From IMG/VR virus record IMGVR_UViG_3300023109_001684: a stretch of 64,000 nucleotides of DNA. One strand, 5' to 3'. Below the pieces are notes generated by a model. That model was not told the DNA's origin. It saw only the letters and a list, made by a program, of their open reading frames with translations, and did no database searches. Below are positions 1 through 64,000 of this stretch, one piece after another (positions within the stretch are counted from its first letter, which is position 1; each line of letters begins with the position of its first letter). Source of the stretch: a virus. The position numbers and the translations under genes are program-made.

Positions 1-2
1 CA

Positions 3-266
3 GGATACACTCAGTTAGGTGCATTAGATATTCTTAGAATTCGTCCAATCCCTGCAAGGGCAGACGATTCACAATATACTATAGAACCTCAGTATACACA
101 CAGGCCAGACCTACTTGCATATGATTTGTATGGTACTGTAAAGTTATGGTGGGTGTTTGCCCAAAGAAATATGGATGTTATAAAAGATCCTATTTACGAT
201 ATGATAGCAGGAACAACAATATATGTACCGAAAAAGTCTTTATTAAAGAACTCATTAGGAATATAA
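3..266 (+). CDS. Baseplate wedge protein, T4 gp53-like/LysM-like (5' truncated by window)
   Basis: Not in ORF track. Frame 3 reads GYTQLGALDILRIRPIPARADDSQYTIEPQYTHRPDLLAYDLYGTVKLWWVFAQRN...KNSLGI* with TAA at 264-266. RPDLLAYDLYG..LWWV is typical of gp53-like wedge proteins; abuts next ATG at 267. Confidence 0.75.
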   Translation, partial: GYTQLGALDILRIRPIPARADDSQYTIEPQYTHRPDLLAYDLYGTVKLWWVFAQRNMDVIKDPIYDMIAGTTIYVPKKSLLKNSLGI

Positions 267-3200
267 ATGATAAACCCTAAAATAATACAAGAAGCAAAAA
301 CGGATTTATTAGCAAAAGCTAACGGAGTTACTGACACTGCTACAAACTTACTTTCGTCAGGATCTCTTGCACAACTTAAAATTGGTATGGATAATGGTAT
401 CAAAGATGCTAGTAATCAAGTGCGTAATATTGCAAACGGTATTGCAGGGGATATTGACATTCCTAGTCTAAAGAATTTAACAAATATAGATCCAGCTTTA
501 GCTTCAATATTTCCGTCGGGTCTAAATTCCTTTGCACAAGGGTTTGGTGCAAGTTTACTAGACAGAGTAGACAGTCTTGATAAAGATATTGCATCTCTAA
601 CAGGGCAATTAAATCAGGCTATTGATTTGGGCGTCGGCATTGAAAATGCACTGGCTCAAGGCTCCTTAGGCGCCATTGCTTCAGCAGCTGGAATTAATTT
701 AGATATACCATATGTAAATAAAACTCCTGGGTCCGAAGTTGGATCAACTTCTAAATCAGAACAAAAACCTGCTGGTATTTCCAAAGACGAATTTTTGCCG
801 AACCAACTAAGGAAGTATGCAAGTTTTAATACTATATTTCAGTTTGGTGCTATAAGTGCAAATAGTATTAATTTTCCAGATACTACATATCTAGTTAGGG
901 GTGCTGATGTAAGCATACTAAGAAGCGGCGGTGGCGGCATTGACAATAAACGTGTAATGACTATTTACGATGCATTAGGACAAAGCAATGGTTTACCGGG
1001 TAACTTAGAATATTTTATTGATGACTTTGAACTTGAAGCACTTATTGCTCCTAATAAAACTTCAGGTATGGCTCAAGCAATGCCTTTCAGTTTTAAAGTA
1101 CACGAACCTTATTCAATGGGATTATTCCTACAGTCTCTACAGGCAGCAGCATTAGAATCGGGATTTGCAAATTATCTAAAAGCGCCGTTTATGCTTGAAA
1201 TAGACTTTATTGGTTGGGACGACGAAGGCAACGCAGAATTAGTCGAAAAAGCAAATAGAAAAATACCAATGAGTTTAGTGTCAATAACTTTTGATGTAGA
1301 GAGAGCAGGCAGCGTTTATGAGGTACATGCAGTTCCGTGGAATGAAGTAGCGTTAATGGACGAGATACAAACATTACCGGCACCTGCACAAATAGTCGGT
1401 ACAACACTATTAGAAGCATTATCTTTAGGTGAACAAAGTTTAACAACTATTATAAATTCTGCGTTAGAAAAAGTAGCTTCTGCAAAAAATATATCAGCAA
1501 CTGATTATTATATGATTAGATTTCCAACAAAGCGTACTAGTCAGAATGGATTACAAAGTTCTAATATTGGAAGTTCAGCAGTTAATCAAGCAACTACGTC
1601 TGAATTAGAAGAAGCTAGAACTAGATTAGGTGCAGAATTACAAGAAGTAGTTGACGGTCAGTTAACTGGATTCTTTAATTCGGTTGGCACTGGCACAAGC
1701 GGAAGCGCACTATTTGAGAATTTAAAATCAACAGCAGTAAGCGATGTAAGCTCGATAGGTGCATCATTATTAAAATTCCCTAATACTCAACAAAATTCGC
1801 CATTTGGTTTAGATCGTTATACTTACGATAGCGAAGCTGGAGTATATAATAGGGCCGGCGTTGAAATATCAAATGTAGGAGGCGCACCTGCATTTACGTT
1901 TGATACTGGAGCATCAATACAAACTATAATTGAAGAACTAGTTACTATTAGTTCTTTCGGTCGAGAAGCAATAGAATATGCTGATAGAGAAGGAATGATC
2001 CGTTGGTATAAAATTGAACCACAATGTTTTATTATTCCTGATAAACAAATTGAACAAGAAACAGGAAAACCAGCTAGAATTTTTGTATTTAATATTGTTC
2101 CTTATGAAGTACATTCAAGTGTATTTCCTGCTCCAAATACTTCGCACTCAGCAGAAGAGCGCAAAAAACAAATTGTTAAAGAATACAATTATATATACAG
2201 TGGCGCAAATGAAGATGTTTTAGGATTTGATATAAAATTTAATGCTGCGTTCTTTGAAGCAATACAAGGTGACTTTGGTGAACTTAGTGCAGGTGAACAA
2301 ACAAGAAATACAGAAAATATTGTTGCAGCAAATGGAATACCGGCATACAATATAAAATTAGGAGGCAACGGAGTACCAGAAACAGTAGTCCAACCTCAAA
2401 ATACAGCATTAACATATGTCGGCGGTAGTTATAATTTAGATAGAGGAGCAGCACTAGCTAAACAATTCCAACGTGCATTGTTAGATAGTGATGTTGATTT
2501 AATAGTTGCTGAATTAGAAATATGGGGCGATCCTTATTATCTTCCGTCAAGTGGATTAGGAAATTATAATGCAGCAAACAGTGGGCAGACTACTAGTTTA
2601 ACAGTTGACGGTTCTTTAGATTATCAAAGATCAGAAGTAGATATTTTAATAAATTTTAAAACACCTATAGATTATGGACCAGATGGGTATGCAATCTTTC
2701 CAGGAGGAGAGTTAGCTACACAATCAGTTGGACAATTTAGTGGTGTGTATAAAGTATTAAAAGTTGTTTCATCTGTACGTGAAAATATGTTTGTACAAAC
2801 ACTAAGTTTGATTAGACGAAAAAATCAAGAAGACTATTCAAATATTATACCTTCAAGTGGAGCAGATGCAGTAGGCGAAGACCAAAATGCACAATCTCTA
2901 AATAGTGGTAATGAACAACCTCGTCCAGAAACAGTTGGCCAAGATTCATCTAACGGCGGATCAGCTGGCACACCAACACCAACTAATCCAAGTGGAGCAG
3001 GAGACACGACTGATCTAACTGAAATTCGAAGTGCTTCAGGACAACGTGCCTTAGTTGCAAAAGTTATGGCTCCAAATTTCCAAGCATTAGTAGACGAACT
3101 TGAAAGTGAATACGGGTATGACATTAGATCTATGGGCGGCTATAGAAACCCGGCCGTAGCTGGAATTAATAACGGTGACGGCACATACAGTAGAACTACT

Positions 3201-3911
3201 TATAGTTGGCATAATGCAGGACTAGCAATTGACATTAATCCTGCAGAAAATCCTTTTAAGCAAGTACGTAAAGAAGGGCGAGTTACAGACGATTGGACAG
3301 ATATGCCATTAGACGGAACAGGATCAGCTATGGTAGCACTAGCAGCAAAACACGGTCTTGGATGGGGAGGAAACTGGGCTAGTTCAACTGATGCTATGCA
3401 TTTTAGTGCTGGTCCTAATGAACAAGGAACTTTTGATTATCCTAAAGACGGTACAATACCTAGATTTCAACCTTCTAATGTAAACGTAGATACTACAGAT
3501 GAGGCTAGAGCACAAAGAACAAATGCTGAGTCAACAGCTCCGCCTGATAATCCGGATGCTAATGATCCAAGAGGTAAAGGTCAAACAAATACTCCACCTC
3601 CTGCTAATACAGTAGATAGCACAGATGATGCTAGAGCACAAAGAACAAGCGGAACTGCTCCAGTAACCACTAACCCAGCAGCACCGGTAGCAAATAATGT
3701 AAGTAATACTAATCAGGTATCAGGTAATGATTTAAGACCCTACTTACCGTTAGTTCCACAAGACAACAGATACGATTTTAGAACTGGAGATAAAATACGT
3801 TCTTTAATAGCAAATATGCAAACTAATACACAAACTAATACACAAACTAATACACAACAAGAATCAAGCGCACCTCCAGCAAATGATTACGATAGTACAG
3901 GACCACAATAA
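267..3911 (+). CDS. Baseplate hub/tail-associated protein with C-terminal M15-family zinc peptidoglycan peptidase domain
   Basis: 1214 aa. SWHNAGLAIDIN (SxHxxGxAxD) and GWGGNW..DAMHF motifs at about 3200-3405 match the VanY/L-Ala-D-Glu peptidase type. IWGDPYY and SGVYKVLKV hub-like motifs; lies between gp53-like and gp5-like genes. Confidence 0.7.
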   Translation: MINPKIIQEAKTDLLAKANGVTDTATNLLSSGSLAQLKIGMDNGIKDASNQVRNIANGIAGDIDIPSLKNLTNIDPALASIFPSGLNSFAQGFGASLLDRVDSLDKDIASLTGQLNQAIDLGVGIENALAQGSLGAIASAAGINLDIPYVNKTPGSEVGSTSKSEQKPAGISKDEFLPNQLRKYASFNTIFQFGAISANSINFPDTTYLVRGADVSILRSGGGGIDNKRVMTIYDALGQSNGLPGNLEYFIDDFELEALIAPNKTSGMAQAMPFSFKVHEPYSMGLFLQSLQAAALESGFANYLKAPFMLEIDFIGWDDEGNAELVEKANRKIPMSLVSITFDVERAGSVYEVHAVPWNEVALMDEIQTLPAPAQIVGTTLLEALSLGEQSLTTIINSALEKVASAKNISATDYYMIRFPTKRTSQNGLQSSNIGSSAVNQATTSELEEARTRLGAELQEVVDGQLTGFFNSVGTGTSGSALFENLKSTAVSDVSSIGASLLKFPNTQQNSPFGLDRYTYDSEAGVYNRAGVEISNVGGAPAFTFDTGASIQTIIEELVTISSFGREAIEYADREGMIRWYKIEPQCFIIPDKQIEQETGKPARIFVFNIVPYEVHSSVFPAPNTSHSAEERKKQIVKEYNYIYSGANEDVLGFDIKFNAAFFEAIQGDFGELSAGEQTRNTENIVAANGIPAYNIKLGGNGVPETVVQPQNTALTYVGGSYNLDRGAALAKQFQRALLDSDVDLIVAELEIWGDPYYLPSSGLGNYNAANSGQTTSLTVDGSLDYQRSEVDILINFKTPIDYGPDGYAIFPGGELATQSVGQFSGVYKVLKVVSSVRENMFVQTLSLIRRKNQEDYSNIIPSSGADAVGEDQNAQSLNSGNEQPRPETVGQDSSNGGSAGTPTPTNPSGAGDTTDLTEIRSASGQRALVAKVMAPNFQALVDELESEYGYDIRSMGGYRNPAVAGINNGDGTYSRTTYSWHNAGLAIDINPAENPFKQVRKEGRVTDDWTDMPLDGTGSAMVALAAKHGLGWGGNWASSTDAMHFSAGPNEQGTFDYPKDGTIPRFQPSNVNVDTTDEARAQRTNAESTAPPDNPDANDPRGKGQTNTPPPANTVDSTDDARAQRTSGTAPVTTNPAAPVANNVSNTNQVSGNDLRPYLPLVPQDNRYDFRTGDKIRSLIANMQTNTQTNTQTNTQQESSAPPANDYDSTGPQ
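3486..3648 (+). repeat. Imperfect 37-bp direct repeat (2 copies) encoding VD(T/S)TD(E/D)ARAQRT
   Basis: gtagatactacagatgaggctagagcacaaagaacaa at 3486 versus gtagatagcacagatgatgctagagcacaaagaacaa at 3612. Confidence 0.85.
3819..3854 (+). repeat. Perfect 12-bp tandem repeat x3 (caaactaataca; QTNT)
   Basis: Three exact in-frame copies in the low-complexity C-terminus of the 1214-aa protein. Confidence 0.9.
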
Positions 3912-6337
3912 TGGCAGTAAGTAGAAGGACAAATCAAAACGTACTTGCAAATGAAATTGCTACCCACGGAAACGGTCCGTTTGAAGCAATTGTAGTTAGT
4001 ACACTTGATCCTAATTATCAAGGCGGATTATTAGTTGATATTCTAAGAAGAAGCGATGCCGGTAGTATACCAGAAAAAATAGGTAATAGTATTGAAGCAA
4101 GATATCTATCACCGTTTTACGGAACTACAGGATTTCAGCATACACAGGGTAATGACGGATATAGTTCAACACAAAAAAGTTATGGTTTTTGGGCAGTGCC
4201 ACCGGACCCGGGAACACGAGTATTAGTTTTATTTGTAAACGGTGATATTTCTCGTTGTTATTGGATTGGCTGTATACAAGATGCATATATGAATTTTATG
4301 GTTCCTGATGGCCGTGCAAGTACTGAAATAACAACAGATGCAACTCCAAGTAATTTAAAAGGATCTAAATTACCCGTAGGTGAATACAATAAAAAAATTG
4401 AAACCGGAACTCGTGCAGATCCTACTAAATTCAAAAAACCTTACAATAAAGATTTTACTCAAGTTTTAGAAATACAAGGACTTATTCAAGACGAAGCAAG
4501 AGGATTAACAACTACTAGTGCTAGAAGAGATTTACCTAGTAGTGTATATGGATGGAGTACGCCAGGACCGATTGATAAACGTAACGGCGCACCAAAAGGG
4601 CAATCAGGCCAACTAGATGCAAGATCAAATAGATTTGTAAACCGCTTAGGTGGTGCATCGATAGTTATGGACGACGGCGACGATAAACTTTTAAGAAAAA
4701 CAACAGCTGAACAAGGTCCACCTTCGTATGTAAATGTAGAAGGCGGCGAAACAGGCGGCGATCCTACACTTCCTCAAAATGAACTAACAAGACTTAGAAC
4801 ACGTAGCGGTCATCAAATACTAATGCACAATACAGAAGATTTCATTTACATTGGTAATTCACGAGGAACAGCGTGGATAGAATTATCAAGCGATGGTAAA
4901 ATTGATGTATATGCTAATGATAGTGTAAGCATTCACAGCGACAATGATCTAAACTTTACAGCCGATCGCGATGTAAATATCGAAGGCGGAAGAAATGTTA
5001 ATATACGAGCTAGTGCAAGATTTTCAGATGGTTTATCTACAGGCGGAACAAGCGGCAATGTACAAATAGAAAGCAAGAACGATATGAATCTTCGTGCTGA
5101 CGAAAACATGAAAATTCACGTTGAATCTAATAGAGATGATTATACTAAAGGAACACACAACTCTCATGTAATAGGAGAAATTAACACTACTACTGATGCA
5201 TCGTTTAAACTACATGCTACAGGAGGCACAGTAGATTTAAAAGCAAGCGGAGACATTAATGCAGAAGCAACAAGCGGAAATATTAATGTAAAAGCAAGCG
5301 CAAAAGTTAGCTTAGGAGCTGGCACAAACATAGACTTACAAGCCGACACACAATTAGCAGGAGATGCTACTACAATATATTGGAATAGTGGTCAGTCAGC
5401 CGCAGCAGGTAGTGCAAATGATCCTGCAGACGCAACAGAAGTAGCACTACTTAAAACTCATGGATTGCCGGTTACTAATCCTGGAGTGTTTACGCCAGAT
5501 GATGTAAACACTATAGTAAGAAGAATGCCAAGTCATGAACCTTGGAGCCAACATGAAAATTTAGATCCGTTAAAATTCAAGAAAGCGGAAACCGATCAAC
5601 AAAATACTTCACCGTTTATTGATACTATCAATATTAGAACTCCTGACACTTTCCAAAAGAGTGGGGCAGGAGGAACTCGAGAAGCAGGCGGATTTGGTGC
5701 AGCACCAAGTGTAAACGGAACAGCGCCGGTTACAGTAACACCTGATTATAGTAGTGTTGGACCAGGCGGAGATTTATTGAATATAATTGCACAAGCTGAA
5801 TCTGGAGCAAATTATGATACTGTGTTTAGTAATAGCAAGATTACTACAAAAGAATATTTAGGAAAAGACTTATCTGCATGTACTATTACAGAAGTTCTAC
5901 AATGGGGAGATCATAGCACAGATGTACTAGGTAGCGCAAGTAGTGCAGCAGGTAAGTATCAAATCATTAGAAGTACATTACGTAGTCTAGTAGCAGAAGG
6001 TGCTGCAAGTGTAGATGAAGTGTATAATGCGGAAGTACAAGATAGATTAGCTAATGCTCTATTAAGACGCAGAAGAATTGCCCAATATATTGCTGGTTCG
6101 ATTACGGAAGCTAGATTTGCAATTAATATAGCACAAGAATGGGCATCGATGCCAGTGTGTAGTAGAACACAGGGCAAGTTCCGTATGGTCAATGCAGAAG
6201 AAAGTTACTATGCAGGCGACGGACTAAACAAGTCTCTTGTTGCAACAAATACAGTTATTGCTGCTATCAGAGCATTACGTCCAGCACCTAACGATCAAGC
6301 CGGCGCACCGCCAACAAGAAATTCAGGTCCGCAGTAA
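3911..6337 (+). CDS. Baseplate central spike, gp5/VgrG-like (OB fold plus beta-helix), with C-terminal lysozyme-like muramidase domain
   Basis: SYGFWAVPPDPGTRVLVLFVNGD OB-fold motif; beta-helix-like repeats mid-protein; C-terminal IAQAESGANYD...SSAAGKYQII...QDRLA...AQEWASMP resembles lambda-type lysozyme; directly upstream of gp25. Confidence 0.8.
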   Translation: MAVSRRTNQNVLANEIATHGNGPFEAIVVSTLDPNYQGGLLVDILRRSDAGSIPEKIGNSIEARYLSPFYGTTGFQHTQGNDGYSSTQKSYGFWAVPPDPGTRVLVLFVNGDISRCYWIGCIQDAYMNFMVPDGRASTEITTDATPSNLKGSKLPVGEYNKKIETGTRADPTKFKKPYNKDFTQVLEIQGLIQDEARGLTTTSARRDLPSSVYGWSTPGPIDKRNGAPKGQSGQLDARSNRFVNRLGGASIVMDDGDDKLLRKTTAEQGPPSYVNVEGGETGGDPTLPQNELTRLRTRSGHQILMHNTEDFIYIGNSRGTAWIELSSDGKIDVYANDSVSIHSDNDLNFTADRDVNIEGGRNVNIRASARFSDGLSTGGTSGNVQIESKNDMNLRADENMKIHVESNRDDYTKGTHNSHVIGEINTTTDASFKLHATGGTVDLKASGDINAEATSGNINVKASAKVSLGAGTNIDLQADTQLAGDATTIYWNSGQSAAAGSANDPADATEVALLKTHGLPVTNPGVFTPDDVNTIVRRMPSHEPWSQHENLDPLKFKKAETDQQNTSPFIDTINIRTPDTFQKSGAGGTREAGGFGAAPSVNGTAPVTVTPDYSSVGPGGDLLNIIAQAESGANYDTVFSNSKITTKEYLGKDLSACTITEVLQWGDHSTDVLGSASSAAGKYQIIRSTLRSLVAEGAASVDEVYNAEVQDRLANALLRRRRIAQYIAGSITEARFAINIAQEWASMPVCSRTQGKFRMVNAEESYYAGDGLNKSLVATNTVIAAIRALRPAPNDQAGAPPTRNSGPQ

Positions 6338-6346
6338 GGAAAAATT

Positions 6347-6793
6347 ATGAGTACATTAGAGAAAAATTTATATAAGCGTGTAAATGTAAAAACAGCACAG
6401 TCGGTAGAAACACCGGCAAGTAATGCTGCATATAGAAGTATATCTACAGTTAACCCAGAAAATGATGGATTTAGATTATATGATCTTGCAGTTATAAAAC
6501 AGGATATTATTAATCACTTTCATATACGGCAAGGTGAAAAATTAGAAAATCCTGAATTTGGCACAATTATATGGGACGTAATTTTTGATCCACTAACTGA
6601 TTCCTTAAAAGCTGCTATTACAAAAAATATAGAAGATATTATTAACTATGATCCTAGAGTTAACGTAGATCAAGTTATTGTATCAGAGTACGAAAGTGGA
6701 ATACAAATTGAATGTGTATTGATTTATTTGAACTACAGTATTGCAGAAACTATGCGATTACAGTTTGATCAATCTAACGGGTTATTGAGCTAA
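6347..6793 (+). CDS. gp25: Baseplate wedge subunit, T4 gp25-like
   Basis: 148 aa; IRQGEKLENPEFGTIIWDVIFDP...YDPRV signature; AAGGA RBS upstream. Confidence 0.9.
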   Translation: MSTLEKNLYKRVNVKTAQSVETPASNAAYRSISTVNPENDGFRLYDLAVIKQDIINHFHIRQGEKLENPEFGTIIWDVIFDPLTDSLKAAITKNIEDIINYDPRVNVDQVIVSEYESGIQIECVLIYLNYSIAETMRLQFDQSNGLLS

Positions 6794-6821
6794 GAAATAA
6801 AATACGTAGTTTACAAATCAA

Positions 6822-6828
6822 ATAAATA
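6822..6828 (+). promoter_or_regulatory. Putative T4-late-like promoter box (ATAAATA)
   Basis: AATAAATAC in the intergenic gap before gp6; the same core recurs before other structural genes. Confidence 0.55.
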
Positions 6829-6849
6829 CAGTATAACAGAGGAACGCAA

Positions 6850-9800
6850 ATGTCAGCAACAGATAGACAGAATAGATTACTAGTTGCGGAAGATTGGAAA
6901 CGTGTATACCAAACTTTCCGTAATGCAGATTTCCAAAGCTACGACTTTGACAATCTACGCAGAACAATGATTAATTATCTCAGGAGAAATTATCCTGAAG
7001 ACTTTAACGACTACATTGAAAGTTCAGAATATCTTGCATTAATTGACCTCATTGCGTTCTTAGGTCAAAATCTTGCATTCCGTATTGATCTAAATGCACG
7101 TGAAAACTATCTTGAATTAGCAGAGCGTAGAGAAAGCATCTTACGTCTTGCACGTTTGTTATCGTATAATCCAAAACGTAATCAAGCAGCCAACGGGTTG
7201 TTAAAGTTTTCTGCTATTAAAACAACAGAAGATGTATTAGATAGTAATGGAGTTAACCTTGCTGGGCAAACTATTGAATGGAATGACAGCACAAACGCAA
7301 ACTGGTATGAACAATTTATTAAAATAATGAATACGTCTTTACCAGTAAACGGAGTATTTGGAAGACCTAATAAAAAAGAAGATGTAAACGGAATTTCTAC
7401 AGAGCAATATAGAGTAAACGGTATAAACACTAATGTTCCGGTATATAGTTTTAATAAAGCTATTGAAGCAAAGTCTACTCCGTTTCAAGTTGTAAGTACT
7501 GATATTAATGATGGTGATATACAAGAAGAACCACCAATTCCGGGTAACAACTTTGCATTCCTATATAGAGATGACGGCCAAGGTGCTGGTAGTTCAAATA
7601 GTGGATTTTTTGCACACTTTAGACAAGGTGTTTTAAACACTGGTGATTTTAGTATATCACAACCAACTTCAAATCAAACAATTGCAATTGACTCAACAAA
7701 CATAAACAATAGCGATGTTTGGTTATACAAACTAGACGCTAATGGAAATGAAAACGAATTTTGGACCAAGCTAGATGCTGTTGAAGGTAACAACATTATC
7801 TATAATAGTTTAAGTAAAAAAATACGTAATGTCTATAGTGTAACAACTAGAGTAGATGATAGAATAAATTTAATTTTTAGCGATGGTGTATTTGGCAATT
7901 TACCTAAAGGTAATTTTAAGATTTATTACAGAACTAGTGGTAATAGAAAAATGATTATTTCACCACAGTCTGTTAATGGTGTTGAAATTGATATTAGTTA
8001 TCTAAGTAAAGCCGGCAAAGTGCATACATTAACTCTTACACTTGGATTAGAATATACTGTAAGCAACAGTGAAACTAGTGAAACTAATGAAAGTATAAAA
8101 AGAAGTGCTCCGTCGACATACTATACTCAAAATAGAATGATCACAGGAGAGGACTATAACATAGGTCCACTTGGAGTAAGCCAAGATATTGTAAAAGTTA
8201 AAAGTGTTAACCGTACATCAAGCGGGATATCAAGATATTTTGATTTAATTGATGCTACTGGAAAATACTCTAACACTAACTTATACGGAAATGACGGTAT
8301 AGTTTATAAACAAGAAATTACAGGCAAGACAAATTTTACATTTGATACCCAAACAGATATTGAAGGCGTAATTATTAATTCTATTGAGCCAATATTAACT
8401 GATAAAAAAGTAAAACATTTTTACTTAGACAAATTATCAACAGTTAATACTATTGATCTAGGAGTATACTGGAATAGTGTGAGTCGTGATGTTAATACAT
8501 TTACAGGATTTTTTGATGACATTGATAATCAAACATTTCAAGTTGGCGGATTCACAGCAACCTCATTGCGTTATGTTGAACCAGGCGCTGTAATTAAATT
8601 TATAGCACCGCCACTACAAGACGGGACTCCGCAACACTTTATGGCAGACGGAACAATTATGTCTGGTTTAGCAGATCACCCAGGATCAAGAGAATACATT
8701 TGGACCAAAGTAATACAAGTACAATCAGATGGCATTACATCTACAGATACTAATCTTGGTGCGATTACACTAAGTGATGATATACCGACAGGGGCACAGT
8801 TGTCGCAAGTGCGTCCAAAGTTAGCAACTAGTTTATTAGATGACGTAAAGACTGAAATTATAGATCAAACATTTGCTTATAATGATTTTGGATTACGTTA
8901 TGATCGCAATCTTAGACAGTGGCGACTAATAAAAGAAACTAATATTAATAAAAGAAATAACTTTTCTTCAGGATTTACAGGTGATTTAAGTAATCAAAAT
9001 CTTGACTCAAGTTGGATAATTCTTTTTGAAACTGATGGTGAAATTTATACAGTAACTTATAGAATGTTAAGATATGTATTTGAAAGCGATAAAGAAATAA
9101 GATTTTGGTATGACGATAATGATAAAATATTTGATGCAAAGACTGGTAAACTTATTAAAGATAAAATTAGTGTATTAAGTATTAATACTAGACCAGGCAG
9201 CATTAATAATTTTTCAAGAACATTTGATTGGGAAACTTTACAAGAATATAGAGATGCTGAAGGATACATTGATAGTACTAAAATAGAAGTAACTTTTGCT
9301 AACTCTGACAATGATGACACAATTGATGATCCAGAATTATTTGAGCAGTACTGTATTGATCCAGATATAAATGCAGATACGCCATATGTATTTTTAGAAA
9401 AATATAGAACACAAGCAGGCACTGAAGATTTTAGATACATTTCTAAAACTGATCTTAATGTACACGTAGTTGACGTTAGTCCTACAAAATACGATGGACC
9501 TGTAGGTGCTTATAGTCAGTACGATGACGGTCAGTTATTTTACTTCCATGAAACAAATACATTTAAAACATTAGTATCAAGTGTTCCTGAATTAAGACTT
9601 ACTGCTAATTACAGAGCATTTGTTGGTAGAGATGAAATTAAATTCCAGTATGTGCATGTAGCAGATACTAATGCAAGAATTGATCCAAGTGCAAGTAACT
9701 TAATTGATAGTTTCTTATTAACTAAAGAGTATGATAGACAATTTAGATTGTATCTAGATGGTCAACTAAACTCTAAACCATTGCCTCCTAGTTCCGACGA

Positions 9801-10377
9801 ATTGTATAGAAGCTACGGTGCAGAACTAAACAAAATTAAATCTATTAGTGATGAAATAATTTATCACCCAGTAAAATACAAACCGTTGTTTGGAAACTAT
9901 GCAAACAGTGACTTACAGGCTACGTTCAAATTAGTTAAGAATAAAGATCAAGTATTAAATGATAACGATATAAGAACACGAGTTATTGATGCAATTAATC
10001 AATACTTTGCATTAGAAAACTGGGAATTTGGCGATACATTTTATTTCCAAGAACTAGTAACATATGTAATGAGTAGGCTTGCTCCAGATTTAGTTACAAT
10101 GTTAATTGTTCCGAAACAATCAAGTCAGACATTTGGTAGTTTATTTGAAATAAAGTCTGAATCAGATGAAATTTTTATAAACTCAGCAACAGTTGCAGAC
10201 GTAGAGTTAATAGATGAAATTACTGCTACTAGATTAAATGCTACTGGTAACGTAATTACAAGTTCGTCGTTATCCCAAAATACAGGAATAACAAGCGCAT
10301 CAGCTACACCAACAAGTAGTTCTAATACATCAAGCAGCTCATCAGGTAGTTCCAGTAACGGAGGATATAGTTACTAA
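6850..10377 (+). CDS. gp6: Baseplate wedge subunit, T4 gp6-like
   Basis: 1175 aa; DFDNLRRTMINYL..YPEDFNDY.ESS, ENYLELAERRESIL.LA..LSYNP, FSDGVFG and QNRMITGEDY motifs; follows gp25. Confidence 0.85.
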   Translation: MSATDRQNRLLVAEDWKRVYQTFRNADFQSYDFDNLRRTMINYLRRNYPEDFNDYIESSEYLALIDLIAFLGQNLAFRIDLNARENYLELAERRESILRLARLLSYNPKRNQAANGLLKFSAIKTTEDVLDSNGVNLAGQTIEWNDSTNANWYEQFIKIMNTSLPVNGVFGRPNKKEDVNGISTEQYRVNGINTNVPVYSFNKAIEAKSTPFQVVSTDINDGDIQEEPPIPGNNFAFLYRDDGQGAGSSNSGFFAHFRQGVLNTGDFSISQPTSNQTIAIDSTNINNSDVWLYKLDANGNENEFWTKLDAVEGNNIIYNSLSKKIRNVYSVTTRVDDRINLIFSDGVFGNLPKGNFKIYYRTSGNRKMIISPQSVNGVEIDISYLSKAGKVHTLTLTLGLEYTVSNSETSETNESIKRSAPSTYYTQNRMITGEDYNIGPLGVSQDIVKVKSVNRTSSGISRYFDLIDATGKYSNTNLYGNDGIVYKQEITGKTNFTFDTQTDIEGVIINSIEPILTDKKVKHFYLDKLSTVNTIDLGVYWNSVSRDVNTFTGFFDDIDNQTFQVGGFTATSLRYVEPGAVIKFIAPPLQDGTPQHFMADGTIMSGLADHPGSREYIWTKVIQVQSDGITSTDTNLGAITLSDDIPTGAQLSQVRPKLATSLLDDVKTEIIDQTFAYNDFGLRYDRNLRQWRLIKETNINKRNNFSSGFTGDLSNQNLDSSWIILFETDGEIYTVTYRMLRYVFESDKEIRFWYDDNDKIFDAKTGKLIKDKISVLSINTRPGSINNFSRTFDWETLQEYRDAEGYIDSTKIEVTFANSDNDDTIDDPELFEQYCIDPDINADTPYVFLEKYRTQAGTEDFRYISKTDLNVHVVDVSPTKYDGPVGAYSQYDDGQLFYFHETNTFKTLVSSVPELRLTANYRAFVGRDEIKFQYVHVADTNARIDPSASNLIDSFLLTKEYDRQFRLYLDGQLNSKPLPPSSDELYRSYGAELNKIKSISDEIIYHPVKYKPLFGNYANSDLQATFKLVKNKDQVLNDNDIRTRVIDAINQYFALENWEFGDTFYFQELVTYVMSRLAPDLVTMLIVPKQSSQTFGSLFEIKSESDEIFINSATVADVELIDEITATRLNATGNVITSSSLSQNTGITSASATPTSSSNTSSSSSGSSSNGGYSY

Positions 10378-13300
10378 TGGCTTATAATAAAAATCAATCG
10401 CAGAGTCCAGTACCGTTAAATTCTAATGAAAATAGAAAAAGTGTAGATCTTTTACCTAAATATTTTAGAACAAATGCAAATCAAAAAATACTTTCTAGTA
10501 CAATTGATCAAATGTTACAACCAGGTGTTGCAACTAAAGTTGAAGGGTATTATGGAAGAAAGACTGCTAAAAGTTTTAGAGCTAACGACACTTACATAAA
10601 TGATGTAAGTGAGCAACGTCAAAATAGACAACTTGAACCAGCAGCAGTTGTAACTGATGATTTAGGCAATGTACAATTTTATAAAGACTATCCTGATTAT
10701 ATAAACCAAATATCAAACTTTAATGGTAACGTTAGTAATCAAAGTTTATTAAACTCGCAAGAATACTATTCATGGAACCCAAATATTGATTGGGATAAGT
10801 TTGTTAATTTCCGTGAATACTATTGGTTACCGTACGGAGCACAGACAGTTAATGTTGCAGGCGAAAACAACACAGTACAAAGTACATATGTTGTAACCGC
10901 AGAAGAACAAGACGATAATACAGTTTATTTGTTTTCTCCTCCTGGCTTTACACCTAATCCTGATCTTAGACTTTTTAGAGGTCAGAAATATATCTTTGAA
11001 ATTAATACTCCAGGACATCCATTTAGTTTTAACACTAATCTAAACTTTGCAGATGTTCAGTATGAAATAGAAATTGACAATACTGGGACCTACCGATTAC
11101 TTACAGCAGAATCAGCAGGTGAAAGTATAAGTTCAGTATATATTGAAAGTATGAAAGCATTTGATTTAGATGGAAATGAAATTCCACCTGTAAATGTTGA
11201 AGAAGGAACAATAGAACTTACTGTTGCTTACGAAGCACCTGATAGATTATATTATGCAAGTAAAACTAGCATTAATACTAGCGGGCTAGTAAAAGTATTT
11301 GATATTGAAGAAAACACAAGTATTGATATTAATGATATTATTGGAAAGAAAACTTATAGAAGTGCCAATGGTGTTGAATTTACAAATGGATTAAAAGTTG
11401 AGTTTGTAGGAGAAGTATCTCCTACACAGTATGCAACAGGCGCTTGGTATGTTGAAGGCGTTGGTGAAAAAATTAAATTAATTAATGAAGATAATTTAAC
11501 TATTCCTGCTGCATATGTAGACGATATCCAAATTGAATTTGATTCCGAAGGTTTTGATCGTATGCCTTTTGAAAATGCAAATAGTTTTGCTGGAGTAAAA
11601 GATTATATTGTAATTAATAGATCTAGCGTAGATAGAAATCCTTGGAGCAGATATAATAGATGGTTCCACAGAGATGTAATAGAAAAAAGTGCAGAATACA
11701 ATGGACAACCAGCAGTAATTGATCAAACTTTTAGAGCCACACGTCCTATTATTGAATTTGAAGCAGGATTAAAGTTATACCAATATGGTACACAGGCAAA
11801 AAATGATATTGATTTAATTGATACTATTACAAAGGATGTTTTTAGTACTATTGAAGGATCGTTAGGATATAATATTGATGGCGTAGATATATCAGAAGGT
11901 ATGCGTATATTGTTTGCTGCCGATACTGACATATTAGTAAAAAATAAAATATATAAAGTTAATTTTATAACAGTTCAAGATAAAGGACGTATAATAAGTT
12001 TAATTGAAGAAGCTGATACTACTCCTTTAGAAAATGAAACACTATTAATAACAAATGGCACTTTACAAAAAGGTACATCTTGGTATTATGACGGAACAGA
12101 CTGGAAACAAGGTCAAGATAAAACTGCTACAAATCAGCAACCGCTATTTGACTTATTTGACGATACTGGCAATAGTATATCAGATAAAGAATTATATACG
12201 TCGAGCGATTTTACAGGTAATAGTATTTTTTCTTATGTGCAAAATACACAAGAAGCAACAGATAGCGAATTAGGTTTTGGATTATCTTATAAAAATATAG
12301 AAAATCTCGGCGACATACTTTTTGACTTTTCGTTGATAACTGAAAGTTATACATACCAAAATAATACTGTATTATCCACAATAAAAAGTAATGCACTATA
12401 TCTAAAGAAATTTAGAGATAGAACAAATTTTACTAATCAGAATGGATGGAGTAAGGGTAGAAAATTAAGCCAACAAGCAGTTATTAGACAATACATTGCA
12501 GGTGATCAAGTTAATAATTTTGCAGTTGACGTTTTTGATAACAGCGGCTTATTGTTAGATTTAGATGTAAAAGTAATTTTAAATAATAATATTCAAAAGA
12601 AAGATTTACATTATACAATAGACATTATTAATGATGTAGCATTTATAAGATTTGAAAATGATTTATCTGTAGATGACGTTTTACAATTAAATTGTTATAG
12701 TTCTGCAACTGCAAATAGTAACGGCTATTATGAGCTTGCTCATAACTTAGAAAGAAATCCATTAAACGATGATATGGCAAGCTTTACTTTAGGTGAAGTT
12801 ATTGATCATGTTGGTACTATTGTACAAAACACTAACCAATATAACGGTAATGTATACCCTGGATCAAGCAACTTGCGAGATTTAGGCGATGTTGATAGAT
12901 TTGGTACTAGATTTGTAAAACATAGTGGCCCTATCAATTTACCATTATTCCATATTACTAATAAAGAAGCAAATGTAGTAAAGGCTATAAGATATTCTAG
13001 ATTAGAATATGCAAAATTTAAAAGATTGTTTTTACAAACTGCAAATAATTTAGGTTATGACGGTCCAGTAAAACAGACTGTAGATAAAATATTCTCTACT
13101 ATAAATGCAGAAAAAAATGACAGTATGCCATTTTATTTTACAGATATGGTACCGGTATCAGGATACTTACGTACTGAACATAATGTAAGTTCAAGCGATA
13201 CAAATTATTATGCACTAAATGAAATTTTTAGTATAACATCGTTAACTGAAAAAGCAGTGTTAGTATACCTTAATGGATTACAATTAACACATGGTAAAGA

Positions 13301-16300
13301 TTATACATTTAACGATGAAGGTTTTGTTAATATTACAGCTACTAAAGCACCAGGCGATATTATTGAAATCTATGAATATGAATCAACTGATGGATGCTAT
13401 GTTCCAGCAACTCCAACTAAGTTAGGTTTATACCCTAAGTACCAGCCTAAGATTTTTACTGATAATACATACATTGAACCAGTAACAATGATTCAAGGAC
13501 ACGACGGAAGTATTGTTAAAGCATATGACGATTTTAGAGATGATTTAATATTAGAACTAGAATTAAGAATTTTTAATAATTTAAAACAAGCGTATAATAC
13601 TAACCTACTAGACATACATGATTTTATTGGCGGCGAATATAGAGATACTAAGTTTACTAAAAAAGCTATAGACAAATCTTATACTGCTGACTTTATACAA
13701 TGGACTACACTTGCTGGTAATCCTGATTATACTTCAAATGAATATTATATTGAAGGTAATAGTTTTACATATAATTACAAAACTATGATTTCACCACAAG
13801 GTAATCAGTTACCAGGTTGGTGGAGACAGGTTTATATACAAGCATATGATACTGATCGTCCTCACACACACCCTTGGGAAATGTTAGGATTTACAATAGA
13901 ACCAAAATGGTGGAAAGATGAATACGGTCCTTCACCATATACTAGAAGTAACACATTACTTTGGGAAGATTTACAAAACGGTATAATTAGAGATCCGTCT
14001 TCCGCAATAAAATCAAATAAAAAATATTCAAGACCTGGGCTAGTAAACCATATTCCTGTAGATGACACAGGAGTATTATTAAGTCCATTAGAAAGTAACT
14101 TTGCACAAAATTATGTTGCTGGTCCTACAAAAGAATTATTTGGATATGGTGACGGCAACCCAGCAGAAACAGCATGGAGAAAATCAGCTGAATATCCGTT
14201 TGCAGTGTTACTAAGTTGGGTATTAAATCAACCTGCTAAAGTACTAGGTATAGGCTTTGACATTAGTCGTATCAAACGTGATTTAGTTGGAAACCTAGTA
14301 TCAACAAAAACTAATAACTGTATTAGATTAAAAGATATTGTATTTCCTAATACAGTAAAAGATAATACCCGTCAGACAACTAGCGGATTAGTAAATTTTG
14401 TTTATAATTATCTTGCAAGTAATACTACTTCAAATTATAAATCATATCAAAATTTAATATCAAATATTAATAATAGAATATCTTTAAAAGTAGGCGGATT
14501 TACTGAGCAAGAAAAATTTAAATTAATACTAGATTCACGTACACCTTTAAATAAAGGAAATGTATTTGTCCCGCAAGAAAACTATAAAGTATTTTTAAAT
14601 AGCAGCTCACCTGTTACTACGATAAGTTATAGCGGAGTTATAGTTGAAAAACAGTCTAACGGATTTATTATTAGAGGATATGATAGAGAAAAAGCAACTT
14701 TTGAGTACAAACAACCATTTGTAAGAGCAAATGATCCTAGTATTAACATAGGCGGCATAAGCGAAACATTTGTTGAGTGGAGTGAAAGAAAACAGTATGT
14801 TAAATCACAAAATGTTAGATTTTCTGGATCATTTTATAGATGTAAAGAAAGTCATGTAAGTGGAACTACGATAGATGTAGAAAAGTTTCAACAGATTGCA
14901 ACACTTCCACTTATAGGAGGTAGCTCTGCAATACTTAGAAGAGAGTTTACAACACGTGAGTTATCTATACCTTACGGAACATTACTAAAAACTCGACAAG
15001 AAGTAATTGACTTTTTACTAGGATACGAAGCAAGCCTAGTTGAAAAAGGATTTGAGTTTAACTATTACAATGATGAGCTTAGTCAAGTGTCAAATTGGAG
15101 CTTGTCTGTAAAAGAATTCTTATTTTGGACTACACAGAATTGGGCAGCTGGATCAGTTCTGTCATTAAGCCCAGCAGCTTCTGAAATAACATTTTCAAAA
15201 GATTATTGTGTAGTTGACGATATATTTGATAAGTTTTACGATTACTCGTTGTTTAAATCAGACGGTACAAGACTTGACAAATCGTTTACTAGTATTGTAA
15301 GAGATAACCAAAATACTTTTGGAATATTACCAAAGAATACGCAAGACGGCATTTATCATATAAAATTACCACTTGTTCAAAAAGAACATGTAGTTTTACT
15401 AGATAACGAAACAGTATTCGGCGATGTAATTTATGATCAACCTGCAGGTTATAGACAAGAGCGTATTAAAGTTGTTGGATATAAAAGCGACGGCTGGACA
15501 GGCGGCCTAAACATCCCTGGATTTGTTTATGACGAAGCTATTGTAGATGAGTGGACAAGTTACAAAGATTACTCTATTGGCTCATTAGTAAAATATAAAG
15601 AATTTTATTATGTAAGCACAATTGATCTTACTGGAGTTGAAAAATTTAATGAAAATGACTGGGAGCGTTTAGATGAACGTCCTCAGCCAAAGATGTATCC
15701 TAACTTTGATTATCGAATTAATCAGTTTGCAGACTTTTATGATTTAGATAGTGATAACTTTGATGTTGAGCAACAAAAACATGCACAGCATTTAATTGGC
15801 TACCAAAAAAGACAATACCTACAAAATATCATTAACGATGACGTAAGCCAATATAAATTTTATCAAGGAATGATTCAAGATAAAGGTACTATAAATTCTT
15901 TAGATAAGTTATTTGATGCGCTGAGTAGTGCAGATAAAGATAGTATAGACTTTTATGAAGAATGGGCTATTAGAGCAGGTCAGTACGGTGCTACTGATAA
16001 CTTTAATGAAGTTGAATTTATTATCGACGAAGACAAAATTAAAATAGATCCGACTACGGTACAACTAGTAAAAAGTATACCAGCAAATGATACAGACGAT
16101 ATTTACAAAATTATACCAAATGATGTTTATTACAGGCCTAAAGATTATAACCATAAGCCTTTCCCAACAACAAATGCACCCCATATTGGTGTTAAGACTT
16201 CGGGATATGTAAATGACAAAGATGTTGTATACAAAGTAAAAATTAAAGCAGATTTACTTCAAAGTCTTCCTAGCTCAATTGGAATTAGTGATTATGTATG

Positions 16301-19300
16301 GATAACTGGAACTACAGAAGACTGGGACGTACTACAACATATCACTACAGATTACCACGTAACATCAATTGAAGGATTTACTGAACTAGTTGATGCAATT
16401 GATCGCAGTGCTAGTCCAGCTGTTAAAATTACATTTGATAGAACTACTAATTTTATTCCTGGTGATATTGTTGGCTTACAACAAGTTGGTAATGGTAACT
16501 GGGGTTTTTATCAAATAGAAGAAATTAATAATACAGTTGCAATTGCAAGCGTACAAGACAGAACATTAGTTAATGATTCTGAAAACTTAAACGGATATGT
16601 AAGTATTCTTAGAAGTGTTAGAGCTTCGTCATTAGATGAAGCAAACTTAATTTTAGAAAAATTTAAATTACATGACCAAGTAATTTGGTTAGACGGCACA
16701 TCTAATAATGACTGGAAAGTTATAAAGAGGCAAGAAACGTTTACTGATTATAATGTAATTGACAATCCGTACTTGGTTGCTACCGAAACTAACTTTAGCA
16801 ATAGTATGGCAACTAGTTTAGGAAATACAAACTTATTAGTTGGCGACGAGACAGTAGAAGACGGTGTTGTGCATTTCTATTCAAGAGCAAGCAGTTCAAA
16901 TAATTTAAGAAATATGGGTGAGCTTACTCCTGAAACATCGGCAGTATTTGGGATTGGTGTTACTAATGCAAATCCAGGAGTAGTTACAGCAACAGACCAT
17001 AACTTACAATCAGGAGAGTTAGTAAGATTTAAAGAAGTTTCTGGAATGACTGCGCTAAACAATCTTGAATTTTACGCAAACGTAATTAATGAAAATACTA
17101 TCTCAATGTACAGTGACGTCGGATTAACACAATCTATTGATACTACATCATATGGTACATTTATAAGTGGGCTTATACTTAAATCCAACGGCTATAGTTT
17201 AAAATCAAACTTTGGTCATGATGTTGCAATCAGCCCAGATGGTAAGTTAGCAGTAGTTGGTGCACCAAATGCAACTAACATTTCAGATAATATCAAAGGT
17301 GATTTTAGAGAAGCTGGACCTGTTGGAGTTGCAGATGCTGAATATAAGACAGGTGACATTGTTAAATATAATGAAAATTATTGGAAAGCAGTAAGAAATA
17401 TTCCTGCTGAAAATAATGCAATAGAATTTAGTACATTTGACAGTTATGCATTTTTTGAAGAAACTATACAACCTTTACCTGAAACGTTAGTAATTAATTT
17501 TCCTTTAAAAGATGACGGTATTACAGTTGATCAACTTGGATCTTTTGAACAAAAAGAAATTGTAAACGTACAGTCTAATAATGTATCAGCTATCGTTGAA
17601 GATATACAAATTATACTTAATGGTTCTGGTAACAAAGTTGGCGAACGTTTAACACTATCATCACCAACTGGAGACATACAACAAGGTGATCAAATAGTAG
17701 GTAAAGAATCAGGTGCTTCAGGTATAATTAATACTTTAGAAGAAGCTGCACCAGTTAACATTAATAGCAGACAACTTACATTGATATTACAAGGTAATCC
17801 TTATTTGCCAAATAGTGTAACTGATCATATTCTTGTAAGAGCTCCATTAGATCAATACAGGGCAACAAAACCTCAAGATAAGATAGTACTTGGCTGGAAT
17901 CGTTATACAGGATTTAATAGAGCATCTGATCAATATACAAGTACTGAATTATTTACTAATAGTATTTCATTAAACAATACTGGACAACCAGACAGTAATA
18001 ACAAAACATACGTTGCACCAAGATCTAGTTTTATTAATAATGAACATGAAATAATACATAAAGTTGATCATGTACTTTACATTGTAAATCCGTTAATTGT
18101 ACCAGAAGTAAATGATACTGTTGATTGCTCTACTGGATCTGCAAAAGTTGTAAAGGTAATTTCTAAAGTAGACAGATTGGTAGTTTATATAACAGAAACT
18201 AATGGATTTTTCCCAACAGATTCTACAGTATCGCTAGAAAGTGTTGTTATTGGTGATTACACTCAACCAAACAATACGACAAATAACGGCTTAGGCGGCT
18301 TTTGGTATATAGCAGCAGAAGCTGACGGTTACTATAATGGTAACGAATTTTCAGATCTAAGTAAATTTGGAATACCTGCGTATGGCTTAGTATATAAAGA
18401 TGTACTAGTATATGACGAAACTAATGATAGCTATAGTAGTACTAACAGATTTTACTACAATAGTTTAGATAATGTCGGAGCAACACCAAATAAAGAACCT
18501 GGACATTTACAAATACTTTCACATAGAGGCGATGCATACGATGCAGTTTCAGGTGTAAGAGATATTAAAGACAGCAGATGGATAATTAGAGCTCCTGCTG
18601 CTGCGTCCTTTAGTGAAGACGACGAGTTTAGAGTTTGGATTAATACTGAAGAAGGAATTAACGATTTATCTAAATTAGATGGTCAAACAGGTGATCAAGT
18701 TGTACTTAAAGTAAACAACAATGAGCATAATGATTTGCCTCATATAGTAAATGATATTTGGGACGGATATATTGATATCTTATTAACAGCAAAACAAACT
18801 GCTGACATTGATGTACCAAGTGACATTGATACTGATATAAGTGATTATTTTGAACCTAGTGTAGGTGATTATATCGAAGACGGCGTTACAGGCGCTAGAG
18901 CTCAAGTTGTACATTACATTAAAAGAAATATTGCTGATGTAAGAGTATATGTTAAAGATATTACAATTACAAATACAGGATTTCAAAATAGAAATGATAT
19001 TAGGGTTGATTTTACGCCGTATAGTTTAGGGCGTAGACCAATGGGTCAAATACAAAAAGTAAGTATTGCAGGCACAGGACATGATTCATCTTTAGGCAAA
19101 TTCTTAGTCGTAACTGCAAGTACAGCACCTAAGTTTTATGATAGTTCAGAAAACCCAGCTGGATATACACCTGAAAATTACTTTAATTCTAATCCTAGTT
19201 TGTTTACGTTTGATCCACATCCTGATAGTTATGGTTCAACAGACGCTACTAAAGATTTAAATGTATTTGGTTATATAAACAAAGAATATTGGATATATTC

Positions 19301-22300
19301 TGAAAAAACAGACGAAGCAGGAGCAACCCTATCTGCTAGTTATCCTGCTTCAACAAACAGAGATTGGACATTAACAAACAATATTCCTATAATTGGTACT
19401 GGAACTTCAGGATTTTATAATAATTCTGGTGTGTTTATGGTATACACTAAAGCAGGAACAGAATGGCAACGTCGAGGAACGTATACAGTTCCGGTTACAA
19501 CTAATAATGCAGAATATAATCCTGCAAGTCCTCAAACTACAGTTGAGCAATTAGGTAAGCAAGTTGAAATAAGCCAAGAAAAAGATTTGTATAGAATATT
19601 TGTAAGTTCTAAAGATAAAGTTTTTGTTATTAAACACGGTGTTGACAATAATGATATAGAATATAATTTTGCGTTAGACATTGATAATAGATATAGAGGA
19701 ACGTATAGTACATTAGTTCCTTATGCAAAAGACGAAATTGTATTGTTTGAAGGAAATTTATATCAGTCTAAAACTTTTAGTTTTGCAGTTCCAACAACTA
19801 ATACTAATAATTGGATACTACTTGATCAAAACATACAAAACAATTTCTTTGTACCTAATACAAACGTTGGTAACATATATTCAGATACGTTGTTTGATAG
19901 TGTAGATACTGTACTAGACTTTAGTAAAGATATGGCAGTAAGTGAAGATGGTCAAGTACTAGTTATAAGTATACAAACTAATACTACATCGGATGCAGAT
20001 AATAAAGTTGTAATTTATAGATTAAATTCAGAAGGTAGATATATTTGGAGCCAAACACTTGTTGCACCAACAAGTAATACACAATGGGCATCAAGTATCG
20101 ATGTTACTCCTAATGGTAATACACTAGTTGTTGGAGATCCCGGAAATGACGATAACGGATATGATACCGGTAAAGTATATGTTTACACTCGCATTGGTAC
20201 AAGTTTCGTACTTACTGACACATTAATTGGAAACGAAACTGAATTAGCAAGAAAGTTTGGTACAAAAGTAAGTGCTACAGAAGATATCATTGCTATATCA
20301 TCGTTCAACGGAGATATAACAGCTAATACTACATATGATGATGATACGACAATACTTGATAATAGATTTACTAAATTTGTTAATACTCAAATTGATAGCG
20401 GAAGTGTTACACTTTACGAAAAATTTGATAACGGGTATATATTTGCTGAAGAGCTAGAATATAGTAATATAAAATCTAGCAGATTTGCTGAAACTTTATT
20501 AATAAACAGAAATCATATTTACGTAGGCTGTGCAGGACAACCTGCATCAGAAGATGTAATAAACGATGGACAAGTTATTAATTATATTTCACCAAAAGGA
20601 ACAAAATCTTGGAATGTTATCCGCTCAGCTAATCCAGTTGTTGATACAACTAAAATTAGAAAAGTATTCTTATACAATAGAAAAACTGGACAGCTAGTTA
20701 AAAATCTAGACTATGTTGATATACATCAAGGAAAAATTCCAGGTCCTGCAGAACAAGAATTAACTTTTAAAAGTTCTATTGATCTTGCAAAATATAATGT
20801 TACTTCTGATATTAATATATTTAATGATACTGATAATTGGGAATCTAATTATGTAGGAAAATTATGGTGGGACATTAGTACCGCTAGATTCCATAACCAT
20901 TACCAAGGAGAACCATTAGAGCAAGCACAAACATGGCACTCAATGATTAGTACATATTCTATAGATGTGTATGAATGGGTAGAAAGTAGTTTATTACCTT
21001 CAGAATGGGACGCACAGGCCGATACACCAGAAGGGTATGCTAAAGGAATAAGTGGACAAACAAAATACAGTGATGCTGCTTACTCACAAAAATTAACATA
21101 TGATAATGTTAGTAAATCTTTTGGCACAAAGTATTTTTATTGGGTTAAAAACAAACTAACTATACCTAGCGATCAAAGTAGAACTATAAGTGCTGGTCAA
21201 GTATCTTCGTTAATAGGAAATCCAAAAGCTCAAGGATATCAATTTGCAGCATTATTAAGTAATGATAGATTTGTGTTATATAATTGTCAAAGTCTTTTCA
21301 AAGACGATGATATTGTATTGCATGTTGATTATTATACACTTGATAATCAAGAACAGAATATACATACACAGTATCAATTAATATCACAAGGATTAGAAAC
21401 TAGTGAACCGTCTGCTGAAATATCACAAAAATGGATAGACAGTTTAGTAGGATACGATGTCCAAGGACGTCATGTTCCAGATAACGATTTAACAGTTAGA
21501 GAAAAGTACGGAATAAACTATCAGCCAAGACAAAGTTGGTTTATTAATAGACATGAGGCTTTAAAACAAGTTGTCGAAAGAGCAAATTCTGTATTAAAAG
21601 AAAATATTATAGTTGATGATTTTGATTTTACAAGATTGACAAGTAAAGATACTCCACCTAGCACATATAAAAGAGAATACGATGTTGTAATTGATACAAT
21701 TGATGATTTACAATTTGTTGGAACAGCAAAGGCAAGACCTGCGATTGTTGATTTAATAGTTAATGAAGGTGTTGTTACTAGGGCTCGAATACTAGATAGA
21801 GGCAGATCGTACAAAGATATTAACGGTACACTTAAAGGACCGTCGTATAATATTGTAGGTGCAGGATCAGATTTAGAAATTGCTACTACAATTAATAATA
21901 TTGACGGCAGTCTAGCATCGATAGAGATTTTAAATGGCGGCACAAATTTTGAAGATACTACTCAGTTATTATTTAGAAAGTTACGTGTACTAGTTAATAA
22001 TGACGAAACAGCAAACGGACGTTGGTCAATATATGAGTGGAATCATATAGATTTAATATGGGAAAGAGTACAAGTACAGTCTTATAATACTGGTAATTAT
22101 TGGAACTATACAAATTGGTTTGCAGCAGGTTACAATCAATTTACAACTATAAACCATTTAGTTTCACAAAGTTATGAACTAGAAAACGTTGACGATAGAA
22201 TCGGAGATATAACTAAGATTAGTAACATTGGTTCCGGCGGTTGGTTATTATTACAGAAGACTGCTGACACAGGCAGTAGAAATTACACTGACGATTATAC

Positions 22301-25300
22301 TACAATTGGTCGTGAAAATGGAACGATTGAAATTGATCCAGCTGTTTATACAGTTTCAACTAATGCATCGGGATTTGATAGTTTTACATTCGACGGCAAC
22401 TTTTATGATAATGAACCAAATGTTGAAATTAGAAACATATTAGATGCACTAAGGTATGATATTTTAGTAGATAATTTAAGATCTGAGTATAATGAATTAT
22501 TTTTCAGCAGTATACGTTATGTACTAAGTGAGCAACCTAATGTAGATTGGGTATTCAAAACTAGTTTTGTTAAAGCAAAACACAATGTAGGTGAATTAAG
22601 AGAAGACATTACATTTAACAACGATAACTTACCAAGCTATAATGAGTATATTGAGGAAGTAAAACCTTATAAAACAAATATTAGAGAATATCTAAGTTCT
22701 TATGAAAGAACTGACAATACTAATACTCTTACATCAGATTTTGATGTACCGCCGATTTATCAAGACGGTAAAATAGTTCCCAGCAATTTAAAAGTTAGAG
22801 GTAATCAATTTATTGGATCTGAAGGAAGATTTAATGAATACCCTGATAAGAATTGGTATGATAATGCAGGTTATAAAATTACTTCGGTAGAAATTTATGA
22901 TGGCGGCAACAGTTACACTTATCCACCTAAGGTGATCTTTGAAGGTGGCGGCGGCACAGGTGCAGTAGCTCATTCATATATTGCTAGAGGAAAAGTTAAT
23001 AAAATTGAAATAACTAATCCTGGCAGCGGCTATACTAGTGCTCCAACAGTAATTTTAGAAGGTAGTGTTCAAGATGGCGGAGAAACTGCTATTGCTACTG
23101 CAATATTAGGCGAAACACTCACAAAAACAATGCATGTTGCAATGAAGTTTGATAGAACGTCAAAAACTTTTGTATATAACGTATTGCCTGAAATAGAAAC
23201 ATTTACCGGTACTGCTGCAAAATTAGTATTTGATTTAAAATATCCAATGGATCTTAGAACTAATAAACTTGAGATTATTATAGACGGAGAAAAACAATTA
23301 AGAAGTCAGTACACATATGAAAACGTAAAAGATACTACTAAGTCCTATACTAGATCGTTAGGACGTATTAATTTTGTAACTCCCCCTGCACTTAACAGTG
23401 TAATAACTGTAAGTTATTCTAAAGATGTTAGCATGTTAAATGCAGCTGATAGAGTAACTAATTTTTACGACCCAACTACAGGTATGTTAGGCGCTGAATT
23501 ATCACAAGTTATGACAGGTATTGATTTTGGCGGTGTTGAAGTACGTAGCTTTGATTTTGATACTGAGTCAGGATGGGACACTGATGGATGGTTTACAACA
23601 CCATGGGACACATATGATAATACATATGAAGATCATGTTTTTTATGCAGACGGTACAACTATTATAATTGAGTTAGATAGTGCATTAGAAGACGGTGTTA
23701 CATACAATATATACAGAAATGGTGTTAGAATAGATGATTCTAATTACCCAGCTAATCCTACAAATCCTAATGCTATTATGACTTCGATTGTAGGAGACGG
23801 CCAACAAACGTTGATAAATCTCGCAGAATTAGGTATAGATCTAAATACTGACGATATCTTAATTGTACGCAAAATTACAAGTGAAGGTACAGTAAATCCT
23901 GATACTGATAGTTATGATACACAACTTAGTGGCGGCCAATTAAATTATGGTAATGCCGGCGGAACAGCTTCTGAAGATATTATAGTAGACGGAGACTTAT
24001 TTGTAACTCCGAACAACGCAGCTGGCACTGAAGAACTAGTTGCAGGACAAGTACTAGATACAGTAGATATAAAAGTATTTGAAAGATCAGGTACTGGCAC
24101 AGGACAAATATATAGCCAAAACTTTATTACAGACGGCACAACAGTTTATGATTTAGTAATACAACCAAATAGTCCTGATGCAGTTATTGTTAAGATTAAC
24201 TCTAATATAGTCCATGACTATACTATAGATCTTAAACAGAATACATTAACGTTTACATCAGCACCTACTGTAGATCAACTATTAACAATTTTAACAATTG
24301 GTAAAAACGGACAAAATATATTAGATATTGACTCTCACGTTGCTGACGGTAGTACTACTATTTTTGAAACAAGTGTTGCATGGCAAGATGATCTTCAAAT
24401 TGTTACTACAATAGACGGAGAAGCACATTCACCAGAAGCAGTAAATGCACGTAAGAGTGCTAATAATCGAGTAGAGTTTGAATTTACAGTTAGTACAGAA
24501 GCAGGCTCCACACTAGAGTATGAAATTTATAGTAACAAAGATGAAATTAATTATAGTAAAGTTGCTAAATCTGTATTAGTAGCAACAGGCGGCACTAAAA
24601 CATATACGTTACCTGTAACTCCGTTGTATAGTAAGCCTGAAGGATTTTATACAATAGTTGAAGTTGACAATAAAGTGTTAATGCCAGGATATAGTAGACA
24701 GTTTACTATAGACAGCCCGTTAACAAGAGAATATGAATTTGAAAAATTCCAAGTAGCAGTATCTACATTACAACCGTCATTACTTAAAGTTTATCTCAAC
24801 GATACATTATTAAACCAAGGAACACAATATCTTGTAAACATTGGTAATTCAAGTATTATACTTGATCCGGGTATATTAAAATTAGGTGATAAGCTCGAGT
24901 TGTTTACAATGGATTTAGCTGATTACATAATTGAAGGTAATGTGTTAACATTTACAGATAACTTTGCTGGACCACAACAAGACGATATAATTAATGTTTA
25001 CACATTTAGTAATCACGGTGTTAACGAAATAGAAAGATATTCGTATACAGCGTTAGCACGTAGTAGTTTAACTGTAGGAACAGATGAGTTTACTCGCTTC
25101 CATAGTATTTTAGGAGGTAAGATTAGACTTAATGATCCTGCTATAGCATCGCAGTACGTTTGGACAATTATAAACGGTGAACTATTACAACCAAATGTTG
25201 ATTATTCATTAAGTGATGACAAACAGCATGTAATACTTAATACCCAATTAACAGAAAATGACACTGTAGATGTTATACATTTCTCAGCTCCATTATCTAC

Positions 25301-26000
25301 ACCTAAAATTGCATGGAGACAGTTCCAAGACATATTAAACAGAAATATGTATAAGAGACTAGACAATGCGTTAAATATAACTTTACAAACAGATTTACTT
25401 AACGATGATTTGCGTATTAATGTAGTAGATACATCGCAATTACCTGATCCAGACAGACGTAATAATATTCCAGGTGTTGTTTTCATTAATGGCGAAAGAA
25501 TAGAATATCTTGTAAAAGATAATAATTTGTTAAGACAGTTGCGTAGAGGTACATTAGGTACAGGTATTAAAGATATACATTATGCTGGTACAAAAATTGA
25601 ACCAGCAGGTAGAGAGAAAAATATTCCGTATGCTGACAAAACGCATGTACAAAATTTTATTGCAACACAGGGTCAAACAAATTTTGAATTAGACTTTGTA
25701 CCGAATAGTGTAAATGAATTTGAAGTATTTGCAGCTGGTAAACGGTTAAGAAAAACAGCATTAGAAAAATTTGTAATAGGATCAGAATTAGATTCGCCCG
25801 AAGGCGATATAACACTTGCTCCTGAATTTACATTATCGGGTAGTACATTAGTACTTTTAACCCCAATTGAAGAAGATAAACGAGTAACAATAATTAGAAA
25901 AACAGGTCAAATATGGGGTCCAACAGGAACTCCTATAAAAGACTTACAAAATGACATTGGAAATTTCTTGCGCGGAAGCATAAGTGAATTACCTGAATAA
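10377..26000 (+). CDS. Giant multidomain virion structural protein (baseplate wedge gp7-like position)
   Basis: Uninterrupted 5207-aa ORF coupled to gp6 by TAATG. N-terminal LLPKYFRT; FG-GAP-like propeller repeats, CBM5/12-like motifs, an E1-FCCH-like segment and GSGYTSAPTV-type repeats typical of large myovirus structural proteins. Confidence 0.75.
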   Translation: MAYNKNQSQSPVPLNSNENRKSVDLLPKYFRTNANQKILSSTIDQMLQPGVATKVEGYYGRKTAKSFRANDTYINDVSEQRQNRQLEPAAVVTDDLGNVQFYKDYPDYINQISNFNGNVSNQSLLNSQEYYSWNPNIDWDKFVNFREYYWLPYGAQTVNVAGENNTVQSTYVVTAEEQDDNTVYLFSPPGFTPNPDLRLFRGQKYIFEINTPGHPFSFNTNLNFADVQYEIEIDNTGTYRLLTAESAGESISSVYIESMKAFDLDGNEIPPVNVEEGTIELTVAYEAPDRLYYASKTSINTSGLVKVFDIEENTSIDINDIIGKKTYRSANGVEFTNGLKVEFVGEVSPTQYATGAWYVEGVGEKIKLINEDNLTIPAAYVDDIQIEFDSEGFDRMPFENANSFAGVKDYIVINRSSVDRNPWSRYNRWFHRDVIEKSAEYNGQPAVIDQTFRATRPIIEFEAGLKLYQYGTQAKNDIDLIDTITKDVFSTIEGSLGYNIDGVDISEGMRILFAADTDILVKNKIYKVNFITVQDKGRIISLIEEADTTPLENETLLITNGTLQKGTSWYYDGTDWKQGQDKTATNQQPLFDLFDDTGNSISDKELYTSSDFTGNSIFSYVQNTQEATDSELGFGLSYKNIENLGDILFDFSLITESYTYQNNTVLSTIKSNALYLKKFRDRTNFTNQNGWSKGRKLSQQAVIRQYIAGDQVNNFAVDVFDNSGLLLDLDVKVILNNNIQKKDLHYTIDIINDVAFIRFENDLSVDDVLQLNCYSSATANSNGYYELAHNLERNPLNDDMASFTLGEVIDHVGTIVQNTNQYNGNVYPGSSNLRDLGDVDRFGTRFVKHSGPINLPLFHITNKEANVVKAIRYSRLEYAKFKRLFLQTANNLGYDGPVKQTVDKIFSTINAEKNDSMPFYFTDMVPVSGYLRTEHNVSSSDTNYYALNEIFSITSLTEKAVLVYLNGLQLTHGKDYTFNDEGFVNITATKAPGDIIEIYEYESTDGCYVPATPTKLGLYPKYQPKIFTDNTYIEPVTMIQGHDGSIVKAYDDFRDDLILELELRIFNNLKQAYNTNLLDIHDFIGGEYRDTKFTKKAIDKSYTADFIQWTTLAGNPDYTSNEYYIEGNSFTYNYKTMISPQGNQLPGWWRQVYIQAYDTDRPHTHPWEMLGFTIEPKWWKDEYGPSPYTRSNTLLWEDLQNGIIRDPSSAIKSNKKYSRPGLVNHIPVDDTGVLLSPLESNFAQNYVAGPTKELFGYGDGNPAETAWRKSAEYPFAVLLSWVLNQPAKVLGIGFDISRIKRDLVGNLVSTKTNNCIRLKDIVFPNTVKDNTRQTTSGLVNFVYNYLASNTTSNYKSYQNLISNINNRISLKVGGFTEQEKFKLILDSRTPLNKGNVFVPQENYKVFLNSSSPVTTISYSGVIVEKQSNGFIIRGYDREKATFEYKQPFVRANDPSINIGGISETFVEWSERKQYVKSQNVRFSGSFYRCKESHVSGTTIDVEKFQQIATLPLIGGSSAILRREFTTRELSIPYGTLLKTRQEVIDFLLGYEASLVEKGFEFNYYNDELSQVSNWSLSVKEFLFWTTQNWAAGSVLSLSPAASEITFSKDYCVVDDIFDKFYDYSLFKSDGTRLDKSFTSIVRDNQNTFGILPKNTQDGIYHIKLPLVQKEHVVLLDNETVFGDVIYDQPAGYRQERIKVVGYKSDGWTGGLNIPGFVYDEAIVDEWTSYKDYSIGSLVKYKEFYYVSTIDLTGVEKFNENDWERLDERPQPKMYPNFDYRINQFADFYDLDSDNFDVEQQKHAQHLIGYQKRQYLQNIINDDVSQYKFYQGMIQDKGTINSLDKLFDALSSADKDSIDFYEEWAIRAGQYGATDNFNEVEFIIDEDKIKIDPTTVQLVKSIPANDTDDIYKIIPNDVYYRPKDYNHKPFPTTNAPHIGVKTSGYVNDKDVVYKVKIKADLLQSLPSSIGISDYVWITGTTEDWDVLQHITTDYHVTSIEGFTELVDAIDRSASPAVKITFDRTTNFIPGDIVGLQQVGNGNWGFYQIEEINNTVAIASVQDRTLVNDSENLNGYVSILRSVRASSLDEANLILEKFKLHDQVIWLDGTSNNDWKVIKRQETFTDYNVIDNPYLVATETNFSNSMATSLGNTNLLVGDETVEDGVVHFYSRASSSNNLRNMGELTPETSAVFGIGVTNANPGVVTATDHNLQSGELVRFKEVSGMTALNNLEFYANVINENTISMYSDVGLTQSIDTTSYGTFISGLILKSNGYSLKSNFGHDVAISPDGKLAVVGAPNATNISDNIKGDFREAGPVGVADAEYKTGDIVKYNENYWKAVRNIPAENNAIEFSTFDSYAFFEETIQPLPETLVINFPLKDDGITVDQLGSFEQKEIVNVQSNNVSAIVEDIQIILNGSGNKVGERLTLSSPTGDIQQGDQIVGKESGASGIINTLEEAAPVNINSRQLTLILQGNPYLPNSVTDHILVRAPLDQYRATKPQDKIVLGWNRYTGFNRASDQYTSTELFTNSISLNNTGQPDSNNKTYVAPRSSFINNEHEIIHKVDHVLYIVNPLIVPEVNDTVDCSTGSAKVVKVISKVDRLVVYITETNGFFPTDSTVSLESVVIGDYTQPNNTTNNGLGGFWYIAAEADGYYNGNEFSDLSKFGIPAYGLVYKDVLVYDETNDSYSSTNRFYYNSLDNVGATPNKEPGHLQILSHRGDAYDAVSGVRDIKDSRWIIRAPAAASFSEDDEFRVWINTEEGINDLSKLDGQTGDQVVLKVNNNEHNDLPHIVNDIWDGYIDILLTAKQTADIDVPSDIDTDISDYFEPSVGDYIEDGVTGARAQVVHYIKRNIADVRVYVKDITITNTGFQNRNDIRVDFTPYSLGRRPMGQIQKVSIAGTGHDSSLGKFLVVTASTAPKFYDSSENPAGYTPENYFNSNPSLFTFDPHPDSYGSTDATKDLNVFGYINKEYWIYSEKTDEAGATLSASYPASTNRDWTLTNNIPIIGTGTSGFYNNSGVFMVYTKAGTEWQRRGTYTVPVTTNNAEYNPASPQTTVEQLGKQVEISQEKDLYRIFVSSKDKVFVIKHGVDNNDIEYNFALDIDNRYRGTYSTLVPYAKDEIVLFEGNLYQSKTFSFAVPTTNTNNWILLDQNIQNNFFVPNTNVGNIYSDTLFDSVDTVLDFSKDMAVSEDGQVLVISIQTNTTSDADNKVVIYRLNSEGRYIWSQTLVAPTSNTQWASSIDVTPNGNTLVVGDPGNDDNGYDTGKVYVYTRIGTSFVLTDTLIGNETELARKFGTKVSATEDIIAISSFNGDITANTTYDDDTTILDNRFTKFVNTQIDSGSVTLYEKFDNGYIFAEELEYSNIKSSRFAETLLINRNHIYVGCAGQPASEDVINDGQVINYISPKGTKSWNVIRSANPVVDTTKIRKVFLYNRKTGQLVKNLDYVDIHQGKIPGPAEQELTFKSSIDLAKYNVTSDINIFNDTDNWESNYVGKLWWDISTARFHNHYQGEPLEQAQTWHSMISTYSIDVYEWVESSLLPSEWDAQADTPEGYAKGISGQTKYSDAAYSQKLTYDNVSKSFGTKYFYWVKNKLTIPSDQSRTISAGQVSSLIGNPKAQGYQFAALLSNDRFVLYNCQSLFKDDDIVLHVDYYTLDNQEQNIHTQYQLISQGLETSEPSAEISQKWIDSLVGYDVQGRHVPDNDLTVREKYGINYQPRQSWFINRHEALKQVVERANSVLKENIIVDDFDFTRLTSKDTPPSTYKREYDVVIDTIDDLQFVGTAKARPAIVDLIVNEGVVTRARILDRGRSYKDINGTLKGPSYNIVGAGSDLEIATTINNIDGSLASIEILNGGTNFEDTTQLLFRKLRVLVNNDETANGRWSIYEWNHIDLIWERVQVQSYNTGNYWNYTNWFAAGYNQFTTINHLVSQSYELENVDDRIGDITKISNIGSGGWLLLQKTADTGSRNYTDDYTTIGRENGTIEIDPAVYTVSTNASGFDSFTFDGNFYDNEPNVEIRNILDALRYDILVDNLRSEYNELFFSSIRYVLSEQPNVDWVFKTSFVKAKHNVGELREDITFNNDNLPSYNEYIEEVKPYKTNIREYLSSYERTDNTNTLTSDFDVPPIYQDGKIVPSNLKVRGNQFIGSEGRFNEYPDKNWYDNAGYKITSVEIYDGGNSYTYPPKVIFEGGGGTGAVAHSYIARGKVNKIEITNPGSGYTSAPTVILEGSVQDGGETAIATAILGETLTKTMHVAMKFDRTSKTFVYNVLPEIETFTGTAAKLVFDLKYPMDLRTNKLEIIIDGEKQLRSQYTYENVKDTTKSYTRSLGRINFVTPPALNSVITVSYSKDVSMLNAADRVTNFYDPTTGMLGAELSQVMTGIDFGGVEVRSFDFDTESGWDTDGWFTTPWDTYDNTYEDHVFYADGTTIIIELDSALEDGVTYNIYRNGVRIDDSNYPANPTNPNAIMTSIVGDGQQTLINLAELGIDLNTDDILIVRKITSEGTVNPDTDSYDTQLSGGQLNYGNAGGTASEDIIVDGDLFVTPNNAAGTEELVAGQVLDTVDIKVFERSGTGTGQIYSQNFITDGTTVYDLVIQPNSPDAVIVKINSNIVHDYTIDLKQNTLTFTSAPTVDQLLTILTIGKNGQNILDIDSHVADGSTTIFETSVAWQDDLQIVTTIDGEAHSPEAVNARKSANNRVEFEFTVSTEAGSTLEYEIYSNKDEINYSKVAKSVLVATGGTKTYTLPVTPLYSKPEGFYTIVEVDNKVLMPGYSRQFTIDSPLTREYEFEKFQVAVSTLQPSLLKVYLNDTLLNQGTQYLVNIGNSSIILDPGILKLGDKLELFTMDLADYIIEGNVLTFTDNFAGPQQDDIINVYTFSNHGVNEIERYSYTALARSSLTVGTDEFTRFHSILGGKIRLNDPAIASQYVWTIINGELLQPNVDYSLSDDKQHVILNTQLTENDTVDVIHFSAPLSTPKIAWRQFQDILNRNMYKRLDNALNITLQTDLLNDDLRINVVDTSQLPDPDRRNNIPGVVFINGERIEYLVKDNNLLRQLRRGTLGTGIKDIHYAGTKIEPAGREKNIPYADKTHVQNFIATQGQTNFELDFVPNSVNEFEVFAAGKRLRKTALEKFVIGSELDSPEGDITLAPEFTLSGSTLVLLTPIEEDKRVTIIRKTGQIWGPTGTPIKDLQNDIGNFLRGSISELPE

Positions 26001-26003
26001 ATA
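25997..26003 (+). promoter_or_regulatory. Putative T4-late-like promoter box (ATAAATA)
   Basis: AATAAATAC overlapping the stop of the giant ORF, followed by AGGAG RBS and ATG at 26027. Confidence 0.55.
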
Positions 26004-26026
26004 CACTAGCAGGAGTAAACAAACTA

Positions 26027-26638
26027 ATGATTAATGAAAACAGTGGCGTATATTTACAAGGACATATAAAGATTCACAATCCTGAATCTGGTGAAGTTTT
26101 TGTAGACAAAAAGAACGCAATACATTACGAAAATATGAGTATTGCATTAGCAGAGAGTTTGGGCAATTCAGGACAAGGCCCAATCGCAGAGATGAGCTTT
26201 GGTAATGGCGGTACAAATGTTGACCCAACCGGAATTATTACATATTTGACACCAAATAGTACCGGCACAAATGCAGGATTATATAACCAAACATTTACAA
26301 AAATTGTAGATGATAGAAATAAGAATAATATTGATCCTACTAGAAACAAAATTGAAACTAGACACTTAAATGGTACAAACTATACTGATATTTTAGTTAC
26401 ATGTTTACTTGATTATGGTGAACCAGATGGACAAGATGCTTTTGATACTGCCACTGATCAAGATGCGCTTTATGTCTTTGACGAATTAGGATTACGTTCT
26501 ACAAGTTCTACAGGAAGTTTAGGCGGAGGTAGACTGCTTACCCACGTTGTTTTTCATCCTGTACAAAAATCATTAAACAGACTTATACAAATTGATTATA
26601 CTGTTAGAGTGCAAAGTCTAAGCGGAGGTAATTCGTAA
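26027..26638 (+). CDS. Putative baseplate/tail-fibre attachment structural protein
   Basis: 203 aa with AGGAG RBS, between the wedge and fibre genes; FDELGL...LLTHVVFHPVQKS C-terminus. Function inferred from context. Confidence 0.55.
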   Translation: MINENSGVYLQGHIKIHNPESGEVFVDKKNAIHYENMSIALAESLGNSGQGPIAEMSFGNGGTNVDPTGIITYLTPNSTGTNAGLYNQTFTKIVDDRNKNNIDPTRNKIETRHLNGTNYTDILVTCLLDYGEPDGQDAFDTATDQDALYVFDELGLRSTSSTGSLGGGRLLTHVVFHPVQKSLNRLIQIDYTVRVQSLSGGNS

Positions 26639-28728
26639 TGCCTTATACCGTTAGATTTACTGACAACATTAATAAGGGTGAGCTCATTGTTGAAGACAGA
26701 GAAATTAATACTGATACAAGTTTAAGATTTCCTGGAAAACAAAGTACAAGTTACGGCCAAGATATTGCTGAAAACTTTTTACACTTATTAGAAAACTTTG
26801 CTGCACCAAATCCACCAGCTAATCCTGCTGAAGGACAAGTTTGGTATGATAATTCGACAACTGTTAATCAACTTAAAGTTTATGATGGAACAAACTGGGT
26901 TGCAAGCGGCGGCGTTAAAAAAGGTAATAATCAACCTGATATAGATACTAGTATCAAAGGCGACCTTTGGGTTGATACTGCTAACCAACAATTATATCTT
27001 AATAATGGCGGAGCATGGATATTAGTAGGACCTGAATTTAGTCAAGGGCTTGCTACAGGTGTAAGAGCAGAGCAAATTTTAGGAACAGATGACCGATTAT
27101 ACACAATATTAAGAATTGAAGTTGATAATAATCCAGTAGCAATTGTTTCGCAACAAGGATTTACACCAAAAGTTACAATTAGAGGATTTACAAAATTAAG
27201 TCCTGGGTACAATTTAAGCACAAGAAATTTTGAAAATGGTGTACCTAAATACAACGGTATTGCACAAAGTGCAGAATCCCTTGTTATAAGCAATTCTAAT
27301 GTTCCTGCTGAAAATTTCCTTAGAGGAGATGTTAACAGCACAAGTACTAGTACCTTGAAAATCAAGAATAACCAAGGTATTACTGTAGGTGAAAACGGAC
27401 AAGTTACTATAGGCGCAGCAAATGATCGTGCTTTGATACGAAATAACTTTACAGGTGCAAGTATAGACGTACAACTTAAAGAAGCGTCAGGTAATTACAA
27501 AACTATAATTCGAACAATTAATGATTCTGTAGGTATTGCTAATGAAGATCCGCAAGCAACTTTAGATGTTTCGGGAGATTTAAAGGTTTTAACTAATGTT
27601 AGTATTTCTGGAACAGACGATGCTGACGTACTATTTAATGATGATTATTCCTCAGGAGCATTAGTGTTAGCTGGCGGCGCAAGCATTGCAGGTAATATGA
27701 AAGTAGCAGGAGATACAACATTTGCATCACAGATAAAAGTTGCAGGTAACATATCTACTGATCCTGATTTAGATGCTGCTAGTCTTCCTACTTTAACTGG
27801 ATTTAGTTTAATCGAAGCAACTAGATTCTCAGGAGTATTTGACGGTACATTTGAAGGTACAGTTACAGGTGCTTCGTCAGAGGCATCAAAACTAACAAAC
27901 GCAACTGAATTTAGGATGTTAGGTGATGTTAGTTCTGAATCGTTTACATTTGACGGAGCAGGATCGCTTATTAAAACATTTACTACAAGTATTGCTCCAG
28001 GATTTGTTTCTGATAAACCACTGACAGATACAGTTGAAACTAGTGACGAAATATTAATTAATAGAGTAGTAGGAGATCAAGACGGTCTACATAGGATTAC
28101 ACAAGCTAATCTTATTTCTACTGTACCAAGAAATCCTGTTGGTATGATTGTTCCATTTGCTGGATTAATAGCTCCAGCGGGATGGTTAATTTGCGATGGT
28201 AGAGAAATACAAATACAAGTATACCAAGAATTATTTAGTATTATACAATATAATTTTAAAGATGCAAGTCAGCTAGTAAATTCTTTAGCAACACATTTTG
28301 CATTACCAGATTTTAGAGGAAGATTTTTACTAGGTGCAGATACAATGGGCGGCGTCCCGGCACAAACAACACAGAATGTTGCTGCAAGTTTTGTAGGCGG
28401 AAAAGCAGGCACTGAGAGTAAAACAATTAAGAAAAATAACTTACCTGCACACGAACACAGTTTAGTTTCACCGGGCGGCATACAACATTATGCTATTAGA
28501 GATGATTTACCGGCTGAAGAGGATCAAAGTAATAACGTTCCGTCATTAAGTATACCAACAGGTGCAGAAAACGTAAGTGGTATACCATCATCAGGTCAAA
28601 TCCGAGGCGGCGGTATAGATGCTAATGATCAATATAACACTGTAGATAACGAACTCGTAGGTAGAAACTTAGATATTATGCCTCCCTATGCAACTGTTAA
28701 TTATATTATATTTGCAAACAAGGAATAA
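26638..28728 (+). CDS. Tail fibre protein with phage tail-collar domain
   Basis: PVGMIVPFAG..APAGWLICDG...YQELFSII...FALPDFRGRFLLG collar motif and NLDIMPPYATVNYII end; N-terminal ENFLHLLENFA..GQVWYD shared with the next two genes. Confidence 0.8.
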   Translation: MPYTVRFTDNINKGELIVEDREINTDTSLRFPGKQSTSYGQDIAENFLHLLENFAAPNPPANPAEGQVWYDNSTTVNQLKVYDGTNWVASGGVKKGNNQPDIDTSIKGDLWVDTANQQLYLNNGGAWILVGPEFSQGLATGVRAEQILGTDDRLYTILRIEVDNNPVAIVSQQGFTPKVTIRGFTKLSPGYNLSTRNFENGVPKYNGIAQSAESLVISNSNVPAENFLRGDVNSTSTSTLKIKNNQGITVGENGQVTIGAANDRALIRNNFTGASIDVQLKEASGNYKTIIRTINDSVGIANEDPQATLDVSGDLKVLTNVSISGTDDADVLFNDDYSSGALVLAGGASIAGNMKVAGDTTFASQIKVAGNISTDPDLDAASLPTLTGFSLIEATRFSGVFDGTFEGTVTGASSEASKLTNATEFRMLGDVSSESFTFDGAGSLIKTFTTSIAPGFVSDKPLTDTVETSDEILINRVVGDQDGLHRITQANLISTVPRNPVGMIVPFAGLIAPAGWLICDGREIQIQVYQELFSIIQYNFKDASQLVNSLATHFALPDFRGRFLLGADTMGGVPAQTTQNVAASFVGGKAGTESKTIKKNNLPAHEHSLVSPGGIQHYAIRDDLPAEEDQSNNVPSLSIPTGAENVSGIPSSGQIRGGGIDANDQYNTVDNELVGRNLDIMPPYATVNYIIFANKE

Positions 28729-28738
28729 GGAAAAATAA

Positions 28739-30595
28739 ATGGCATATCAAGTAAACAAAACAGACGGTACACTACTTGTAGATTTAATCGACGGGATTAT
28801 TGATACAAGTACTACAGATTTAAGTTTAGTAGGTAGAAACTACAAAGGATATGGTGAATCTTTCAATGAAAACTTTGTAAAACTTTTAGAAAATTTTTCT
28901 AATCCAAACGAACCAGTAAGTCCAATACAAGGACAACTTTGGTATGATACTAGCGAAAACAAACTTAAAATTTATGACGGAACAGTATTTCAAAGTGCTG
29001 CGGGTAGTTACATCAGTAACTTACAACCTAGCGGTGCTATACAAGGAGATACTTGGTACGATACAACAAAAAATCAATTTTACTTATACTCTGGTTTAGA
29101 GTGGACATTAATAGGTCCATCTTATACTAAAAATCAAGGGCAAACAGGTGTATTTGCAGACACTATATTTGATAGCGGACTACGAGGACGCACAGTATTA
29201 AAACTTTTTGTAAACAATTCCTTACAAGCAGTAATAAGTGCAGGCACAGACTTCAATCCTAACCCTTTACCTGGAAACATAATTTCTGAATTAGTAACAG
29301 AGTCTAATCCTGCAGGAACTATTAAACGTGGAGTAAATATTCTTCCTAGTACTAGTGACACAATTGATGATTTTAAGTTTAGAGGAACATCTCTTAACTC
29401 TGAAAATTTAGTTAGTGCTGTAGGAGAAATTATTCCTGAATCTAGACTGTTGAAGAATGACGAAAATGGAGTAATTCAAGGTAGTTTAGAACTGCAATCA
29501 AGCCAAGGATTAACAGTAGGTGTTAACGGCGAAACAACACATGTTATTGAAAATGGTTATACTATACGAAATACTAGAGCAAATCAAGATTTTAATATTG
29601 TAGTTAACTCTAGTGGCGGCGTGTTAACATCTTTAAGTCAGTCAAACGCATTAACTATTAAATCTAACACACAACGAGTTGGTATTTTTAACGGTAATCC
29701 TAGCTATAACTTAGATGTTACTGGAGACGTGCGTGTTACTGGAAACTTAACAGTTGAAGGCGATAGCGTAACAACTAATGTCGAAACTGTAGAAGTTGAG
29801 GACAAAAACATTGTACTTGGTAACGTTACTACTCCTACAGATCTTACAGCAGCAGATGGCGGCATTACGTTAAAAGGTGCTACTGACAAAACTTTTAATT
29901 GGGTAAACGGCAGCGATAGTTGGACGTCAAGTGAAAATATTGATTTAGCAAACAATAAATCTTACAAAATTAATAATGTTAATATTTTATCACAAACAAC
30001 AATAGCAAGTAGTGTTGTTAACAGTAATCTACAAAACTTAGGCACACTAACACAACTAAATGTTGACACTACTAGAATAGACGGAAGTACACTGTCAAGA
30101 TCGTCTGGTACAGGATTTACAATAAACGTAGGCGGCGACATTGATGTTTCTGCTAGTAAAATTACAAATTTATTAACACCAACAGCCGGTGCAGACGCAA
30201 CTAATAAAACCTACGTAGATACACAAAACTTAACACAGCGAATTATATTTGGACTTGATACAACAGGTTGGGCATCAACAACAAACGATCAGATAATTTT
30301 ATTGCTAACTAATTTATATCCTGTGGCACAAGTAAACAACGGTAAACAAGCAAGAGTAGCTTGTACATTCTATGGTAACCAAACTACTGATCCGATAAAC
30401 ATATCAGGATCTACAGTAGTAAGTACTGTAGATGTTGAGCCTGTAGGTGGCACAGGAAGTCCAGTTACAGTAGTACAAGGTATTACATTACCAAATTCAC
30501 TTACAACAGCAGTAACGCTAGTAGTTTCACGAGAAACTAGAGCATTTATTGTTGCTAACGGAGTATGGACAGTAGATGCAAGTCCTAGTCCATAA
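28739..30595 (+). CDS. Tail fibre-related structural protein
   Basis: N-terminus paralogous to neighbours (ENFVKLLENFS..GQLWYD); DKNIVLG..GGITLKGATDKTFNW and DATNKTYVD fibre-type motifs. Confidence 0.7.
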   Translation: MAYQVNKTDGTLLVDLIDGIIDTSTTDLSLVGRNYKGYGESFNENFVKLLENFSNPNEPVSPIQGQLWYDTSENKLKIYDGTVFQSAAGSYISNLQPSGAIQGDTWYDTTKNQFYLYSGLEWTLIGPSYTKNQGQTGVFADTIFDSGLRGRTVLKLFVNNSLQAVISAGTDFNPNPLPGNIISELVTESNPAGTIKRGVNILPSTSDTIDDFKFRGTSLNSENLVSAVGEIIPESRLLKNDENGVIQGSLELQSSQGLTVGVNGETTHVIENGYTIRNTRANQDFNIVVNSSGGVLTSLSQSNALTIKSNTQRVGIFNGNPSYNLDVTGDVRVTGNLTVEGDSVTTNVETVEVEDKNIVLGNVTTPTDLTAADGGITLKGATDKTFNWVNGSDSWTSSENIDLANNKSYKINNVNILSQTTIASSVVNSNLQNLGTLTQLNVDTTRIDGSTLSRSSGTGFTINVGGDIDVSASKITNLLTPTAGADATNKTYVDTQNLTQRIIFGLDTTGWASTTNDQIILLLTNLYPVAQVNNGKQARVACTFYGNQTTDPINISGSTVVSTVDVEPVGGTGSPVTVVQGITLPNSLTTAVTLVVSRETRAFIVANGVWTVDASPSP

Positions 30596-30598
30596 TGA

Positions 30599-30605
30599 AT
30601 AAATA
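30599..30605 (+). promoter_or_regulatory. Putative T4-late-like promoter box (ATAAATA)
   Basis: AATAAATA in the 41-bp gap before the 494-aa gene; AGGGG RBS downstream. Confidence 0.5.
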
Positions 30606-30636
30606 TACATAGTAAACATATTAGGGGAAGCACGAA

Positions 30637-32121
30637 ATGGCTTATCAAATTGATAGATTTAACAGGACACCACTTGTTACAGTTCAAGACGGTACTTTGG
30701 ATGAAACAACAGATATAAAATTTGTTGGTAAAAACTACGCTGGATACGGCGAAATACACAATGAAAACTTTTTGTTTTTATTAGAAAATTTTGCAGGAGC
30801 AAATGAGCCACCTAAACCATTAAGCGGTCAAGTTTGGTATGATAGCTCTAGCGATAAAATGAAGTTTAGAGATGGTAACAGCAGTTGGAGAACAATTGGT
30901 GGTTCTCAGACAAGTTCTACACAACCGACAGGACTTGCACAAGGTGATTTTTGGTGGGATACTGCTAACGATCAGTTATATGTTTACAACAGTACAGAAT
31001 TTATTTTAATTGGTCCACAAGGAGCAGGCGAAAATACTACTCAAATGGTTAGTAAAACTGTTTTAGATACTTCAGATATAGCCAAAGCAGTAATTATTTC
31101 AACTGTAAATAATGTTCCAATTTCTGTATTCTCCCCTGAAACATTTACAATTAAAAACGTTGCTGGAAATACCATTGATGGATTTACTGTAGTAAGACAA
31201 GGTATTACATTACGTGATTCAGATGGTGCTACAGGCGAAACTACTTCGGCATATAGATTCCACGGTACAGCAACTGATACTGATAGATTACAAGGTTTAT
31301 CAGCATCAAGTTTTGTACAATCTGGAGATCCAACATTTGATCAACTTATTGAAGCATCACAAGGAATGATTATAGACGGAGTGTTTAGTTTAACTACTGA
31401 AGCTGGCGCCGCAAATGATACAGGCGTAATTAAAAACACTAGTGGCGCTTCTAACGAAATTAAATTTATAACACAAAATGCATCAAGCAACAATGTACAT
31501 TCTTTAACAATAACAAGTGCTGGATTAACACCTGCTGTTACTGAAACATTTAATATAGGTGAAACTAACTTAAAATTTGATGAAGTACATGCAGTTTCGT
31601 TTAAGGGCATTGCAGATAATGCAAATCAATTACGTAACGGGAATACAGGTAGTGCTTATACATATGCTTCTGAATCATCTACAGGTGGCACAATTGCAAT
31701 TAGAACAGCCGACAATAAAATACTTGCAGATGTATTTGAAGGTGTAGCAACAAGTGCTAGATTTGCTGACTTGGCAGAGAAATATACTACTGGAGAAACA
31801 CATCCAGTAGGAACAGTTATGCACGTATGCGAAGATGTCGCACATGAAATTGCTCCGTGTTTACTAGATAGTTTTCCAGTAGGCGTTATATCAGAAAATC
31901 CTGCTTATTTAATGAATAGCGAATCAAGCGGACAAGCAATTGCGTTAGAAGGACGTGTTCCGGTAAGATGTATTGGCGAAGTTCGAAAAGGTCAAATTGT
32001 CTATGTAGATGCTGATGGTACTGCTAGTACTAAGTATAATGGAAATCCTAGAGTTGGTGTTGCATTAGAAACCAGTTTAGATATAGCTGAAAAGCTAGTT
32101 GAGTGTATTTTAAAGTTATAA
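30637..32121 (+). CDS. Tail fibre-related protein with C-terminal peptidase G2-like intramolecular chaperone/autocleavage domain
   Basis: N-terminus paralogous (ENFLFLLENFA..GQVWYD); C-terminal FADLAEKY...VGVISENPAYLMN...IALEGRVPVRCIG. Confidence 0.7.
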   Translation: MAYQIDRFNRTPLVTVQDGTLDETTDIKFVGKNYAGYGEIHNENFLFLLENFAGANEPPKPLSGQVWYDSSSDKMKFRDGNSSWRTIGGSQTSSTQPTGLAQGDFWWDTANDQLYVYNSTEFILIGPQGAGENTTQMVSKTVLDTSDIAKAVIISTVNNVPISVFSPETFTIKNVAGNTIDGFTVVRQGITLRDSDGATGETTSAYRFHGTATDTDRLQGLSASSFVQSGDPTFDQLIEASQGMIIDGVFSLTTEAGAANDTGVIKNTSGASNEIKFITQNASSNNVHSLTITSAGLTPAVTETFNIGETNLKFDEVHAVSFKGIADNANQLRNGNTGSAYTYASESSTGGTIAIRTADNKILADVFEGVATSARFADLAEKYTTGETHPVGTVMHVCEDVAHEIAPCLLDSFPVGVISENPAYLMNSESSGQAIALEGRVPVRCIGEVRKGQIVYVDADGTASTKYNGNPRVGVALETSLDIAEKLVECILKL

Positions 32122-32141
32122 ATTTGACAGACTAATTTTTG

Positions 32142-32148
32142 ATAAATA
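32142..32148 (+). promoter_or_regulatory. Putative T4-late-like promoter box (ATAAATA)
   Basis: GATAAATAC in the gap before the 920-aa gene; GAGG RBS downstream. Confidence 0.5.
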
Positions 32149-32187
32149 CTCATAGTAAGGTGATAACCGAATTTATGAGGACAACCA

Positions 32188-34950
32188 ATGGCAATAGCAG
32201 CTGATAGTATCATTGATGCAGATGATTATAACGGAATTAGAAATAAGATTATAAAAGTTTTGAGCGACGACGGCGCTGATCAAAAGATCGGCTATGGTCG
32301 TGCTGTATCTAGTTCTGCTAGAAGCGAAGGAGATATTATCTCTTCGGCTGATATGACAGCATTATATAACGACTTAGAACTTATTAAAGAACATCAAAAT
32401 GGTTTTGCTGAATCAGACCCTTCATTTGGTTGGTCACCTACACTTAGTTTAAACGCTCCATCAGCAGTTGAAATTATTGGCGCAGATGCTTCGATAGATG
32501 TAACTGACGGTACAACTGATGATGACGAAGGATTTTTAGACTTTTCGGCAGTTGCTACTGATATACTTACTTTTGCAAATAATTTCCCTACAAGTTTTCC
32601 GGGGGCTGGAAGCTTCACAGTTGACGGATTAGTTTCAGATACAAGAACACCGGGCTGGAACGGAACTGTCTCGCATACAACTACAGTAAATTTTCCCAAT
32701 GCTGATGCACGTAGATATTTTTTCAATGCAGGTGGACGTATTAGATTCACTGCAAGTTTAACAGGCGGTAACAGTGTTGCAGGTGACCAAACTCAAACTT
32801 ATCCAGATAGTCCTGCATACCAAAAAGATGAAATTTGGCAAACTATGCTTAATGTAATGTCTAATATTGATTTTGGAAGAGACGGAACAACCCAACCAAG
32901 CTCAGCTTCGGGTACTCCGGCTACTGCAATTGGCAATTATCAACTAACAAATACAGATCAAACTATTTTTACAAAAAACGGTAGCGGAGTTTATTCTGAA
33001 AACTATTATCAAATTAAAGCAAGAAATGTGTCTACTAAAAGTATTAGATTTACAGTTTCGTTTGTTGATGCAGATCTCGGAGATGATAGAAATGCTGATG
33101 CATATAATTACCGAACTGACGAAAATGTTACAGGTACTGTTACTAGTGTTGTACAAAGTGTAACACCTAGTGCATTTTTAGGAATACCTGAACCTAGTGC
33201 TACAGAAGATTTAACACTTGACGGTTCAACGCCTACAAGTTATACATTAAGCACAAATAATTCAGCAGTTGACGAAGGCCAACAATTTATAATTACTCTT
33301 GATACAACTAATGTTCCAAACGGAACATTAGTACCTTACACAATTACAGGAGTTACAACAGCTGATATAAACGCTGCCAGCCTAACTGGCTCATTTAATA
33401 TACAAGGTAACACACGGGCATTAACTTTCACAGCCACAGCAGATGCTGCCGGTAATGAAGGCGACGAAATTTTTAGTTTAACATTAGACAACGGATTTGG
33501 AGGCACAGCAGAGGTTACAATTACTGATACAACAGTTTTATCTAGTTCTGAAAACTTCCCTTCAACAATTCCACACACTGGATGGGGAGTAATAACGCAT
33601 TTTGTTGATAGCACTAATACAACAGCACGAGCAACTGCTGATGTTACTATAACAAATGATAATGCAAATAGTAGAATTGCTATAACTTCAAGAACATTTA
33701 CTAATATTGCAACTCCACCTACAGATTTTACAGGGTATATTAACTATGTAGGAGTTGGAACAGTTACTATCGAAGCTAGATATACAGTAACAGTTATGAC
33801 ATCTAACCAGCAAGATGGTAGTAGAACACCTGCTAACCTTTCAACACCTTCAAATTGGTATACATTAGCAGACGGTGCATCAAGAACATTTGATTGGATT
33901 GCCGAAGATACTAGTGCTGCTTCTAGTACTAGGGGATTAACTAGTGGGTCTGATGTAGTGTTTGAAGTTAAAATAACAGATGATAACGGTACATTTATAC
34001 GATCTTCTAGTGGTAATACTGTAACTCTAGAAGCCCAGTATGTGGAAACAGCACAAGAAATTAATTCATTATGGGTTGCTGATGACGACAGTAATGAAAA
34101 TACTATCGACGGAACCGAGCGTATTGGATTTACATTGAATACAGACGGAACTACTGATCGATATCTATTAATATATAATAATAGCAATTATTCAATTACA
34201 CCGAGTACTACCGCAGGCACTCCGTGGTTACCAACACCAATTCAAAGCGCAGATGCTGGAGATAACTGGCAAGTTATGATTACATCAGTATCAAATTCAA
34301 ATAGTAATCTTTATACATCTACATCAGATCCTTTTGGAACGTGGATTACAATGACTGATCCTATTACAGTTTATGCCGCTGACACAGCAACAGGTGAACT
34401 TGGGAATTCAGAACTTAATTTAAAAATTCGTAGATCGGGAGCTGCAACTAATGATGTTAATGAAGCAATTATTTTAAAACAAGATTTAACAACTGCTGCT
34501 GACCCAGTTTCGATTGATGGTAATTTAACTGCTTATGCAGATAGTAATGGATTAAGTGGAAGTTGTAGTGCTAACTTAACTTGGGATGGCTCTGCTGGAA
34601 CAGTTGCCACCGGTGCGTTTGGTAATCCTGGGTCCTCTACTCCATCAGTAACTTGGTTAAACTCAGGCAATGCTTCTGATTATGAAGTAAGATTTACTTA
34701 TACTACTACATTAACTGGTGGAGGATCCACATCTGGATCTTATACTAATACTATTGTTTCATCTGGTGGTACAATACCTGTATCTGGAACTTGGTATCCT
34801 GCAGAAAATCAACATAAACTTAGAATTAGAGATTCAGGCACAAATCCAAATTCGTCAAGTATTGCTGGCACTGTTGATATTCGTCAACAAAGCACCGGAA
34901 CAATTTTAGCTACAAAAGGTTTCGGAATTAGCGCAAACAATGATCCGTAA
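32188..34950 (+). CDS. Virion structural/adhesion protein with Ig/Calx-beta-like extension
   Basis: 920 aa, Ser/Thr-rich. First ~340 aa paralogous to 34967..36010; then YTLSTNNSAVDEGQ..TLDTTNVPNGTLVPYTITGV..EGDEIFSLTLDNG Ig-like module. Confidence 0.6.
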   Translation: MAIAADSIIDADDYNGIRNKIIKVLSDDGADQKIGYGRAVSSSARSEGDIISSADMTALYNDLELIKEHQNGFAESDPSFGWSPTLSLNAPSAVEIIGADASIDVTDGTTDDDEGFLDFSAVATDILTFANNFPTSFPGAGSFTVDGLVSDTRTPGWNGTVSHTTTVNFPNADARRYFFNAGGRIRFTASLTGGNSVAGDQTQTYPDSPAYQKDEIWQTMLNVMSNIDFGRDGTTQPSSASGTPATAIGNYQLTNTDQTIFTKNGSGVYSENYYQIKARNVSTKSIRFTVSFVDADLGDDRNADAYNYRTDENVTGTVTSVVQSVTPSAFLGIPEPSATEDLTLDGSTPTSYTLSTNNSAVDEGQQFIITLDTTNVPNGTLVPYTITGVTTADINAASLTGSFNIQGNTRALTFTATADAAGNEGDEIFSLTLDNGFGGTAEVTITDTTVLSSSENFPSTIPHTGWGVITHFVDSTNTTARATADVTITNDNANSRIAITSRTFTNIATPPTDFTGYINYVGVGTVTIEARYTVTVMTSNQQDGSRTPANLSTPSNWYTLADGASRTFDWIAEDTSAASSTRGLTSGSDVVFEVKITDDNGTFIRSSSGNTVTLEAQYVETAQEINSLWVADDDSNENTIDGTERIGFTLNTDGTTDRYLLIYNNSNYSITPSTTAGTPWLPTPIQSADAGDNWQVMITSVSNSNSNLYTSTSDPFGTWITMTDPITVYAADTATGELGNSELNLKIRRSGAATNDVNEAIILKQDLTTAADPVSIDGNLTAYADSNGLSGSCSANLTWDGSAGTVATGAFGNPGSSTPSVTWLNSGNASDYEVRFTYTTTLTGGGSTSGSYTNTIVSSGGTIPVSGTWYPAENQHKLRIRDSGTNPNSSSIAGTVDIRQQSTGTILATKGFGISANNDP

Positions 34951-34966
34951 ATTAGAGAGAAAATAA

Positions 34967-36010
34967 ATGGCAGCACAAGTAGATCAAATAATTACAGCAA
35001 GTTCGTTTAATGCTATTCGAAGTAAAGCAAATCGTATTCTCGGATCCGGCGACAGCGGAACTAGAGGCTACGGAATTCCACTAGAAAGCTCAACTAAAGT
35101 TGACAACGACATTATACAAGCAAGTGATATGCAGGCTTTATATAACGACCTTGTTAAAGCTAGACAACATCAAGTTGGTATCCCAGTAACTTGGTCAACC
35201 GCCACAGACGGATTAAGTTCACCGTCTACTGGTGAACTTGTGGGTGTTTTTGCAGCTGACGTAGGTCCAGGTGGGAACAGCACTAGTGCTACTGCAACAT
35301 CTGATTTAGATGAAGGATTTTTAGATTTTGAAAATGCAGCTAATGATATTGAAAGTGGTAAATTCTTAGTCGGAGCAGGACAGTCTGAAATATCTACACT
35401 TGCTACAAATGCTAGAGTTACTAACTGGAACGGTTCGCTTACATTTGGATTTACGCTTACTTGGGAAAATTTTGAAGAAAGACGATTTTGGTTTAATTCT
35501 GGAGGGTATATTACAATTGCTAGTAATTTAGCAGGCGGCACCTCGATTCCAGGAAATGAAGTAAATACTCCTCCGGCTACCAAAGACGAAATATGGCAAA
35601 CAATGCTTAATAATATGGGAACATACAAAATTAGTGTATCTGGAAGTGAAGTTGTAGCAGGCACTGCAACAATAAATTCAGGAGTCAGCGGAATTTACTC
35701 TGATACTTCTAATGCCACTGATTGGTCAGCATATAATAATTCTAATAGGCTTACTGTTATGTCTAAATCCGGAACTGGAATATATAGCGAAAATGAATTT
35801 AAAATAGAAGCATGGCAAACTAATACTAATTCAATAAGATTTTTATTAACATATAGTGATAACGATATCGGAGACGATGTAGATGGAGATGAATATTCAA
35901 ATCCTGCAGATGAAAATGTTACAGGCACAATAACCGCAGTAGTAACAGCAAGAACAGCAACCGGATTAGGCAAAGAGTATCCTGCATTAACTATAAACGA
36001 TGAATTTTAG
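34967..36010 (+). CDS. Virion structural protein, paralog of the N-terminal part of 32188..34950
   Basis: Shares DEGFLDF, FN(A/S)GG, KDEIWQTMLN, G(V/I)YSEN and DENVTGT with the upstream gene. Confidence 0.6.
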   Translation: MAAQVDQIITASSFNAIRSKANRILGSGDSGTRGYGIPLESSTKVDNDIIQASDMQALYNDLVKARQHQVGIPVTWSTATDGLSSPSTGELVGVFAADVGPGGNSTSATATSDLDEGFLDFENAANDIESGKFLVGAGQSEISTLATNARVTNWNGSLTFGFTLTWENFEERRFWFNSGGYITIASNLAGGTSIPGNEVNTPPATKDEIWQTMLNNMGTYKISVSGSEVVAGTATINSGVSGIYSDTSNATDWSAYNNSNRLTVMSKSGTGIYSENEFKIEAWQTNTNSIRFLLTYSDNDIGDDVDGDEYSNPADENVTGTITAVVTARTATGLGKEYPALTINDEF

Positions 36011-36013
36011 GAC

Positions 36014-36042
36014 TTGACAACTTCTTAATTATACTGTATAAT
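36014..36042 (+). promoter_or_regulatory. Consensus sigma70 promoter TTGACA-N17-TATAAT
   Basis: TTGACA 36014-36019, TATAAT 36037-36042, exact 17-bp spacer; AGGAG RBS and GTG start at 36065. Confidence 0.9.
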
Positions 36043-36064
36043 ATGTAATTATTAGGAGAGTTTC

Positions 36065-36412
36065 GTGGACGAAAAACTATCAAAAGCATTAGATTTTAGT
36101 AATGTAATGCTAACGCATCAAGCACAAAAAAACAATCTAAAAGAGCAATACTATGCTAGTATTGACACGTATCATAATGGATCAAAATTTCTAGCAACTC
36201 CTGCATTAATTTCTTTTTGTACATCGTTACTACAACTTAAACAAGAAACTGCAATACTAATAGATTGTAACGATTTGCCGTGTAATATTGAAAATCTTAA
36301 ACAGTTTACAGATGAGTTAGTTGATTGTTATGCAACAGCTACAAACGTATACCTAAATGAATATAATAATATAAAAGTAAAACGGTCTATAACGGATATT
36401 ATTAATGACTAA
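36065..36412 (+). CDS. Hypothetical protein (first gene of enzyme island)
   Basis: 115 aa, GTG start with AGGAG RBS; overlaps next gene. Confidence 0.7.
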   Translation: MDEKLSKALDFSNVMLTHQAQKNNLKEQYYASIDTYHNGSKFLATPALISFCTSLLQLKQETAILIDCNDLPCNIENLKQFTDELVDCYATATNVYLNEYNNIKVKRSITDIIND

Positions 36413-37253
36413 TGGATGTTTATTATTTGCATACAATAATGGATTATTTGATTATATTATGCAGGCAGATTTTCTAGCCGCTAGAATAAAAAAACATTTA
36501 GATATACCTACATCAATTGTTACAAGTGATGTTGAATACGCTAATACTTTTACAAATTTTGATAAGGTAATATATAAACCTAATTCAAGTTCTAACAAAA
36601 GAAAGTTTCACTGCGGAGCGTTTTATAATAAATCCGCAGCGTTTAAAAATGATACAAGAGTTTATGCGTACGAACTTTCGCCTTATGATAAAACATTATT
36701 ACTAGATACAGATTATATTATATCTAATGATAGTTTTAAAAATTGTTTTCAAGTAAACGATGATTTTCTAATTTATAAAGACGCTACTAATATTAATACA
36801 CAGTTTTCTAAAACAACTGAGTTTAGTAAAATTAGTGATACAAGTATAGATTTTTATTGGGCTACGTGTGTATATTTTACAAAAACAGAACGTAACAAAA
36901 TCTTTTTTGATCTTCTCCAACATATACAAGAAAATTGGCATCATTATAAATCTGTTTATAGATTAAGTTATATTACATATAGAAACGATTTTGCTTTTAG
37001 TATTGCTATACATATAATGAACGGATTTCAACAAGGGTCATTTGCAAAACAAATGCCGGGTAAAAAATATTATATTACCGACAGAGATCACTGCCATAAA
37101 ATTGATGATAATAATCTTACTTTCTTGCTTGAAAAGAAAACACATCCTGGAGAATATTTCCTATCTAAAACAAAAAATATAAATGTGCATGTAATGAATA
37201 AGTTTAGTTTGGGAGAATTGTTAAATGAATTTTACAATGTTAGCTCAGAATAG
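36405..37253 (+). CDS. Putative GT-A fold glycosyltransferase (GT8/nucleotide-diphospho-sugar transferase-like)
   Basis: SPYDKTLLLDTDY DxD motif, IVTSD N-terminal strand, late HVMNK. Confidence 0.65.
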   Translation: MTNGCLLFAYNNGLFDYIMQADFLAARIKKHLDIPTSIVTSDVEYANTFTNFDKVIYKPNSSSNKRKFHCGAFYNKSAAFKNDTRVYAYELSPYDKTLLLDTDYIISNDSFKNCFQVNDDFLIYKDATNINTQFSKTTEFSKISDTSIDFYWATCVYFTKTERNKIFFDLLQHIQENWHHYKSVYRLSYITYRNDFAFSIAIHIMNGFQQGSFAKQMPGKKYYITDRDHCHKIDDNNLTFLLEKKTHPGEYFLSKTKNINVHVMNKFSLGELLNEFYNVSSE

Positions 37254-38055
37254 TACGGACGTAGATTACGTACAACAAGCATGTGTTTCTGCAATGAGCA
37301 TAAGACATACAAACCCTACAAGTAAGATCTGTTTAATTACTAATGACGCAGTTCCAAGTAAGTACAAAGAACTATTTGATGCAGTAGTAGAAATTCCATG
37401 GGGAGACTCTGCTCACAAATATGAATGGAAAATACATAACAGATTTAAGATTATTCATGCATGTCCTTTTAGCGACACTGTTGTTATTGATACTGACATG
37501 CTAATACTAAATGATCTTTCTAACTGGCAAACACATTTTGAAAAGTATGACTTTTGGATATGTAATAACGTAAAAACATATCGCAACGAGATAGTTAATA
37601 ATCAGTTTTATAGAAAAAAATTAAATAAATTTAAACTTCCTAATGTGTATTACGGACTGCATTATTTTAAAAAGTCTAAATTTGCATACGAATTTTATGG
37701 ATTGCTAGATATTATTGTTAATAATTATAGCGACTTTTTTAATCTGCATAATATGAATTTACAAAATTTTGCAAGTATGGATATTAGTAGTAGTCTTGCT
37801 ACAGCAATATTAGATTGTGAATCTGTTATTACTAATAATAGTCACTATGCACCTATGTTTACTCATATGAAGGCAAACATACAAAATTGGCAAGGACTAA
37901 AAGATAGTTGGCAAAAAGAAGTTGGCACTTATCTAACAGATGATGCACAACTATATGTTGGCAATTACAAACAAAGTAATATATTTCATTATACAGAAGA
38001 TGATTTTATTACAAGTGATGTAATTAACACATATGAAAAAATAATTGGAATTTAG
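37225..38055 (+). CDS. Putative GT-A fold glycosyltransferase (GT8-like), paralog of upstream gene
   Basis: YVQQACVSAMSI..ICLITND, CPFSDTVVIDTDML DxD motif, FTHMK, IFHY. Confidence 0.65.
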   Translation: MNFTMLAQNSTDVDYVQQACVSAMSIRHTNPTSKICLITNDAVPSKYKELFDAVVEIPWGDSAHKYEWKIHNRFKIIHACPFSDTVVIDTDMLILNDLSNWQTHFEKYDFWICNNVKTYRNEIVNNQFYRKKLNKFKLPNVYYGLHYFKKSKFAYEFYGLLDIIVNNYSDFFNLHNMNLQNFASMDISSSLATAILDCESVITNNSHYAPMFTHMKANIQNWQGLKDSWQKEVGTYLTDDAQLYVGNYKQSNIFHYTEDDFITSDVINTYEKIIGI

Positions 38056-38661
38056 ATGCGATTTAAAATACCTAAAACAAAAAAAACTGAGCCATTATAT
38101 TATAAGGTATATTACGAAAAAGCCACTGGTCAAATTATTTCTATTTCAATTAAAGACAAGCCGTCTTTAGATACTCATTTTACAACTACGTTTAACGAAG
38201 TATGCGAATTTATAGACGGAACTAAAAGTTTAATTAATTATAAAGTTACATACGATTTACAAAAAACAAAATTCCATATTGTACATAAAGATGATAAGAT
38301 TGTATTAGATGTAGATAATCTAATACATAAAATTACCCAGTCTGGTCCAGCACAACTATGTATTATAAAGGATAATATATTAAACGAATGGCAACTACAC
38401 CTTGATCTTAACTTAACAGCAAAAAATAATATTAATAATGCTGGAGTTTTAGACGAAATATTATGGTTTAGTATAACACAAGAAAATAATCCAAATATAC
38501 TATACAGACATTTCTCAGCTAGTATGCACGAACTTATAAATGAGCAAACTGTGTCTTTTAAATTTTTAAATCACAAGGAAACAGATGTAACCAAATATAG
38601 TATATATACTAATAAGAGACTAGTATCCTATTCTAAAAGAGAAATACATGAGCCAAATTAA
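38056..38661 (+). CDS. Hypothetical protein
   Basis: 201-aa ORF in operon; no recognised motif. Confidence 0.65.
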   Translation: MRFKIPKTKKTEPLYYKVYYEKATGQIISISIKDKPSLDTHFTTTFNEVCEFIDGTKSLINYKVTYDLQKTKFHIVHKDDKIVLDVDNLIHKITQSGPAQLCIIKDNILNEWQLHLDLNLTAKNNINNAGVLDEILWFSITQENNPNILYRHFSASMHELINEQTVSFKFLNHKETDVTKYSIYTNKRLVSYSKREIHEPN

Positions 38662-39574
38662 AATTTTAGATTATGACATTATATATTTGTCGTACGATGA
38701 ACCAAATGCTGATAAAAACTATGCAGATTTATTAACTAAAGTGCCATGGGCAAAACGTGTACACGGTGTAGAAGGAAGTGACGCTGCACACAAAGCATGT
38801 GCAAAATTATCAGAGACAGATAGATTTATTACAGTTGATGGTGACAATATTGTACATCCTAAGTTTTTTACACAAGTGCTAGATCTCTCTAAGCATCCTA
38901 ATTTAGAAAATAGTGTAATAAGTTGGTGTGGCAAAAATATTATTAATGGGTTAATGTACGGCAACGGTGGGTTAAAGTGCTGGCCAAAGAATTATGTGTT
39001 GAATATGAAAACACATGAAAATGCTGATCCAAATAATTTGCAAGCACAGGTAGACTTTTGTTGGGATCTAGAATACATACAGCAAAATAGTTGGTATAGT
39101 GATGTGTATAATAACGCAACACCACATCAAGCATGGCGAGCTGGATTTAGAGAGGGTGTTAAAATGGCACTTGACCAAGGTATAAAACCTACTAAAGATG
39201 ATTTTTTACGAGGGCATTGGAAAAACTTACATCGACTGTGGATATGGCTTATGGTTGGTGCAGATGTTGACAACGGTAAATGGGCAATCTATGGCGCCCG
39301 TGAAGGCCTGTACAAAACAATGTGTACTGATTGGGATTTTGTAAATGTAAGAGATTTTGAATATCTTAATCGCATGTGGAAAGAAATTGAACCTAAAGTA
39401 TCAATGGACGGACTAGAAGACTCCATTGAAGAATATGGTATTAAACTTATTAACGAACTTGAAATTCCTATTGCTGAAGAATGTCTTAATGCACAACAAA
39501 GTAAGTTCTTTAAAACAGTGTATCAAAATCCAAGCCGAAGTTCACAACAACAGTATATAATTGACCCAGAATGA
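38648..39574 (+). CDS. Putative glycosyltransferase (GT2-like, phage type)
   Basis: DIIYLSYDEPNAD...HGVEG..AHKACA..RFITVDGDN (DxD), YGNGGLK, AWRAGFREGVK; paralog of the C-terminal domain of 48116..50344. Confidence 0.65.
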   Translation: MSQIKILDYDIIYLSYDEPNADKNYADLLTKVPWAKRVHGVEGSDAAHKACAKLSETDRFITVDGDNIVHPKFFTQVLDLSKHPNLENSVISWCGKNIINGLMYGNGGLKCWPKNYVLNMKTHENADPNNLQAQVDFCWDLEYIQQNSWYSDVYNNATPHQAWRAGFREGVKMALDQGIKPTKDDFLRGHWKNLHRLWIWLMVGADVDNGKWAIYGAREGLYKTMCTDWDFVNVRDFEYLNRMWKEIEPKVSMDGLEDSIEEYGIKLINELEIPIAEECLNAQQSKFFKTVYQNPSRSSQQQYIIDPE

Positions 39575-40983
39575 GCAAAGATCAAAAAGGTGATGAAGTT
39601 AAACTACTTAAAGGCAAATATCAAAGCGTATACTTTGAAAGTAGTAAAGATCTTTTAGAAGGATTAAATCAAGTTAGTCCTAGCTTCTGTTTGGCTAAAT
39701 GGTATAGTGTGAGTTTACATTTACCAACTGGTAGAACACATAGTTGTTATCACCCACCTAGTCATCATATTCCCCTTGAAGAACTTGCTGTATCGCCTGA
39801 TGCATTGCATAATACACAATATAAAAAAGAACAACGTGCTAAAATGCTTAAAGGAGAACGTCCTAAAGAGTGCGAGTTTTGCTGGGCATTAGAAGACCAA
39901 GGCAGTATAAGTGATAGAGCATATCGTAGTAAAGATGTATACGAGCCTGAGCTTATCCAAGCAGCACAAATTGAAGAAAATCCTAAACCTAGATATTTAG
40001 AAGTAAATTTTAACCAAGCATGCAATCTTAAATGCAGTTATTGTAGTCCGCACCTAAGCACAGAGTGGCACAAAGAAGTCAAAAAACATGGGGCATACAA
40101 ATTAGCACACGGTAATCATAATGACCCGTTGTGGGTAGAAGGAATGCGTATTAACAATGCCCCTGATAGTCCGTATATACAAGCCTTTTGGGAGTATTTT
40201 CCAGAAGTATATCCTACATTAAAAACATTTCGTATGACAGGCGGCGAGCCTTTGATGGATAAAAACACTTTTAAAGTGTTTGATTATGTAAAACAAAATC
40301 CTAAATCAGATTTACAATTAAGTATTACAAGCAATTGCTGTCCTCCTAAGGGACAATGGCAAAAGTTTATTGATGATTTAAAAGAAGTATCACCTGCTAT
40401 CGATCACTTTATGCTATTTTGTAGCTTAGATAGCTGGGGGACACAAGCAGAGTATATACGACACGGTTTAGATTTTAATATAATGTATAAAAATATTCGG
40501 CAGTATCTTGCAGAAGGTACCGGACATAGTTTAACATTTATAATTACAGCAAATTTATTAAGTTTACCGGGCTATAAAGAATATATACATAATATTTTAG
40601 AGTTGCGCAAAGAGTTTAATACAGACAGACAGTTAATATGGTTTGATACTCCTATGTTGCACGATCCTAAATGGCAAAGTATGCAACTAGCAACTAGTGA
40701 TATGTTAGAGCCGTTATTAGATAGTATACAGTTTATGGAAAGTAATCCAGAGACTACACAAAATAGATACAAAGGATTTAAGGACTTTGAAGTAGACAAA
40801 GTCAGAAGACTATACGATTGGGCATGTGCATCGTTAAATACATTTGAAGAGGAACAAGCAAAAATAAACTTTTACTTGTTTTTTAAAGAACACGATCGTA
40901 GACGTAATACAGATTTATTACAAACCTTTCCAAGTTTAGAACATTTTTATAGAGAGTGTAAAGAAAAATATGAGCAGAGATAA
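39571..40983 (+). CDS. Radical SAM protein with N-terminal twitch/SPASM-like domain
   Basis: CNLKCSYC (CxxxCxxC), MTGGEP; N-terminal FC..SCYH..CEFC. Confidence 0.9.
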   Translation: MSKDQKGDEVKLLKGKYQSVYFESSKDLLEGLNQVSPSFCLAKWYSVSLHLPTGRTHSCYHPPSHHIPLEELAVSPDALHNTQYKKEQRAKMLKGERPKECEFCWALEDQGSISDRAYRSKDVYEPELIQAAQIEENPKPRYLEVNFNQACNLKCSYCSPHLSTEWHKEVKKHGAYKLAHGNHNDPLWVEGMRINNAPDSPYIQAFWEYFPEVYPTLKTFRMTGGEPLMDKNTFKVFDYVKQNPKSDLQLSITSNCCPPKGQWQKFIDDLKEVSPAIDHFMLFCSLDSWGTQAEYIRHGLDFNIMYKNIRQYLAEGTGHSLTFIITANLLSLPGYKEYIHNILELRKEFNTDRQLIWFDTPMLHDPKWQSMQLATSDMLEPLLDSIQFMESNPETTQNRYKGFKDFEVDKVRRLYDWACASLNTFEEEQAKINFYLFFKEHDRRRNTDLLQTFPSLEHFYRECKEKYEQR

Positions 40984-42322
40984 ACGAGTAGATGCAGTAA
41001 AAGAAAGACTAAACAAGATAGGTAAAGGGTTTTGCACACAAAAATGGTTGCACGAAACACTTTATCTTCATACAGGCGATAATCACAGTTGTTATCATCC
41101 ACGACCTCAACATATACCTTTACAAGAAATACAAGATAATCCAAGTGCTTTACATAATACAAAATGGAAAAAGCAGCAACGTAAGACTATGCTAGAAGGT
41201 GGTCGTCCTGATGAATGTTATTACTGCTGGAATATTGAAGATCTACCTGGCGAGCATTTAAGTGATCGGCATTTTCATAGTGCTAGTTCTTATGCTGAGC
41301 CTGTGATTGAAACACTTGCAACTATGCCTTGGGATAAAGATATAAATCCTCGCTATTTGGAAGTTAGTTTTGGTAACGGGTGTAACTATCGTTGTGGCTA
41401 TTGCTGTCCACAAGCAAGTACATTATGGATGGACGAAATTAAAAAACACGGCAACTACGATTTAACCTACAATCAATACGGTATAGACTTTTTAGAAAAC
41501 GGAACATACTACGGTCCTAAAGACGACAATCCATATATCGAAGCATTTTGGAAATGGTGGCCTAGTTTACGCAATGATCTACACACACTACGTATTACTG
41601 GCGGAGAACCTTTAATGAACCCGGGATCTATGCAGTTTTTAGATCTATTAGAAAAAGAGCCTGCTCCAAATTTAAGAATTAGTCTCAATAGTAATCTAGG
41701 AGTTTCAACAAACAAGATAGACAAATTTTATGATAGAGTAGAATCTTTACTAGAAAATAAAAAAATTAAAAAGTTTAGCTTGTTTACAAGTATAGATACA
41801 TGGGGACCGCAAGCAGAATACATGCGTACTGGAATGAATCTAGTACACTGGGAACGTAATCTAAAAGAAGCATTGCGCAGGGGATTTCAAGTAAGTCTAA
41901 TGTGTACATTTAATGTTTTGTGTGTTACAAACTTCAAAAGTCTGTTACATAAAGTAATTGAGTGGAGAGAAGAGTTTGGACACCATGCTATTGGTTTTGA
42001 TACACCGTATTTAAAAGAGCCGCCGCATTGGATGATTAATATTTTACCAGAATCATTCTTATTATACATGGACGAAACACTTAGTTTTATTGATACAAAT
42101 ATGGATAAATTTAATCCGGATGAGTATGAAAAGTTCAAGCGTGTTAGAAACTACATGAAAGAAAATCCTGTTGATCCTCTTAAAATACAACAAGGTCGCA
42201 GAGACTTTTATAGTTTCTTTACAGAAAATGATAAACGTGTTGGACTAAATTTGTTAGAAGTATTTCCTGAATATACAGATTTCTTTAATTATTGTAAAGA
42301 GGTGCATGATAATTATGGCTAA
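40970..42322 (+). CDS. Radical SAM protein with N-terminal twitch/SPASM-like domain
   Basis: CNYRCGYC, ITGGEP; N-terminal FC..SCYH..CYYC; close paralog of upstream gene. Confidence 0.9.
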   Translation: MSRDKRVDAVKERLNKIGKGFCTQKWLHETLYLHTGDNHSCYHPRPQHIPLQEIQDNPSALHNTKWKKQQRKTMLEGGRPDECYYCWNIEDLPGEHLSDRHFHSASSYAEPVIETLATMPWDKDINPRYLEVSFGNGCNYRCGYCCPQASTLWMDEIKKHGNYDLTYNQYGIDFLENGTYYGPKDDNPYIEAFWKWWPSLRNDLHTLRITGGEPLMNPGSMQFLDLLEKEPAPNLRISLNSNLGVSTNKIDKFYDRVESLLENKKIKKFSLFTSIDTWGPQAEYMRTGMNLVHWERNLKEALRRGFQVSLMCTFNVLCVTNFKSLLHKVIEWREEFGHHAIGFDTPYLKEPPHWMINILPESFLLYMDETLSFIDTNMDKFNPDEYEKFKRVRNYMKENPVDPLKIQQGRRDFYSFFTENDKRVGLNLLEVFPEYTDFFNYCKEVHDNYG

Positions 42323-43514
42323 CGGGTGCGTTAATGCTTATATGAATTTAAGTATACACCCTACTGGAGGTGTACGACCTTGTTGTATGAGTGATAAATT
42401 CTTAACAACTGATACAGGCGAAACTTCATTAGACAAAGCAAGCATTAAAGATTTTTGGTATAGTAAAGATCGTAAAGATTTTGCAGACGCACTAGACAGC
42501 GGCGAAAGGATATCAGATTGCACAGCATGTTGGCAGGAAGAAGATGCTGGCAAAGAAAGCAAGCGCATAAGAGACAACAGAGAATATAAAGATAGAACAT
42601 TTGAGTTTGAAAGTTTGCCAGTTGTGCTAGATCTAAGCATGGGCAACTTATGTAACCTAAAGTGTCGCATTTGTTCGCCAAGACATAGTACTCCGTGGCT
42701 ACGTGAGGAAGCAGAAATACACAGTCCTAAGGACATAAAAGGTTACATGAAACAACCTAAATGGTTAATTGCTAAAGAAAGTTTTGAACAAACTAACGAC
42801 TTTGTTTGGGAAGATATAAAGGAGTTACTAGAACATGCAGAACGTTTTGATTTTGCTGGCGGAGAGCCTTTTTACATTCCTGCACATTGGAAAATGATAG
42901 AACACAGTGTTACACAAGGCTTTAGTAAGAATCAATATTTACATTATAACACAAATGGTACCATTTATCCGACCAAATATATAGATTTATTGGACAAATT
43001 TAAAACAGTTGATATACAAATAAGTTCAGATGGTATAGGTAAAAAGTTTGATTATTTACGACACGGAAGTCCATTTGAATTGTGTGAAGAAAATATAGAT
43101 AAATTTTTAGTGGCTAAAGATAATGCAAAGACAACATGGTATATTGGCGCATGTTTAAGTGTAAGTGCATTTAATGTATTTGATTTTTTTGAAACGTATG
43201 AACATTATGCAGCCAAAGGACTACGCATGTATGTAAACACAGTACATGATCATCATGGAGTAAGAATTATTCCTACAGAATTAAAACAAAAGTTAATAAA
43301 AAGATTAGAAGCAACAGAAAGCAAATATGATGTACATGACTGGACTAGGCAGCGTGATATGATTTGTAATCTATTGCGTAATACAGAATACAGTGAACAT
43401 GACTGGAACAATTTTTGGAAAGAAATACGGTTAAGAGATAAAGTCCGTAATGAAAGTTTCCAAGAAACATTTCCAGAATATTACAATTTAGCAAAGGAGT
43501 ACATCAATGTTTAG
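42315..43514 (+). CDS. Radical SAM protein with N-terminal twitch/SPASM-like domain
   Basis: CNLKCRIC, AGGEP; N-terminal C..PCC..CTAC. Start moved from 42306 to ATG 42315, which has better spacing to GAGGTG. Confidence 0.88.
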   Translation: MANGCVNAYMNLSIHPTGGVRPCCMSDKFLTTDTGETSLDKASIKDFWYSKDRKDFADALDSGERISDCTACWQEEDAGKESKRIRDNREYKDRTFEFESLPVVLDLSMGNLCNLKCRICSPRHSTPWLREEAEIHSPKDIKGYMKQPKWLIAKESFEQTNDFVWEDIKELLEHAERFDFAGGEPFYIPAHWKMIEHSVTQGFSKNQYLHYNTNGTIYPTKYIDLLDKFKTVDIQISSDGIGKKFDYLRHGSPFELCEENIDKFLVAKDNAKTTWYIGACLSVSAFNVFDFFETYEHYAAKGLRMYVNTVHDHHGVRIIPTELKQKLIKRLEATESKYDVHDWTRQRDMICNLLRNTEYSEHDWNNFWKEIRLRDKVRNESFQETFPEYYNLAKEYINV

Positions 43515-44742
43515 AGGTGAAAAGTTTCAAGTTCATTGGGAGCCTACTGATAGATGTAACAGTATGTGTCCAATGTGTCCACGATACACAAAAGACGGAT
43601 TTGAAGTAGAAACACTTTCAAATACTGAATGGACTTTAGACCAATTTAAAGCAGCATGGCCTGTAGAGTTTATTCAACGTAATTTAAAGAAAATTTTAGC
43701 ATGTGGTAATTTTGGTGATCCGTGTGCATGTAGACAATTTGTTGATATTTACGAATATGTAAGAGAACTAAATCCCGGAGTAGGGTTAGCGTGTAATACT
43801 AACGGAAGTCTAAGAACACCTGATTGGTGGGCACGTTTAGGCGCAGTAATGACAGAAAAACAAAATCCTGGCAATTACTGCACATTTAGTATTGACGGTT
43901 TAGAAGATACAAATCATCTATATAGACGTAAAACAAACTTTAAAAAGATAATCGAAAATGCTAAAGCGTTTATCGATGCTGGCGGAGTAGCACATTGGGA
44001 CTATATTGTATTTGAATACAACGAACATCAAGTTGAAGAAGCACGTAATCTAGCTATTGAAATGGGATTTAAAAACTTTAATATTAAGAGAACTACTAGA
44101 TGGCAAAGATACGACAATGACCAAGGAGCATATAAAGTATATGAAAAAGGCAAATACTTATATGATCTAAAACAGCCATCAGAAGTTGCATTTAAGCATA
44201 ACTTTGAAGATGCTACACTTTTTAAAAATCAAGAAAATCAAAGTATTACACTAGAAGATTTTAAAAATATGAAAGGCAGAGATAATGGAGATAATAGATA
44301 TGCAAACGGTGAATGGCATACTATTAAATTAAATGATTTGTCAATAGCATGCAGAAGTTGTGCAGGCGCAAGACCGCATCATCCTAACAACGAAATTTAT
44401 ATAGCAGCAGACGGTTTTGTATCTCCATGTTGTTTTTTAGGAAGTGAACCGTTTCATAATCCTAAACAAAGGTCAAGAGACGATAACTATTTAAAAATTG
44501 TTGATATTGATGGCGGACAACGTGCATTTAATATGCACGACCATAATTTGTTTGATATACTTGATAAAGACTTATTCCGTAAACTTATACCCGACACATG
44601 GGATAATGAAAGCGGCAATACAAGTATGCGTCCTGCTAAATGCGGGCAGTGCTGTGGTGTAGAATGGAATGGTCTTGACTTTGGCGAACTAGGCGACAAA
44701 CAAAATAGTTACTTAAATGGCGGCGGCGATGGAACTAAGTAA
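43507..44742 (+). CDS. Radical SAM protein with C-terminal SPASM/twitch-like domain
   Basis: CNSMCPMC, GNFGDP, SIDGLEDTNHLYRR; C-terminal C..YIAADGFVSPCC..CGQC; AAGGAG RBS. Confidence 0.9.
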   Translation: MFRGEKFQVHWEPTDRCNSMCPMCPRYTKDGFEVETLSNTEWTLDQFKAAWPVEFIQRNLKKILACGNFGDPCACRQFVDIYEYVRELNPGVGLACNTNGSLRTPDWWARLGAVMTEKQNPGNYCTFSIDGLEDTNHLYRRKTNFKKIIENAKAFIDAGGVAHWDYIVFEYNEHQVEEARNLAIEMGFKNFNIKRTTRWQRYDNDQGAYKVYEKGKYLYDLKQPSEVAFKHNFEDATLFKNQENQSITLEDFKNMKGRDNGDNRYANGEWHTIKLNDLSIACRSCAGARPHHPNNEIYIAADGFVSPCCFLGSEPFHNPKQRSRDDNYLKIVDIDGGQRAFNMHDHNLFDILDKDLFRKLIPDTWDNESGNTSMRPAKCGQCCGVEWNGLDFGELGDKQNSYLNGGGDGTK

Positions 44743-45922
44743 TTATTGTGTCTTACCTTTTAATAGTGTTAGTATAAGCGCAACTGGCGAAATACGACAG
44801 TGTTGTAATGCTGGCTATACTTCTAGCAATACATACGTAGACGCATTAGATGTCAACGGCATAATAAACAATCCTTTTATACAAGATATCCGTGAGCACT
44901 TTCAAGAAAATAAAAAACATTCTCAATGCGACAGATGCTGGAAAATGGAGGACTTGGGATCTAGAAGTTTTCGACATGTTGCAAATAATGATAAAGAACA
45001 CGGAGTTAAACGTGGAATAAAAAGTACTAAAACAGTAATGGATTTTGAGGATCTTGAGTACATAGATATAACACTAGGTAACAAGTGTAATCTTGCATGC
45101 CGTATGTGCAACTGGTCCAGTAGTAGTTTATTAGCAAAACAACTAAAAGAATTAGGTAAACACAACGGTCCTATAGACTTAGAATTAAATGAAGAATCAA
45201 AACAAAAAGTTTTAGAGTTATTTCGCAAAAGTAAAAATCTAAACAGTATCTATATGTTAGGCGGCGAGCCATTAATAAATCCATTTCATGATGAAATATT
45301 AGATCTATTAATAGACTCTGGACAAGCAAAGAACATCGGTATACACTATAATACTAATTTGCAAGTAAATAAAATTGAAGACTACATAGACAAATGGAAA
45401 CACTTTAGAACAATACATATACAGGCAAGTATTGACGGGTGTGATGAAGTTTATAATTATATACGTTGGCCTGGTAATTGGAACAAAGTATTTAAAAATT
45501 TACTAACTCTAGTTAATTTTGGCGACGACGAAAAAATTAAAGTTAGTATTAGTACAACAATACAAAACACCAATGCACTAAATATTCCTAAACTTATCGA
45601 AAGGTGTCAATCTTTAGAAGGAAAAGCAGTTCCATTTTTCTTTATACCAGTTGTTGGCACATGTACATTAGATATCACTCCTAAACATATTATTCAGCAA
45701 GCAATTGATATACTAGAAGCAATGCCAGCCCGTAATCAAATACCAATGCAAGATCTATTAGCAAACTATTATGATGCCCTAACAAAGCCAATTGATATTA
45801 GGAAAGTTGGTGAATACTTCCAAGAACAAAAAATGTTTGACGAGAAGCGTGGACAAAATTTATTTGAAACAGTCCCATACTTTATAGAACTTGCAGATGA
45901 ATACAATATAGAAAGATGGTAA
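44717..45922 (+). CDS. Radical SAM protein with N-terminal twitch/SPASM-like domain
   Basis: CNLACRMC, LGGEP, YIRWP; N-terminal YC..QCC..CDRC. True start may be 44729. Confidence 0.88.
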   Translation: MAAAMELSNYCVLPFNSVSISATGEIRQCCNAGYTSSNTYVDALDVNGIINNPFIQDIREHFQENKKHSQCDRCWKMEDLGSRSFRHVANNDKEHGVKRGIKSTKTVMDFEDLEYIDITLGNKCNLACRMCNWSSSSLLAKQLKELGKHNGPIDLELNEESKQKVLELFRKSKNLNSIYMLGGEPLINPFHDEILDLLIDSGQAKNIGIHYNTNLQVNKIEDYIDKWKHFRTIHIQASIDGCDEVYNYIRWPGNWNKVFKNLLTLVNFGDDEKIKVSISTTIQNTNALNIPKLIERCQSLEGKAVPFFFIPVVGTCTLDITPKHIIQQAIDILEAMPARNQIPMQDLLANYYDALTKPIDIRKVGEYFQEQKMFDEKRGQNLFETVPYFIELADEYNIERW

Positions 45923-46543
45923 ATGATAAAAACAATAAAAACAGTTTATGAAGATCCTGCAATTATAGAAATAGAGTTTGAACCATTTGCACAGGATAAA
46001 ATAGACGCACTATATAAAGAAGATAATTTTGAACAGTTAAGTTTTGAAAACTTAGTTGTGCATGGCGGCAGACAAAGATTAACGCCTGATGCAAGAGGGC
46101 TAGATAATTATAAACAATTAGCTGCACACTTTTCGCCTATGTTTAAAACTGTAACAAAAGCACTATTAGAAATAGATAAATTACGTTGGCCTGTATTTTA
46201 TAATTTTGATGATTGGTGGAACAAAAATAATTTTGATGCTAAACATGCATTTATGTTAGTACACGATAAAAAAGGATTTGACCAACCTTGGCATTTAGAC
46301 AATAGGTTTAGTATGTGGGCAGGCTCGATAAATTTAGCTGATAATGAAACTAAAACAGCATTTAGCAAAACTAATCATGATTGGACTGACAAGGGACAAG
46401 ATCTTGATAGAAAATTTTATGAAGCAAGTAACCAAAAATGGACCGGCACTTTTTGGCTAAATACTGAAAACAACTGGCATAGTGTGCCGTTAGTTCAATC
46501 AGATAGAAGGGCCATAGTATGCAATTTATTGCTAGCAACATAG
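45923..46543 (+). CDS. Putative 2OG-Fe(II) oxygenase
   Basis: PWHLD (HxD)...NWHSV..RR facial-triad and 2OG-binding pattern. Confidence 0.65.
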   Translation: MIKTIKTVYEDPAIIEIEFEPFAQDKIDALYKEDNFEQLSFENLVVHGGRQRLTPDARGLDNYKQLAAHFSPMFKTVTKALLEIDKLRWPVFYNFDDWWNKNNFDAKHAFMLVHDKKGFDQPWHLDNRFSMWAGSINLADNETKTAFSKTNHDWTDKGQDLDRKFYEASNQKWTGTFWLNTENNWHSVPLVQSDRRAIVCNLLLAT

Positions 46544-47415
46544 TATTAACATTTGAAAAAGATAGGTATATCAAGTTTCGTGCCTACGATAATGTAGCAG
46601 GTAGGCTAGTAATAGACAGGCTACAAAATTACAACTATGTTACAAGACTAAATTCTTTTTTAGGATTAGATAAAGGTAATATTGATTATACAATCTATGT
46701 AGATAGGCTATGGCAACACTTTGATAATATAAGTGCATTAGGATATAAGCATCCATTTACACGCAAAGACAATCCTACACAGGTAGACCTTAACAAGTAT
46801 CATAGATTTTTTACAGATAATAGTGTATGGATTAACAATTATACATTCCATAACATTCAAGTTGAAAATCCTTATGATCCAAAATTTACTTTCAACATGA
46901 TTACGTCAAGAGAACAATGGTTAGATTTAATTCACGGAGTTAATACGGAAGTTCATAAACTAGAAGTAAGCAGAGAAACAACTCAAAAATCATTTGTAGC
47001 ATCACTTAACCCTGCACCGTATATACATCTTACATGTAATGATAACAACGTTCATGACGCAAGTTGGCAGAATTTTTATGACAATGACGAACAATTAATT
47101 TACCAAGATAGTCTTGCTACTGTCTTATTATCAGATGAAATACAAGGTAAAAGTTATTTACGTGCATTCTTAGACGATGACGATCCAAGAAAGTCTGATG
47201 TTACAGGTAGGGATGGCACGTACGGCGGCATAATATTTGATATTGATAATACTAGACAAAAGATATACAAGTCTATAGAATTCCAAAAATGGGTAAAATT
47301 TTATAAACTAGACTATGCTAAATTGCCGTTAGAATATGCAATTGGTGAAATCAGTCAGCACAATTGGGTCAATGACGGACACATTTGTGCTCTAAAAACT
47401 GTTCAAATCCAATAG
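46519..47415 (+). CDS. Hypothetical protein, His/Glu-motif family (copy 1)
   Basis: LNKYHRFF, VNTEVHKLE, QGKSY, YAIG; aligns by eye with the 53988 and 56549 genes. Confidence 0.65.
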   Translation: MQFIASNIVLTFEKDRYIKFRAYDNVAGRLVIDRLQNYNYVTRLNSFLGLDKGNIDYTIYVDRLWQHFDNISALGYKHPFTRKDNPTQVDLNKYHRFFTDNSVWINNYTFHNIQVENPYDPKFTFNMITSREQWLDLIHGVNTEVHKLEVSRETTQKSFVASLNPAPYIHLTCNDNNVHDASWQNFYDNDEQLIYQDSLATVLLSDEIQGKSYLRAFLDDDDPRKSDVTGRDGTYGGIIFDIDNTRQKIYKSIEFQKWVKFYKLDYAKLPLEYAIGEISQHNWVNDGHICALKTVQIQ

Positions 47416-48041
47416 TTGCCATTTTTATCTATTGTGCATCCGTTGTCGTTTGCATTTAATTTTTCTATTAACAATCGAATTGTTTCGGCATCTTGTTCTT
47501 GCTCTTGTTCAGGAAACCAAAAAGGATTAAGTGCAAAAAATATTCCTTTATGTTGATTAGCAAATCCACGCATTATGTGTAAATTTGTAGACTTTACACT
47601 TGCATAACCTGCATATTTCCACATTGCCTGATCTTTACCGTCTATTAATCCAGTAAGCATCCATCCAATTTTTGTGTCTTTTGTAATACTATCAGAAAGT
47701 TGTTGTACAACTACGTAGGGTAACATACTGTTTACCCAGTTTTGTATGTGCCAATGGTCTATTGGATAACTTTGATTAGGTGCAAAACATTGTTCGTTTG
47801 GACCGCCGCCTGAATTTTGATTAAAGAATATAAGATCGTATGTGTTGTTTTTTAGCTGATCTGTAATATGCCTTATAGTATTTTCATTAGATGAAATCCA
47901 GTCTATAGGGTAAGTGTGTACATTAGCGTGTGCAAATGCAGAGCTAGTAATTAGATCAACAGTATACCCGTTGTCTGCTAGATTTTTTGTAAAGACTGAT
48001 CCCCATTTAGATCCGCCTCCTATTATTAATGCTTGTTTCAT
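47403..48041 (-). CDS. Short-chain dehydrogenase/reductase-like NAD(P)-binding protein
   Basis: ALIIGGGSKWG Rossmann motif, DLIFFN, YASVK (YxxxK); fills the gap between + strand genes. Confidence 0.75.
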   Translation of the reverse strand: MKQALIIGGGSKWGSVFTKNLADNGYTVDLITSSAFAHANVHTYPIDWISSNENTIRHITDQLKNNTYDLIFFNQNSGGGPNEQCFAPNQSYPIDHWHIQNWVNSMLPYVVVQQLSDSITKDTKIGWMLTGLIDGKDQAMWKYAGYASVKSTNLHIMRGFANQHKGIFFALNPFWFPEQEQEQDAETIRLLIEKLNANDNGCTIDKNGNYWI

Positions 48042-48046
48042 ACAAA

Positions 48047-48054
48047 TATTTATA
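48047..48054 (-). promoter_or_regulatory. T4-late-type promoter TATAAATA for the SDR gene
   Basis: Plus-strand tatttata at 48047-48054 is an exact TATAAATA on the minus strand, 5 nt upstream of the ATG. Confidence 0.6.
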
Positions 48055-48071
48055 AACTATGCAGTTTATAA
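48050..48071. promoter_or_regulatory. Inverted repeat (9-bp arms, 4-nt spacer), possible operator
   Basis: ttataaact-atgc-agtttataa between divergent genes. Confidence 0.5.
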
Positions 48072-48080
48072 CATAAATAG

Positions 48081-48109
48081 TTGACACATGTTACAAAAGG
48101 TGCTATAAT
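48081..48109 (+). promoter_or_regulatory. Consensus sigma70 promoter with extended -10 (TTGACA-N17-TATAAT, TGn)
   Basis: TTGACA 48081-48086, TG 48101-48102, TATAAT 48104-48109; ATG at 48116. Confidence 0.9.
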
Positions 48110-48115
48110 TTAAAT

Positions 48116-50344
48116 ATGTATGATATATTCTATTCTGGAAACAATGTAAACATCCCACCTGCTAAAAAAGTACTTAACTTCCAACAGGCTCAAACACAAG
48201 CACTAACAAAAATGTTTTGGTTTGTACCTGCAGACGTAGAAGTGAGTGCTGACTTTAACTTCGACTACACAGTTGATGAATGGGACACAGCATATGTCAA
48301 CAGATTTTTAAACAAAGAAACTTATGATGGCATTGTTCTTGCACCTAAAAATTTAAGTGTTATAAAAGAAAAAATAGACACAAGAGAATATGAGTCTACT
48401 AAAGATTTAGAAATCATAGCAAGTGTGCCTAAACCGTTTGATCAATTTTATATCGATTCCTATGACAAATATTTACATGCATTAGAAACTAGTTCTACCG
48501 AGCTATTTTGGGTGTTAACTCAAAACGTTACTCACAATCAGGACTTTATTGATAACTTTTATTTTAGTCATGATAACACTTATGACAGAAAGGAAAATCA
48601 TGCATTTGTACATGATGTTAATGGAAGGCAATTATACAACGGCGTATTCCTATGTTCAAAACATACCCCCGTTAGCAAAAGAGAAATAGAATATCGATTT
48701 CTTGTAAGCTCTAAAGAGTGGCCTGATGTTGTAAGCACTCCGGTGCAGTATGAAATATTTACAGTTGACACATACGATGATTATTTACATGCTGTAGACA
48801 ATAGTTCAAAAGAAATGTTTTGGGCAGTAAGGTCAGAAGTAGATACATCTGATTTTTTGTTTGATTTATACTTTAGTCATGACAACAAATATGATAGGGA
48901 AATCAATCATTCTTTCTTGCATAAAGAAGAAGACAAGTTACTGCGTAATAGTGTATGGTTACTGTCAAAGAAATCTACTGTATCTCAAAAAGAAATAGAG
49001 TATAGATTTTTAGTTGGTGCAAAAGAATGGGATATAGTTGCTAGTAAAACAAAACAGTATGACAGGTTTGTTGTTAATAATTATAACGACTACGAACTTG
49101 CATTAGAAAACACTAGCACTGATATGTTTTGGGCAATACCTAACCGTATACAGATAATAGATGAAAGTATTTTTGATCTAGTTTATCCAGTCCAAAATAA
49201 TTTTGATGATACTTATAAATTTGAACGTAATATTAATCACGTATTTAAGAACGGTGACTATTACGATGGCTTAATACTATGCAGCAAAAATTGTAAAATT
49301 ACACAAAAAGAATTTGATTTTGGATTTATTGTTCAAAAACAAGAAGTTGATAGGATTGTATCTAAACCAAAGAAATATCAACAGATATACGTTGATAATT
49401 ATGATGATTATGTGTTACAACTAACAACAGTTACAAGTAATTTTGTCTGGGTAATTCCTAACGATGTAGAAGTAGACTGGGATTTTAAATACCATATACC
49501 TTATTATGAACGCGATAACGTACACGTATTTAAAAACGATAAGTATCACGACGGTGTGTTTCTAATACACAAAGAAAACGAAATATCTCAACGAGAGTTT
49601 GATTATAGATTTTTTAGAAATAAAAAAGAAATTGATATAACTGTTAGTATGCCGACACCTTATGATATTGTATTCATAAGTTATAATGAACCTAATGCAG
49701 ACGATAACTACATAGCTCTGCAACAACGTTTTCCTAGAGCAAAACGTATACACGGTGTAAAAGGAATACACCAAGCGCATATAGCTGCTGCAAAGCTCTG
49801 TAATACCGATATGATATGGATTGTAGACGGCGATGCAATAATTGTTGATGATTTTAATTTTGACTACCAAGTTCCTAAATGGCAGCATGATCATGTATTT
49901 GTATGGCGCAGTAAAAATCCTGTAAATGATATGGTTTACGGATACGGTGGTGTAAAATTATTTCCTAGGCAACAAACACTTGACGTTGATGTGAATACTG
50001 CGGATATGACAACTAGTATTAGCACAAAATTTAATGCTGTGCAACAGATTGCTAATATTACGTCATTCAACACTGATCCGTTTAACACTTGGAAGAGTGC
50101 ATTTAGAGAATGTGCAAAACTAGCAAGTAAGACTATAAGAGGACAAGTAGATGATGAAACAGAAAAAAGATTGGATGTCTGGTGTACACGAGGAGACCAA
50201 GCTCGCTTTGGAAGGTATGCTATTCGCGGTGCTTGCGCTGGCCGTGACTTTGGTTATGACAATCGCAATAAGCCGGATAATTTGAGACTAATTAATGATT
50301 TTGATTGGTTAAAGGAGCAGTTTAATGCAATTTCAAGACGATAA
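48116..50344 (+). CDS. Glycosyltransferase (GT2-like) with five N-terminal ~100-aa degenerate repeats
   Basis: C-terminal YDIVFISYNEPNAD..HGVKGIHQAH..WIVDGD..YGYGGVK..WKSAFRE; five upstream repeats of Y(D/N)xY...(M/L)FW...GV(F/W)L..K...E(I/F)(E/D)YRF. Confidence 0.7.
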   Translation: MYDIFYSGNNVNIPPAKKVLNFQQAQTQALTKMFWFVPADVEVSADFNFDYTVDEWDTAYVNRFLNKETYDGIVLAPKNLSVIKEKIDTREYESTKDLEIIASVPKPFDQFYIDSYDKYLHALETSSTELFWVLTQNVTHNQDFIDNFYFSHDNTYDRKENHAFVHDVNGRQLYNGVFLCSKHTPVSKREIEYRFLVSSKEWPDVVSTPVQYEIFTVDTYDDYLHAVDNSSKEMFWAVRSEVDTSDFLFDLYFSHDNKYDREINHSFLHKEEDKLLRNSVWLLSKKSTVSQKEIEYRFLVGAKEWDIVASKTKQYDRFVVNNYNDYELALENTSTDMFWAIPNRIQIIDESIFDLVYPVQNNFDDTYKFERNINHVFKNGDYYDGLILCSKNCKITQKEFDFGFIVQKQEVDRIVSKPKKYQQIYVDNYDDYVLQLTTVTSNFVWVIPNDVEVDWDFKYHIPYYERDNVHVFKNDKYHDGVFLIHKENEISQREFDYRFFRNKKEIDITVSMPTPYDIVFISYNEPNADDNYIALQQRFPRAKRIHGVKGIHQAHIAAAKLCNTDMIWIVDGDAIIVDDFNFDYQVPKWQHDHVFVWRSKNPVNDMVYGYGGVKLFPRQQTLDVDVNTADMTTSISTKFNAVQQIANITSFNTDPFNTWKSAFRECAKLASKTIRGQVDDETEKRLDVWCTRGDQARFGRYAIRGACAGRDFGYDNRNKPDNLRLINDFDWLKEQFNAISRR

Positions 50345-51011
50345 AGATATCTTTGGCAGGATGTTAGTTTTAACTGATAATCCTCTCTTTAATAATTTAA
50401 GAAATGCTGTTGATAATTTTGATGCAGATCTCACTGATGCATTAAGTTGGGGACAGTTAAAAAGCAAGAGATGGCTTGTTGACGAGCTAGAAAAATCTAA
50501 CTTAGATTTAGGTACTGTATTTTTATGTGCTGGCTGGTATGCAACTCTTGCTGCAATGATATTTGATAGTAATGTTAATGTATTTAAGATTAGAAGTTTT
50601 GACATTGATGATGCTTGTGCAAGTATAGCTGAAACAGTTAATAGACATCATACTAAAGATAATTGGAGATTTAAAGCAAGTACTGCAAATATACACGATA
50701 TAAACTATAGAGGTTTTACATATAAATCTAAAAGATATGACGGCAGCGAAGTTGAATTATCTGATGCACCGGATACTATTATCAATACTAGCTGCGAACA
50801 TATTGAAAACTTTTCTAATTGGTACAACAATATTCCTACTGGAAAAATTGTTATATTGCAGAACAATAATTATACTGAAATCGACGATCATATAAATTGC
50901 GTAAATAATTTAGAAGAGTTTGCCAATCAAACTTCTATGAGCCAAGTACTATATGAAGGCTCGCTAAAATTATCTAAATATACTCGATTTATGAGGATAG
51001 GTATTAAATGA
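50325..51011 (+). CDS. Putative class I SAM-dependent methyltransferase
   Basis: VFLCAGWYA glycine-loop variant, IRSFDID acidic strand, IINTSCEH; AAGGAG RBS. Confidence 0.65.
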   Translation: MQFQDDKDIFGRMLVLTDNPLFNNLRNAVDNFDADLTDALSWGQLKSKRWLVDELEKSNLDLGTVFLCAGWYATLAAMIFDSNVNVFKIRSFDIDDACASIAETVNRHHTKDNWRFKASTANIHDINYRGFTYKSKRYDGSEVELSDAPDTIINTSCEHIENFSNWYNNIPTGKIVILQNNNYTEIDDHINCVNNLEEFANQTSMSQVLYEGSLKLSKYTRFMRIGIK

Positions 51012-52156
51012 AAAAAGACAATTATTGTAATTATGTTGACAAAGGAATACGAATAAAACTCTTTGACCATCAAGGAGAGCTTTATGCTATCATCAAGCCC
51101 TGTTGCCATATTACATCAAATTACATGCCTCAAGAATATAAAGCTCCTGTTAAAATAAACACAGTTGATGATTTATTAAAAAACAAATCATTAAAATATT
51201 TTAGGAAATACTTTAAACGCAACAACGATTTGCCCCCTGCGTGTATTGCTTGTACTAATTATGAAAGTAAAGGCTTACGAAGTCCTAGAAATAAAATTAA
51301 TGAAACTGATTACTCAGAATATGATATAAACAAACTTGATGTAGTACTAGGAAATAGTTGTAATCTTGCATGTCCTTTCTGTAGCAGTTATGCAAGTAGT
51401 CTTATTGATAAGTTGTCATCAAAGTTAACACCAAACGAAAGGCCTCAATCTTGGATTCCGTTAAAGGATGTTACTCACAAAGGGTCTTATAGAACTGCGG
51501 ATTTAATAGCAGAAGTATTAGACAAATATAAAGTACATACTTTAAAACTTATTGGCGGAGAGCCGTTTTTAAAGGAAAACTGGGATAAAATTTCAGAAGT
51601 TATAGATACTAATAAATGTAAGGATTTACATTTAGAAGTAACAACTAACGGAACTATACTAAACGATGAAATCTTTAATCGTTTAAGTAAAACGAAACAT
51701 GCTCATCTTAGATTGAGTGTTGATAGTATAGGTCCTAATTATGAATTTATACGCTGGCCGCATAAATGGAATAAAATGGACAAAAACTTAGACTATTTAC
51801 GAAATAATAATCAAAGCAATATTCATATCAGTGTTTCAAATCTTGTAAATATCTTTAACTTTGAATACCTTCCAGAAATAGAAGAATACTTTCTAGATGT
51901 AAAAAACGTAGTAGGTTATAGTACAGAAATTAAACCAATAACTCATTTAATGAATTATCAAAATTTGCCCGAACATATTATAGAATCAATAAAATCTCGT
52001 ATTAAATCTAAAAATTTAAAACAAGCACTTGTAAAGGGAAATAATAATTATTCTAAAGAAATTATTAAAAAAGAATTTGAAGTATTGTTAGCACAACGTA
52101 AAATGTCTGCAGAAGATGTAATCGGCCCAATGACTAGAGAGTGGCTAGAATTATGA
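51008..52156 (+). CDS. Radical SAM protein with N-terminal twitch/SPASM-like domain
   Basis: CNLACPFC, IGGEP, FIRWP; N-terminal YC..PCC..CIAC. Confidence 0.88.
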   Translation: MKKDNYCNYVDKGIRIKLFDHQGELYAIIKPCCHITSNYMPQEYKAPVKINTVDDLLKNKSLKYFRKYFKRNNDLPPACIACTNYESKGLRSPRNKINETDYSEYDINKLDVVLGNSCNLACPFCSSYASSLIDKLSSKLTPNERPQSWIPLKDVTHKGSYRTADLIAEVLDKYKVHTLKLIGGEPFLKENWDKISEVIDTNKCKDLHLEVTTNGTILNDEIFNRLSKTKHAHLRLSVDSIGPNYEFIRWPHKWNKMDKNLDYLRNNNQSNIHISVSNLVNIFNFEYLPEIEEYFLDVKNVVGYSTEIKPITHLMNYQNLPEHIIESIKSRIKSKNLKQALVKGNNNYSKEIIKKEFEVLLAQRKMSAEDVIGPMTREWLEL

Positions 52157-53112
52157 TTATAGTTAAAAGTGGAAATACTATAGAACAATGTCATCACTCT
52201 GTAATAAAAACGCAAGGCAATAACTTTGAAGGCTGGAAATGCTATTCGGGATTTGACTTTTTATGGATTAACAGACAAGGCGATGTATATGGTAATGTAT
52301 GCAAGCAGAGTGGAAAGTATGGCAATTTGTTTAACAACGTAACGTTGCCATCGGAACCTATTATATGTCCTGTTAAAAGTTGCTATTGTGCAAGTGATAT
52401 CGAAATTCCAAAAACAAAAGACACTGCGTTATCGATAATGGATAAGAATGTTCCGATAGTAGAATCTATAGGAGATTTAGACGAAGTAATCGGCATCGAA
52501 AAAATTGGCGATAATGCACTATTTTCTATCAATTGGAATATAGGAAAACGATGTAATTATGATTGTTCGTATTGTCCTAGTACAGTTCACGACAATCATA
52601 GTCCTCATTTGTTGTTCGAGGAATTTAAAAAAGGATTTGATATAATTTACTCGCAAATTAAATTACCGAGGATTAAAGTTACATTTACAGGCGGAGAACC
52701 TACAATAAATCCTGAGTATAATGAAATTGTTTCCTATTGTCGAAATAAAGGGAACGTAACAGTACATACTAATACAAACGGAACTGCTAATAAGAACAAA
52801 CTATTATGGTTAACAGAACAAGGAGGAACTCATATTAGTGTACACCAAGAGTTTACTGACCTTAACAAATTATTTGATAAATTAATGTATATAGCAAATA
52901 ACAAAAAGGAAGGAGTGTGTATTTTAAAAATGATGCTTCTACCTAACTCTCCGAAGTCTGCTATCGACTTTGTGTCTAAAGTTAAAGAAATAAACACAGA
53001 CAATTTCTATATTAATATAGAACCTCTTGTAGACAAGGCAAACAATAATAAGATGTATAATTATACAGAACAAGAGTTAAAGTTTATAAGGACTAAAGAA
53101 TGGACAATATAG
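52153..53112 (+). CDS. Radical SAM protein with N-terminal Cys-rich auxiliary domain
   Basis: CNYDCSYC, FTGGEP; N-terminal WKC..C..PIIC...CYC..D. Start set to ATG 52153 (ATGA overlap) rather than GTG 52141. Confidence 0.88.
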   Translation: MIIVKSGNTIEQCHHSVIKTQGNNFEGWKCYSGFDFLWINRQGDVYGNVCKQSGKYGNLFNNVTLPSEPIICPVKSCYCASDIEIPKTKDTALSIMDKNVPIVESIGDLDEVIGIEKIGDNALFSINWNIGKRCNYDCSYCPSTVHDNHSPHLLFEEFKKGFDIIYSQIKLPRIKVTFTGGEPTINPEYNEIVSYCRNKGNVTVHTNTNGTANKNKLLWLTEQGGTHISVHQEFTDLNKLFDKLMYIANNKKEGVCILKMMLLPNSPKSAIDFVSKVKEINTDNFYINIEPLVDKANNNKMYNYTEQELKFIRTKEWTI

Positions 53113-53711
53113 TCGCAACTGTAGGAACAAGACCTAAAGATACTTATTATGTTCACTGGAATTTAGGCAAACGCTGTAATTTTGATTGCGTTTATTGTCC
53201 TGATAGTTTACATGATATGTCTAGCCCGCATCGTAGTCTCGAAAGTCTTATAGATATTTCTCAAAAAATTGAAAACAACATATCGCATCCTTATATTCGA
53301 GTTTGGTTCACTGGCGGCGAGCCTACAGTAAATCCTGCATTTTTAGACTTTTGTAGATATCTAAATACTAGACCAAGATTTAAATTGGGACTTAATTCTA
53401 ATGCTACTAGAACAACGGATTATTATTTAGAACTTTCGGACTATGTTGGAAGTTTACAGTTTTCTAGTCATTTTGATTATTGTAAAGACGAGGAGTTTAA
53501 AGAAAAGGCTCTTGCAGTACATAATAAAATTGGAAACAGATTTAGTATTAATTTAATGATGGAGCCTGAACACTGGGATAGAGCAACTAGTATGGTAGAC
53601 TTCTGTAAAGAACACGAAATATTACATCATATGAAACGTATTAGACCAAAAGGAACTGCGTATATTCCTCCTTATAAACAAGAACAGATAGAGTATATTT
53701 TACGATCATGA
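53100..53711 (+). CDS. Radical SAM protein (core only)
   Basis: WNLGKRCNFDCVYC, FTGGEP; paralog of the core of the upstream gene. Confidence 0.88.
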   Translation: MDNIVATVGTRPKDTYYVHWNLGKRCNFDCVYCPDSLHDMSSPHRSLESLIDISQKIENNISHPYIRVWFTGGEPTVNPAFLDFCRYLNTRPRFKLGLNSNATRTTDYYLELSDYVGSLQFSSHFDYCKDEEFKEKALAVHNKIGNRFSINLMMEPEHWDRATSMVDFCKEHEILHHMKRIRPKGTAYIPPYKQEQIEYILRS

Positions 53712-54013
53712 AAGACATTATTGCATATACAGAAACAGCGTCAGAAGAAATGTACGCTAACGAGCTAGTAAAAGCAGAAAAAACAGATTTCTACGGCTGG
53801 CTTTGTCATGTAGGACTAGAAGGAATTGATATTAAGCAAGATGGAACAATTATAAGAGGTACTTGTCGAGTCGGCGGAGTTATAGGACACGTAGACGACG
53901 AAGTTTGGAACCTACCAACTGAGCCTATAGTTTGCGACAAACGTGCTTGTAACTGTGTTGCTGATCTTAAAAATACAAGATATAAAGATGAAGATTCTAA
54001 ACCTAACATTTGA
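53708..54013 (+). CDS. Stand-alone SPASM/twitch-like Cys-rich Fe-S domain protein
   Basis: WLC.VG....I.QDG.I.RGTC..GG..G...LP.EPIVC..RACNC.AD; homologous to the N-terminus of the 52153 gene. Confidence 0.7.
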   Translation: MKDIIAYTETASEEMYANELVKAEKTDFYGWLCHVGLEGIDIKQDGTIIRGTCRVGGVIGHVDDEVWNLPTEPIVCDKRACNCVADLKNTRYKDEDSKPNI

Positions 54014-54821
54014 AAGACACACAGTTAGTATTATTTTAAACGACAACAACTTTGTTACTTGTTGGACAACCCAACTTGAAAAGTGTTTAGACAATAGTTT
54101 GTATGCATACGAAGTTACATTAAATGGATTTAATCAAGGTAGTGAATTTAAAAATTTAAGAAAAACACTTCAAGATCTTAATAAATTTAAGCAAGGAACT
54201 GTTCCTGCATCGTTTACTAATAAGTTTGAATTTACAATGCAAGAATTAAGTGATCTTCATTTCATATACGAAAGTATTGCAACAGATGAAACATACCTAG
54301 AAGTAAAAAAGTTAGTTGACCAGTTTAACGATAATATACATCATGCTGAAGAAGTTGCGATTAAGAATCAATCAGCATCACCTAGATTAAGATTTAGAAT
54401 AGTAGATCCTATTACTGGAGTTCCAAATGTGGAAAAACTTCCACTCGAGTATGACGACTATAAGTTGTACGATCCTTATATTAGACCTTATACTGTTTAT
54501 TTAAATTACAATGCATTGGGTGAAGATTTCTTAAAAACATATAAAAGTGGCAGAACTCCTGATACAGCAGTAGTTTTAGAAAAGTTTAGCCCTAGTTTCT
54601 TTTTTACACTGCAAGCAGATTATATAGATAAGCAGCATACAGAAATTGAAAACTGTAAAAAGTGGCTAAACGATAGTAACATAGACATTAATAAATCTAA
54701 AAATGCAATAGGTCATATTCCTCTAGGGACAGTGCATAAAGTGTATGCTGAAGATTTTTTAAAAGTTATTTTACAAAGAAAATTAACAAAGGTGGAACTA
54801 ATAGATGTTGAAAGAAATTAA
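53988..54821 (+). CDS. Hypothetical protein, His/Glu-motif family (copy 2)
   Basis: LSDLHFIYE, FNDNIHHAE, VYLNYNALGE, KNAIGHIP. Start set to ATG 53988. Confidence 0.65.
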   Translation: MKILNLTFERHTVSIILNDNNFVTCWTTQLEKCLDNSLYAYEVTLNGFNQGSEFKNLRKTLQDLNKFKQGTVPASFTNKFEFTMQELSDLHFIYESIATDETYLEVKKLVDQFNDNIHHAEEVAIKNQSASPRLRFRIVDPITGVPNVEKLPLEYDDYKLYDPYIRPYTVYLNYNALGEDFLKTYKSGRTPDTAVVLEKFSPSFFFTLQADYIDKQHTEIENCKKWLNDSNIDINKSKNAIGHIPLGTVHKVYAEDFLKVILQRKLTKVELIDVERN

Positions 54822-55455
54822 AACACTTGATCTGTGTGGTGTTGAATTAAACATATATAAAGGACCTAATGCTATTAGTGTCAGCGGCGGAGCAGACAGT
54901 GCAGTATTATTGTACTTCCTATTAAAACATTCAACTGACAGATTGCATATTTTTACACTTGCAGATGGAACAAAAAACATTACAGGCGCAAAAGCAGCAA
55001 TGAATGTAGTGTACGAATGTGCAAGATTAACAGGCAATTACAACTTTGAACATCATATTGACTACTCGCCTGATTATATTGATACATATGTAGAACGCTT
55101 ACCGTTTGAATATTTAGATAAAAACGAATTTAATGTTCTATATGCAGGTATTACCAATGTTCCGCCTGTAGAAGAACGTAATGAGTTCTACGGCAACTTT
55201 TACGAAGATACGAGAAACCCTGAAGAAGTTAGAGAAGTTTTTAGATATAACTTCAGTTATATACCTTGGACTAATTACGATAAGAAAAAGATTGCAGAAA
55301 TTTATAGAGAATACGAATTACTAGATAATCTTTTTCCAGTTACAAGAAGTTGTGAATGGAACGAATTTGTTAGTAGCAAAGATCCTGGAATGGACCACTG
55401 CGGTGAGTGCTGGTGGTGCAACGAAAGACAATGGGCATTTGGGAGATTAAAATGA
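54805..55455 (+). CDS. QueC-like PP-loop ATP pyrophosphatase (7-cyano-7-deazaguanine synthase-like)
   Basis: SVSGGADS PP-loop; C-terminal TRSC...HCGECWWCNER zinc motif. Confidence 0.75.
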   Translation: MLKEIKTLDLCGVELNIYKGPNAISVSGGADSAVLLYFLLKHSTDRLHIFTLADGTKNITGAKAAMNVVYECARLTGNYNFEHHIDYSPDYIDTYVERLPFEYLDKNEFNVLYAGITNVPPVEERNEFYGNFYEDTRNPEEVREVFRYNFSYIPWTNYDKKKIAEIYREYELLDNLFPVTRSCEWNEFVSSKDPGMDHCGECWWCNERQWAFGRLK

Positions 55456-56552
55456 TTGGTATTTATAATGATCTACCGGAGCATTTACACATAGAGCCGA
55501 GTAAACGATGCAATGCGGCATGTCCTCAGTGTCCTCGAACAATCGGAGCATCTTTAAAAGCATATCCTAACTTACCACAAACTGAACTAACAGCAGATGG
55601 TATAACAAATATATTATCTGACGACTTTTTTAAAAAAATAAGAAAAGTTCTAATAAACGGTAACTATGGTGATATTGTAATGCATAGTAACCCTAAAGAT
55701 TTTATTCAAGTATTCTTAGACAAAGGATTTCGAGAAATACAAATTAATACAAATGCCGGCGGGTTAGCGACAGAGTTTTGGAGCTGGTTAGGAGCCCAAC
55801 CTAACATTATTGTAGAATTTGCACTAGACGGTTTAGAAGATACACATCACTTGTACAGAAGAAATACAAGATTTGATACAGTTATTAAAAATGCATCTGC
55901 TTATATAAAAGCAGGTGGATATGCTCGCTGGATAATGAATGTGTTTGGAAATAATGAACATCAGATTGATGCGTGTAAGCAAATGAGTAAAGATTTAGGA
56001 TTTGCTGAATTTTACAGTGATGATAGTGTTCGGTTTCATAAAGCATATGATTCTTTAGTTGATAAGAACTTTAACGAAGTAGATCGATTATACCCTACTG
56101 AATATGTAAAAAATAATAAAAAATTACAAGCTGAAGATAGATCTAAAGAATGGTACAACAAAATATATAATTATGTAAGTCAGCCATTTGATTTATTAGA
56201 TAAAAGTAGATCAGAACCGCATACTAATGGTCCTGTTGTTGTAGAATGTAAAGTAAAGCAAGGATTAGAAAGTGTATACATAAGTGCAGACGGTCGATTA
56301 TGGCCATGCTGTTGGATGGAAATAGACTATAACAAAAAAGTGTTAGATAACGGATACAGCAGCTTTGTAGATTTATTTTTTAAAACTTTAAATAAGAATA
56401 CAGACTTTAATTTATTACACAAACACACCGGTACGGAAATTGTAAACGCAGGATTATTAACGACAATTGAAAAATCTTGGTCTACTAAATGTATAGATAT
56501 ATGTAAGAGAACATGTGCAAATAAAGAACTTAGAGAAGATCATACACGATGA
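55452..56552 (+). CDS. Radical SAM protein with C-terminal SPASM/twitch-like domain
   Basis: CNAACPQC, GNYGD, ALDGLEDTHHLYRR, YISADGRLWPCC..CKRTC; paralog of 43507. Start set to ATG 55452 (ATGA overlap, GGGAG RBS). Confidence 0.9.
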   Translation: MIGIYNDLPEHLHIEPSKRCNAACPQCPRTIGASLKAYPNLPQTELTADGITNILSDDFFKKIRKVLINGNYGDIVMHSNPKDFIQVFLDKGFREIQINTNAGGLATEFWSWLGAQPNIIVEFALDGLEDTHHLYRRNTRFDTVIKNASAYIKAGGYARWIMNVFGNNEHQIDACKQMSKDLGFAEFYSDDSVRFHKAYDSLVDKNFNEVDRLYPTEYVKNNKKLQAEDRSKEWYNKIYNYVSQPFDLLDKSRSEPHTNGPVVVECKVKQGLESVYISADGRLWPCCWMEIDYNKKVLDNGYSSFVDLFFKTLNKNTDFNLLHKHTGTEIVNAGLLTTIEKSWSTKCIDICKRTCANKELREDHTR

Positions 56553-57448
56553 AATTTTGTATAATATTTACTAATAATGACAATGAGGAGTATACTTTGA
56601 AATATAAAGTATACAATACACCTATTGCTGTTAAATGGTACGAGTCGTTGTGTAAGCAAGTCCTAAACAAAGATAATAAAGTAAAAGAATCCGACAGGCT
56701 CTATAATTTTCCAGACGATGAGTGGAACGAAGAAAAAATAGTTTCAGAGTTAAATAAGTGCATCGAGACTATAAATTCTAAAACTAAAGTTATAATGCAT
56801 ACTGCATTTGTCGGAATGCCTCAAGAACAGCTAAATCATTTGCATCATTACTTCGAAGAGTTAAGAGGTGCTTCTAAAAATTCGGCAGACTATTACTTAA
56901 ATGCATCACCTAACGAACGTCTTGCTCTTGAAAGATATAATGTTATTATACATCGAGCAGAAAACTTTTATTTAGAAAACACAATTAATACATCAAAAGT
57001 ATCTCCTAGAATTGTAGTAACTTTTAAGGGAAGGAAAAAAGAATTGCTAGCAGATAACGATTATGAATACTTTACTTTACATAGAAAATTTGGAGAAGTA
57101 TATATCAATTATTGCGAAGTAGGAAAACCGTTGTATGATGTATATAAAGATAATGATGATATTGTTGGGGAAGATAATATACGTCCGTTAAAATGGTACA
57201 GTCCTGATTTTACAGCTTATTTTTTTAATCGACCTATAGAAACAGTTGAAAACTTTTTACAAGGCATGGATCTATGGTGGGATCAAAATAATAATTATTT
57301 AACTGCATTAGGGTTTACAAAGGGAGATCCGAAAAATGCAATTGGAAATATTCCGGTTGCCATGTTAGAAAGTTCTCTAACTTCTAAAGAAATAGTACTA
57401 GCAATATCTGAATACAATAATATAGATAGGGTTGAAATTTATGACTGA
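56549..57448 (+). CDS. Hypothetical protein, His/Glu-motif family (copy 3)
   Basis: LNHLHHYFEE, YNVIIHRAE, VYINYCEVGK, KNAIGNIP. Confidence 0.65.
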   Translation: MKFCIIFTNNDNEEYTLKYKVYNTPIAVKWYESLCKQVLNKDNKVKESDRLYNFPDDEWNEEKIVSELNKCIETINSKTKVIMHTAFVGMPQEQLNHLHHYFEELRGASKNSADYYLNASPNERLALERYNVIIHRAENFYLENTINTSKVSPRIVVTFKGRKKELLADNDYEYFTLHRKFGEVYINYCEVGKPLYDVYKDNDDIVGEDNIRPLKWYSPDFTAYFFNRPIETVENFLQGMDLWWDQNNNYLTALGFTKGDPKNAIGNIPVAMLESSLTSKEIVLAISEYNNIDRVEIYD

Positions 57449-58190
57449 ACAAGAAATTAAAGAAATGTTTTTCTTTAACGACAATTGGAAAAACATAGGA
57501 GTTAAATTATCAGGAGGCGCAGATAGTGCAATTATGTATTATGCTATTTGTGATCATTATAAAGATAGAGACGATGTAAACATATATCCAATGTCTCTTG
57601 ATACTAAATTTAAACCTTGGTATAGTAAAGGTGCAAAACGTATTATAGCTAAAGTTACAGAACTAACAGGAAAAAGTCCACAAGAACATATTGTTAAGTA
57701 TTCTAAAAAACACACTAATCGTCAAACAGCAGATTGGTATATAAAAGAGCAAAAAAATCTAATAATAGAAAGTCATATAAAGTTTAATTTTGATGCAGTG
57801 TACAATGGATTAACTAGTAATCCTGTTGAAGAAGATTTTTTAGAATCTATAAGACAATATTATCCAGACGATAAATTATTTGAGTTGACTAAGAAGCATA
57901 TCGTAAAAAGAGACTTTGATAGAGACTTAGGAAAAAACAAATATGGACAAAATGTAATTGATACAGGACATTTTATCAATATTAGACCGTTTGTACACAA
58001 AGATAAAAAGCTTACTGCTGAAGTTTATAAATATTACAATAGACTAGACGACTTATATCCTTTAAGCTATAGTTGCGAAACTAGATGGCAAGAACATAAA
58101 TTAGAGCAAAAACATTCGCACGAATGGAAACATTGTGGTTATTGTTTCTTTTGTGCAGAACGTATATACGCATTTGGAAAATTAGAATGA
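57441..58190 (+). CDS. QueC-like PP-loop ATP pyrophosphatase (second copy)
   Basis: KLSGGADS; SYSCE...HCGYCFFCAER..AFGKL. Start set to ATG 57441. Confidence 0.75.
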   Translation: MTEQEIKEMFFFNDNWKNIGVKLSGGADSAIMYYAICDHYKDRDDVNIYPMSLDTKFKPWYSKGAKRIIAKVTELTGKSPQEHIVKYSKKHTNRQTADWYIKEQKNLIIESHIKFNFDAVYNGLTSNPVEEDFLESIRQYYPDDKLFELTKKHIVKRDFDRDLGKNKYGQNVIDTGHFINIRPFVHKDKKLTAEVYKYYNRLDDLYPLSYSCETRWQEHKLEQKHSHEWKHCGYCFFCAERIYAFGKLE

Positions 58191-58756
58191 ATTTTGAAAA
58201 ATTAAATCTTCCGAACTATGATATAAAAAGCATATTAGATAATATGCTTGAAGATAAAGTTGTGCATTGGACAGATTTAAATCAAATTTGTATCAATACT
58301 GTAAAAGGCGAGGAAGATAATTTTTTATATGGAGCAGGAAGTTTGTTTTATGATTGGTCCAATGGTGAAGAAGTTTATGACGAAAAAGGTCATATGCGCC
58401 ATATACCTGCTAAAAGAGAAACACCGTTAAAAGAAGCAGACTTTACAAATTTGTGTAACGTATTTAAAAATACTGTGTTTGAAGATCTTTACAATGTATT
58501 AAAAGAAAATTATAATGTAGGCAGAGTTAGACTAATGAAAAGCCCACCTAAGACTTGTTTAAGTTGGCACGTGGATGATACTAAACGCATACACTATCCT
58601 ATTAAAACACAAGAAGGTTGTTTTATGATCATTGAAGAAGAAATAAAACATCTTCCGCAGCATACTTGGTGGCTTACTAATACTTTAGTAAAGCATACTG
58701 CAATGAATGCTAGTCTCGAAGATCGCGTACACCTAGTAGCCACATTACTCAAATAA
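58187..58756 (+). CDS. 2OG-Fe(II) oxygenase, aspartyl/asparaginyl beta-hydroxylase-like
   Basis: RVRLM..P.TCLSWHVD..RIHYPI.T...KHTAMN.S.EDRVHLV. Start set to ATG 58187 (ATGA overlap). Confidence 0.75.
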   Translation: MNFEKLNLPNYDIKSILDNMLEDKVVHWTDLNQICINTVKGEEDNFLYGAGSLFYDWSNGEEVYDEKGHMRHIPAKRETPLKEADFTNLCNVFKNTVFEDLYNVLKENYNVGRVRLMKSPPKTCLSWHVDDTKRIHYPIKTQEGCFMIIEEEIKHLPQHTWWLTNTLVKHTAMNASLEDRVHLVATLLK

Positions 58757-58770
58757 CACACTTCTACACC

Positions 58771-58777
58771 ATAAATA
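58771..58777 (+). promoter_or_regulatory. Putative T4-late-like promoter box (ATAAATA)
   Basis: CATAAATA in the only intergenic gap of this part of the island. Confidence 0.4.
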
Positions 58778-58788
58778 TTGTCATAGCT

Positions 58789-59229
58789 ATGACATACGAT
58801 GAATTTAAACATAACTTTCTAACCTGGGCAATAGAATATATAGAGCCTGTGCAAGATAACGGATATCCAGTATGTCCGTTTGCTAAAACAGCCAGGTTGA
58901 AAAATGAAATACAATTTATCGATGCAACTCAAGACGTATTTAATGCTTGTGCAAAGTTTGACAACAAACAGTATAAACTAGGAGTAGCTTGGTTAAATGA
59001 TAATTTATTAAATGTTGATCAAGTAATAAAAGAATTAACAGCAAAAAATGACAATCTTCTGTACTTTAAAAGTACTACTAATAGCGGTCATTTTGTTAAA
59101 AACTTTACAAACTGTATTTTTATACAAGACAAAGGCGATATTAACAAAAAAAGAGCATACTTGCAGACTACAGATTATTATCAAAATTGGCCTGAGCACT
59201 ATTTGAAAGAGATAACCGAAAATGCCTAA
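58789..59229 (+). CDS. Hypothetical protein with CPFA motif
   Basis: 146 aa; PVCPFAK N-terminal motif, YYQNW C-terminal motif. Confidence 0.6.
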   Translation: MTYDEFKHNFLTWAIEYIEPVQDNGYPVCPFAKTARLKNEIQFIDATQDVFNACAKFDNKQYKLGVAWLNDNLLNVDQVIKELTAKNDNLLYFKSTTNSGHFVKNFTNCIFIQDKGDINKKRAYLQTTDYYQNWPEHYLKEITENA

Positions 59230-59851
59230 TGTAGAACAAATGTTTAGTATTCCAATTTACAAGAAAAATTTAGGAGACTTAAATCTTCAAAGTTTTCGAC
59301 AACGAGTATTAAAACTTATGGATGTAGAAGACTACGGCGATCATATAAGCGTAGTAGGTATGAAAGACGGTAATACAATTAATACATATGGAATTGAACG
59401 CCATATGCAAACTTGGGAAGAGTCTGATCTACTTGTAAAAGAAGTTAATACAGCCTTAGCCGAGTACTGGAAAGAACTAAACTATCATCCTGACCTTCAG
59501 CCGTACATACAAGAAATGTGGGCAACATTAAGTACACGGGGAGGATTTGTTCCTAGTCATTTTCATGGTCCGACACCTATTACAGCCGTGTTTTATCTAG
59601 ATAAAACAGATAACGCAGGCGATCTAACATTACAACATCCGTTAGAAGCACTACTAGGTTCGCAACCTGTAAACTTTCCGTTTGATGAGTTTGCACAAAC
59701 TATGAATGTGCAGCAAAACGATCTAATGATGTTTCCGGGATATATTAGACACTTTACAGAAAAAAATAAAACTGATAGTATAAGAATTAGTATAGGGATG
59801 AATATTGGTTCTAAAGGAACTTATGTATCGTCGCAATGGAGTCAAGTATGA
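59222..59851 (+). CDS. Putative 2OG-Fe(II) oxygenase (TIGR02466-like)
   Basis: MW..SHFH..AVFYL..G.L..FPGYIRH...RISIGMN pattern. Confidence 0.78.
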   Translation: MPNVEQMFSIPIYKKNLGDLNLQSFRQRVLKLMDVEDYGDHISVVGMKDGNTINTYGIERHMQTWEESDLLVKEVNTALAEYWKELNYHPDLQPYIQEMWATLSTRGGFVPSHFHGPTPITAVFYLDKTDNAGDLTLQHPLEALLGSQPVNFPFDEFAQTMNVQQNDLMMFPGYIRHFTEKNKTDSIRISIGMNIGSKGTYVSSQWSQV

Positions 59852-60885
59852 TTTGGACAGAATGGGGGAAATTAAAAGAAGTAGTAGTTGGAAAAGTTTA
59901 CGATCCTGACGAAGTAGAGTCTGACTTTCTTAAAAAAGTATTAGAAGAAACAGAAGAAGATTTTCAAGTATTAAATAAAATCTTCAAAGATGCCGGTGTC
60001 AAAGTACGTAGACCAGATAATGTTTCTTTGAATGAAATTAAAACTAATCAATGGGCAACTAAGTATCCATTGCCTGCAATATGTCCTCGAGACTTCCATA
60101 TAGTATACGGAAATAACATATTGTCAACGATAGGCGGCGATCCAAATCGATACCTTGAAAGTTTATTTTTCTACAATATTATGAACGAAAAGGCTAATGA
60201 AGGAAGAAACTTTATTAGTATGCCTAAACCGCTACTTCCGAATCATTATGCAAACTATGCCGATCATGATAATATGCCATTATATCATGCTGCAAATATT
60301 ATAAAGTGCGGCAACACATTAATCCATTCTAGGCCTCATGATACTCAAGAATATGCAGATCGGCCTATTAACCAAAAAGGTCGAGGTACTAACGCAGGAT
60401 TTAATTGGGTTAAGAAAAACATTGGTTACGATGTTAACTGGGCTGAAGTTCCTGCTGCTGGACATGTAGACGGAAAGATAGCTTTGTTAAAACCTGGATT
60501 ATTAATGATTCACGATGAAAGTCTTGTACCTAAAGAGATGCAAGATTGGGATAGAATAGTAGTTGACAAACACGAATTGCCCCAACATGTAAAAAATAGA
60601 ATTAGAAATGACTTTTACAACGAAGTTATAATGAAAGATATGCCGCACTGGGTAGGATTTGAATACTTACCTATGGAAACAATCTTTGATGTTAATGTAG
60701 TAAGTATTGACGAGAATACTGTAATAACAAACGGATATAACAAAGAAATCTTTAATAAATGTAAAAAATATGGTATTGAGTGCATACCTTTTGATTTCCG
60801 CCATAGATTTTTCTGGGACTGCGGAATACATTGTATAACATTAGATCTTGCTAGAGACGATAAGATGGAAAACTTTTTGTCATGA
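59848..60885 (+). CDS. Pentein-fold amidinotransferase-like protein (glycine/inosamine-phosphate amidinotransferase family)
   Basis: EWGKLKEVVVG, CPRD, PKP, HVDG, DVNVVSID, GIHCITLDLAR. Start set to ATG 59848 (ATGA overlap). Confidence 0.85.
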   Translation: MIWTEWGKLKEVVVGKVYDPDEVESDFLKKVLEETEEDFQVLNKIFKDAGVKVRRPDNVSLNEIKTNQWATKYPLPAICPRDFHIVYGNNILSTIGGDPNRYLESLFFYNIMNEKANEGRNFISMPKPLLPNHYANYADHDNMPLYHAANIIKCGNTLIHSRPHDTQEYADRPINQKGRGTNAGFNWVKKNIGYDVNWAEVPAAGHVDGKIALLKPGLLMIHDESLVPKEMQDWDRIVVDKHELPQHVKNRIRNDFYNEVIMKDMPHWVGFEYLPMETIFDVNVVSIDENTVITNGYNKEIFNKCKKYGIECIPFDFRHRFFWDCGIHCITLDLARDDKMENFLS

Positions 60886-62057
60886 ACGAATTAGTAGTTA
60901 TAGTAAATCCTGCAAGAGACCATTATGATGTAGTTAGAGAAGTCTTTAACAATTATACATACAAGATATTAATACTTTGGTCGTCTGAAGAGGACAAAAA
61001 TACAATACATAACAAGTACAGAAAGGATGATACGAGTTTTCACTACGAAGAAGTTTATACTAAAGAAGTAATAGATCGATATGCGCAAACGCATAAAATA
61101 ATTGCCTGTATTCCCAGTGGAGATGATAGCGTTGATCTTGCATTAAAACTTCAAAATCGTTATGTACCCAAAAAATCAAATTCTCTAGAAACAATTGATA
61201 TAATCAAAGATAAAGAATTGTATTTAAATTTACTTAGAGAAAAAGGAATTGTTACTACAAGACAGTACAGTCTTAATAATATAGAAGAATATCCTGTAGT
61301 TGTAAAACCTAAAGAAAGTCGTGGCGGAAGCGAAAATGTATACTATGTGAATAGTCTATCTAGTTTACCATCCTTAAATTCTAACGATTATATAGCACAA
61401 GAATATGTTGATGGTCCGGAATATACAATAGATATTGCAACAGCATCCGGCGAACATCATTTATTACTTGCTACAGAGTATAGTAAAAAACATGGATCGT
61501 TATGGCAATATAAAGAATCGGTAATGAATTATACAGAGAATAGATATTTCATTGACGAATTGTACGAGTATGTATGTTTATGTTTAGATGCGTTAAACTG
61601 GAATTTCGGTGTTACTTGCGCACAAGTAATAGTAGATGAGAAACACAAAATACATCTAGTTGAAATAAATTTTAGAAAACACGGACACATAAGTGATCAC
61701 GGAGTTTATCTATCTTCAGGCATAAAACTATCTACACATGTTAGTAATTTATATTTAAATACTGATAAATTTAAAAACAGAATTTCTTACTACGATTATA
61801 ATCAGCCATATGAAAGATTCTGGGTTAATGTAGAAAGTTCTAAGTATATTGAAAGTATTAACTGGCCAATGTTAGAAGAGATTCCTAGCTTTATTGGAAA
61901 AATAGATCACAATATACTTTTTAATTTACCAAAAAAAGTTAATCCTTCGACTAGTATGTTAAGTAGTCTAGGTATGGTTTCTTTATCAAACTCTGATTTG
62001 GTACAATATGATAAAGATATAGAAGCATATAATAATTGGTGGAATACATATAAATGA
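60882..62057 (+). CDS. ATP-grasp domain protein
   Basis: DK, YPVVVKP..SRGGSENV, QEYVDGPEYTID and LVEINFR motifs. Confidence 0.82.
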   Translation: MNELVVIVNPARDHYDVVREVFNNYTYKILILWSSEEDKNTIHNKYRKDDTSFHYEEVYTKEVIDRYAQTHKIIACIPSGDDSVDLALKLQNRYVPKKSNSLETIDIIKDKELYLNLLREKGIVTTRQYSLNNIEEYPVVVKPKESRGGSENVYYVNSLSSLPSLNSNDYIAQEYVDGPEYTIDIATASGEHHLLLATEYSKKHGSLWQYKESVMNYTENRYFIDELYEYVCLCLDALNWNFGVTCAQVIVDEKHKIHLVEINFRKHGHISDHGVYLSSGIKLSTHVSNLYLNTDKFKNRISYYDYNQPYERFWVNVESSKYIESINWPMLEEIPSFIGKIDHNILFNLPKKVNPSTSMLSSLGMVSLSNSDLVQYDKDIEAYNNWWNTYK

Positions 62058-63076
62058 TATTTACTGAATGGGATAAGTTAACAGAAGTTGTAGTAGGTTC
62101 TACATATGATTTAGAATCGTTACAGCAATTTGACGATAACAAGTTTATAGATGGAATGGCTAAAATTTTAGAGGAAACAGAACAAGATTTTTCTAAACTC
62201 TCTGACATATTTAAAAGTTATAATGTTAAAGTACATAGGCCTAAACAACTGCCCTTATTAAAAGAAAACACTAGAACTTGGAATTCAAAGTATCCTTATC
62301 CTGCAATATGTCCTAGAGATTTTCATGTTGTGTACGGAAATACAATACTAGGTACTATCGGTGGAGACTGTAATAGATATACAGAAAGCGATTACTTCTT
62401 AGACATTATGCTTAAAAAATTCAAAGAAGGACGCAACTATATAAGTATGCCTAAGCCGCTACTACAAAGCGACTACAAGGAGTACGAACAACTAGAAGGC
62501 CAAATACTATGGCATGCAGCAAACATTATTAAGTGCGGCGACATGTTGTTACACACGCAGCCTTATGCACCGGAGCAGCACGGAAGAGGAACATATGCAG
62601 GATTAGACTGGATAAAACGTAATATAGGCTATGATGTTAAATGGGCAGAAATACCTAGAACAGGACATGCAGACGGAAAAATTGCACTAATCAAACCCGG
62701 ACTGCTATTCTGTTGGGATCCTAGTGCAATACCAGAAGAATTAAAAAGTTGGGACTATATTAAACTAGAACGCAAGCCGCTACCTGATTATTTTAATGAT
62801 ATTAAAATCCAGCACTTTTACAAAGATAAAGTCACAAGTTGGTTAGATCATTGGATCGGTTATGTAGACGAGACTGTGTTCGATATTAATGTAGTAAGCA
62901 TAGATGCTAATACTGTAATAACTAATGGTCATGATCCTGAAGTAGAACGTAAACTTAAAAAACACGGTGTTGATATGATACCTTTTGATTTTCGACATAA
63001 GTACTTTTGGGATAGCGGATTACATTGCGTAACACTAGATTTAAGTAGAGAAGGCGAACGACAGTCTTATGTATAA
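62054..63076 (+). CDS. Pentein-fold amidinotransferase-like protein (second copy)
   Basis: EWDKLTEVVVG, CPRD, PKP, HADG, DINVVSID, GLHCVTLDLSREGERQSY. Confidence 0.85.
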   Translation: MIFTEWDKLTEVVVGSTYDLESLQQFDDNKFIDGMAKILEETEQDFSKLSDIFKSYNVKVHRPKQLPLLKENTRTWNSKYPYPAICPRDFHVVYGNTILGTIGGDCNRYTESDYFLDIMLKKFKEGRNYISMPKPLLQSDYKEYEQLEGQILWHAANIIKCGDMLLHTQPYAPEQHGRGTYAGLDWIKRNIGYDVKWAEIPRTGHADGKIALIKPGLLFCWDPSAIPEELKSWDYIKLERKPLPDYFNDIKIQHFYKDKVTSWLDHWIGYVDETVFDINVVSIDANTVITNGHDPEVERKLKKHGVDMIPFDFRHKYFWDSGLHCVTLDLSREGERQSYV

Positions 63077-63788
63077 TATTGTAATAAACACACCAGAAGC
63101 ACTAGTAATAGATGATTTCTTACCTCAAGACATTTGGGATAAAATTTGGAATCAAGTACAAGTTGACAAATGGAGTCAATCAGGTGCAGATGATAAATTT
63201 TGGCATTACACTGACGGCGCAAACTATAAAAATAATAAGCGTTGGCTCACTGAAGGTCCTTTTAATGACAACAGTGATCTGTGGTTTAAACACTTTACAG
63301 AATTTCTTAATAAATGCCCCGAAGCAAAACCTTTTGCTAAAGACTATATAGAAATTGCGATGCGCTGCCATGCATATCCGGTCAACAGTAAAAACCCGTG
63401 GCACAACGATTTAGGATTTACAACTTACACTTATTATTTACACAGACACTGGCAAATAAATTGGGATAGCACACTCCTTATATGCCCCCTTGGAAGTGTA
63501 GACTATCAGCAAGTTCTTCCTTTAGAAGAAGGTACTGTGCATCACGACTGTTATACAAACACTAACAGTCCTATGGAAATGTTTCAGCAAGCTGACAAAT
63601 ATAAACCTATTATAGATTACGGTCTCGGAATGTTTGTTAGCCCTAAGCCAAACAGATTAATACTAATTAATAAAAGAGTTGTACACGGAATAACTAGAGT
63701 TGATTCTGATGCAGGCGAGAACATGCGTGTAACACTTACTGGGATGATAATGGAAAGTGATTGGAAAGAAACTAATGATTTATTTTAA
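63069..63788 (+). CDS. 2OG-Fe(II) oxygenase, prolyl-4-hydroxylase-like
   Basis: PWHND (HxD), YYLH..W..NW, PKPNRLI, VHGITRV, RVTLTG. Confidence 0.78.
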   Translation: MYNIVINTPEALVIDDFLPQDIWDKIWNQVQVDKWSQSGADDKFWHYTDGANYKNNKRWLTEGPFNDNSDLWFKHFTEFLNKCPEAKPFAKDYIEIAMRCHAYPVNSKNPWHNDLGFTTYTYYLHRHWQINWDSTLLICPLGSVDYQQVLPLEEGTVHHDCYTNTNSPMEMFQQADKYKPIIDYGLGMFVSPKPNRLILINKRVVHGITRVDSDAGENMRVTLTGMIMESDWKETNDLF

Positions 63789-64000
63789 GGAATTTCCAGA
63801 ATTAAATTGGACACCTGAATTAGGCCAACAATATCTTTTAGATAATTTACCTAATCCGTTTAATACAAACGATCCGCAAGTTGATGATATAATGAAAGCT
63901 GACAAGGGATGGTTTCATATTGGTCCAGGAGGCATACAAATGCATTATTGTGGCAGCAATGACCCTCGTTTTGAATGTTTTAAACCTATTACAGATAAGT
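63775..64000 (+). CDS. Hypothetical protein (3' truncated by window)
   Basis: Not in ORF track. ATG at 63775 overlaps the previous gene end and stays open to the window end: MIYFKEFPELNWTPELGQQY...FKPITDK. Confidence 0.6.
   Translation, partial: MIYFKEFPELNWTPELGQQYLLDNLPNPFNTNDPQVDDIMKADKGWFHIGPGGIQMHYCGSNDPRFECFKPITDK

Follow-up and report, generated by a model that had tools for sequence, protein, structure and literature searches.

In marine T4-like phages, turnover of whole cassettes has been described for the host recognition clusters (PMC7029224). The cultured Ralstonia phage RsoM2USA carries, in ORFs 354-347, a minimal eight-gene form of the locus described here. In phage KVP40, N_Twi-like radical SAM genes also adjoin a QueC-like gene, but no similarity to the present locus is detectable beyond the radical SAM genes. 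The 64,000-nt stretch analysed (the window) comes from an uncultured giant phage, a jumbo myovirus, and contains a block of 28 kb that encodes about 32 soluble tailoring enzymes (Table 1; genes are named by their start coordinates). This block, proposed from the letters alone in a first-pass annotation, is real: it is a phage-encoded, tail-adjacent accessory island with conserved position and, in relatives, cassette-wise variable distal content. In this it can be likened to the T4-like host recognition cluster, where close relatives swap whole cassettes (PMC7029224).

Upstream of the island lie homologues of baseplate hub, baseplate wedge and tail-fibre genes. Between 36065 and 63999 every ORF but one (47403-48041) lies on the plus strand, and packing is as tight as first described: genes overlap or abut at 28 of the 31 junctions, and just three gaps are longer than 30 nt (36011-36064, 48042-48115 and 58757-58788). 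No transmembrane segment was found in the island proteins, all of which are predicted to be soluble, in line with the earlier impression. Nucleotide-sugar synthesis genes are missing from the window, as are a flippase, a polymerase and an acceptor. The suggested likeness to a natural-product cluster is loose, as the island lacks a core synthase, a precursor peptide and a transporter. As anticipated, it continues past the window: contig L104 supplies about 5.4 kb more, including another Asp_Arg_Hydrox gene and two FA_desaturase genes, the desaturases and extra hydroxylase being on the opposite strand. An assembly chimera at 36010 had been named as a possible artefact. However, GC content and GC skew are unbroken through the tail/island junction, and independent contigs from other samples span it (L001 at 99% identity, L076 and L077); the island is therefore not a host chimera.

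Table 1. Genes and promoters of the island, in order of position.
Feature	Coordinates	Strand	Basis or remark
Promoter P1	36014..36042	+	Perfect sigma-70 consensus TTGACA-17 nt-TATAAT, then Shine-Dalgarno site and start of 36065
115-aa helical conserved protein, first gene of module	36065..36412	+	About 80 viral loci and RsoM2USA ORF354
GT8-like glycosyltransferase-fold protein, DxD at D101/D103	36405..37253	+	Profile match, invariant DxD
Distant paralogue of 36405, DxD at D89/D91	37225..38055	+	36405/37225 cross-matches in RsoM2USA
201-aa protein	38056..38661	+	In some relatives only
GT-A-fold glycosyltransferase-like, C-terminal helical domain	38648..39574	+	Predicted fold, invariant D64 and D66
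N_Twi radical SAM	39571..40983	+	NF033640 317 bits; CNLKCSYC motif
N_Twi radical SAM	40970..42322	+	NF033640 310 bits
N_Twi radical SAM	42306..43514	+	NF033640 289.5 bits
Radical SAM, C-terminal SPASM-like domain	43507..44742	+	Pfam Radical_SAM residues 12-181
N_Twi radical SAM (modelled)	44717..45922	+	NF033640 280 bits
Two proteins, 206 aa and 298 aa	45923..47415	+
Rossmann-type SDR-like protein, sole minus-strand gene	47403..48041	-	Weak matches
Promoter P2	48081..48109	+	Second perfect sigma-70 consensus, extended TG; in 74-nt gap ahead of 48116
Five degenerate ~100-aa repeats, then GT-A domain	48116..50344	+	GT-A domain paralogous to 38648
Putative class I methyltransferase-like protein	50325..51011	+	Constant partner of GT-A and N_Twi genes
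N_Twi radical SAM, borderline	51008..52156	+	NF033640 177 bits vs cut-off 170
Radical SAM, N-terminal four-Cys twitch-like domain	52141..53112	+	Pfam Radical_SAM E 3e-14
Small radical SAM core (53100-53711) and separate twitch-like-domain ORF (53708-54013)	53100..54013	+
Paralogue of 56549	53943..54821	+	Start probably ATG at 53988
PP-loop ATP pyrophosphatase, QueC-like C-terminal Cys cluster	54805..55455	+
Radical SAM	55407..56552	+	Start probably 55452
299-aa family protein	56549..57448	+	28%-identical homologue in Bdellovibrio sp. HCB2-146
Second PP-loop, QueC-like enzyme	57432..58190	+
Fe/2OG hydroxylase, Asp/Asn beta-hydroxylase family (Asp_Arg_Hydrox)	58124..58756	+	PF05118 E 1e-08
146-aa protein	58789..59229	+	T4-late-like motif just 5'
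2OG-Fe(II) oxygenase (2OG-FeII_Oxy_5)	59222..59851	+	PF13759 E 5e-13
Amidinotransferase, pentein fold	59836..60885	+	Full-length StrB1 match E 7e-68; also HsvA, SxtG, AGAT
ATP-grasp ligase	60882..62057	+	PF02655 E 9e-11
Second amidinotransferase	62054..63076	+	51% identity to 59836
2OG-oxygenase-like (63069-63788) and start of next ORF	63069..63999	+	2OG-FeII_Oxy_3 E 0.035, weak

The four glycosyltransferases counted earlier are recovered as glycosyltransferase-like proteins (36405, 37225, 38648 and the C-terminus of 48116), with DxD conserved in the first three. They are preceded by 36065, which matches no Pfam or PHROG family and has few invariant residues. A profile built from 21 orthologues of 36405 gives a weak but consistent match to glycogenin-1 (E 0.027, residues 17-122), and the protein shares 36% identity with its RsoM2USA homologue, ORF353. 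Its paralogue 37225 has no Pfam match; D89 is invariant among its orthologues and D91 is present in at least 90% of sequences. The AlphaFold model of 38648 (pLDDT 87.6) is matched by Foldseek, at probability 0.98-1.0, to ThuS/SunS, WrtF, RmlT, TarP and PBCV-1 A64R. By VIA, its residues 3-155 align with B4GALNT1 (Z 10.7, rmsd 3.1 over 141 residues) and, at Z of about 9-10, with many GT-A enzymes, a fold also common to nucleotidyltransferases. The C-terminus of 48116 is 34% identical to 38648 (E 7e-32), and the protein matches Pfam Glyco_tranf_2_3 at E 0.015. Its repeats share 27-50% pairwise identity (E down to 1e-35), and repeat 1 resembles part of the GT-A domain (E 9e-8).

All nine radical SAM enzymes of the first count (39571, 40970, 42306, 43507, 44717, 51008, 52141, 53100 and 55407) carry one CxxxCxxC motif, and five fall within NCBIfam NF033640 (N_Twi_rSAM; cut-off 170 bits). 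A Pfam SPASM match lies N-terminal to the radical SAM core in 42306 (residues 8-76); that in 43507 (292-382) is weak. The N-terminal four-Cys domain of 52141 recurs as 53708 and at the start of a Bdellovibrionota GT2 protein (E 2e-13 and 2e-9 for 52141 and 53708). In 44717 the N-terminal Cys residues 11, 29, 30, 71 and 74 are invariant, and the core of its model (pLDDT 88.7) matches SkfB (Z 13.9), BlsE (12.9), CteB, PFL-AE and anSME (12.7 each), as well as MoaA and viperin. These neighbours of the predicted structure are effectively tied: peptide maturases (SkfB, CteB, SuiB, anSME) stand level with sugar and nucleotide enzymes (BlsE, DesII, viperin, MoaA), and the fold therefore points to no particular substrate.

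Among the remaining enzymes, the two PP-loop proteins have an invariant SGGxDS, although at 19.7 bits they are far under the QueC cut-off of 150.3. The pair of amidinotransferases and the ATP-grasp enzyme also stand as annotated. StrB1, whose substrate is an aminocyclitol phosphate, is the best amidinotransferase match. Four oxygenases had been listed; 58124 and 59222 are firm and 63069 weak, while 45923 is a lead only; neither protein of 45923..47415 has a family or PDB match. The methyltransferase call for 50325 is a lead only, drawn from its nearest named-family Atlas clusters (Methyltransf_31/PCMT-like), and the SDR call for 47403 rests on weak matches to a PHROG FabG-like family (E 0.005) and a PDB SDR (E 0.07). 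The protein 56549 has neither a family match nor a usable model, and is related to 53943 by BLASTP (E 6e-07).

The core gene order recurs in about 100 IMG/VR viral loci at 30-99% protein identity: fibre genes, 36065, 36405, 37225, in some cases 38056, then 38648 and the N_Twi radical SAM genes. Related near-complete genomes contain 4-18 N_Twi matches each, compared with none above the cut-off in 14 control genomes. Independent scattering of homologues would have spoken against an island; instead, the families co-occur recurrently. Among 79 PP-loop loci, 52 have N_Twi homologues, 50 have 43507-like genes and 49 have 53100-like radical SAM genes. Amidinotransferase loci sit among N_Twi genes, and 41 of 78 viral loci have both a 63069 homologue and a homologue of the amidinotransferase.

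The window contains two 12/12 sigma-70 matches, P1 and P2, against an expectation of 0.21, and these head the gene runs 36065-47415 and 48116-58756, respectively. An equivalent of P1 (11-12/12, 17-nt spacer, identical offset) is present in 24 of 38 distinct orthologous loci versus 5 of 780 random control windows. Its TTGACA is invariant across 14 aligned loci, in which spacer and flanks vary, so that P1 reads as a phylogenetic footprint kept across diverged loci. The fibre genes are instead preceded by a late-type motif. The island thus has its own early-type promoter and does not merely share the late-type signals of the fibre genes; both runs are probably read by unmodified host RNA polymerase, early in infection. 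A glycan or other modification of virion proteins had been ranked first among possible products, partly from the neighbouring tail genes. The sigma-70-type promoters weaken this argument from co-expression, and are no less compatible with remodelling of the host surface, supply of precursors or DNA-related roles.

Most probably, the island's enzymes make an unusual sugar structure and modify it. The reading we prefer, at roughly even odds, is that of a cassette-variable carbohydrate-tailoring island, which in jumbo phages would correspond to the host recognition cluster known from marine T4-like phages. The island's constant core comprises the small 36065-type protein, two GT8-like proteins, the GT-A protein, at least one N-terminal-twitch radical SAM enzyme, a second GT-A domain and the methyltransferase-like protein. 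Here this core is expanded by more radical SAM enzymes, two radical SAM/56549-type/PP-loop triplets, Fe/2OG hydroxylases and an amidinotransferase/ATP-grasp/amidinotransferase cassette. The glycosyltransferases would lay down the sugar structure, drawing on nucleotide sugars of the host or the phage; radical SAM enzymes may then alter unactivated sugar carbons by epimerisation, deoxygenation, oxidation or C-methylation, PP-loop, ATP-grasp and amidinotransferase enzymes may attach amide or amidino groups, and oxygenases may introduce hydroxyl groups. Virion fibres, a host envelope glycan acting as receptor, or a soluble intermediate could be the acceptor.

Bacterial gene context favours a sugar substrate. 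The same enzyme mix occurs in Bdellovibrionota chromosomes, away from phage structural genes. One locus of Bdellovibrio sp. HCB2-146 has an N_Twi gene, a UDP-glucose/GDP-mannose dehydrogenase gene whose start it overlaps, and then epimerase/dehydratase and DegT aminotransferase genes; the locus also holds 62054-like and 56549-like genes, the latter adjoining epimerase and UDP-sugar dehydrogenase genes. Another chromosome has two Glycos_transf_2 genes interleaved with radical SAM genes; one of the two encodes the GT2 protein that begins with the four-Cys domain. Protein or lipid substrates would also be consistent with the Asp/Asn hydroxylase, SET and B12-dependent radical SAM genes of the bacterial clusters. 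In the phages, NAD-dependent epimerase/dehydratase genes are encoded by all five large relatives tested, and 11 of 102 and 9 of 157 viral loci have UDP-sugar dehydrogenase homologues no more than 10 kb away. Of the loci examined, only about 3-10% combine N_Twi genes with canonical sugar genes, and the FA_desaturase genes past the window count against sugar tailoring.

The island need not be the single coordinated pathway first proposed: it carries two or more promoters, close relatives differ by whole cassettes, and it may therefore not make one product. Taken further, the region would be a hyperplastic accessory site without any pathway, at which independent modules with separate targets (glycosyltransferase core, radical SAM/PP-loop triplets, amidinotransferase cassette, lipid-type oxygenases) gather at a recombination-tolerant position beside the fibre genes. 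This is unlikely, yet retains some weight. Cassettes are missing or swapped among relatives at 90-99% identity (L192 is without 52141-53943 and 55407, and L193 without 59836-60882), a turnover published for host recognition clusters (PMC7029224); two perfect promoters and a third candidate signal lie within the island, and the genes just past the window change strand. Against it, the families are found together repeatedly, both across hundreds of phage contigs and within Bdellovibrionota clusters, nearly all junctions overlap, which suggests translational coupling, and the GT-A, methyltransferase-like and N_Twi genes move as a group in phages and bacteria (50325-like and 38648-like genes are found together in RsoM2USA and Bdellovibrionota).

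The chances are slimmer that SPASM/twitch radical SAM enzymes, hydroxylases and ligases directly modify virion proteins or a peptide, with cross-links, epimerisation, hydroxylation or amidination of residues in fibre or other structural proteins, and glycosylation as one step only. The position directly 3' of the fibre genes in all relatives, the RiPP maturases SkfB, CteB, SuiB and anSME among the top fold matches, the resemblance of the GT-A model to the peptide S-glycosyltransferases ThuS/SunS and the capsid-glycosylating A64R, the Asp/Asn beta-hydroxylase family member and the SET-domain gene of one bacterial counterpart would suit such a role. However, the overlapping genes leave no room for a precursor-like small ORF, a leader-recognition protein, protease and exporter are absent, and the 115-aa first gene product has no conserved Ser, Thr or Cys. 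Bdellovibrionota carry the enzyme set without phage structural genes, once in a nucleotide-sugar operon, and the island's promoter type differs from that of the fibre genes.

Hypermodification of DNA or nucleotides, in which early enzymes would make a modified or glycosylated base against host restriction, is improbable: early-type promoters, two QueC-like PP-loop enzymes each one gene 3' of a radical SAM enzyme (the first of these small, QueE/NrdG-sized), 2OG oxygenases with glycosyltransferases and the KVP40 arrangement point that way, but FolE, QueD, DpdA/TGT, hydroxymethylase and nucleotide kinase are absent from the window, the PP-loop scores fall far short of QueC, the Bdellovibrionota counterparts have no DNA-transfer enzymes, and KVP40 similarity ends with the radical SAM genes.

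A T4-late-like motif, ATAAATA..CATAG, occupies 58771-58786 before 58789; it stops 3 nt short of the ATG, which makes its function doubtful.

The first 36 kb of the window encode baseplate hub, wedge and fibre proteins, a set typical of the Rak2/SCTP-2/Atu_ph07/XacN1 jumbo myovirus group, and behind them lies an island of enzyme genes. The island comprises 32 ORFs from 36065 (genes are named by their start coordinate) to the window end, all but one on the plus strand, and 28 of its 31 junctions overlap or abut. Independent contigs from other samples cross the junction at about 36010, and GC content (0.28-0.39) and GC skew run unbroken from the structural genes into the island, so that an assembly chimera with host DNA, raised as a possibility by the first-pass annotation, is rejected. 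Independent scattering of the homologues, which had been named as another outcome that would speak against a coordinated island, is not what is found either: the order fibre genes, 36065, 36405, 37225, (38056), 38648, N_Twi recurs in about 100 IMG/VR loci, N_Twi being the radical SAM family with an N-terminal twitch domain (NCBIfam NF033640). Across these loci the proteins are 30-99% identical, and the distal content is variable. A minimal form of eight genes (ORFs 354-347), equally placed behind structural genes, is present in RsoM2USA, a cultured jumbo phage of Ralstonia; each of these genes is labelled hypothetical, and the paper on this phage neither annotates, detects nor discusses them. 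Metagenomes from estuaries and fresh water contain the same sequences, whereas at the nucleotide level the island has no match among 50,697 phage records. The island is real and conserved; it is the form taken in a jumbo phage by a genomic feature known in outline before.

Coordinates of the features discussed (window positions unless another record is named)
Feature	Position	Strand	Observation
5207-aa ORF	10377-26000		single ORF between baseplate wedge and fibre genes
ATAAATA-N(2-5)-CATAG, first copy	30599-30612		before fibre gene 30637
ATAAATA-N(2-5)-CATAG, second copy	32142-32155		before fibre gene 32188
ATAAATA-N(2-5)-CATAG, third copy	58771-58786		ends 3 nt before the ATG of 58789
Predicted promoter P1	36014-36042		perfect sigma-70 match facing 36065
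Predicted promoter P2	48081-48109		perfect sigma-70 match facing 48116
Repeats of 48116	48116-49660		five degenerate repeats of ~100 aa (27-50% mutual identity) ahead of the GT-A domain
Four-Cys twitch-like domain, arrangement 1	52141-52530		N-terminal to the radical SAM core of gene 52141
Four-Cys twitch-like domain, arrangement 2	53708-54013		own ORF after a radical SAM core
Four-Cys twitch-like domain, arrangement 3	L190:7150-7546	-	N-terminal on a Glycos_transf_2 protein, Bdellovibrionota chromosome
Internal ATGs	~53988, 55452, 57441, 58187		give the usual 4-17-nt overlaps
Genes past the window end	L104:6052-9412	opposite	Asp/Asn hydroxylase, ferritin-like/DUF455-like 185-aa protein, two FA_desaturase genes
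KVP40 neighbourhood	L107, record bases 132879-137161		two radical SAM genes (one distant N_Twi-like), 297-aa hypothetical, QueC-like gene adjacent

The inventory of the first-pass annotation holds for most enzyme classes. All nine radical SAM enzymes that it listed are borne out by Pfam, NCBIfam and motif checks: each protein contains exactly one CxxxCxxC and matches a Pfam or NCBIfam radical SAM model, and the three that fall under the Pfam gathering score (39571, 42306 and 55407) are backed by NF033640 or other radical SAM models. The two amidinotransferases, the single ATP-grasp ligase and the two PP-loop enzymes likewise stand, the last being QueC-like in the Cys tail only. Four glycosyltransferases had been proposed; 38648 (GT-A fold) and the C-terminus of 48116 are upheld, and 36405 and 37225 are GT8-like by weak signs. 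Two of the four supposed oxygenases are solid Fe/2OG hydroxylases, while 63069 and especially 45923 are leads, as are the methyltransferase and the SDR. A membrane segment is predicted in none of the island proteins, as had been suspected, and the island does continue past the window end: an independent contig (L104) adds at least 5.4 kb, with a further hydroxylase and two FA_desaturase genes. Pfam searches up to E 5 gave no useful match for 36065, 38056, 45923, 46519, 50325, 53943, 56549, 58789, 36405 and 37225, a PDB sequence search with 45923 found no match, and an Atlas search with 56549 gave no usable model or neighbour. Genes 53943 and 56549 are a confirmed paralogue pair; 46519, considered as a further relative of 56549, has no detectable relationship to it.

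Five of the radical SAM proteins belong to the N_Twi family, scoring 317 (39571), 310 (40970), 289.5 (42306), 280 (44717) and 177 bits (51008) against a cut-off of 170, and the other four (43507, 52141, 53100 and 55407), at 31-35 bits, fall outside it. In the N_Twi proteins a Cys-rich, predicted twitch-like domain precedes the CxxxCxxC core, with Cys 11, 29, 30, 71 and 74 invariant in 15 aligned sequences, and Pfam matches SPASM at residues 8-76 of 42306 and 11-75 of 44717. The same domain order defines NF033640, which is a catalogue family with no assigned substrate or reaction. Among the closest folds to the N_Twi model are SkfB (Z 13.9), BlsE (12.9), and anSME and CteB (12.7); by these fold searches the model fits radical SAM enzymes of the peptide type and of the sugar type alike. 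A four-Cys twitch-like domain is also found in three different arrangements (table). Longer fused forms of both 38648 and N_Twi exist, with no informative extra domains in them.

The AlphaFold model of 38648 (pLDDT 87.6) adopts a GT-A glycosyltransferase fold, aligning with B4GALNT1 over 141 residues (Z 10.7, rmsd 3.1) and with many GT-A enzymes at Z 9-10. Its DxD motif (D64-x-D66) is invariant, and the C-terminus of 48116 is a paralogue. Since nucleotidyltransferases that share this fold reach almost equal scores, transferase activity is probable rather than certain. A PDB sequence search with the 38648 profile found nothing credible. The profile of 36405 orthologues reaches glycogenin weakly (E 0.027 over ~105 residues), and both 36405 and 37225 keep a DxD motif. 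Ahead of the GT-A domain of 48116 is a series of degenerate repeats (table), the first of which still matches part of the GT-A catalytic domain (E 9e-8). In many relatives the 38648-like and 48116-like parts are fused into proteins of 540-1221 aa.

Perfect TTGACA-17-TATAAT sites occur exactly twice in the window (0.21 expected), each in a gap longer than 30 nt, of which the island has only three. The two large runs of the island carry these predicted sigma-70-type promoters. Upstream of the 36065 orthologue, a site at this offset matches the consensus at 11-12 of 12 positions in 24 of 38 distinct loci, against 5 of 780 control windows, and 41 of the 103 strong sites in 1.7 Mb of related loci lie directly upstream of this gene. 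Across an alignment of 14 diverged loci the -35 hexamer is invariant and the -10 nearly so, with spacer and flanks free to vary. The sites and this footprint suggest that unmodified host polymerase could read the island, probably early; with no terminator found at 36010, late transcripts may also run through into it. No sigma-70 consensus site is found before ORF354 of RsoM2USA, where a hairpin is present instead. A second motif, ATAAATA-N(2-5)-CATAG, occurs three times in the window (0.21 expected), each time just upstream of a gene start (table). It resembles the T4 late consensus TATAAATA and may be the late promoter of this phage.

Scanning bacterial genomes with a single protein gave no matches; a profile scan over one genome per prokaryotic species succeeded, and placed N_Twi relatives overwhelmingly in Bdellovibrionota. 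There the clusters are chromosomal, flanked by housekeeping genes, and contain several N_Twi and SPASM radical SAM genes, 53100/53708-like genes, QueC-like PP-loop genes, paired 38648-like and 50325-like genes and 62054-like amidinotransferases, together with Asp/Asn hydroxylases, FA_desaturase, TauD, B12-dependent radical SAM and SET genes. Two neighbourhoods speak to the substrate. One N_Twi gene of the isolate Bdellovibrio sp. HCB2-146 overlaps a UDP-glucose/GDP-mannose dehydrogenase gene at the start of the latter; an epimerase/dehydratase and a DegT aminotransferase come next, with 62054-like and 56549-like genes nearby. On another Bdellovibrionota chromosome radical SAM genes are interleaved with two GT2 genes, and one of the two proteins has at its N-terminus the four-Cys domain that is fused in 52141 and free-standing in 53708. 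The association of N_Twi with canonical sugar genes is real but infrequent, at ~3-10% of loci.

The amidinotransferases 59836 and 62054 align end to end with StrB1/AGAT (E 7e-68, 346 residues) and keep the HxD and the C-terminal GxHC cysteine. They differ from StrB1 in that the Asp of FDAAN is a His in the phage and Bdellovibrionota proteins (F/Y/W-H-A-A-N in all five aligned, the Bdellovibrionota ones from loci L140, L145 and L136), and from both StrB1 and AGAT in that their genes flank, as a pair, an ATP-grasp ligase gene. The PP-loop proteins share with QueC the SGGxDS motif and a C-terminal Cys cluster only. In Vibrio phage KVP40 a QueC-like gene also adjoins radical SAM genes (table); this neighbourhood looks like the island's radical SAM/unknown/PP-loop triplets, but as a homologue of them it was rejected, similarity being detectable for the radical SAM genes only.

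There is about an even chance that the substrate of the island enzymes is a carbohydrate. It would be assembled by the glycosyltransferases and edited by the radical SAM enzymes, would receive amide or amidino groups from the PP-loop, ATP-grasp and amidinotransferase enzymes, and would be hydroxylated by the oxygenases. More tentatively, the N_Twi enzymes, acting together with GT-A glycosyltransferases, could represent an undescribed class of carbohydrate-editing catalysts that rewrite sugars during or after glycosylation. In giant phages a conserved early promoter of host type would drive their expression, either to re-code the surface glycan read by the fibres (masking the receptor or excluding superinfection) or to give the fibres themselves a coat, and predatory Bdellovibrionota would apply the same toolkit to their own envelope. 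As to the acceptor, a promoter of early type and soluble proteins suit the remodelling of host glycans or the supply of precursors no less than virion decoration.

That the island is instead a mosaic of independent modules appears unlikely. Close relatives (90-99% identity) do differ by whole cassettes; the amidinotransferase has 368 relatives in phage contigs and the PP-loop enzyme more than 456, and most of the loci inspected have N_Twi and SPASM radical SAM genes around them. Direct modification of a protein or peptide is a still weaker candidate: no free-standing small ORF of the kind found in RiPP-type clusters fits between the overlapping genes and no peptidase or transporter family was matched, and a large protein substrate may be encoded elsewhere. 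DNA hypermodification, to which the QueC-like Cys tail might point, is improbable, as the PP-loop proteins score 19.7 bits against a cut-off of 150.3 for QueC (TIGR00364) and FolE, QueD and DpdA of the preQ0 pathway were not found among the window genes.

Among known systems, the Gtr-type O-antigen serotype-conversion modules comprise phage glycosyltransferases thought to alter the host surface glycan and block superinfection. Gtr systems depend on membrane proteins, namely a flippase and a membrane glycosyltransferase, whereas the island proteins are all predicted to be soluble. Soluble GT-A glycosyltransferases encoded beside or among structural genes are also found in chlorovirus PBCV-1 (A64R) and in mycobacteriophages that glycosylate capsid and tail (cited in PMC12619734), and the structure searches with 38648 matched A64R (Foldseek probability 1.0, TM 0.40 by target), among other folds. 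These virion-glycosylation systems are without radical SAM enzymes, which the island has together with its early-type promoter. The "Moraphages" (PMC12619734) were rejected as a related case, being of another lineage, and radical SAM is unmentioned in that paper.

The nearest counterpart is the host recognition cluster (HRC) that Zaragoza-Solas et al. (2020, PMC7029224) described in pelagimyophages and cyanomyophages and which, like the island, is a large hypervariable stretch within the structural region. Both combine tail-fibre genes with GT8-type and other glycosyltransferases and with radical SAM cassettes that vary between close relatives, and the cassette swaps seen here at 90-99% identity are the behaviour described in that study. 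The HRC lies between VrlC and gp14 in T4-like phages of ~140-190 kb, while the island phage combines a baseplate of the Rak2/SCTP-2/XacN1 type with a protein of 5207 aa. By content and position, the two aspects compared, the island is of the HRC kind; its lineage differs. The N_Twi family, the conserved promoter, the amidinotransferase, ATP-grasp and PP-loop modules and the Bdellovibrionota counterpart are not resolved in PMC7029224, where a change of the host surface glycan together with a block to superinfection is the favoured reading of the HRC.

Radical SAM-rich islands by fibre genes are common in large aquatic phages, with hundreds of contigs in the present data and further cases in PMC7029224 and PMC5332604, the latter an earlier survey that recorded 12 radical SAM genes in a marine virus of T4-like type. 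The window holds one of the richest versions, combining nine radical SAM enzymes with modules that form amidino and amide groups. Its conserved sigma-70 footprint predicts the time of island expression, and cultured handles are available in RsoM2USA for the eight-gene core and in Bdellovibrio sp. HCB2-146 for the nucleotide-sugar operon link. If the product is a radically edited glycan carried on the receptor or the virion, it would bear on the competition of phages for hosts and would represent new enzyme chemistry.

Some minor observations concern single genes. No tRNA genes were found in the 64-kb window. The longest-ORF starts of 53943, 55407, 57432, 58124 and 52141 (GTG/TTG or a far-upstream ATG) reach 49-71 nt back into the previous gene, which probably makes these ORFs too long; the internal ATGs are listed in the table. 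ORF361 of RsoM2USA (2541 aa), detected in the virion by its authors, has short stretches similar to the 5207-aa ORF. Directly past the island, the genes on the opposite strand of the continuing contig encode lipid-type oxygenases.

Follow-up and report, generated by a model that had tools for sequence, protein, structure and literature searches.

Gene organization of the locus

The window, a 64,000-nucleotide stretch of DNA, comes from an uncultured marine jumbo phage. At positions 59848 to 63076 it carries three genes that encode two amidinotransferase-like penteins (AmT1 and AmT2) and, between them, an ATP-grasp ligase. Baseplate and tail-fiber genes occupy 1 to 36 kb of the window, with fiber genes at 26 to 32 kb. 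The baseplate wedge protein is ~35% identical to its homologues in the jumbo myoviruses SCTP-2, Atu_ph07, and fHe-Yen9-04, which agrees with the phage context given in the original prediction. IMG/VR viral contigs carry 99%-identical copies. The region from 36 to 64 kb is a tailoring island, which runs on past the window end and holds the trio at its distal end. It contains N-twitch radical SAM paralogues along with genes of the PP-loop, PLP-like, and AspH-like types; genes for membrane desaturase-like proteins follow beyond the window end. With the Mtd_N fibers encoded downstream, tail-fiber genes are located on both sides of the island. When 50,697 phage records were searched with the nucleotide sequence of the trio, no match was obtained, and a tblastn search of these records with the ATP-grasp protein was likewise negative. 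The features at the locus are as follows.

58124..58756, + strand: Asp/Asn beta-hydroxylase-like 2OG oxygenase (PF05118, 9.6e-09)
58789..59229, + strand: 146-aa phage-specific protein, a frequent AmT neighbor (found in 22/97 loci)
59222..59851, + strand: upstream 2OG-Fe(II) oxygenase of the TIGR02466/PF13759 type (PF13759, 4.6e-13; phrog_81, 1e-28)
59848..60885, + strand: AmT1, accessory amidinotransferase-like pentein (345 aa from the ATG at 59848; ORF open from 59836)
60882..62057, + strand: ATP-grasp ligase of predicted L-amino-acid-ligase type (391 aa; PF02655)
62054..63076, + strand: AmT2, core amidinotransferase-like pentein (340 aa)
63069..63788, + strand: 2OG-Fe(II) oxygenase, conserved AmT2 partner (239 aa; invariant motif)
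63757..64000, + strand: start of a conserved 191-aa gene that leaves the window (ORFs in contig L003)

The predicted ATGA start/stop overlaps were read directly in the letters at 59848, 60882, and 62054 and indicate co-translation. The start of the 239-aa oxygenase gene (ATGTATAA at 63069) precedes the stop of AmT2 by 8 nt. Because the genes at 54 to 64 kb overlap or are separated by gaps of at most 33 nt, no free space is left there for a small precursor-peptide gene. The gene for the 146-aa protein also occurs at distant AmT loci and in Bdellovibrionia, and its atlas neighbors are labeled 'T4-like GC 824' and DUF6875-like. A PF05118-type gene is kept upstream of the module in loci L005, L007, and L021. 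In a 99%-identical contig (L003), the gene after the 191-aa gene is PLP-fold-like and encodes 278 aa; its family has an invariant S-x-x-K and a profile matching ACC synthase at 1.5e-4. TAL-effector matches topped this profile search and were disregarded, as they stem from a short repeat-like segment. The phmmer searches of the PDB with the 146-aa and 278-aa proteins returned chance matches only. In both phages and Bdellovibrionia, the PLP-fold-like gene is conserved together with AmT, and its product could install the acceptor amine.

AmT1 and AmT2 are homologous to known amidinotransferases

AmT1 and AmT2 are paralogues with 51% identity (E = 4e-134). In phmmer searches against solved structures, the best match was StrB1 (1bwd, 2.6e-20) and the second best was HsvA (5wpi), with SxtG (6u1r) also found. 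A 32-member profile matched 1bwd at 1.1e-72, 5wpi at 6e-65, 6u1r at 2e-63, and AGAT at 3e-57 over positions 2 to 340. Against Pfam (E <= 10), no family was found save a chance match to DUF1823, and the PF02274 gathering threshold was not reached; both paralogues belong to phrog_25854, annotated as 'unknown function.' By sequence homology, AmT1 and AmT2 are members of the StrB1/HsvA/AGAT amidinotransferase family, as predicted.

Next, the active-site residues were compared. AmT2 keeps Cys325, His205, Asp207, and Asp89, and AmT1 keeps Cys329, His206, and Asp208. C325 and H324 are invariant in the 32 sequences (G-x-H-C-x-T) and align with the HC of StrB1, HsvA, SxtG, and AGAT; H205 and D207 (H-x-D) and D89 (P-R-D) are likewise invariant across the 32 family members. 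The third triad residue, an Asp in AGAT (D254) and StrB1 (D179; motif F-D-A-A), is His in 26/26 closer clade members, including AmT1 (His147) and AmT2 (His154). Asp or Glu was found at this position only in six distant members and in all four solved enzymes. The canonical Asp is also kept in gp086 of phage CP220, and ORF266 of cyanophage S-SCSM2R has been retained though it is without the N-terminal PRD segment. AGAT requires the triad Asp, as known from mutagenesis. Because this residue is replaced by His, transferase activity of AmT1 and AmT2 cannot be assumed, although the invariant Cys, His, and both guanidinium-binding Asp residues argue that covalent catalysis has probably been retained. 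The missing N-P-x-R segment, which holds the carboxylate-binding Arg322 of AGAT, was considered as a sign of another donor. This idea was dropped, since HsvA and SxtG are also without the segment and HsvA nevertheless uses L-Arg as donor (PMC6187163).

The ATP-grasp protein resembles L-amino-acid ligases

The central protein matched PF02655 (ATP-grasp_3) at 8.5e-11, scoring 42.6 bits where the cut-off is 23.2, and NF005543 at 1.8e-28, below the cut-off of that family. No PDB sequence was matched by phmmer at E <= 0.01, and a fold search was therefore needed. With the AF2 model (pLDDT 83.6), Foldseek ranks 1 to 3 were taken by 3vot and RizA 4wd3 (TM 0.66 to 0.74), followed by YwfE/BacD, PurK, and PylC; GAR synthetase/PurT and biotin-dependent carboxylases were also matched. 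RimK and graspetide (MdnB/MdnC-like) ligases were not among the fold matches listed. Thus, the modeled fold is closest to the L-amino-acid ligases. Residues K142, E174, E180, E261, N263, and R265 are invariant in nine sequences and would correspond to the standard ATP/Mg2+ binding motifs. The C-terminal domain 2 of such ligases (PF18603, LAL_C2) was not detected in the phage protein and is present only in distant fused relatives.

The genomic neighborhoods of the ATP-grasp family differ with distance. All orthologues at 52 to 100% identity lie at most two genes from an AmT. Distant homologues (~29% identity where measured) have no AmT nearby; they adjoin membrane desaturase-like genes and co-occur with FA_desaturase paralogues, one also with a PP-binding gene and one with an AMP-binding gene.

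Oxygenases bracket the trio

Both flanks of the trio carry 2OG oxygenase genes, in line with the original prediction. The upstream protein was identified by PF13759. The downstream 239-aa protein has the invariant HxD...H...R motif (H112-x-D114, H206, and R220), only a weak Pfam match (PF13640 at 0.035), and atlas neighbors that carry PF13640. Its model (pLDDT 70) is most similar to the folds of PHD2, OGFOD1, and P4H/EF-Tu, with TM values of ~0.5; PolD and OkaE, which have small-molecule substrates, score equal to these protein hydroxylases.

A core module and an accessory module

The trio had been proposed to be one cassette, but its distribution separates two modules. AmT2 and the 239-aa oxygenase occur as a pair at 31 of 80 viral loci, and within the AmT2 clade this oxygenase comes next in nearly all loci. 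AmT1-type proteins form a separate clade (support 99), and all four members adjoin an ATP-grasp gene, but the ATP-grasp gene is carried by only 2/80 AmT loci. Moreover, AmT1 and the ATP-grasp gene are both missing from the closest syntenic relatives, L018 and L019 (AmT2 identity, 90 to 92%), which keep the desaturase genes. At least 574 IMG/VR stretches encode AmT relatives. These results indicate that AmT2 and the 239-aa oxygenase are a widespread core module, and that AmT1 and the ATP-grasp ligase are a rare, optional accessory insertion.

In addition, the island core, minus the ATP-grasp gene, recurs chromosomally in predatory Bdellovibrionia genomes. The ATP-grasp family was not found in five Bdellovibrionia genomes with the AmT and radical SAM set, some of which may be incomplete.

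Comparison with known systems

Pairs of amidinotransferases and ATP-grasp ligases are documented to make guanidino amides in bacteria, as had been stated in the original prediction. Of the characterized systems, the hsv and Pht operons are the nearest analogues, and the phage gene layout is similar to that of bacterial operons whose small guanidino-peptide products serve in virulence. In the hsv operon of Pseudomonas syringae and Erwinia amylovora, the amidinotransferase HsvA and the ATP-grasp ligases HsvB and HsvC produce phevamine A, an amidinospermidine-Val-Phe, by Arg-dependent amine amidination and subsequent ATP-grasp amide bond formation (PMC6187163). Like the phage trio, this operon has three co-transcribed genes mixing amidinotransferase and ATP-grasp functions, and HsvA is matched by the AmT profile at 6e-65. 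In contrast, the phage trio has two AmTs and one ligase instead of one and two, its AmTs have His for the HsvA triad Asp and a clade-specific DETVFD insert, and it lies within a large radical SAM/oxygenase island; HsvB and HsvC were likened by description.

In the Pht system, the L-arginine:lysine amidinotransferase AmtA and the ATP-grasp peptide ligases PhtQ and PhtU lead to phaseolotoxin, a homoarginine tripeptide (PMC8473136). Compared by description, the likeness is that an AmT-made guanidino amino acid is built into a short peptide by ATP-grasp ligases. Going by a reference title cited in PMC8473136, fatty-acid-desaturase-like and aminotransferase genes are also part of the cluster, as in the phage island. 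However, the Pht genes serve a bacterium in making a toxin and are clustered with genes for resistance and transport, none of which was seen in the phage island.

The streptomycin cluster also has two paralogous AmT genes, StrB1 and StrB2 (scyllo-inosamine-4-phosphate amidinotransferase). Of the solved enzymes, StrB1 (1bwd) matches the phage proteins best, at 1e-72, and an aminotransferase-like gene is near the phage AmTs, but StrB1 keeps Asp179. A streptidine-like double amidination, for which the original prediction had cited streptidine as a parallel, was not adopted, as no cyclitol or sugar-phosphate genes were recognized beside the trio. The trio also differs from graspetide and other RiPP systems in having no adjacent precursor gene (54 to 64 kb) and no MdnB/MdnC-like match among those listed.

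Among phages, Campylobacter phages CP220 and CPt10 were noted in 2010 to carry about five radical SAM genes and one putative amidinotransferase as an interchangeable module (PMC2853527). This is a similar phage-borne cluster, but gp086 is only 26% identical, has the canonical Asp, and is without an ATP-grasp or 239-aa oxygenase partner. The original prediction recognized no described phage pathway here; this stands for the proposed guanidino amide, a chemistry undescribed for phages, and not for phage amidinotransferases, which have been known since 2010 (PMC2853527).

Proposed function of the two modules

Altogether, we tentatively favor, at somewhat less than even chances, the reading that two juxtaposed modules at the distal end of the tailoring island build a guanidino, amide-linked product. 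Guanidinylation and amide ligation by the trio are plausible by analogy with the bacterial operons. In the core module, the substrate of AmT2 and the translationally coupled 2OG oxygenase would be a guanidino or amine intermediate. From a guanidino donor, likeliest L-arginine as in HsvA, StrB1, and AGAT, AmT2 would take the amidine as a covalent Cys-amidine and hand it to a primary amine, with hydroxylation of this amine before or after the transfer. In the accessory module, AmT1 would make a second guanidino unit, and the ATP-grasp ligase would activate a carboxylate by forming an acyl phosphate and join it to an amine through an amide bond. The island product would thereby be lengthened by one more unit with a guanidino group, in the way that phevamine and phaseolotoxin are assembled. 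We infer the donor, the order of steps, and a low-molecular-weight substrate rather than a protein; the product could be a free metabolite or a glycan, lipid, or fiber decoration.

The favored reading is supported by the full-length homology to four solved amidinotransferases (1e-72 to 1e-57) with invariant C325, H205, D207, and D89, and by the ATP-grasp protein with its L-amino-acid-ligase-like model, invariant ATP/Mg residues, and LAL_C2 in distant relatives. The ATGA overlaps, the exclusive ATP-grasp adjacency of the AmT1 clade, and the AmT proximity of ATP-grasp orthologues also support it, as do the co-conserved PLP-fold-like gene, the characterized operons, and the lack of room for a precursor peptide. 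It is weakened by the triad Asp-to-His change, by AmTs that reach no Pfam threshold, by the dispensability of AmT1 and ATP-grasp in the closest relatives, and by distant ATP-grasps without an AmT.

Alternatively, the island may modify virion or fiber proteins, a possibility that we consider rather unlikely. The AmTs would guanidinylate Lys or Orn side chains, or else deiminate Arg, and residues would be hydroxylated by the 2OG and AspH-like enzymes. The ATP-grasp ligase would attach an amino acid to a side chain or cross-link one, and the N-twitch radical SAM enzymes would act on the same fibers. A protein target is favored by the island's location between tail-fiber genes, the protein-hydroxylase-like fold of the partner oxygenase, the assignment of PF05118 to protein Asp/Asn hydroxylases, and the weak, sub-threshold matches of the radical SAM paralogues to SPASM-type peptide maturases. 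Purified virions of cyanophage S-SCSM2R were also found to contain an AmT homologue together with a 2OG oxygenase (PMC12801897). The presence of the same gene set in predatory Bdellovibrionia would fit as well. The adjacency to fiber genes could just reflect a hypervariable genome region. To our knowledge, no amidinotransferase-family enzyme acts on proteins. In addition, the top ATP-grasp folds are free-amino-acid ligases, PurK, and PylC, with RimK and graspetide enzymes not among the matches listed, and the oxygenase fold similarity is weak and shared equally with the small-molecule enzymes.

A broader reading, which we regard as doubtful, is that the His-variant AmT and the PLP-like, 146-aa, PP-loop, and N-twitch radical SAM proteins form one undescribed pathway common to marine jumbo phages and predatory Bdellovibrionia, both of which invade Gram-negative cells. 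Its product would be a guanidinylated fiber decoration or an attack antimetabolite, and AmT1 and the ATP-grasp ligase would provide an optional amide-linked extension that diversifies close phages. The Campylobacter phages have no more than a looser analogue, made up of radical SAM genes and an AmT with the canonical Asp.

It is distinctly unlikely that the AmTs are no longer transferases and act as guanidino hydrolases (deiminase- or amidinohydrolase-like) or binding proteins, with the ATP-grasp working independently of them, alongside the membrane desaturase-like enzymes, on a lipid- or carrier-linked substrate. The pentein fold serves both hydrolases and transferases, the Asp-to-His change is fixed in the clade while distant relatives and gp086 keep Asp or Glu, and ORF266 persists without a PRD segment. 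The distant ATP-grasps co-occur with FA_desaturase paralogues, and one each with a PP-binding and an AMP-binding gene, but not with AmT; TM helices and His boxes are present in the desaturase-like proteins. However, no family member deviates at the Cys, the His, or either guanidinium-binding Asp, every AmT1-clade gene adjoins the ATP-grasp, and L018 and L019 have desaturase genes but no ATP-grasp.

Campylobacter phages, which have AmT homologues, are reported to carry modified G. Nucleic-acid hypermodification, in which the AmTs and the ATP-grasp ligase would decorate a base-linked amine or carboxylate so that a guanidino or amidino base or nucleotide adduct shields phage DNA, is nevertheless highly improbable: the island has two QueC-like PP-loop genes and radical SAM proteins weakly similar to QueE, MoaA, and viperin, but the QueC matches are marginal (E = 4e-5, partial; far under the NCBIfam QueC cut-off), family searches of the island ORFs found no DNA transglycosylase, DNA-directed transferase, hydroxymethylase, or kinase family, and the same set sits in Bdellovibrionia chromosomes.

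Implications

Amidinotransferases and modules rich in radical SAM genes have been on record in phages since 2010, but no function has been assigned to them. Since close relatives differ by exactly the AmT1 and ATP-grasp pair, this locus is tractable for finding what the pair adds, and the Asp-to-His triad variant is of enzymological interest. If fibers are the targets, the island would represent a new type of virion protein modification. If the enzymes act like those of phevamine and phaseolotoxin biosynthesis, the phage would make a guanidino amide, a chemistry undescribed for phages. That predatory Bdellovibrionia also carry the core set suggests that it has a role in the attack on Gram-negative cells.

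Organization of the amidinotransferase locus

Two amidinotransferase-like genes (AmT1 and AmT2) and an intervening ATP-grasp gene form an unbroken run on the + strand, flanked on both sides by oxygenase genes:

59222-59851, +, upstream 2OG oxygenase of the PF13759/TIGR02466 type
59836/59848-60885, +, AmT1
60882-62057, +, ATP-grasp protein
62054-63076, +, AmT2
63069-63788, +, 239-aa oxygenase

ATGA start/stop overlaps were read directly from the sequence at 59848, 60882, and 62054, and the gene following AmT2 begins at 63069 with an overlap of 8 nt. AmT1 and AmT2 are paralogues (51% identity, E = 4e-134). Because their alignment begins at the Met encoded at 59848, this start, used in the original prediction, is more likely than 59836. 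The arrangement described there, with paralogous outer genes joined by ATGA overlaps, an ATP-grasp gene between them, and 2OG oxygenases on both sides, was also confirmed. The stretch from 1 to 36 kb of the window contains baseplate hub, wedge, and tail-fibre genes, and the wedge protein shares about 35% identity with its counterparts in jumbo myoviruses, among them SCTP-2, Atu_ph07, and fHe-Yen9-04. A single ORF of 5207 aa (10377-26000) lies directly downstream of the wedge gene. IMG/VR viral contigs carry 99%-identical copies of the ATP-grasp gene.

Family assignment and active-site residues

Neither AmT1 nor AmT2 matched any Pfam or NCBIfam family; both belong to phrog_25854, whose function is labeled unknown in PHROG. 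AmT2 by itself matched the solved enzymes StrB1, HsvA, SxtG, and AGAT (2.6e-20 to 1e-10), and a profile of 32 relatives matched the same enzymes over their full length (1e-72 to 5e-55). Four residues are invariant across the family: C325 in the C-terminal H-C-x-T motif, H205 and D207 in H-x-D, and D89, the Asp of P-R-D. From the AGAT and StrB1 structures, we take C325 to be the nucleophile, H205 the general base, and D207 and D89 the guanidinium-binding carboxylates. At the position of the triad Asp (StrB1 D179, AGAT D254, motif F-D-A-A), both paralogues carry His, as do all 26 closer relatives. The four solved enzymes, gp086 of Campylobacter phage CP220, and six distant relatives have Asp or Glu there. 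In addition, an acidic insert, G-Y-V-D-E-T-V-F-D, is conserved before the N-V-x-S strand in the His-variant clade. The absence of an N-P-x-R segment was dropped as a meaningful difference, since HsvA and SxtG also lack it.

The ATP-grasp protein scored above the PF02655 threshold, and a PDB sequence search with it returned no match. Its AlphaFold2 model (pLDDT 83.6, built from nine homologues) was nearest to the L-amino-acid ligases 3vot and RizA, followed by YwfE/BacD, PurK, and PylC. The residues that we would place at the usual ATP-grasp nucleotide and Mg sites are invariant. The family is rare: a set of 5.8 billion proteins contained 9 clusters of it, and an exhaustive search gave 31 representatives at E ≤ 1e-30. 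Remoter relatives include double ATP-grasp fusions with a LAL_C2 domain. The 239-aa oxygenase gave only 0.035 against PF13640, a domain carried by its protein-atlas neighbours. Its H-x-D motif, distal H, and R are invariant in a 16-sequence alignment, and its model (pLDDT 70) was nearest to PHD2, OGFOD1, and the P4H/EF-Tu complex, with a TM of about 0.5.

A core pair and an inserted accessory pair

At least 574 stretches encode AmT relatives. Via the AmT alignment, 80 IMG/VR loci were retrieved, and all proteins of the tailoring-gene island were scored by phmmer against the ORFs of the 80 loci. The 239-aa oxygenase follows an AmT in 31 of them. Many loci with this pair (L022-L033) carry no other island gene, and in one (L028) a terminase gene from a PA5oct-like jumbo phage is nearby. 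The ATP-grasp gene was present in only two loci, L021 and the contig nearly identical to the window. In the closest relatives, L018 and L019, AmT2 is 90 to 92% identical to that of the window and the island is syntenic, but neither AmT1 nor the ATP-grasp gene is present, and the PF13759 oxygenase runs straight into AmT2. Comparison by blastn of these two loci around 9300-11000 with window positions 59222-63076 showed that exactly AmT1 and the ATP-grasp gene are missing and that the indel falls at gene boundaries.

In the FastTree phylogeny, AmT1-type proteins form a separate clade of four rows (support 99), every member of which adjoins an ATP-grasp gene. Its sister is the large AmT2 clade, nearly all members of which are oxygenase adjacent. 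Orthologues of the ATP-grasp protein (52 to 79% identity) adjoin AmT1 (L021) or lie one gene away from it (L005/L006); those in L007/L008 directly precede AmT2, without AmT1. In L005, the intervening gene is of the first PP-loop type (54805-55455). Four distant ATP-grasp relatives (the one measured has 29% identity) had no AmT within reach; their neighbours were radical SAM genes and membrane desaturase-like genes, the latter paralogues of the two 248-aa proteins on contig L003 (below) and present in up to four copies (L009, L015). Single distant loci also had a carrier-protein gene, an AMP-binding gene, or a fibre gene. Altogether, the locus survey, the L018/L019 indel, the tree, and the ATP-grasp relatives show that the three genes consist of a core pair (AmT2 and oxygenase) with an accessory pair (AmT1 and ATP-grasp) inserted in front.

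The surrounding island

Within the window, the island spans 36 to 64 kb and is closed by the three genes; it runs on past the window end. Six paralogous radical SAM proteins (39571-45922 and 51008-52156) scored 177 to 317 bits against a cut-off of 170 for NF033640, the NCBIfam N-terminal twitch-domain radical SAM family, and three further proteins have a Pfam radical SAM domain. According to Pfam, a SPASM-like Cys-rich segment in the six paralogues precedes the radical SAM core rather than trailing it. The island also encodes one AspH-like oxygenase and two QueC-like PP-loop proteins (54805-55455 and 57432-58190), whose QueC matches are confined to the C-terminal Cys-rich part with marginal scores. 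In the 99%-identical contig L003, it continues with a 191-aa gene and then a 278-aa gene. The opposite strand carries a second AspH-like gene, two desaturase-like genes, a Mtd_N-type fibre gene, and one gene with marginal ferritin-like Pfam matches only.

L003 13451-14287, just past the window end, 278-aa family co-conserved with AmT, invariant S-x-x-K
L003 16103-17592, -, two fatty-acid-desaturase-family membrane proteins of 248 aa each, TM helices, His boxes HRHHH and HNxHH

The family libraries gave no annotation for the 278-aa family, and its profile weakly matched ACC synthase and aminotransferases. The protein may be a truncated relative of PLP fold-type-I enzymes, able to provide an acceptor amine.

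Phage and cellular counterparts

In Campylobacter phages CP220 and CPt10, Timms et al. described five clustered radical SAM genes accompanied by one for a putative glycine amidinotransferase, a set they regarded as an interchangeable module (PMC2853527); this arrangement was confirmed here. Nishimura et al. reported 12 radical SAM genes in a marine, T4-like viral genome (PMC5332604). An AmT and oxygenase pair is annotated in the cultured Synechococcus phage S-SCSM2R (PMC12801897). Its AmT, ORF266 (L001 11512-12405), lacks the N-terminal P-R-D segment, retains His, Asp, and Cys, and is followed by an oxygenase of the same family as the 239-aa protein.

Among 185,579 species genomes scanned, the His-variant AmT was found at only eight loci, seven of them in Bdellovibrionia or Pseudobdellovibrionaceae MAGs of 2.8 to 4.5 Mb. 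On MAG contigs L099-L104 (for example, L100 10001-11047) it is part of a gene cluster, and these predatory bacteria are nearly the sole cellular home found. In the Bdellovibrionia loci, 5 to 14 ORFs have a radical SAM paralogue of the window as their best match. A PLP-like gene of the 278-aa family is also there, and some loci have the 146-aa gene, PP-loop genes, and AspH-like genes as well. The ATP-grasp family was not found in the five of these genomes in which it was sought.

Possible functions

The hsv operon combines the amidinotransferase HsvA with two ATP-grasp enzymes to form amidinospermidine and then its Val- and Phe-amides (PMC6187163), and the Pht cluster pairs an Arg:Lys amidinotransferase with two ATP-grasp peptide ligases (PMC8473136). 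By analogy, the most economical reading, held tentatively, is amidination and amide ligation of a small intermediate. The putative AmTs would transfer an amidino group via a covalent Cys-amidine to a primary amine on a low-molecular-weight intermediate, and the ATP-grasp enzyme would form an amide on such an intermediate through an acyl phosphate. AmT1 and ATP-grasp would optionally extend whatever AmT2 and the oxygenase make. The original prediction of a guanidinylated building block joined by an amide link is partly supported. Its AmT and ATP-grasp logic has precedent, but the three genes are two modules rather than one cassette, and the triad Asp is His.

Modification of a protein is somewhat unlikely, although the oxygenases resemble protein hydroxylases, the island is flanked by fibre genes, and the virion proteome of S-SCSM2R was reported to include both ORF266, its AmT, and ORF269, a 2OG oxygenase (PMC12801897). 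With His in place of the triad Asp, the AmTs might instead be hydrolases or have some other altered chemistry, and the ATP-grasp enzyme might be linked to the desaturase-like genes; we regard this as doubtful. DNA hypermodification is the least supported reading and quite improbable, because family searches of the island gave no DNA-directed transferase family.

Phage amidinotransferases are already on record and are not new. New here are the clade with His at the triad position, the division into two modules, the optional nature of the AmT1 and ATP-grasp pair, and the connection with Bdellovibrionia. Together with the window, L018 and L019 provide a natural presence/absence pair that can be used for comparative experiments.

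Follow-up and report, generated by a model that had tools for sequence, protein, structure and literature searches.

Phage amidinotransferase-like proteins with histidine at the position of the triad aspartate and a remodelled active site

Two amidinotransferase-like proteins, copies A and B, are encoded on the plus strand of the 64,000-nt stretch of viral DNA analysed here (IMG/VR record IMGVR_UViG_3300023109_001684, in full length referred to as the window). They represent a large, mostly viral branch of the family in which the triad Asp has been replaced by His and the active site has been remodelled, and the change is neither decay nor a local oddity. Amidinotransferases, which take part in the synthesis of creatine, streptomycin, saxitoxin and cylindrospermopsin, are textbook Cys-His-Asp enzymes. 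We hold it somewhat more probable than an even chance that the products of both genes are folded Cys-dependent enzymes of guanidino groups, kept by selection and probably active, with a Cys-His-His arrangement.

Gene organisation and family membership

Gene A occupies positions 59848..60885 of the plus strand. Its longest open reading frame begins at 59836, and the ATG at 59848 is the likely start because it overlaps the upstream TGA in an ATGA motif and matches the start of copy B. Gene B (62054..63076, plus strand; 340 aa) is of the type common in the His clade described below, and the two proteins are 51 % identical to each other. Between them lies a gene for an ATP-grasp ligase (60882..62057, plus strand; PF02655, 8.5e-11; NCBIfam PRK07206, 1.8e-28; PylC-like, 1.4e-07), and each of the three co-oriented genes overlaps the next by 4 bases. 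Copy A and the ligase form a two-gene cassette which is present in the relatives L001, L006 and L007 and absent from four otherwise syntenic ones (L002-L005). Upstream of copy A, and translationally coupled to it through the ATGA overlap, is a 2OG-Fe(II) oxygenase gene (59222..59851, plus strand; PF13759, 4.6e-13; phrog_81). A second, prolyl-hydroxylase-like 2OG-Fe(II) oxygenase (63069..63788, plus strand; PF13640 in 10 of 12 members, best 8.9e-06) is the most constant neighbour of B-type genes and follows them in most viral loci.

According to PHROGs annotation, the upstream part of the window encodes a baseplate hub, a baseplate wedge, a 5207-aa protein and tail fibres, and an enzyme island comes after them. 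Genes A and B lie in this island, which is linked to the tail-fibre genes; the phage is marine and T4-like. The host recognition cluster of marine T4-like pelagimyophages and cyanomyophages has been described as a sizeable variable island that is situated in the structural region and carries tail fibres, glycosyltransferases and radical-SAM cassettes (Zaragoza-Solas et al. 2020, PMC7029224). The window resembles it in having a variable enzyme island after the tail-fibre genes, the far boundary (neck gene) being beyond the window; amidinotransferases or their active sites have no occurrence in that paper. The island holds radical-SAM, PP-loop and 2OG oxygenase genes with QueC-like neighbours, and the homologues from Bdellovibrionia have the same radical-SAM neighbours. 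The QueC-like neighbours and matches to Campylobacter phages hinted at a link with 7-deazaguanine DNA modification, which found no support: the enzyme of Campylobacter phage CP220 has the canonical Asp and GGG and an identity of only 26 %, and the deazaguanine paper uses the word "amidinotransferase" once, in the title of a reference on ArcS.

Sequence, profile and fold comparisons place both proteins in the amidinotransferase family, with the five-bladed alpha/beta propeller fold of penteins. As single sequences in HMMER, copy A matched StrB1 (5.9e-20) and HsvA (1.8e-19), and copy B matched StrB1 (2.6e-20); the family profile aligned over the full length with StrB1 (3.5e-68) and AGAT (4e-54). 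The AF2 model of copy B (pLDDT 92.4) gave Z scores of 34.8, 34.0, 33.8 and 33.6 to HsvA, StrB1, SxtG and AGAT, respectively, with an rmsd of about 2.5 Å over about 300 residues. All solved amidinotransferase entries had Z scores of 33.2-34.8 against at most 25 for ADI, DDAH and PAD, and Foldseek comparisons with amidinotransferases gave a probability of 1.0 and TM of 0.73-0.76. The family features present are the fold, the full-length homology, the nucleophilic Cys in xHC, the His in HxD and two guanidinium-binding Asp residues, and the Arg/Glu framework residues are the same as in AGAT and StrB1; the triad Asp is absent, both copies having His instead. Identity to AGAT and StrB1 is only 24-26 %, and that to HsvA, the best structural match, only 23-26 %; HsvA, unlike the phage proteins, has the canonical Asp and GG(S)FHC.

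Database annotation of these proteins is sparse. No relevant Pfam family was found for either of them even at E 10, PF02274 included, and no NCBIfam model matched either; their sole curated match is phrog_25854, a family without assigned function. A search of the phage collection returned no close record, the best matches being Campylobacter phages at 26 % identity, and no match at the nucleotide level. The cyanophage S-SCSM2R was among the best matches in this collection, the matched part being only 38 % of the query. When copy A was the sole query, all matches came from the window's own lineage.

Histidine at the triad aspartate position

The preliminary description, made from the letters alone, read a CAT codon in place of the codon for the catalytic Asp in both genes, and this was confirmed. 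His151 of copy A (60286..60288, plus strand; numbered from 59836) lies in YHAANIIKCG, which begins at 60283, and His154 of copy B (62513..62515, plus strand) in WHAANIIKCG, which begins at 62510. In HMMER alignments the His of both copies is paired with Asp179 of StrB1. In the family profile the same column is occupied by the Asp of FDAAD in AGAT (Asp254), HsvA and SxtG and by that of FDAAN in StrB1, and a profile-profile comparison of 27 His-type with 25 canonical sequences (hhalign) put H on D with a probability of 100 % and E of 2.3e-69, there being no indels nearby. These three approaches and the fold homology agree that the His stands at the triad-Asp position. The AGAT triad, given in that description as Asp254-His303-Cys407, is stated as such in PMC3684758.

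Among the close homologues 86 of 95 have H in the triad column, and the pattern is far beyond chance. The HAAN motif was found in none of the solved or characterised amidinotransferases aligned, which bears out the expectation that it is not common in canonical enzymes.

The other motifs that had been reported as retained (PRD, HxD, GxHC), and the change of GGGFHC to WD(C/S)G(I/L)HC, were all located in both copies, and a motif check found every core residue in the two proteins of the window. PRD lies at 62312..62320 in copy B and 60085-60093 in copy A (plus strand); its Asp, Asp89 of copy B, is aligned with the CPRD Asp of StrB1 and binds guanidinium. GHADG of copy B (62663..62677, plus strand) and its counterpart in copy A (60460-60474; GH(V/A)DG over both copies) contain the catalytic His205 and the second guanidinium-binding residue, Asp207, which correspond in the same alignments to His227/Asp229 of StrB1 and His303/Asp305 of AGAT. 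His205, Asp207 and Asp89 are invariant in the family alignment. The nucleophile, Cys325 of copy B and Cys333 of copy A, is aligned with StrB1 Cys332 and AGAT Cys407 and ends the motif FWD(C/S)G(I/L)HC, which is FWDSGLHC (63005..63028, plus strand) in copy B and lies at 60811-60834 in copy A.

Inheritance, selection and active-site remodelling

A tree was built from homologues, the best 150 of 2547 matches being taken. All His-bearing sequences fall within one clade with a common ancestor (101 tips, support 0.92), in which the triad column is H in 94 tips, E in 3, D in 2, R in 1 and gapped in one. Together with a sister clade of 41 tips it makes up a superclade of 142 tips, and in the canonical relatives outside the column is D in 83, E in 9 and A in 1. 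Both window copies are inside one pure-His subclade of 74 tips. The His was therefore inherited once, and the copies are not independent witnesses; the argument of the preliminary description from the same substitution in two diverged copies needs to be qualified accordingly. The branch is present in 466 viral contigs, and its clusters in a sequence atlas are 96-100 % viral. The proposed check of whether HAAN marks a viral clade ended in its favour: HAAN defines a largely viral clade.

The His is retained. In His-clade members with an intact core its only replacements are Asp and Glu, arising in at least three separate places, and the position therefore appears to be restricted to residues able to accept a hydrogen bond from the catalytic His. 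Tyr144 of copy B (62483..62485, plus strand; Tyr141 in copy A) accompanies His154 in 94 of 94 His-bearing sequences and is lost in one acid-reverted lineage. The dN/dS ratio was 0.05 for copy A against L001 and 0.042-0.051 for copy B, the His codons at this position in clade members were CAT in 40 and CAC in 8 cases, and the core D-H-D-C was kept in 137 of 139 superclade sequences. Both copies are under strong purifying selection and the His is retained, in line with the preliminary view that it does not reflect decay, and decay to a pseudogene is ruled out by the dN/dS of about 0.05 together with the core conservation. The same data bear on the idea that these proteins are non-catalytic pseudoenzymes, which would only bind guanidino ligands or act as virion-associated partners. 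In its favour, the ORF266 protein of S-SCSM2R, which belongs to the variable sister clade, was detected in purified virions (PMC12801897), and one member of the His clade (P0104) is devoid of the Cys, Asp207 and His154. The purifying selection, the conservation of the nucleophilic Cys, of His205 and of the guanidinium-binding pair Asp89 and Asp207 in nearly all superclade sequences, and the complete core of both window copies make this idea very improbable.

The change from Asp to His is one part of a wider remodelling common to the His clade and its sister clade. The superclade has gained the FWD stretch before the Cys, with Trp319-Asp320 in place of the canonical Gly-rich GGG, and also, immediately ahead of the invariant Asn279, an insertion of 8 residues that includes the conserved Glu273 and Asp277 (copy B numbering). 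The insertion, within YVDETVFDIN (62861..62890 in copy B and 60664-60696 in copy A, plus strand), is gapped in the four solved enzymes StrB1, AGAT, HsvA and SxtG. Glu or Asp is found at both insertion positions in 125 of the 142 superclade tips, and the positions are gapped in 80 of the 93 tips outside. The phage enzymes hence differ from AGAT and StrB1 in three features: His for the triad Asp, FWDxGxHC for GGGFHC, and the ET.FD insertion before the conserved Asn. They also do not have the Arg of the NPxR stretch of these enzymes (AGAT Arg322, as counted in the alignment), which binds the substrate carboxylate. The preliminary description is borne out as regards the His at the triad-Asp column, and its Cys-His-His site is a likely reading. 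The substitution belongs to the wider remodelling, and one of the new acids may serve the triad, as in the refuting condition which that description set itself. Asp320 sits five residues before the Cys, a spacing comparable to the Arg401/Cys406 geometry of arginine deiminase, and Glu273 and Asp277 adjoin Asn279.

In the sister clade the triad column contains N, S, D, E, P, Q, G, W and other residues, and the core is kept along with FWD and ET.FD. Judged from these sequences, in which the column varies freely while the core is retained, the whole superclade may be able to do without a third triad member; this speaks against the Cys-His-His arrangement. The role of the triad Asp might accordingly have moved to Asp320 or to Glu273/Asp277, or be needed no longer, with His154 newly employed, for example, in substrate binding. 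Among 50 %-identity representatives with the W-D/E motif, only 12 of 55 sequences have D or E in the triad column, against 90 of 93 without an acid at 320, and two members that lost Asp320 have D or E at 154. In the alignment the insertion begins four residues downstream of AGAT Ser355, a substrate-binding residue. Every superclade sequence has H/D/E at 154, an acid at 320, or both; this observation rests on 5 cases and is not significant. Against a relocated or dispensable acid, all full-length His-clade members with an intact core have H, D or E at 154, and P0149 and P0076 keep His without having Asp320. Moreover, FWD and the insertion were acquired, and the acid was lost, on a single branch; these changes constitute one evolutionary event, and their covariation is not an independent signal. 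That three new conserved acids, Glu273, Asp277 and Asp320, appeared on the same branch counts, in turn, against the Cys-His-His arrangement. We regard a relocated or dispensable acid as unlikely rather than remote. Covariation was also discarded as a proxy for contact, given the invariance of His205 and the single branch just mentioned.

The restriction to H, D and E in intact clade members, all typical metal ligands, is equally what a metal site would require, and the preliminary description had mentioned metal binding. His154 would then bind Zn or Fe, its partners being either Cys325 and His205 or the new carboxylates, in a new chemistry or in an inhibitory or regulatory site. A Zn-bound form of another pentein, DDAH-1, is in the structure database (7usz), and AGAT is inhibited by Zn, Hg and Ni (PMC3684758). 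On the other hand, the canonical triad acid should lie behind the catalytic His and away from the Cys, to judge from the triad geometry, so that a shared Cys-His-His site would need rearrangement; the canonical D/E members are not metalloenzymes, and no extra conserved Cys or His specific to the His clade was found. A metal site is improbable on these grounds.

Proposed mechanism and possible role

For the favoured Cys-His-His arrangement the following course of reaction is proposed, with residues numbered as in copy B. Asp89 and Asp207 would grip the guanidinium of the substrate, and the attack of Cys325 on it would give a covalent S-amidino intermediate. His205 would serve as the proton shuttle, giving a proton to the amine that leaves and taking one from the amine that enters. 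His154 would replace the canonical Asp as the hydrogen-bond partner orienting His205, and the co-conserved Tyr144 would probably position His154. A neutral partner for His205 may lower the pKa of the catalytic His, and this, combined with FWD and the Glu/Asp insertion beside the pocket, may favour an acceptor or donor unlike those of AGAT and StrB1. We infer the His154-His205 hydrogen bond, the catalytic activity and the nature of the substrate, the contact from homology only.

Catalysis without an acid on the His is feasible, as a Cys-His-Asn arrangement has been described for the pentein enzymes PPAD, PAD4 and agmatine deiminase (PMC4487231). The phage proteins share the superfamily fold with them at Z of about 20; in both sequence and structure the amidinotransferases are much closer to the phage proteins than these enzymes, which are hydrolases, not transferases. 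The invariant Asn279, located 46 residues before Cys325, probably corresponds to their triad Asn.

For enzymologists the branch is a natural test of the weight that the third triad member has in pentein catalysis. For annotators it is a warning that the labels "glycine amidinotransferase" or "creatine biosynthesis AMG" on marine phage genes are probably wrong in detail. The combination of H-A-A-N, FWD-x-G-x-H-C and ET-x-FD provides a sequence marker for a conserved module of the tail-fibre-linked islands of ocean myophages.

A broader proposal, which we regard as doubtful, is that the FWD/ET.FD superclade forms a new pentein class serving phage-surface decoration through a radical-SAM-rich tailoring pathway common to the myophage islands and Bdellovibrionia. 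If this were true, a glycan amine, or Arg or Lys of a tail-fibre or virion protein, would be amidinated or deiminated, and the product would not be a free guanidino metabolite. 

In the favoured reading, the two enzymes would belong to a tailoring-enzyme island beside the tail-fibre genes, copy B working with the prolyl-hydroxylase-like oxygenase and copy A with the ATP-grasp ligase, as in the hsv/phevamine system. The hsv operon offers the precedent of an amidinotransferase with an ATP-grasp enzyme (PMC6187163), and in the window, likewise, an amidinotransferase gene adjoins a co-oriented gene for an ATP-grasp amide ligase. Unlike hsv, the window has one ATP-grasp gene placed between two amidinotransferase paralogues, in a phage island where genes for radical-SAM enzymes and 2OG oxygenases abound.

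Two amidinotransferase-like genes with histidine at the triad position

The window carries two co-oriented amidinotransferase-like genes, copy A (59836/59848-60885) and copy B (62054-63076), separated by an ATP-grasp gene (60882-62057) that overlaps each of them by four bases. Copy A more likely begins at the ATG at 59848, which matches the first residue of copy B and, as ATGA, overlaps the stop codon that ends the oxygenase gene upstream. The two products are 51% identical over the whole length. As the preliminary description had stated, both have His in place of the catalytic Asp, encoded by CAT at 60286 (YHAANIIKCG, copy A) and CAT at 62513 (WHAANIIKCG, copy B) and aligned on the Asp of FDAAN/FDAAD. 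The retained PRD and HxD motifs, the latter within GH(V/A)DG, and the altered FWD(C/S)G(I/L)HC leading to the Cys were likewise confirmed in both copies.

Neither protein reached a Pfam or NCBIfam model. Among the solved amidinotransferases copy B matched StrB1 best (2.6e-20), followed by HsvA, SxtG and AGAT, and copy A matched StrB1 directly (5.9e-20); a profile of 47 relatives matched StrB1 (3.5e-68) and AGAT (4e-54) over the full length. The FDAAN/FDAAD Asp occupied the column of the His in every alignment, and a profile-profile comparison of His-type with canonical sequences gave the same column pairing with a probability of 100%. In copy B numbering, used hereafter, His154 is the counterpart of StrB1 Asp179 (counted along the printed alignment), His205 and Asp207 of StrB1 His227/Asp229 (AGAT His303/Asp305) and Cys325 of StrB1 Cys332 (AGAT Cys407). 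The human AGAT triad, given earlier as Asp254-His303-Cys407, agrees with the literature (PMC3684758). In an AlphaFold model (pLDDT 92.4) copy B matched HsvA, StrB1, SxtG and AGAT with Z of 33-35, with roughly 300 residues aligned at an rmsd of about 2.5 A; scores against arginine deiminase, DDAH and PAD were lower (Z 20-25). By structure as well as by descent, both proteins belong to the amidinotransferase family.

Ancestry and selection of the histidine

The literature search found no paper on the His substitution or on the His subfamily, whose published mentions are generic annotations only. The His is a real, selected and clade-defining change in a textbook triad. It was present at the triad column in 86 of 95 close homologues, and a scan of viral contigs yielded 466 encoded relatives. 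A maximum-likelihood tree of 235 sequences combined the close homologues with the best 150 of 2547 family representatives. It gathered every His-bearing sequence in a single clade of 101 tips (support 0.92), and the nearest sequence-atlas clusters were 96-100% viral, so that HAAN does mark a largely viral clade. The triad column of this His clade holds H in 94 tips, E in 3, D in 2 and R in 1, with one tip gapped; the D/E members have at least three separate origins, and the R tip is a degenerate member, the family representative P0104 from outside the window, with Asn instead of Asp207 and with the nucleophilic Cys changed to Asp. It is probably a pseudoenzyme.

The occurrence of the same His in two diverged copies had been taken as a sign of altered chemistry or substrate rather than decay. 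Retention under selection was confirmed: comparison of copy B with orthologues of 90-92% identity gave dN/dS of 0.042-0.051, copy A gave 0.05, and the core is conserved in both halves of the larger clade described below. The two copies do not represent two gains: both lie in one pure-His subclade of 74 tips, in which the copy A lineage is small (four members), and therefore the His was inherited, not acquired twice. Among 52 distinct viral genes its codon was CAT in 40 and CAC in 8. Pseudoenzyme status of the window copies is contradicted by both the core conservation and the selection, and is very improbable.

Remodelling of the superclade and the active site

Together with a sister clade, the His clade forms a superclade of 142 tips (support 0.96) with two marks, FWD in place of the Gly-rich stretch before the Cys and an insertion of 8 residues, among them the conserved Glu273 and Asp277, directly before the invariant Asn279. 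Both are missing in StrB1, AGAT, HsvA and SxtG. The sister clade (41 tips, support 1.0), which includes ORF266 of cyanophage S-SCSM2R, retains the core Cys and His and the two Asp, and its triad column holds N, S, D, E, P, Q, G, W and others; outside the superclade this column is D in 83 sequences, E in 9 and A in 1. The tree and these column patterns indicate that the triad acid ceased to be strictly constrained on the branch that gained three new conserved acids. One of the two daughter clades then became fixed for the His, always together with Tyr144 (codon 62483-62485 in copy B, 60256-60258 in copy A), which occurs in each of the 94 sequences with a triad-position His and is a candidate hydrogen-bond partner of His154. 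In one lineage reverted to Asp/Glu the Tyr144 position is H, H or N. Cellular genomes obey the same pairing of His with FWD and Asp with GGG, since four Bdellovibrionia genomes have FHAAN and FWD, whereas twelve other bacterial relatives have FDAAN (12/12) and GGG (11/11 of those whose match reaches the Cys motif).

The core that defines penteins, made up of Cys, His and a pair of guanidinium-binding acids (PMC6447857), is intact, and covalent catalysis on a guanidino group would therefore be the default expectation. At the triad position, full-length His-clade members with an intact core have only H, D or E. Each of these residues can serve the catalytic His as a hydrogen-bond acceptor, and this restriction tips the balance slightly towards a Cys-His-His arrangement, in which His154 would replace Asp as the orienting partner of His205 and, being neutral, would shift the pKa of the latter. 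The main rival, distinctly less probable, is that a new acid has assumed this role or that His205 can do without a partner, in the manner of the Cys-His-Asn citrullinating enzymes (PMC4487231); His154 would then contact the substrate. A metal site would be compatible with the H/D/E pattern, and DDAH-1 has a Zn-bound form, but the expected geometry does not favour it and we regard it as unlikely.

The enzyme island and related loci

Upstream of the two copies the window has genes for the baseplate hub and wedge and for tail fibres, with a single open reading frame of 5207 aa (10377-26000) between the wedge gene and the tail-fibre genes. The tail fibres are followed by an enzyme island that is rich in radical-SAM genes and also has PP-loop enzymes, 2OG oxygenases and a glycosyltransferase, matching the host recognition cluster of marine T4-like pelagimyophages and cyanomyophages (PMC7029224). 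Two PP-loop (SGGADS) proteins (54805-55455 and 57432-58190) have weak QueC/TilS-like matches only, each encoded after a radical-SAM gene and a gene for an unassigned protein of about 290-300 aa; no further 7-deazaguanine pathway genes were seen among the window genes scanned.

Copy A and the ATP-grasp gene (59848-62057) are present together in the window and in the comparison loci L001, L006 and L007, and are absent from the otherwise syntenic L002-L005, where the 2OG oxygenase gene directly precedes the B-type gene. The pair behaves as a mobile two-gene cassette and recalls the hsv pathway of amidinotransferase and ATP-grasp enzymes (PMC6187163).

The His-type gene of the Bdellovibrionia assemblies (L081-L084, one contig of 916 kb) is 42-44% identical and is flanked by several homologues of the N-terminal-twitch radical-SAM genes of the window and by Asp/Asn beta-hydroxylase-like genes. 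These shared neighbours argue for an old and functional association, and for a module common to phages and predatory bacteria.

In Synechococcus phage S-SCSM2R (ORF266 and ORF267, L080 8512-10090) the triad column of the sister-clade protein (297 aa) is occupied by Cys. This protein retains HxD and WDGGLHC, and a 2OG oxygenase comes next after it. The published proteome of purified virions (PMC12801897) includes ORF266 and ORF269, an oxygenase, as virion-associated proteins, a weak hint that the enzyme target may be on the virion. Campylobacter phage CP220 (L098 469-6360) encodes a canonical Asp/GGG amidinotransferase flanked by three radical-SAM and two glycosyltransferase-like genes, an enzyme mix similar to that of the window in a very distant myovirus.

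A prolyl-hydroxylase-like 2OG oxygenase gene nearly always comes next after the B-type gene. In the window it lies at 63069-63788 and bears the PHROGs label 'DNA endonuclease V'. This name looks wrong for the family: of 12 homologues compared with the prolyl-hydroxylase-type 2OG-Fe(II) oxygenase model 10 match it, and the conserved His112, Asp114 and His206 fit an HxD...H oxygenase motif.
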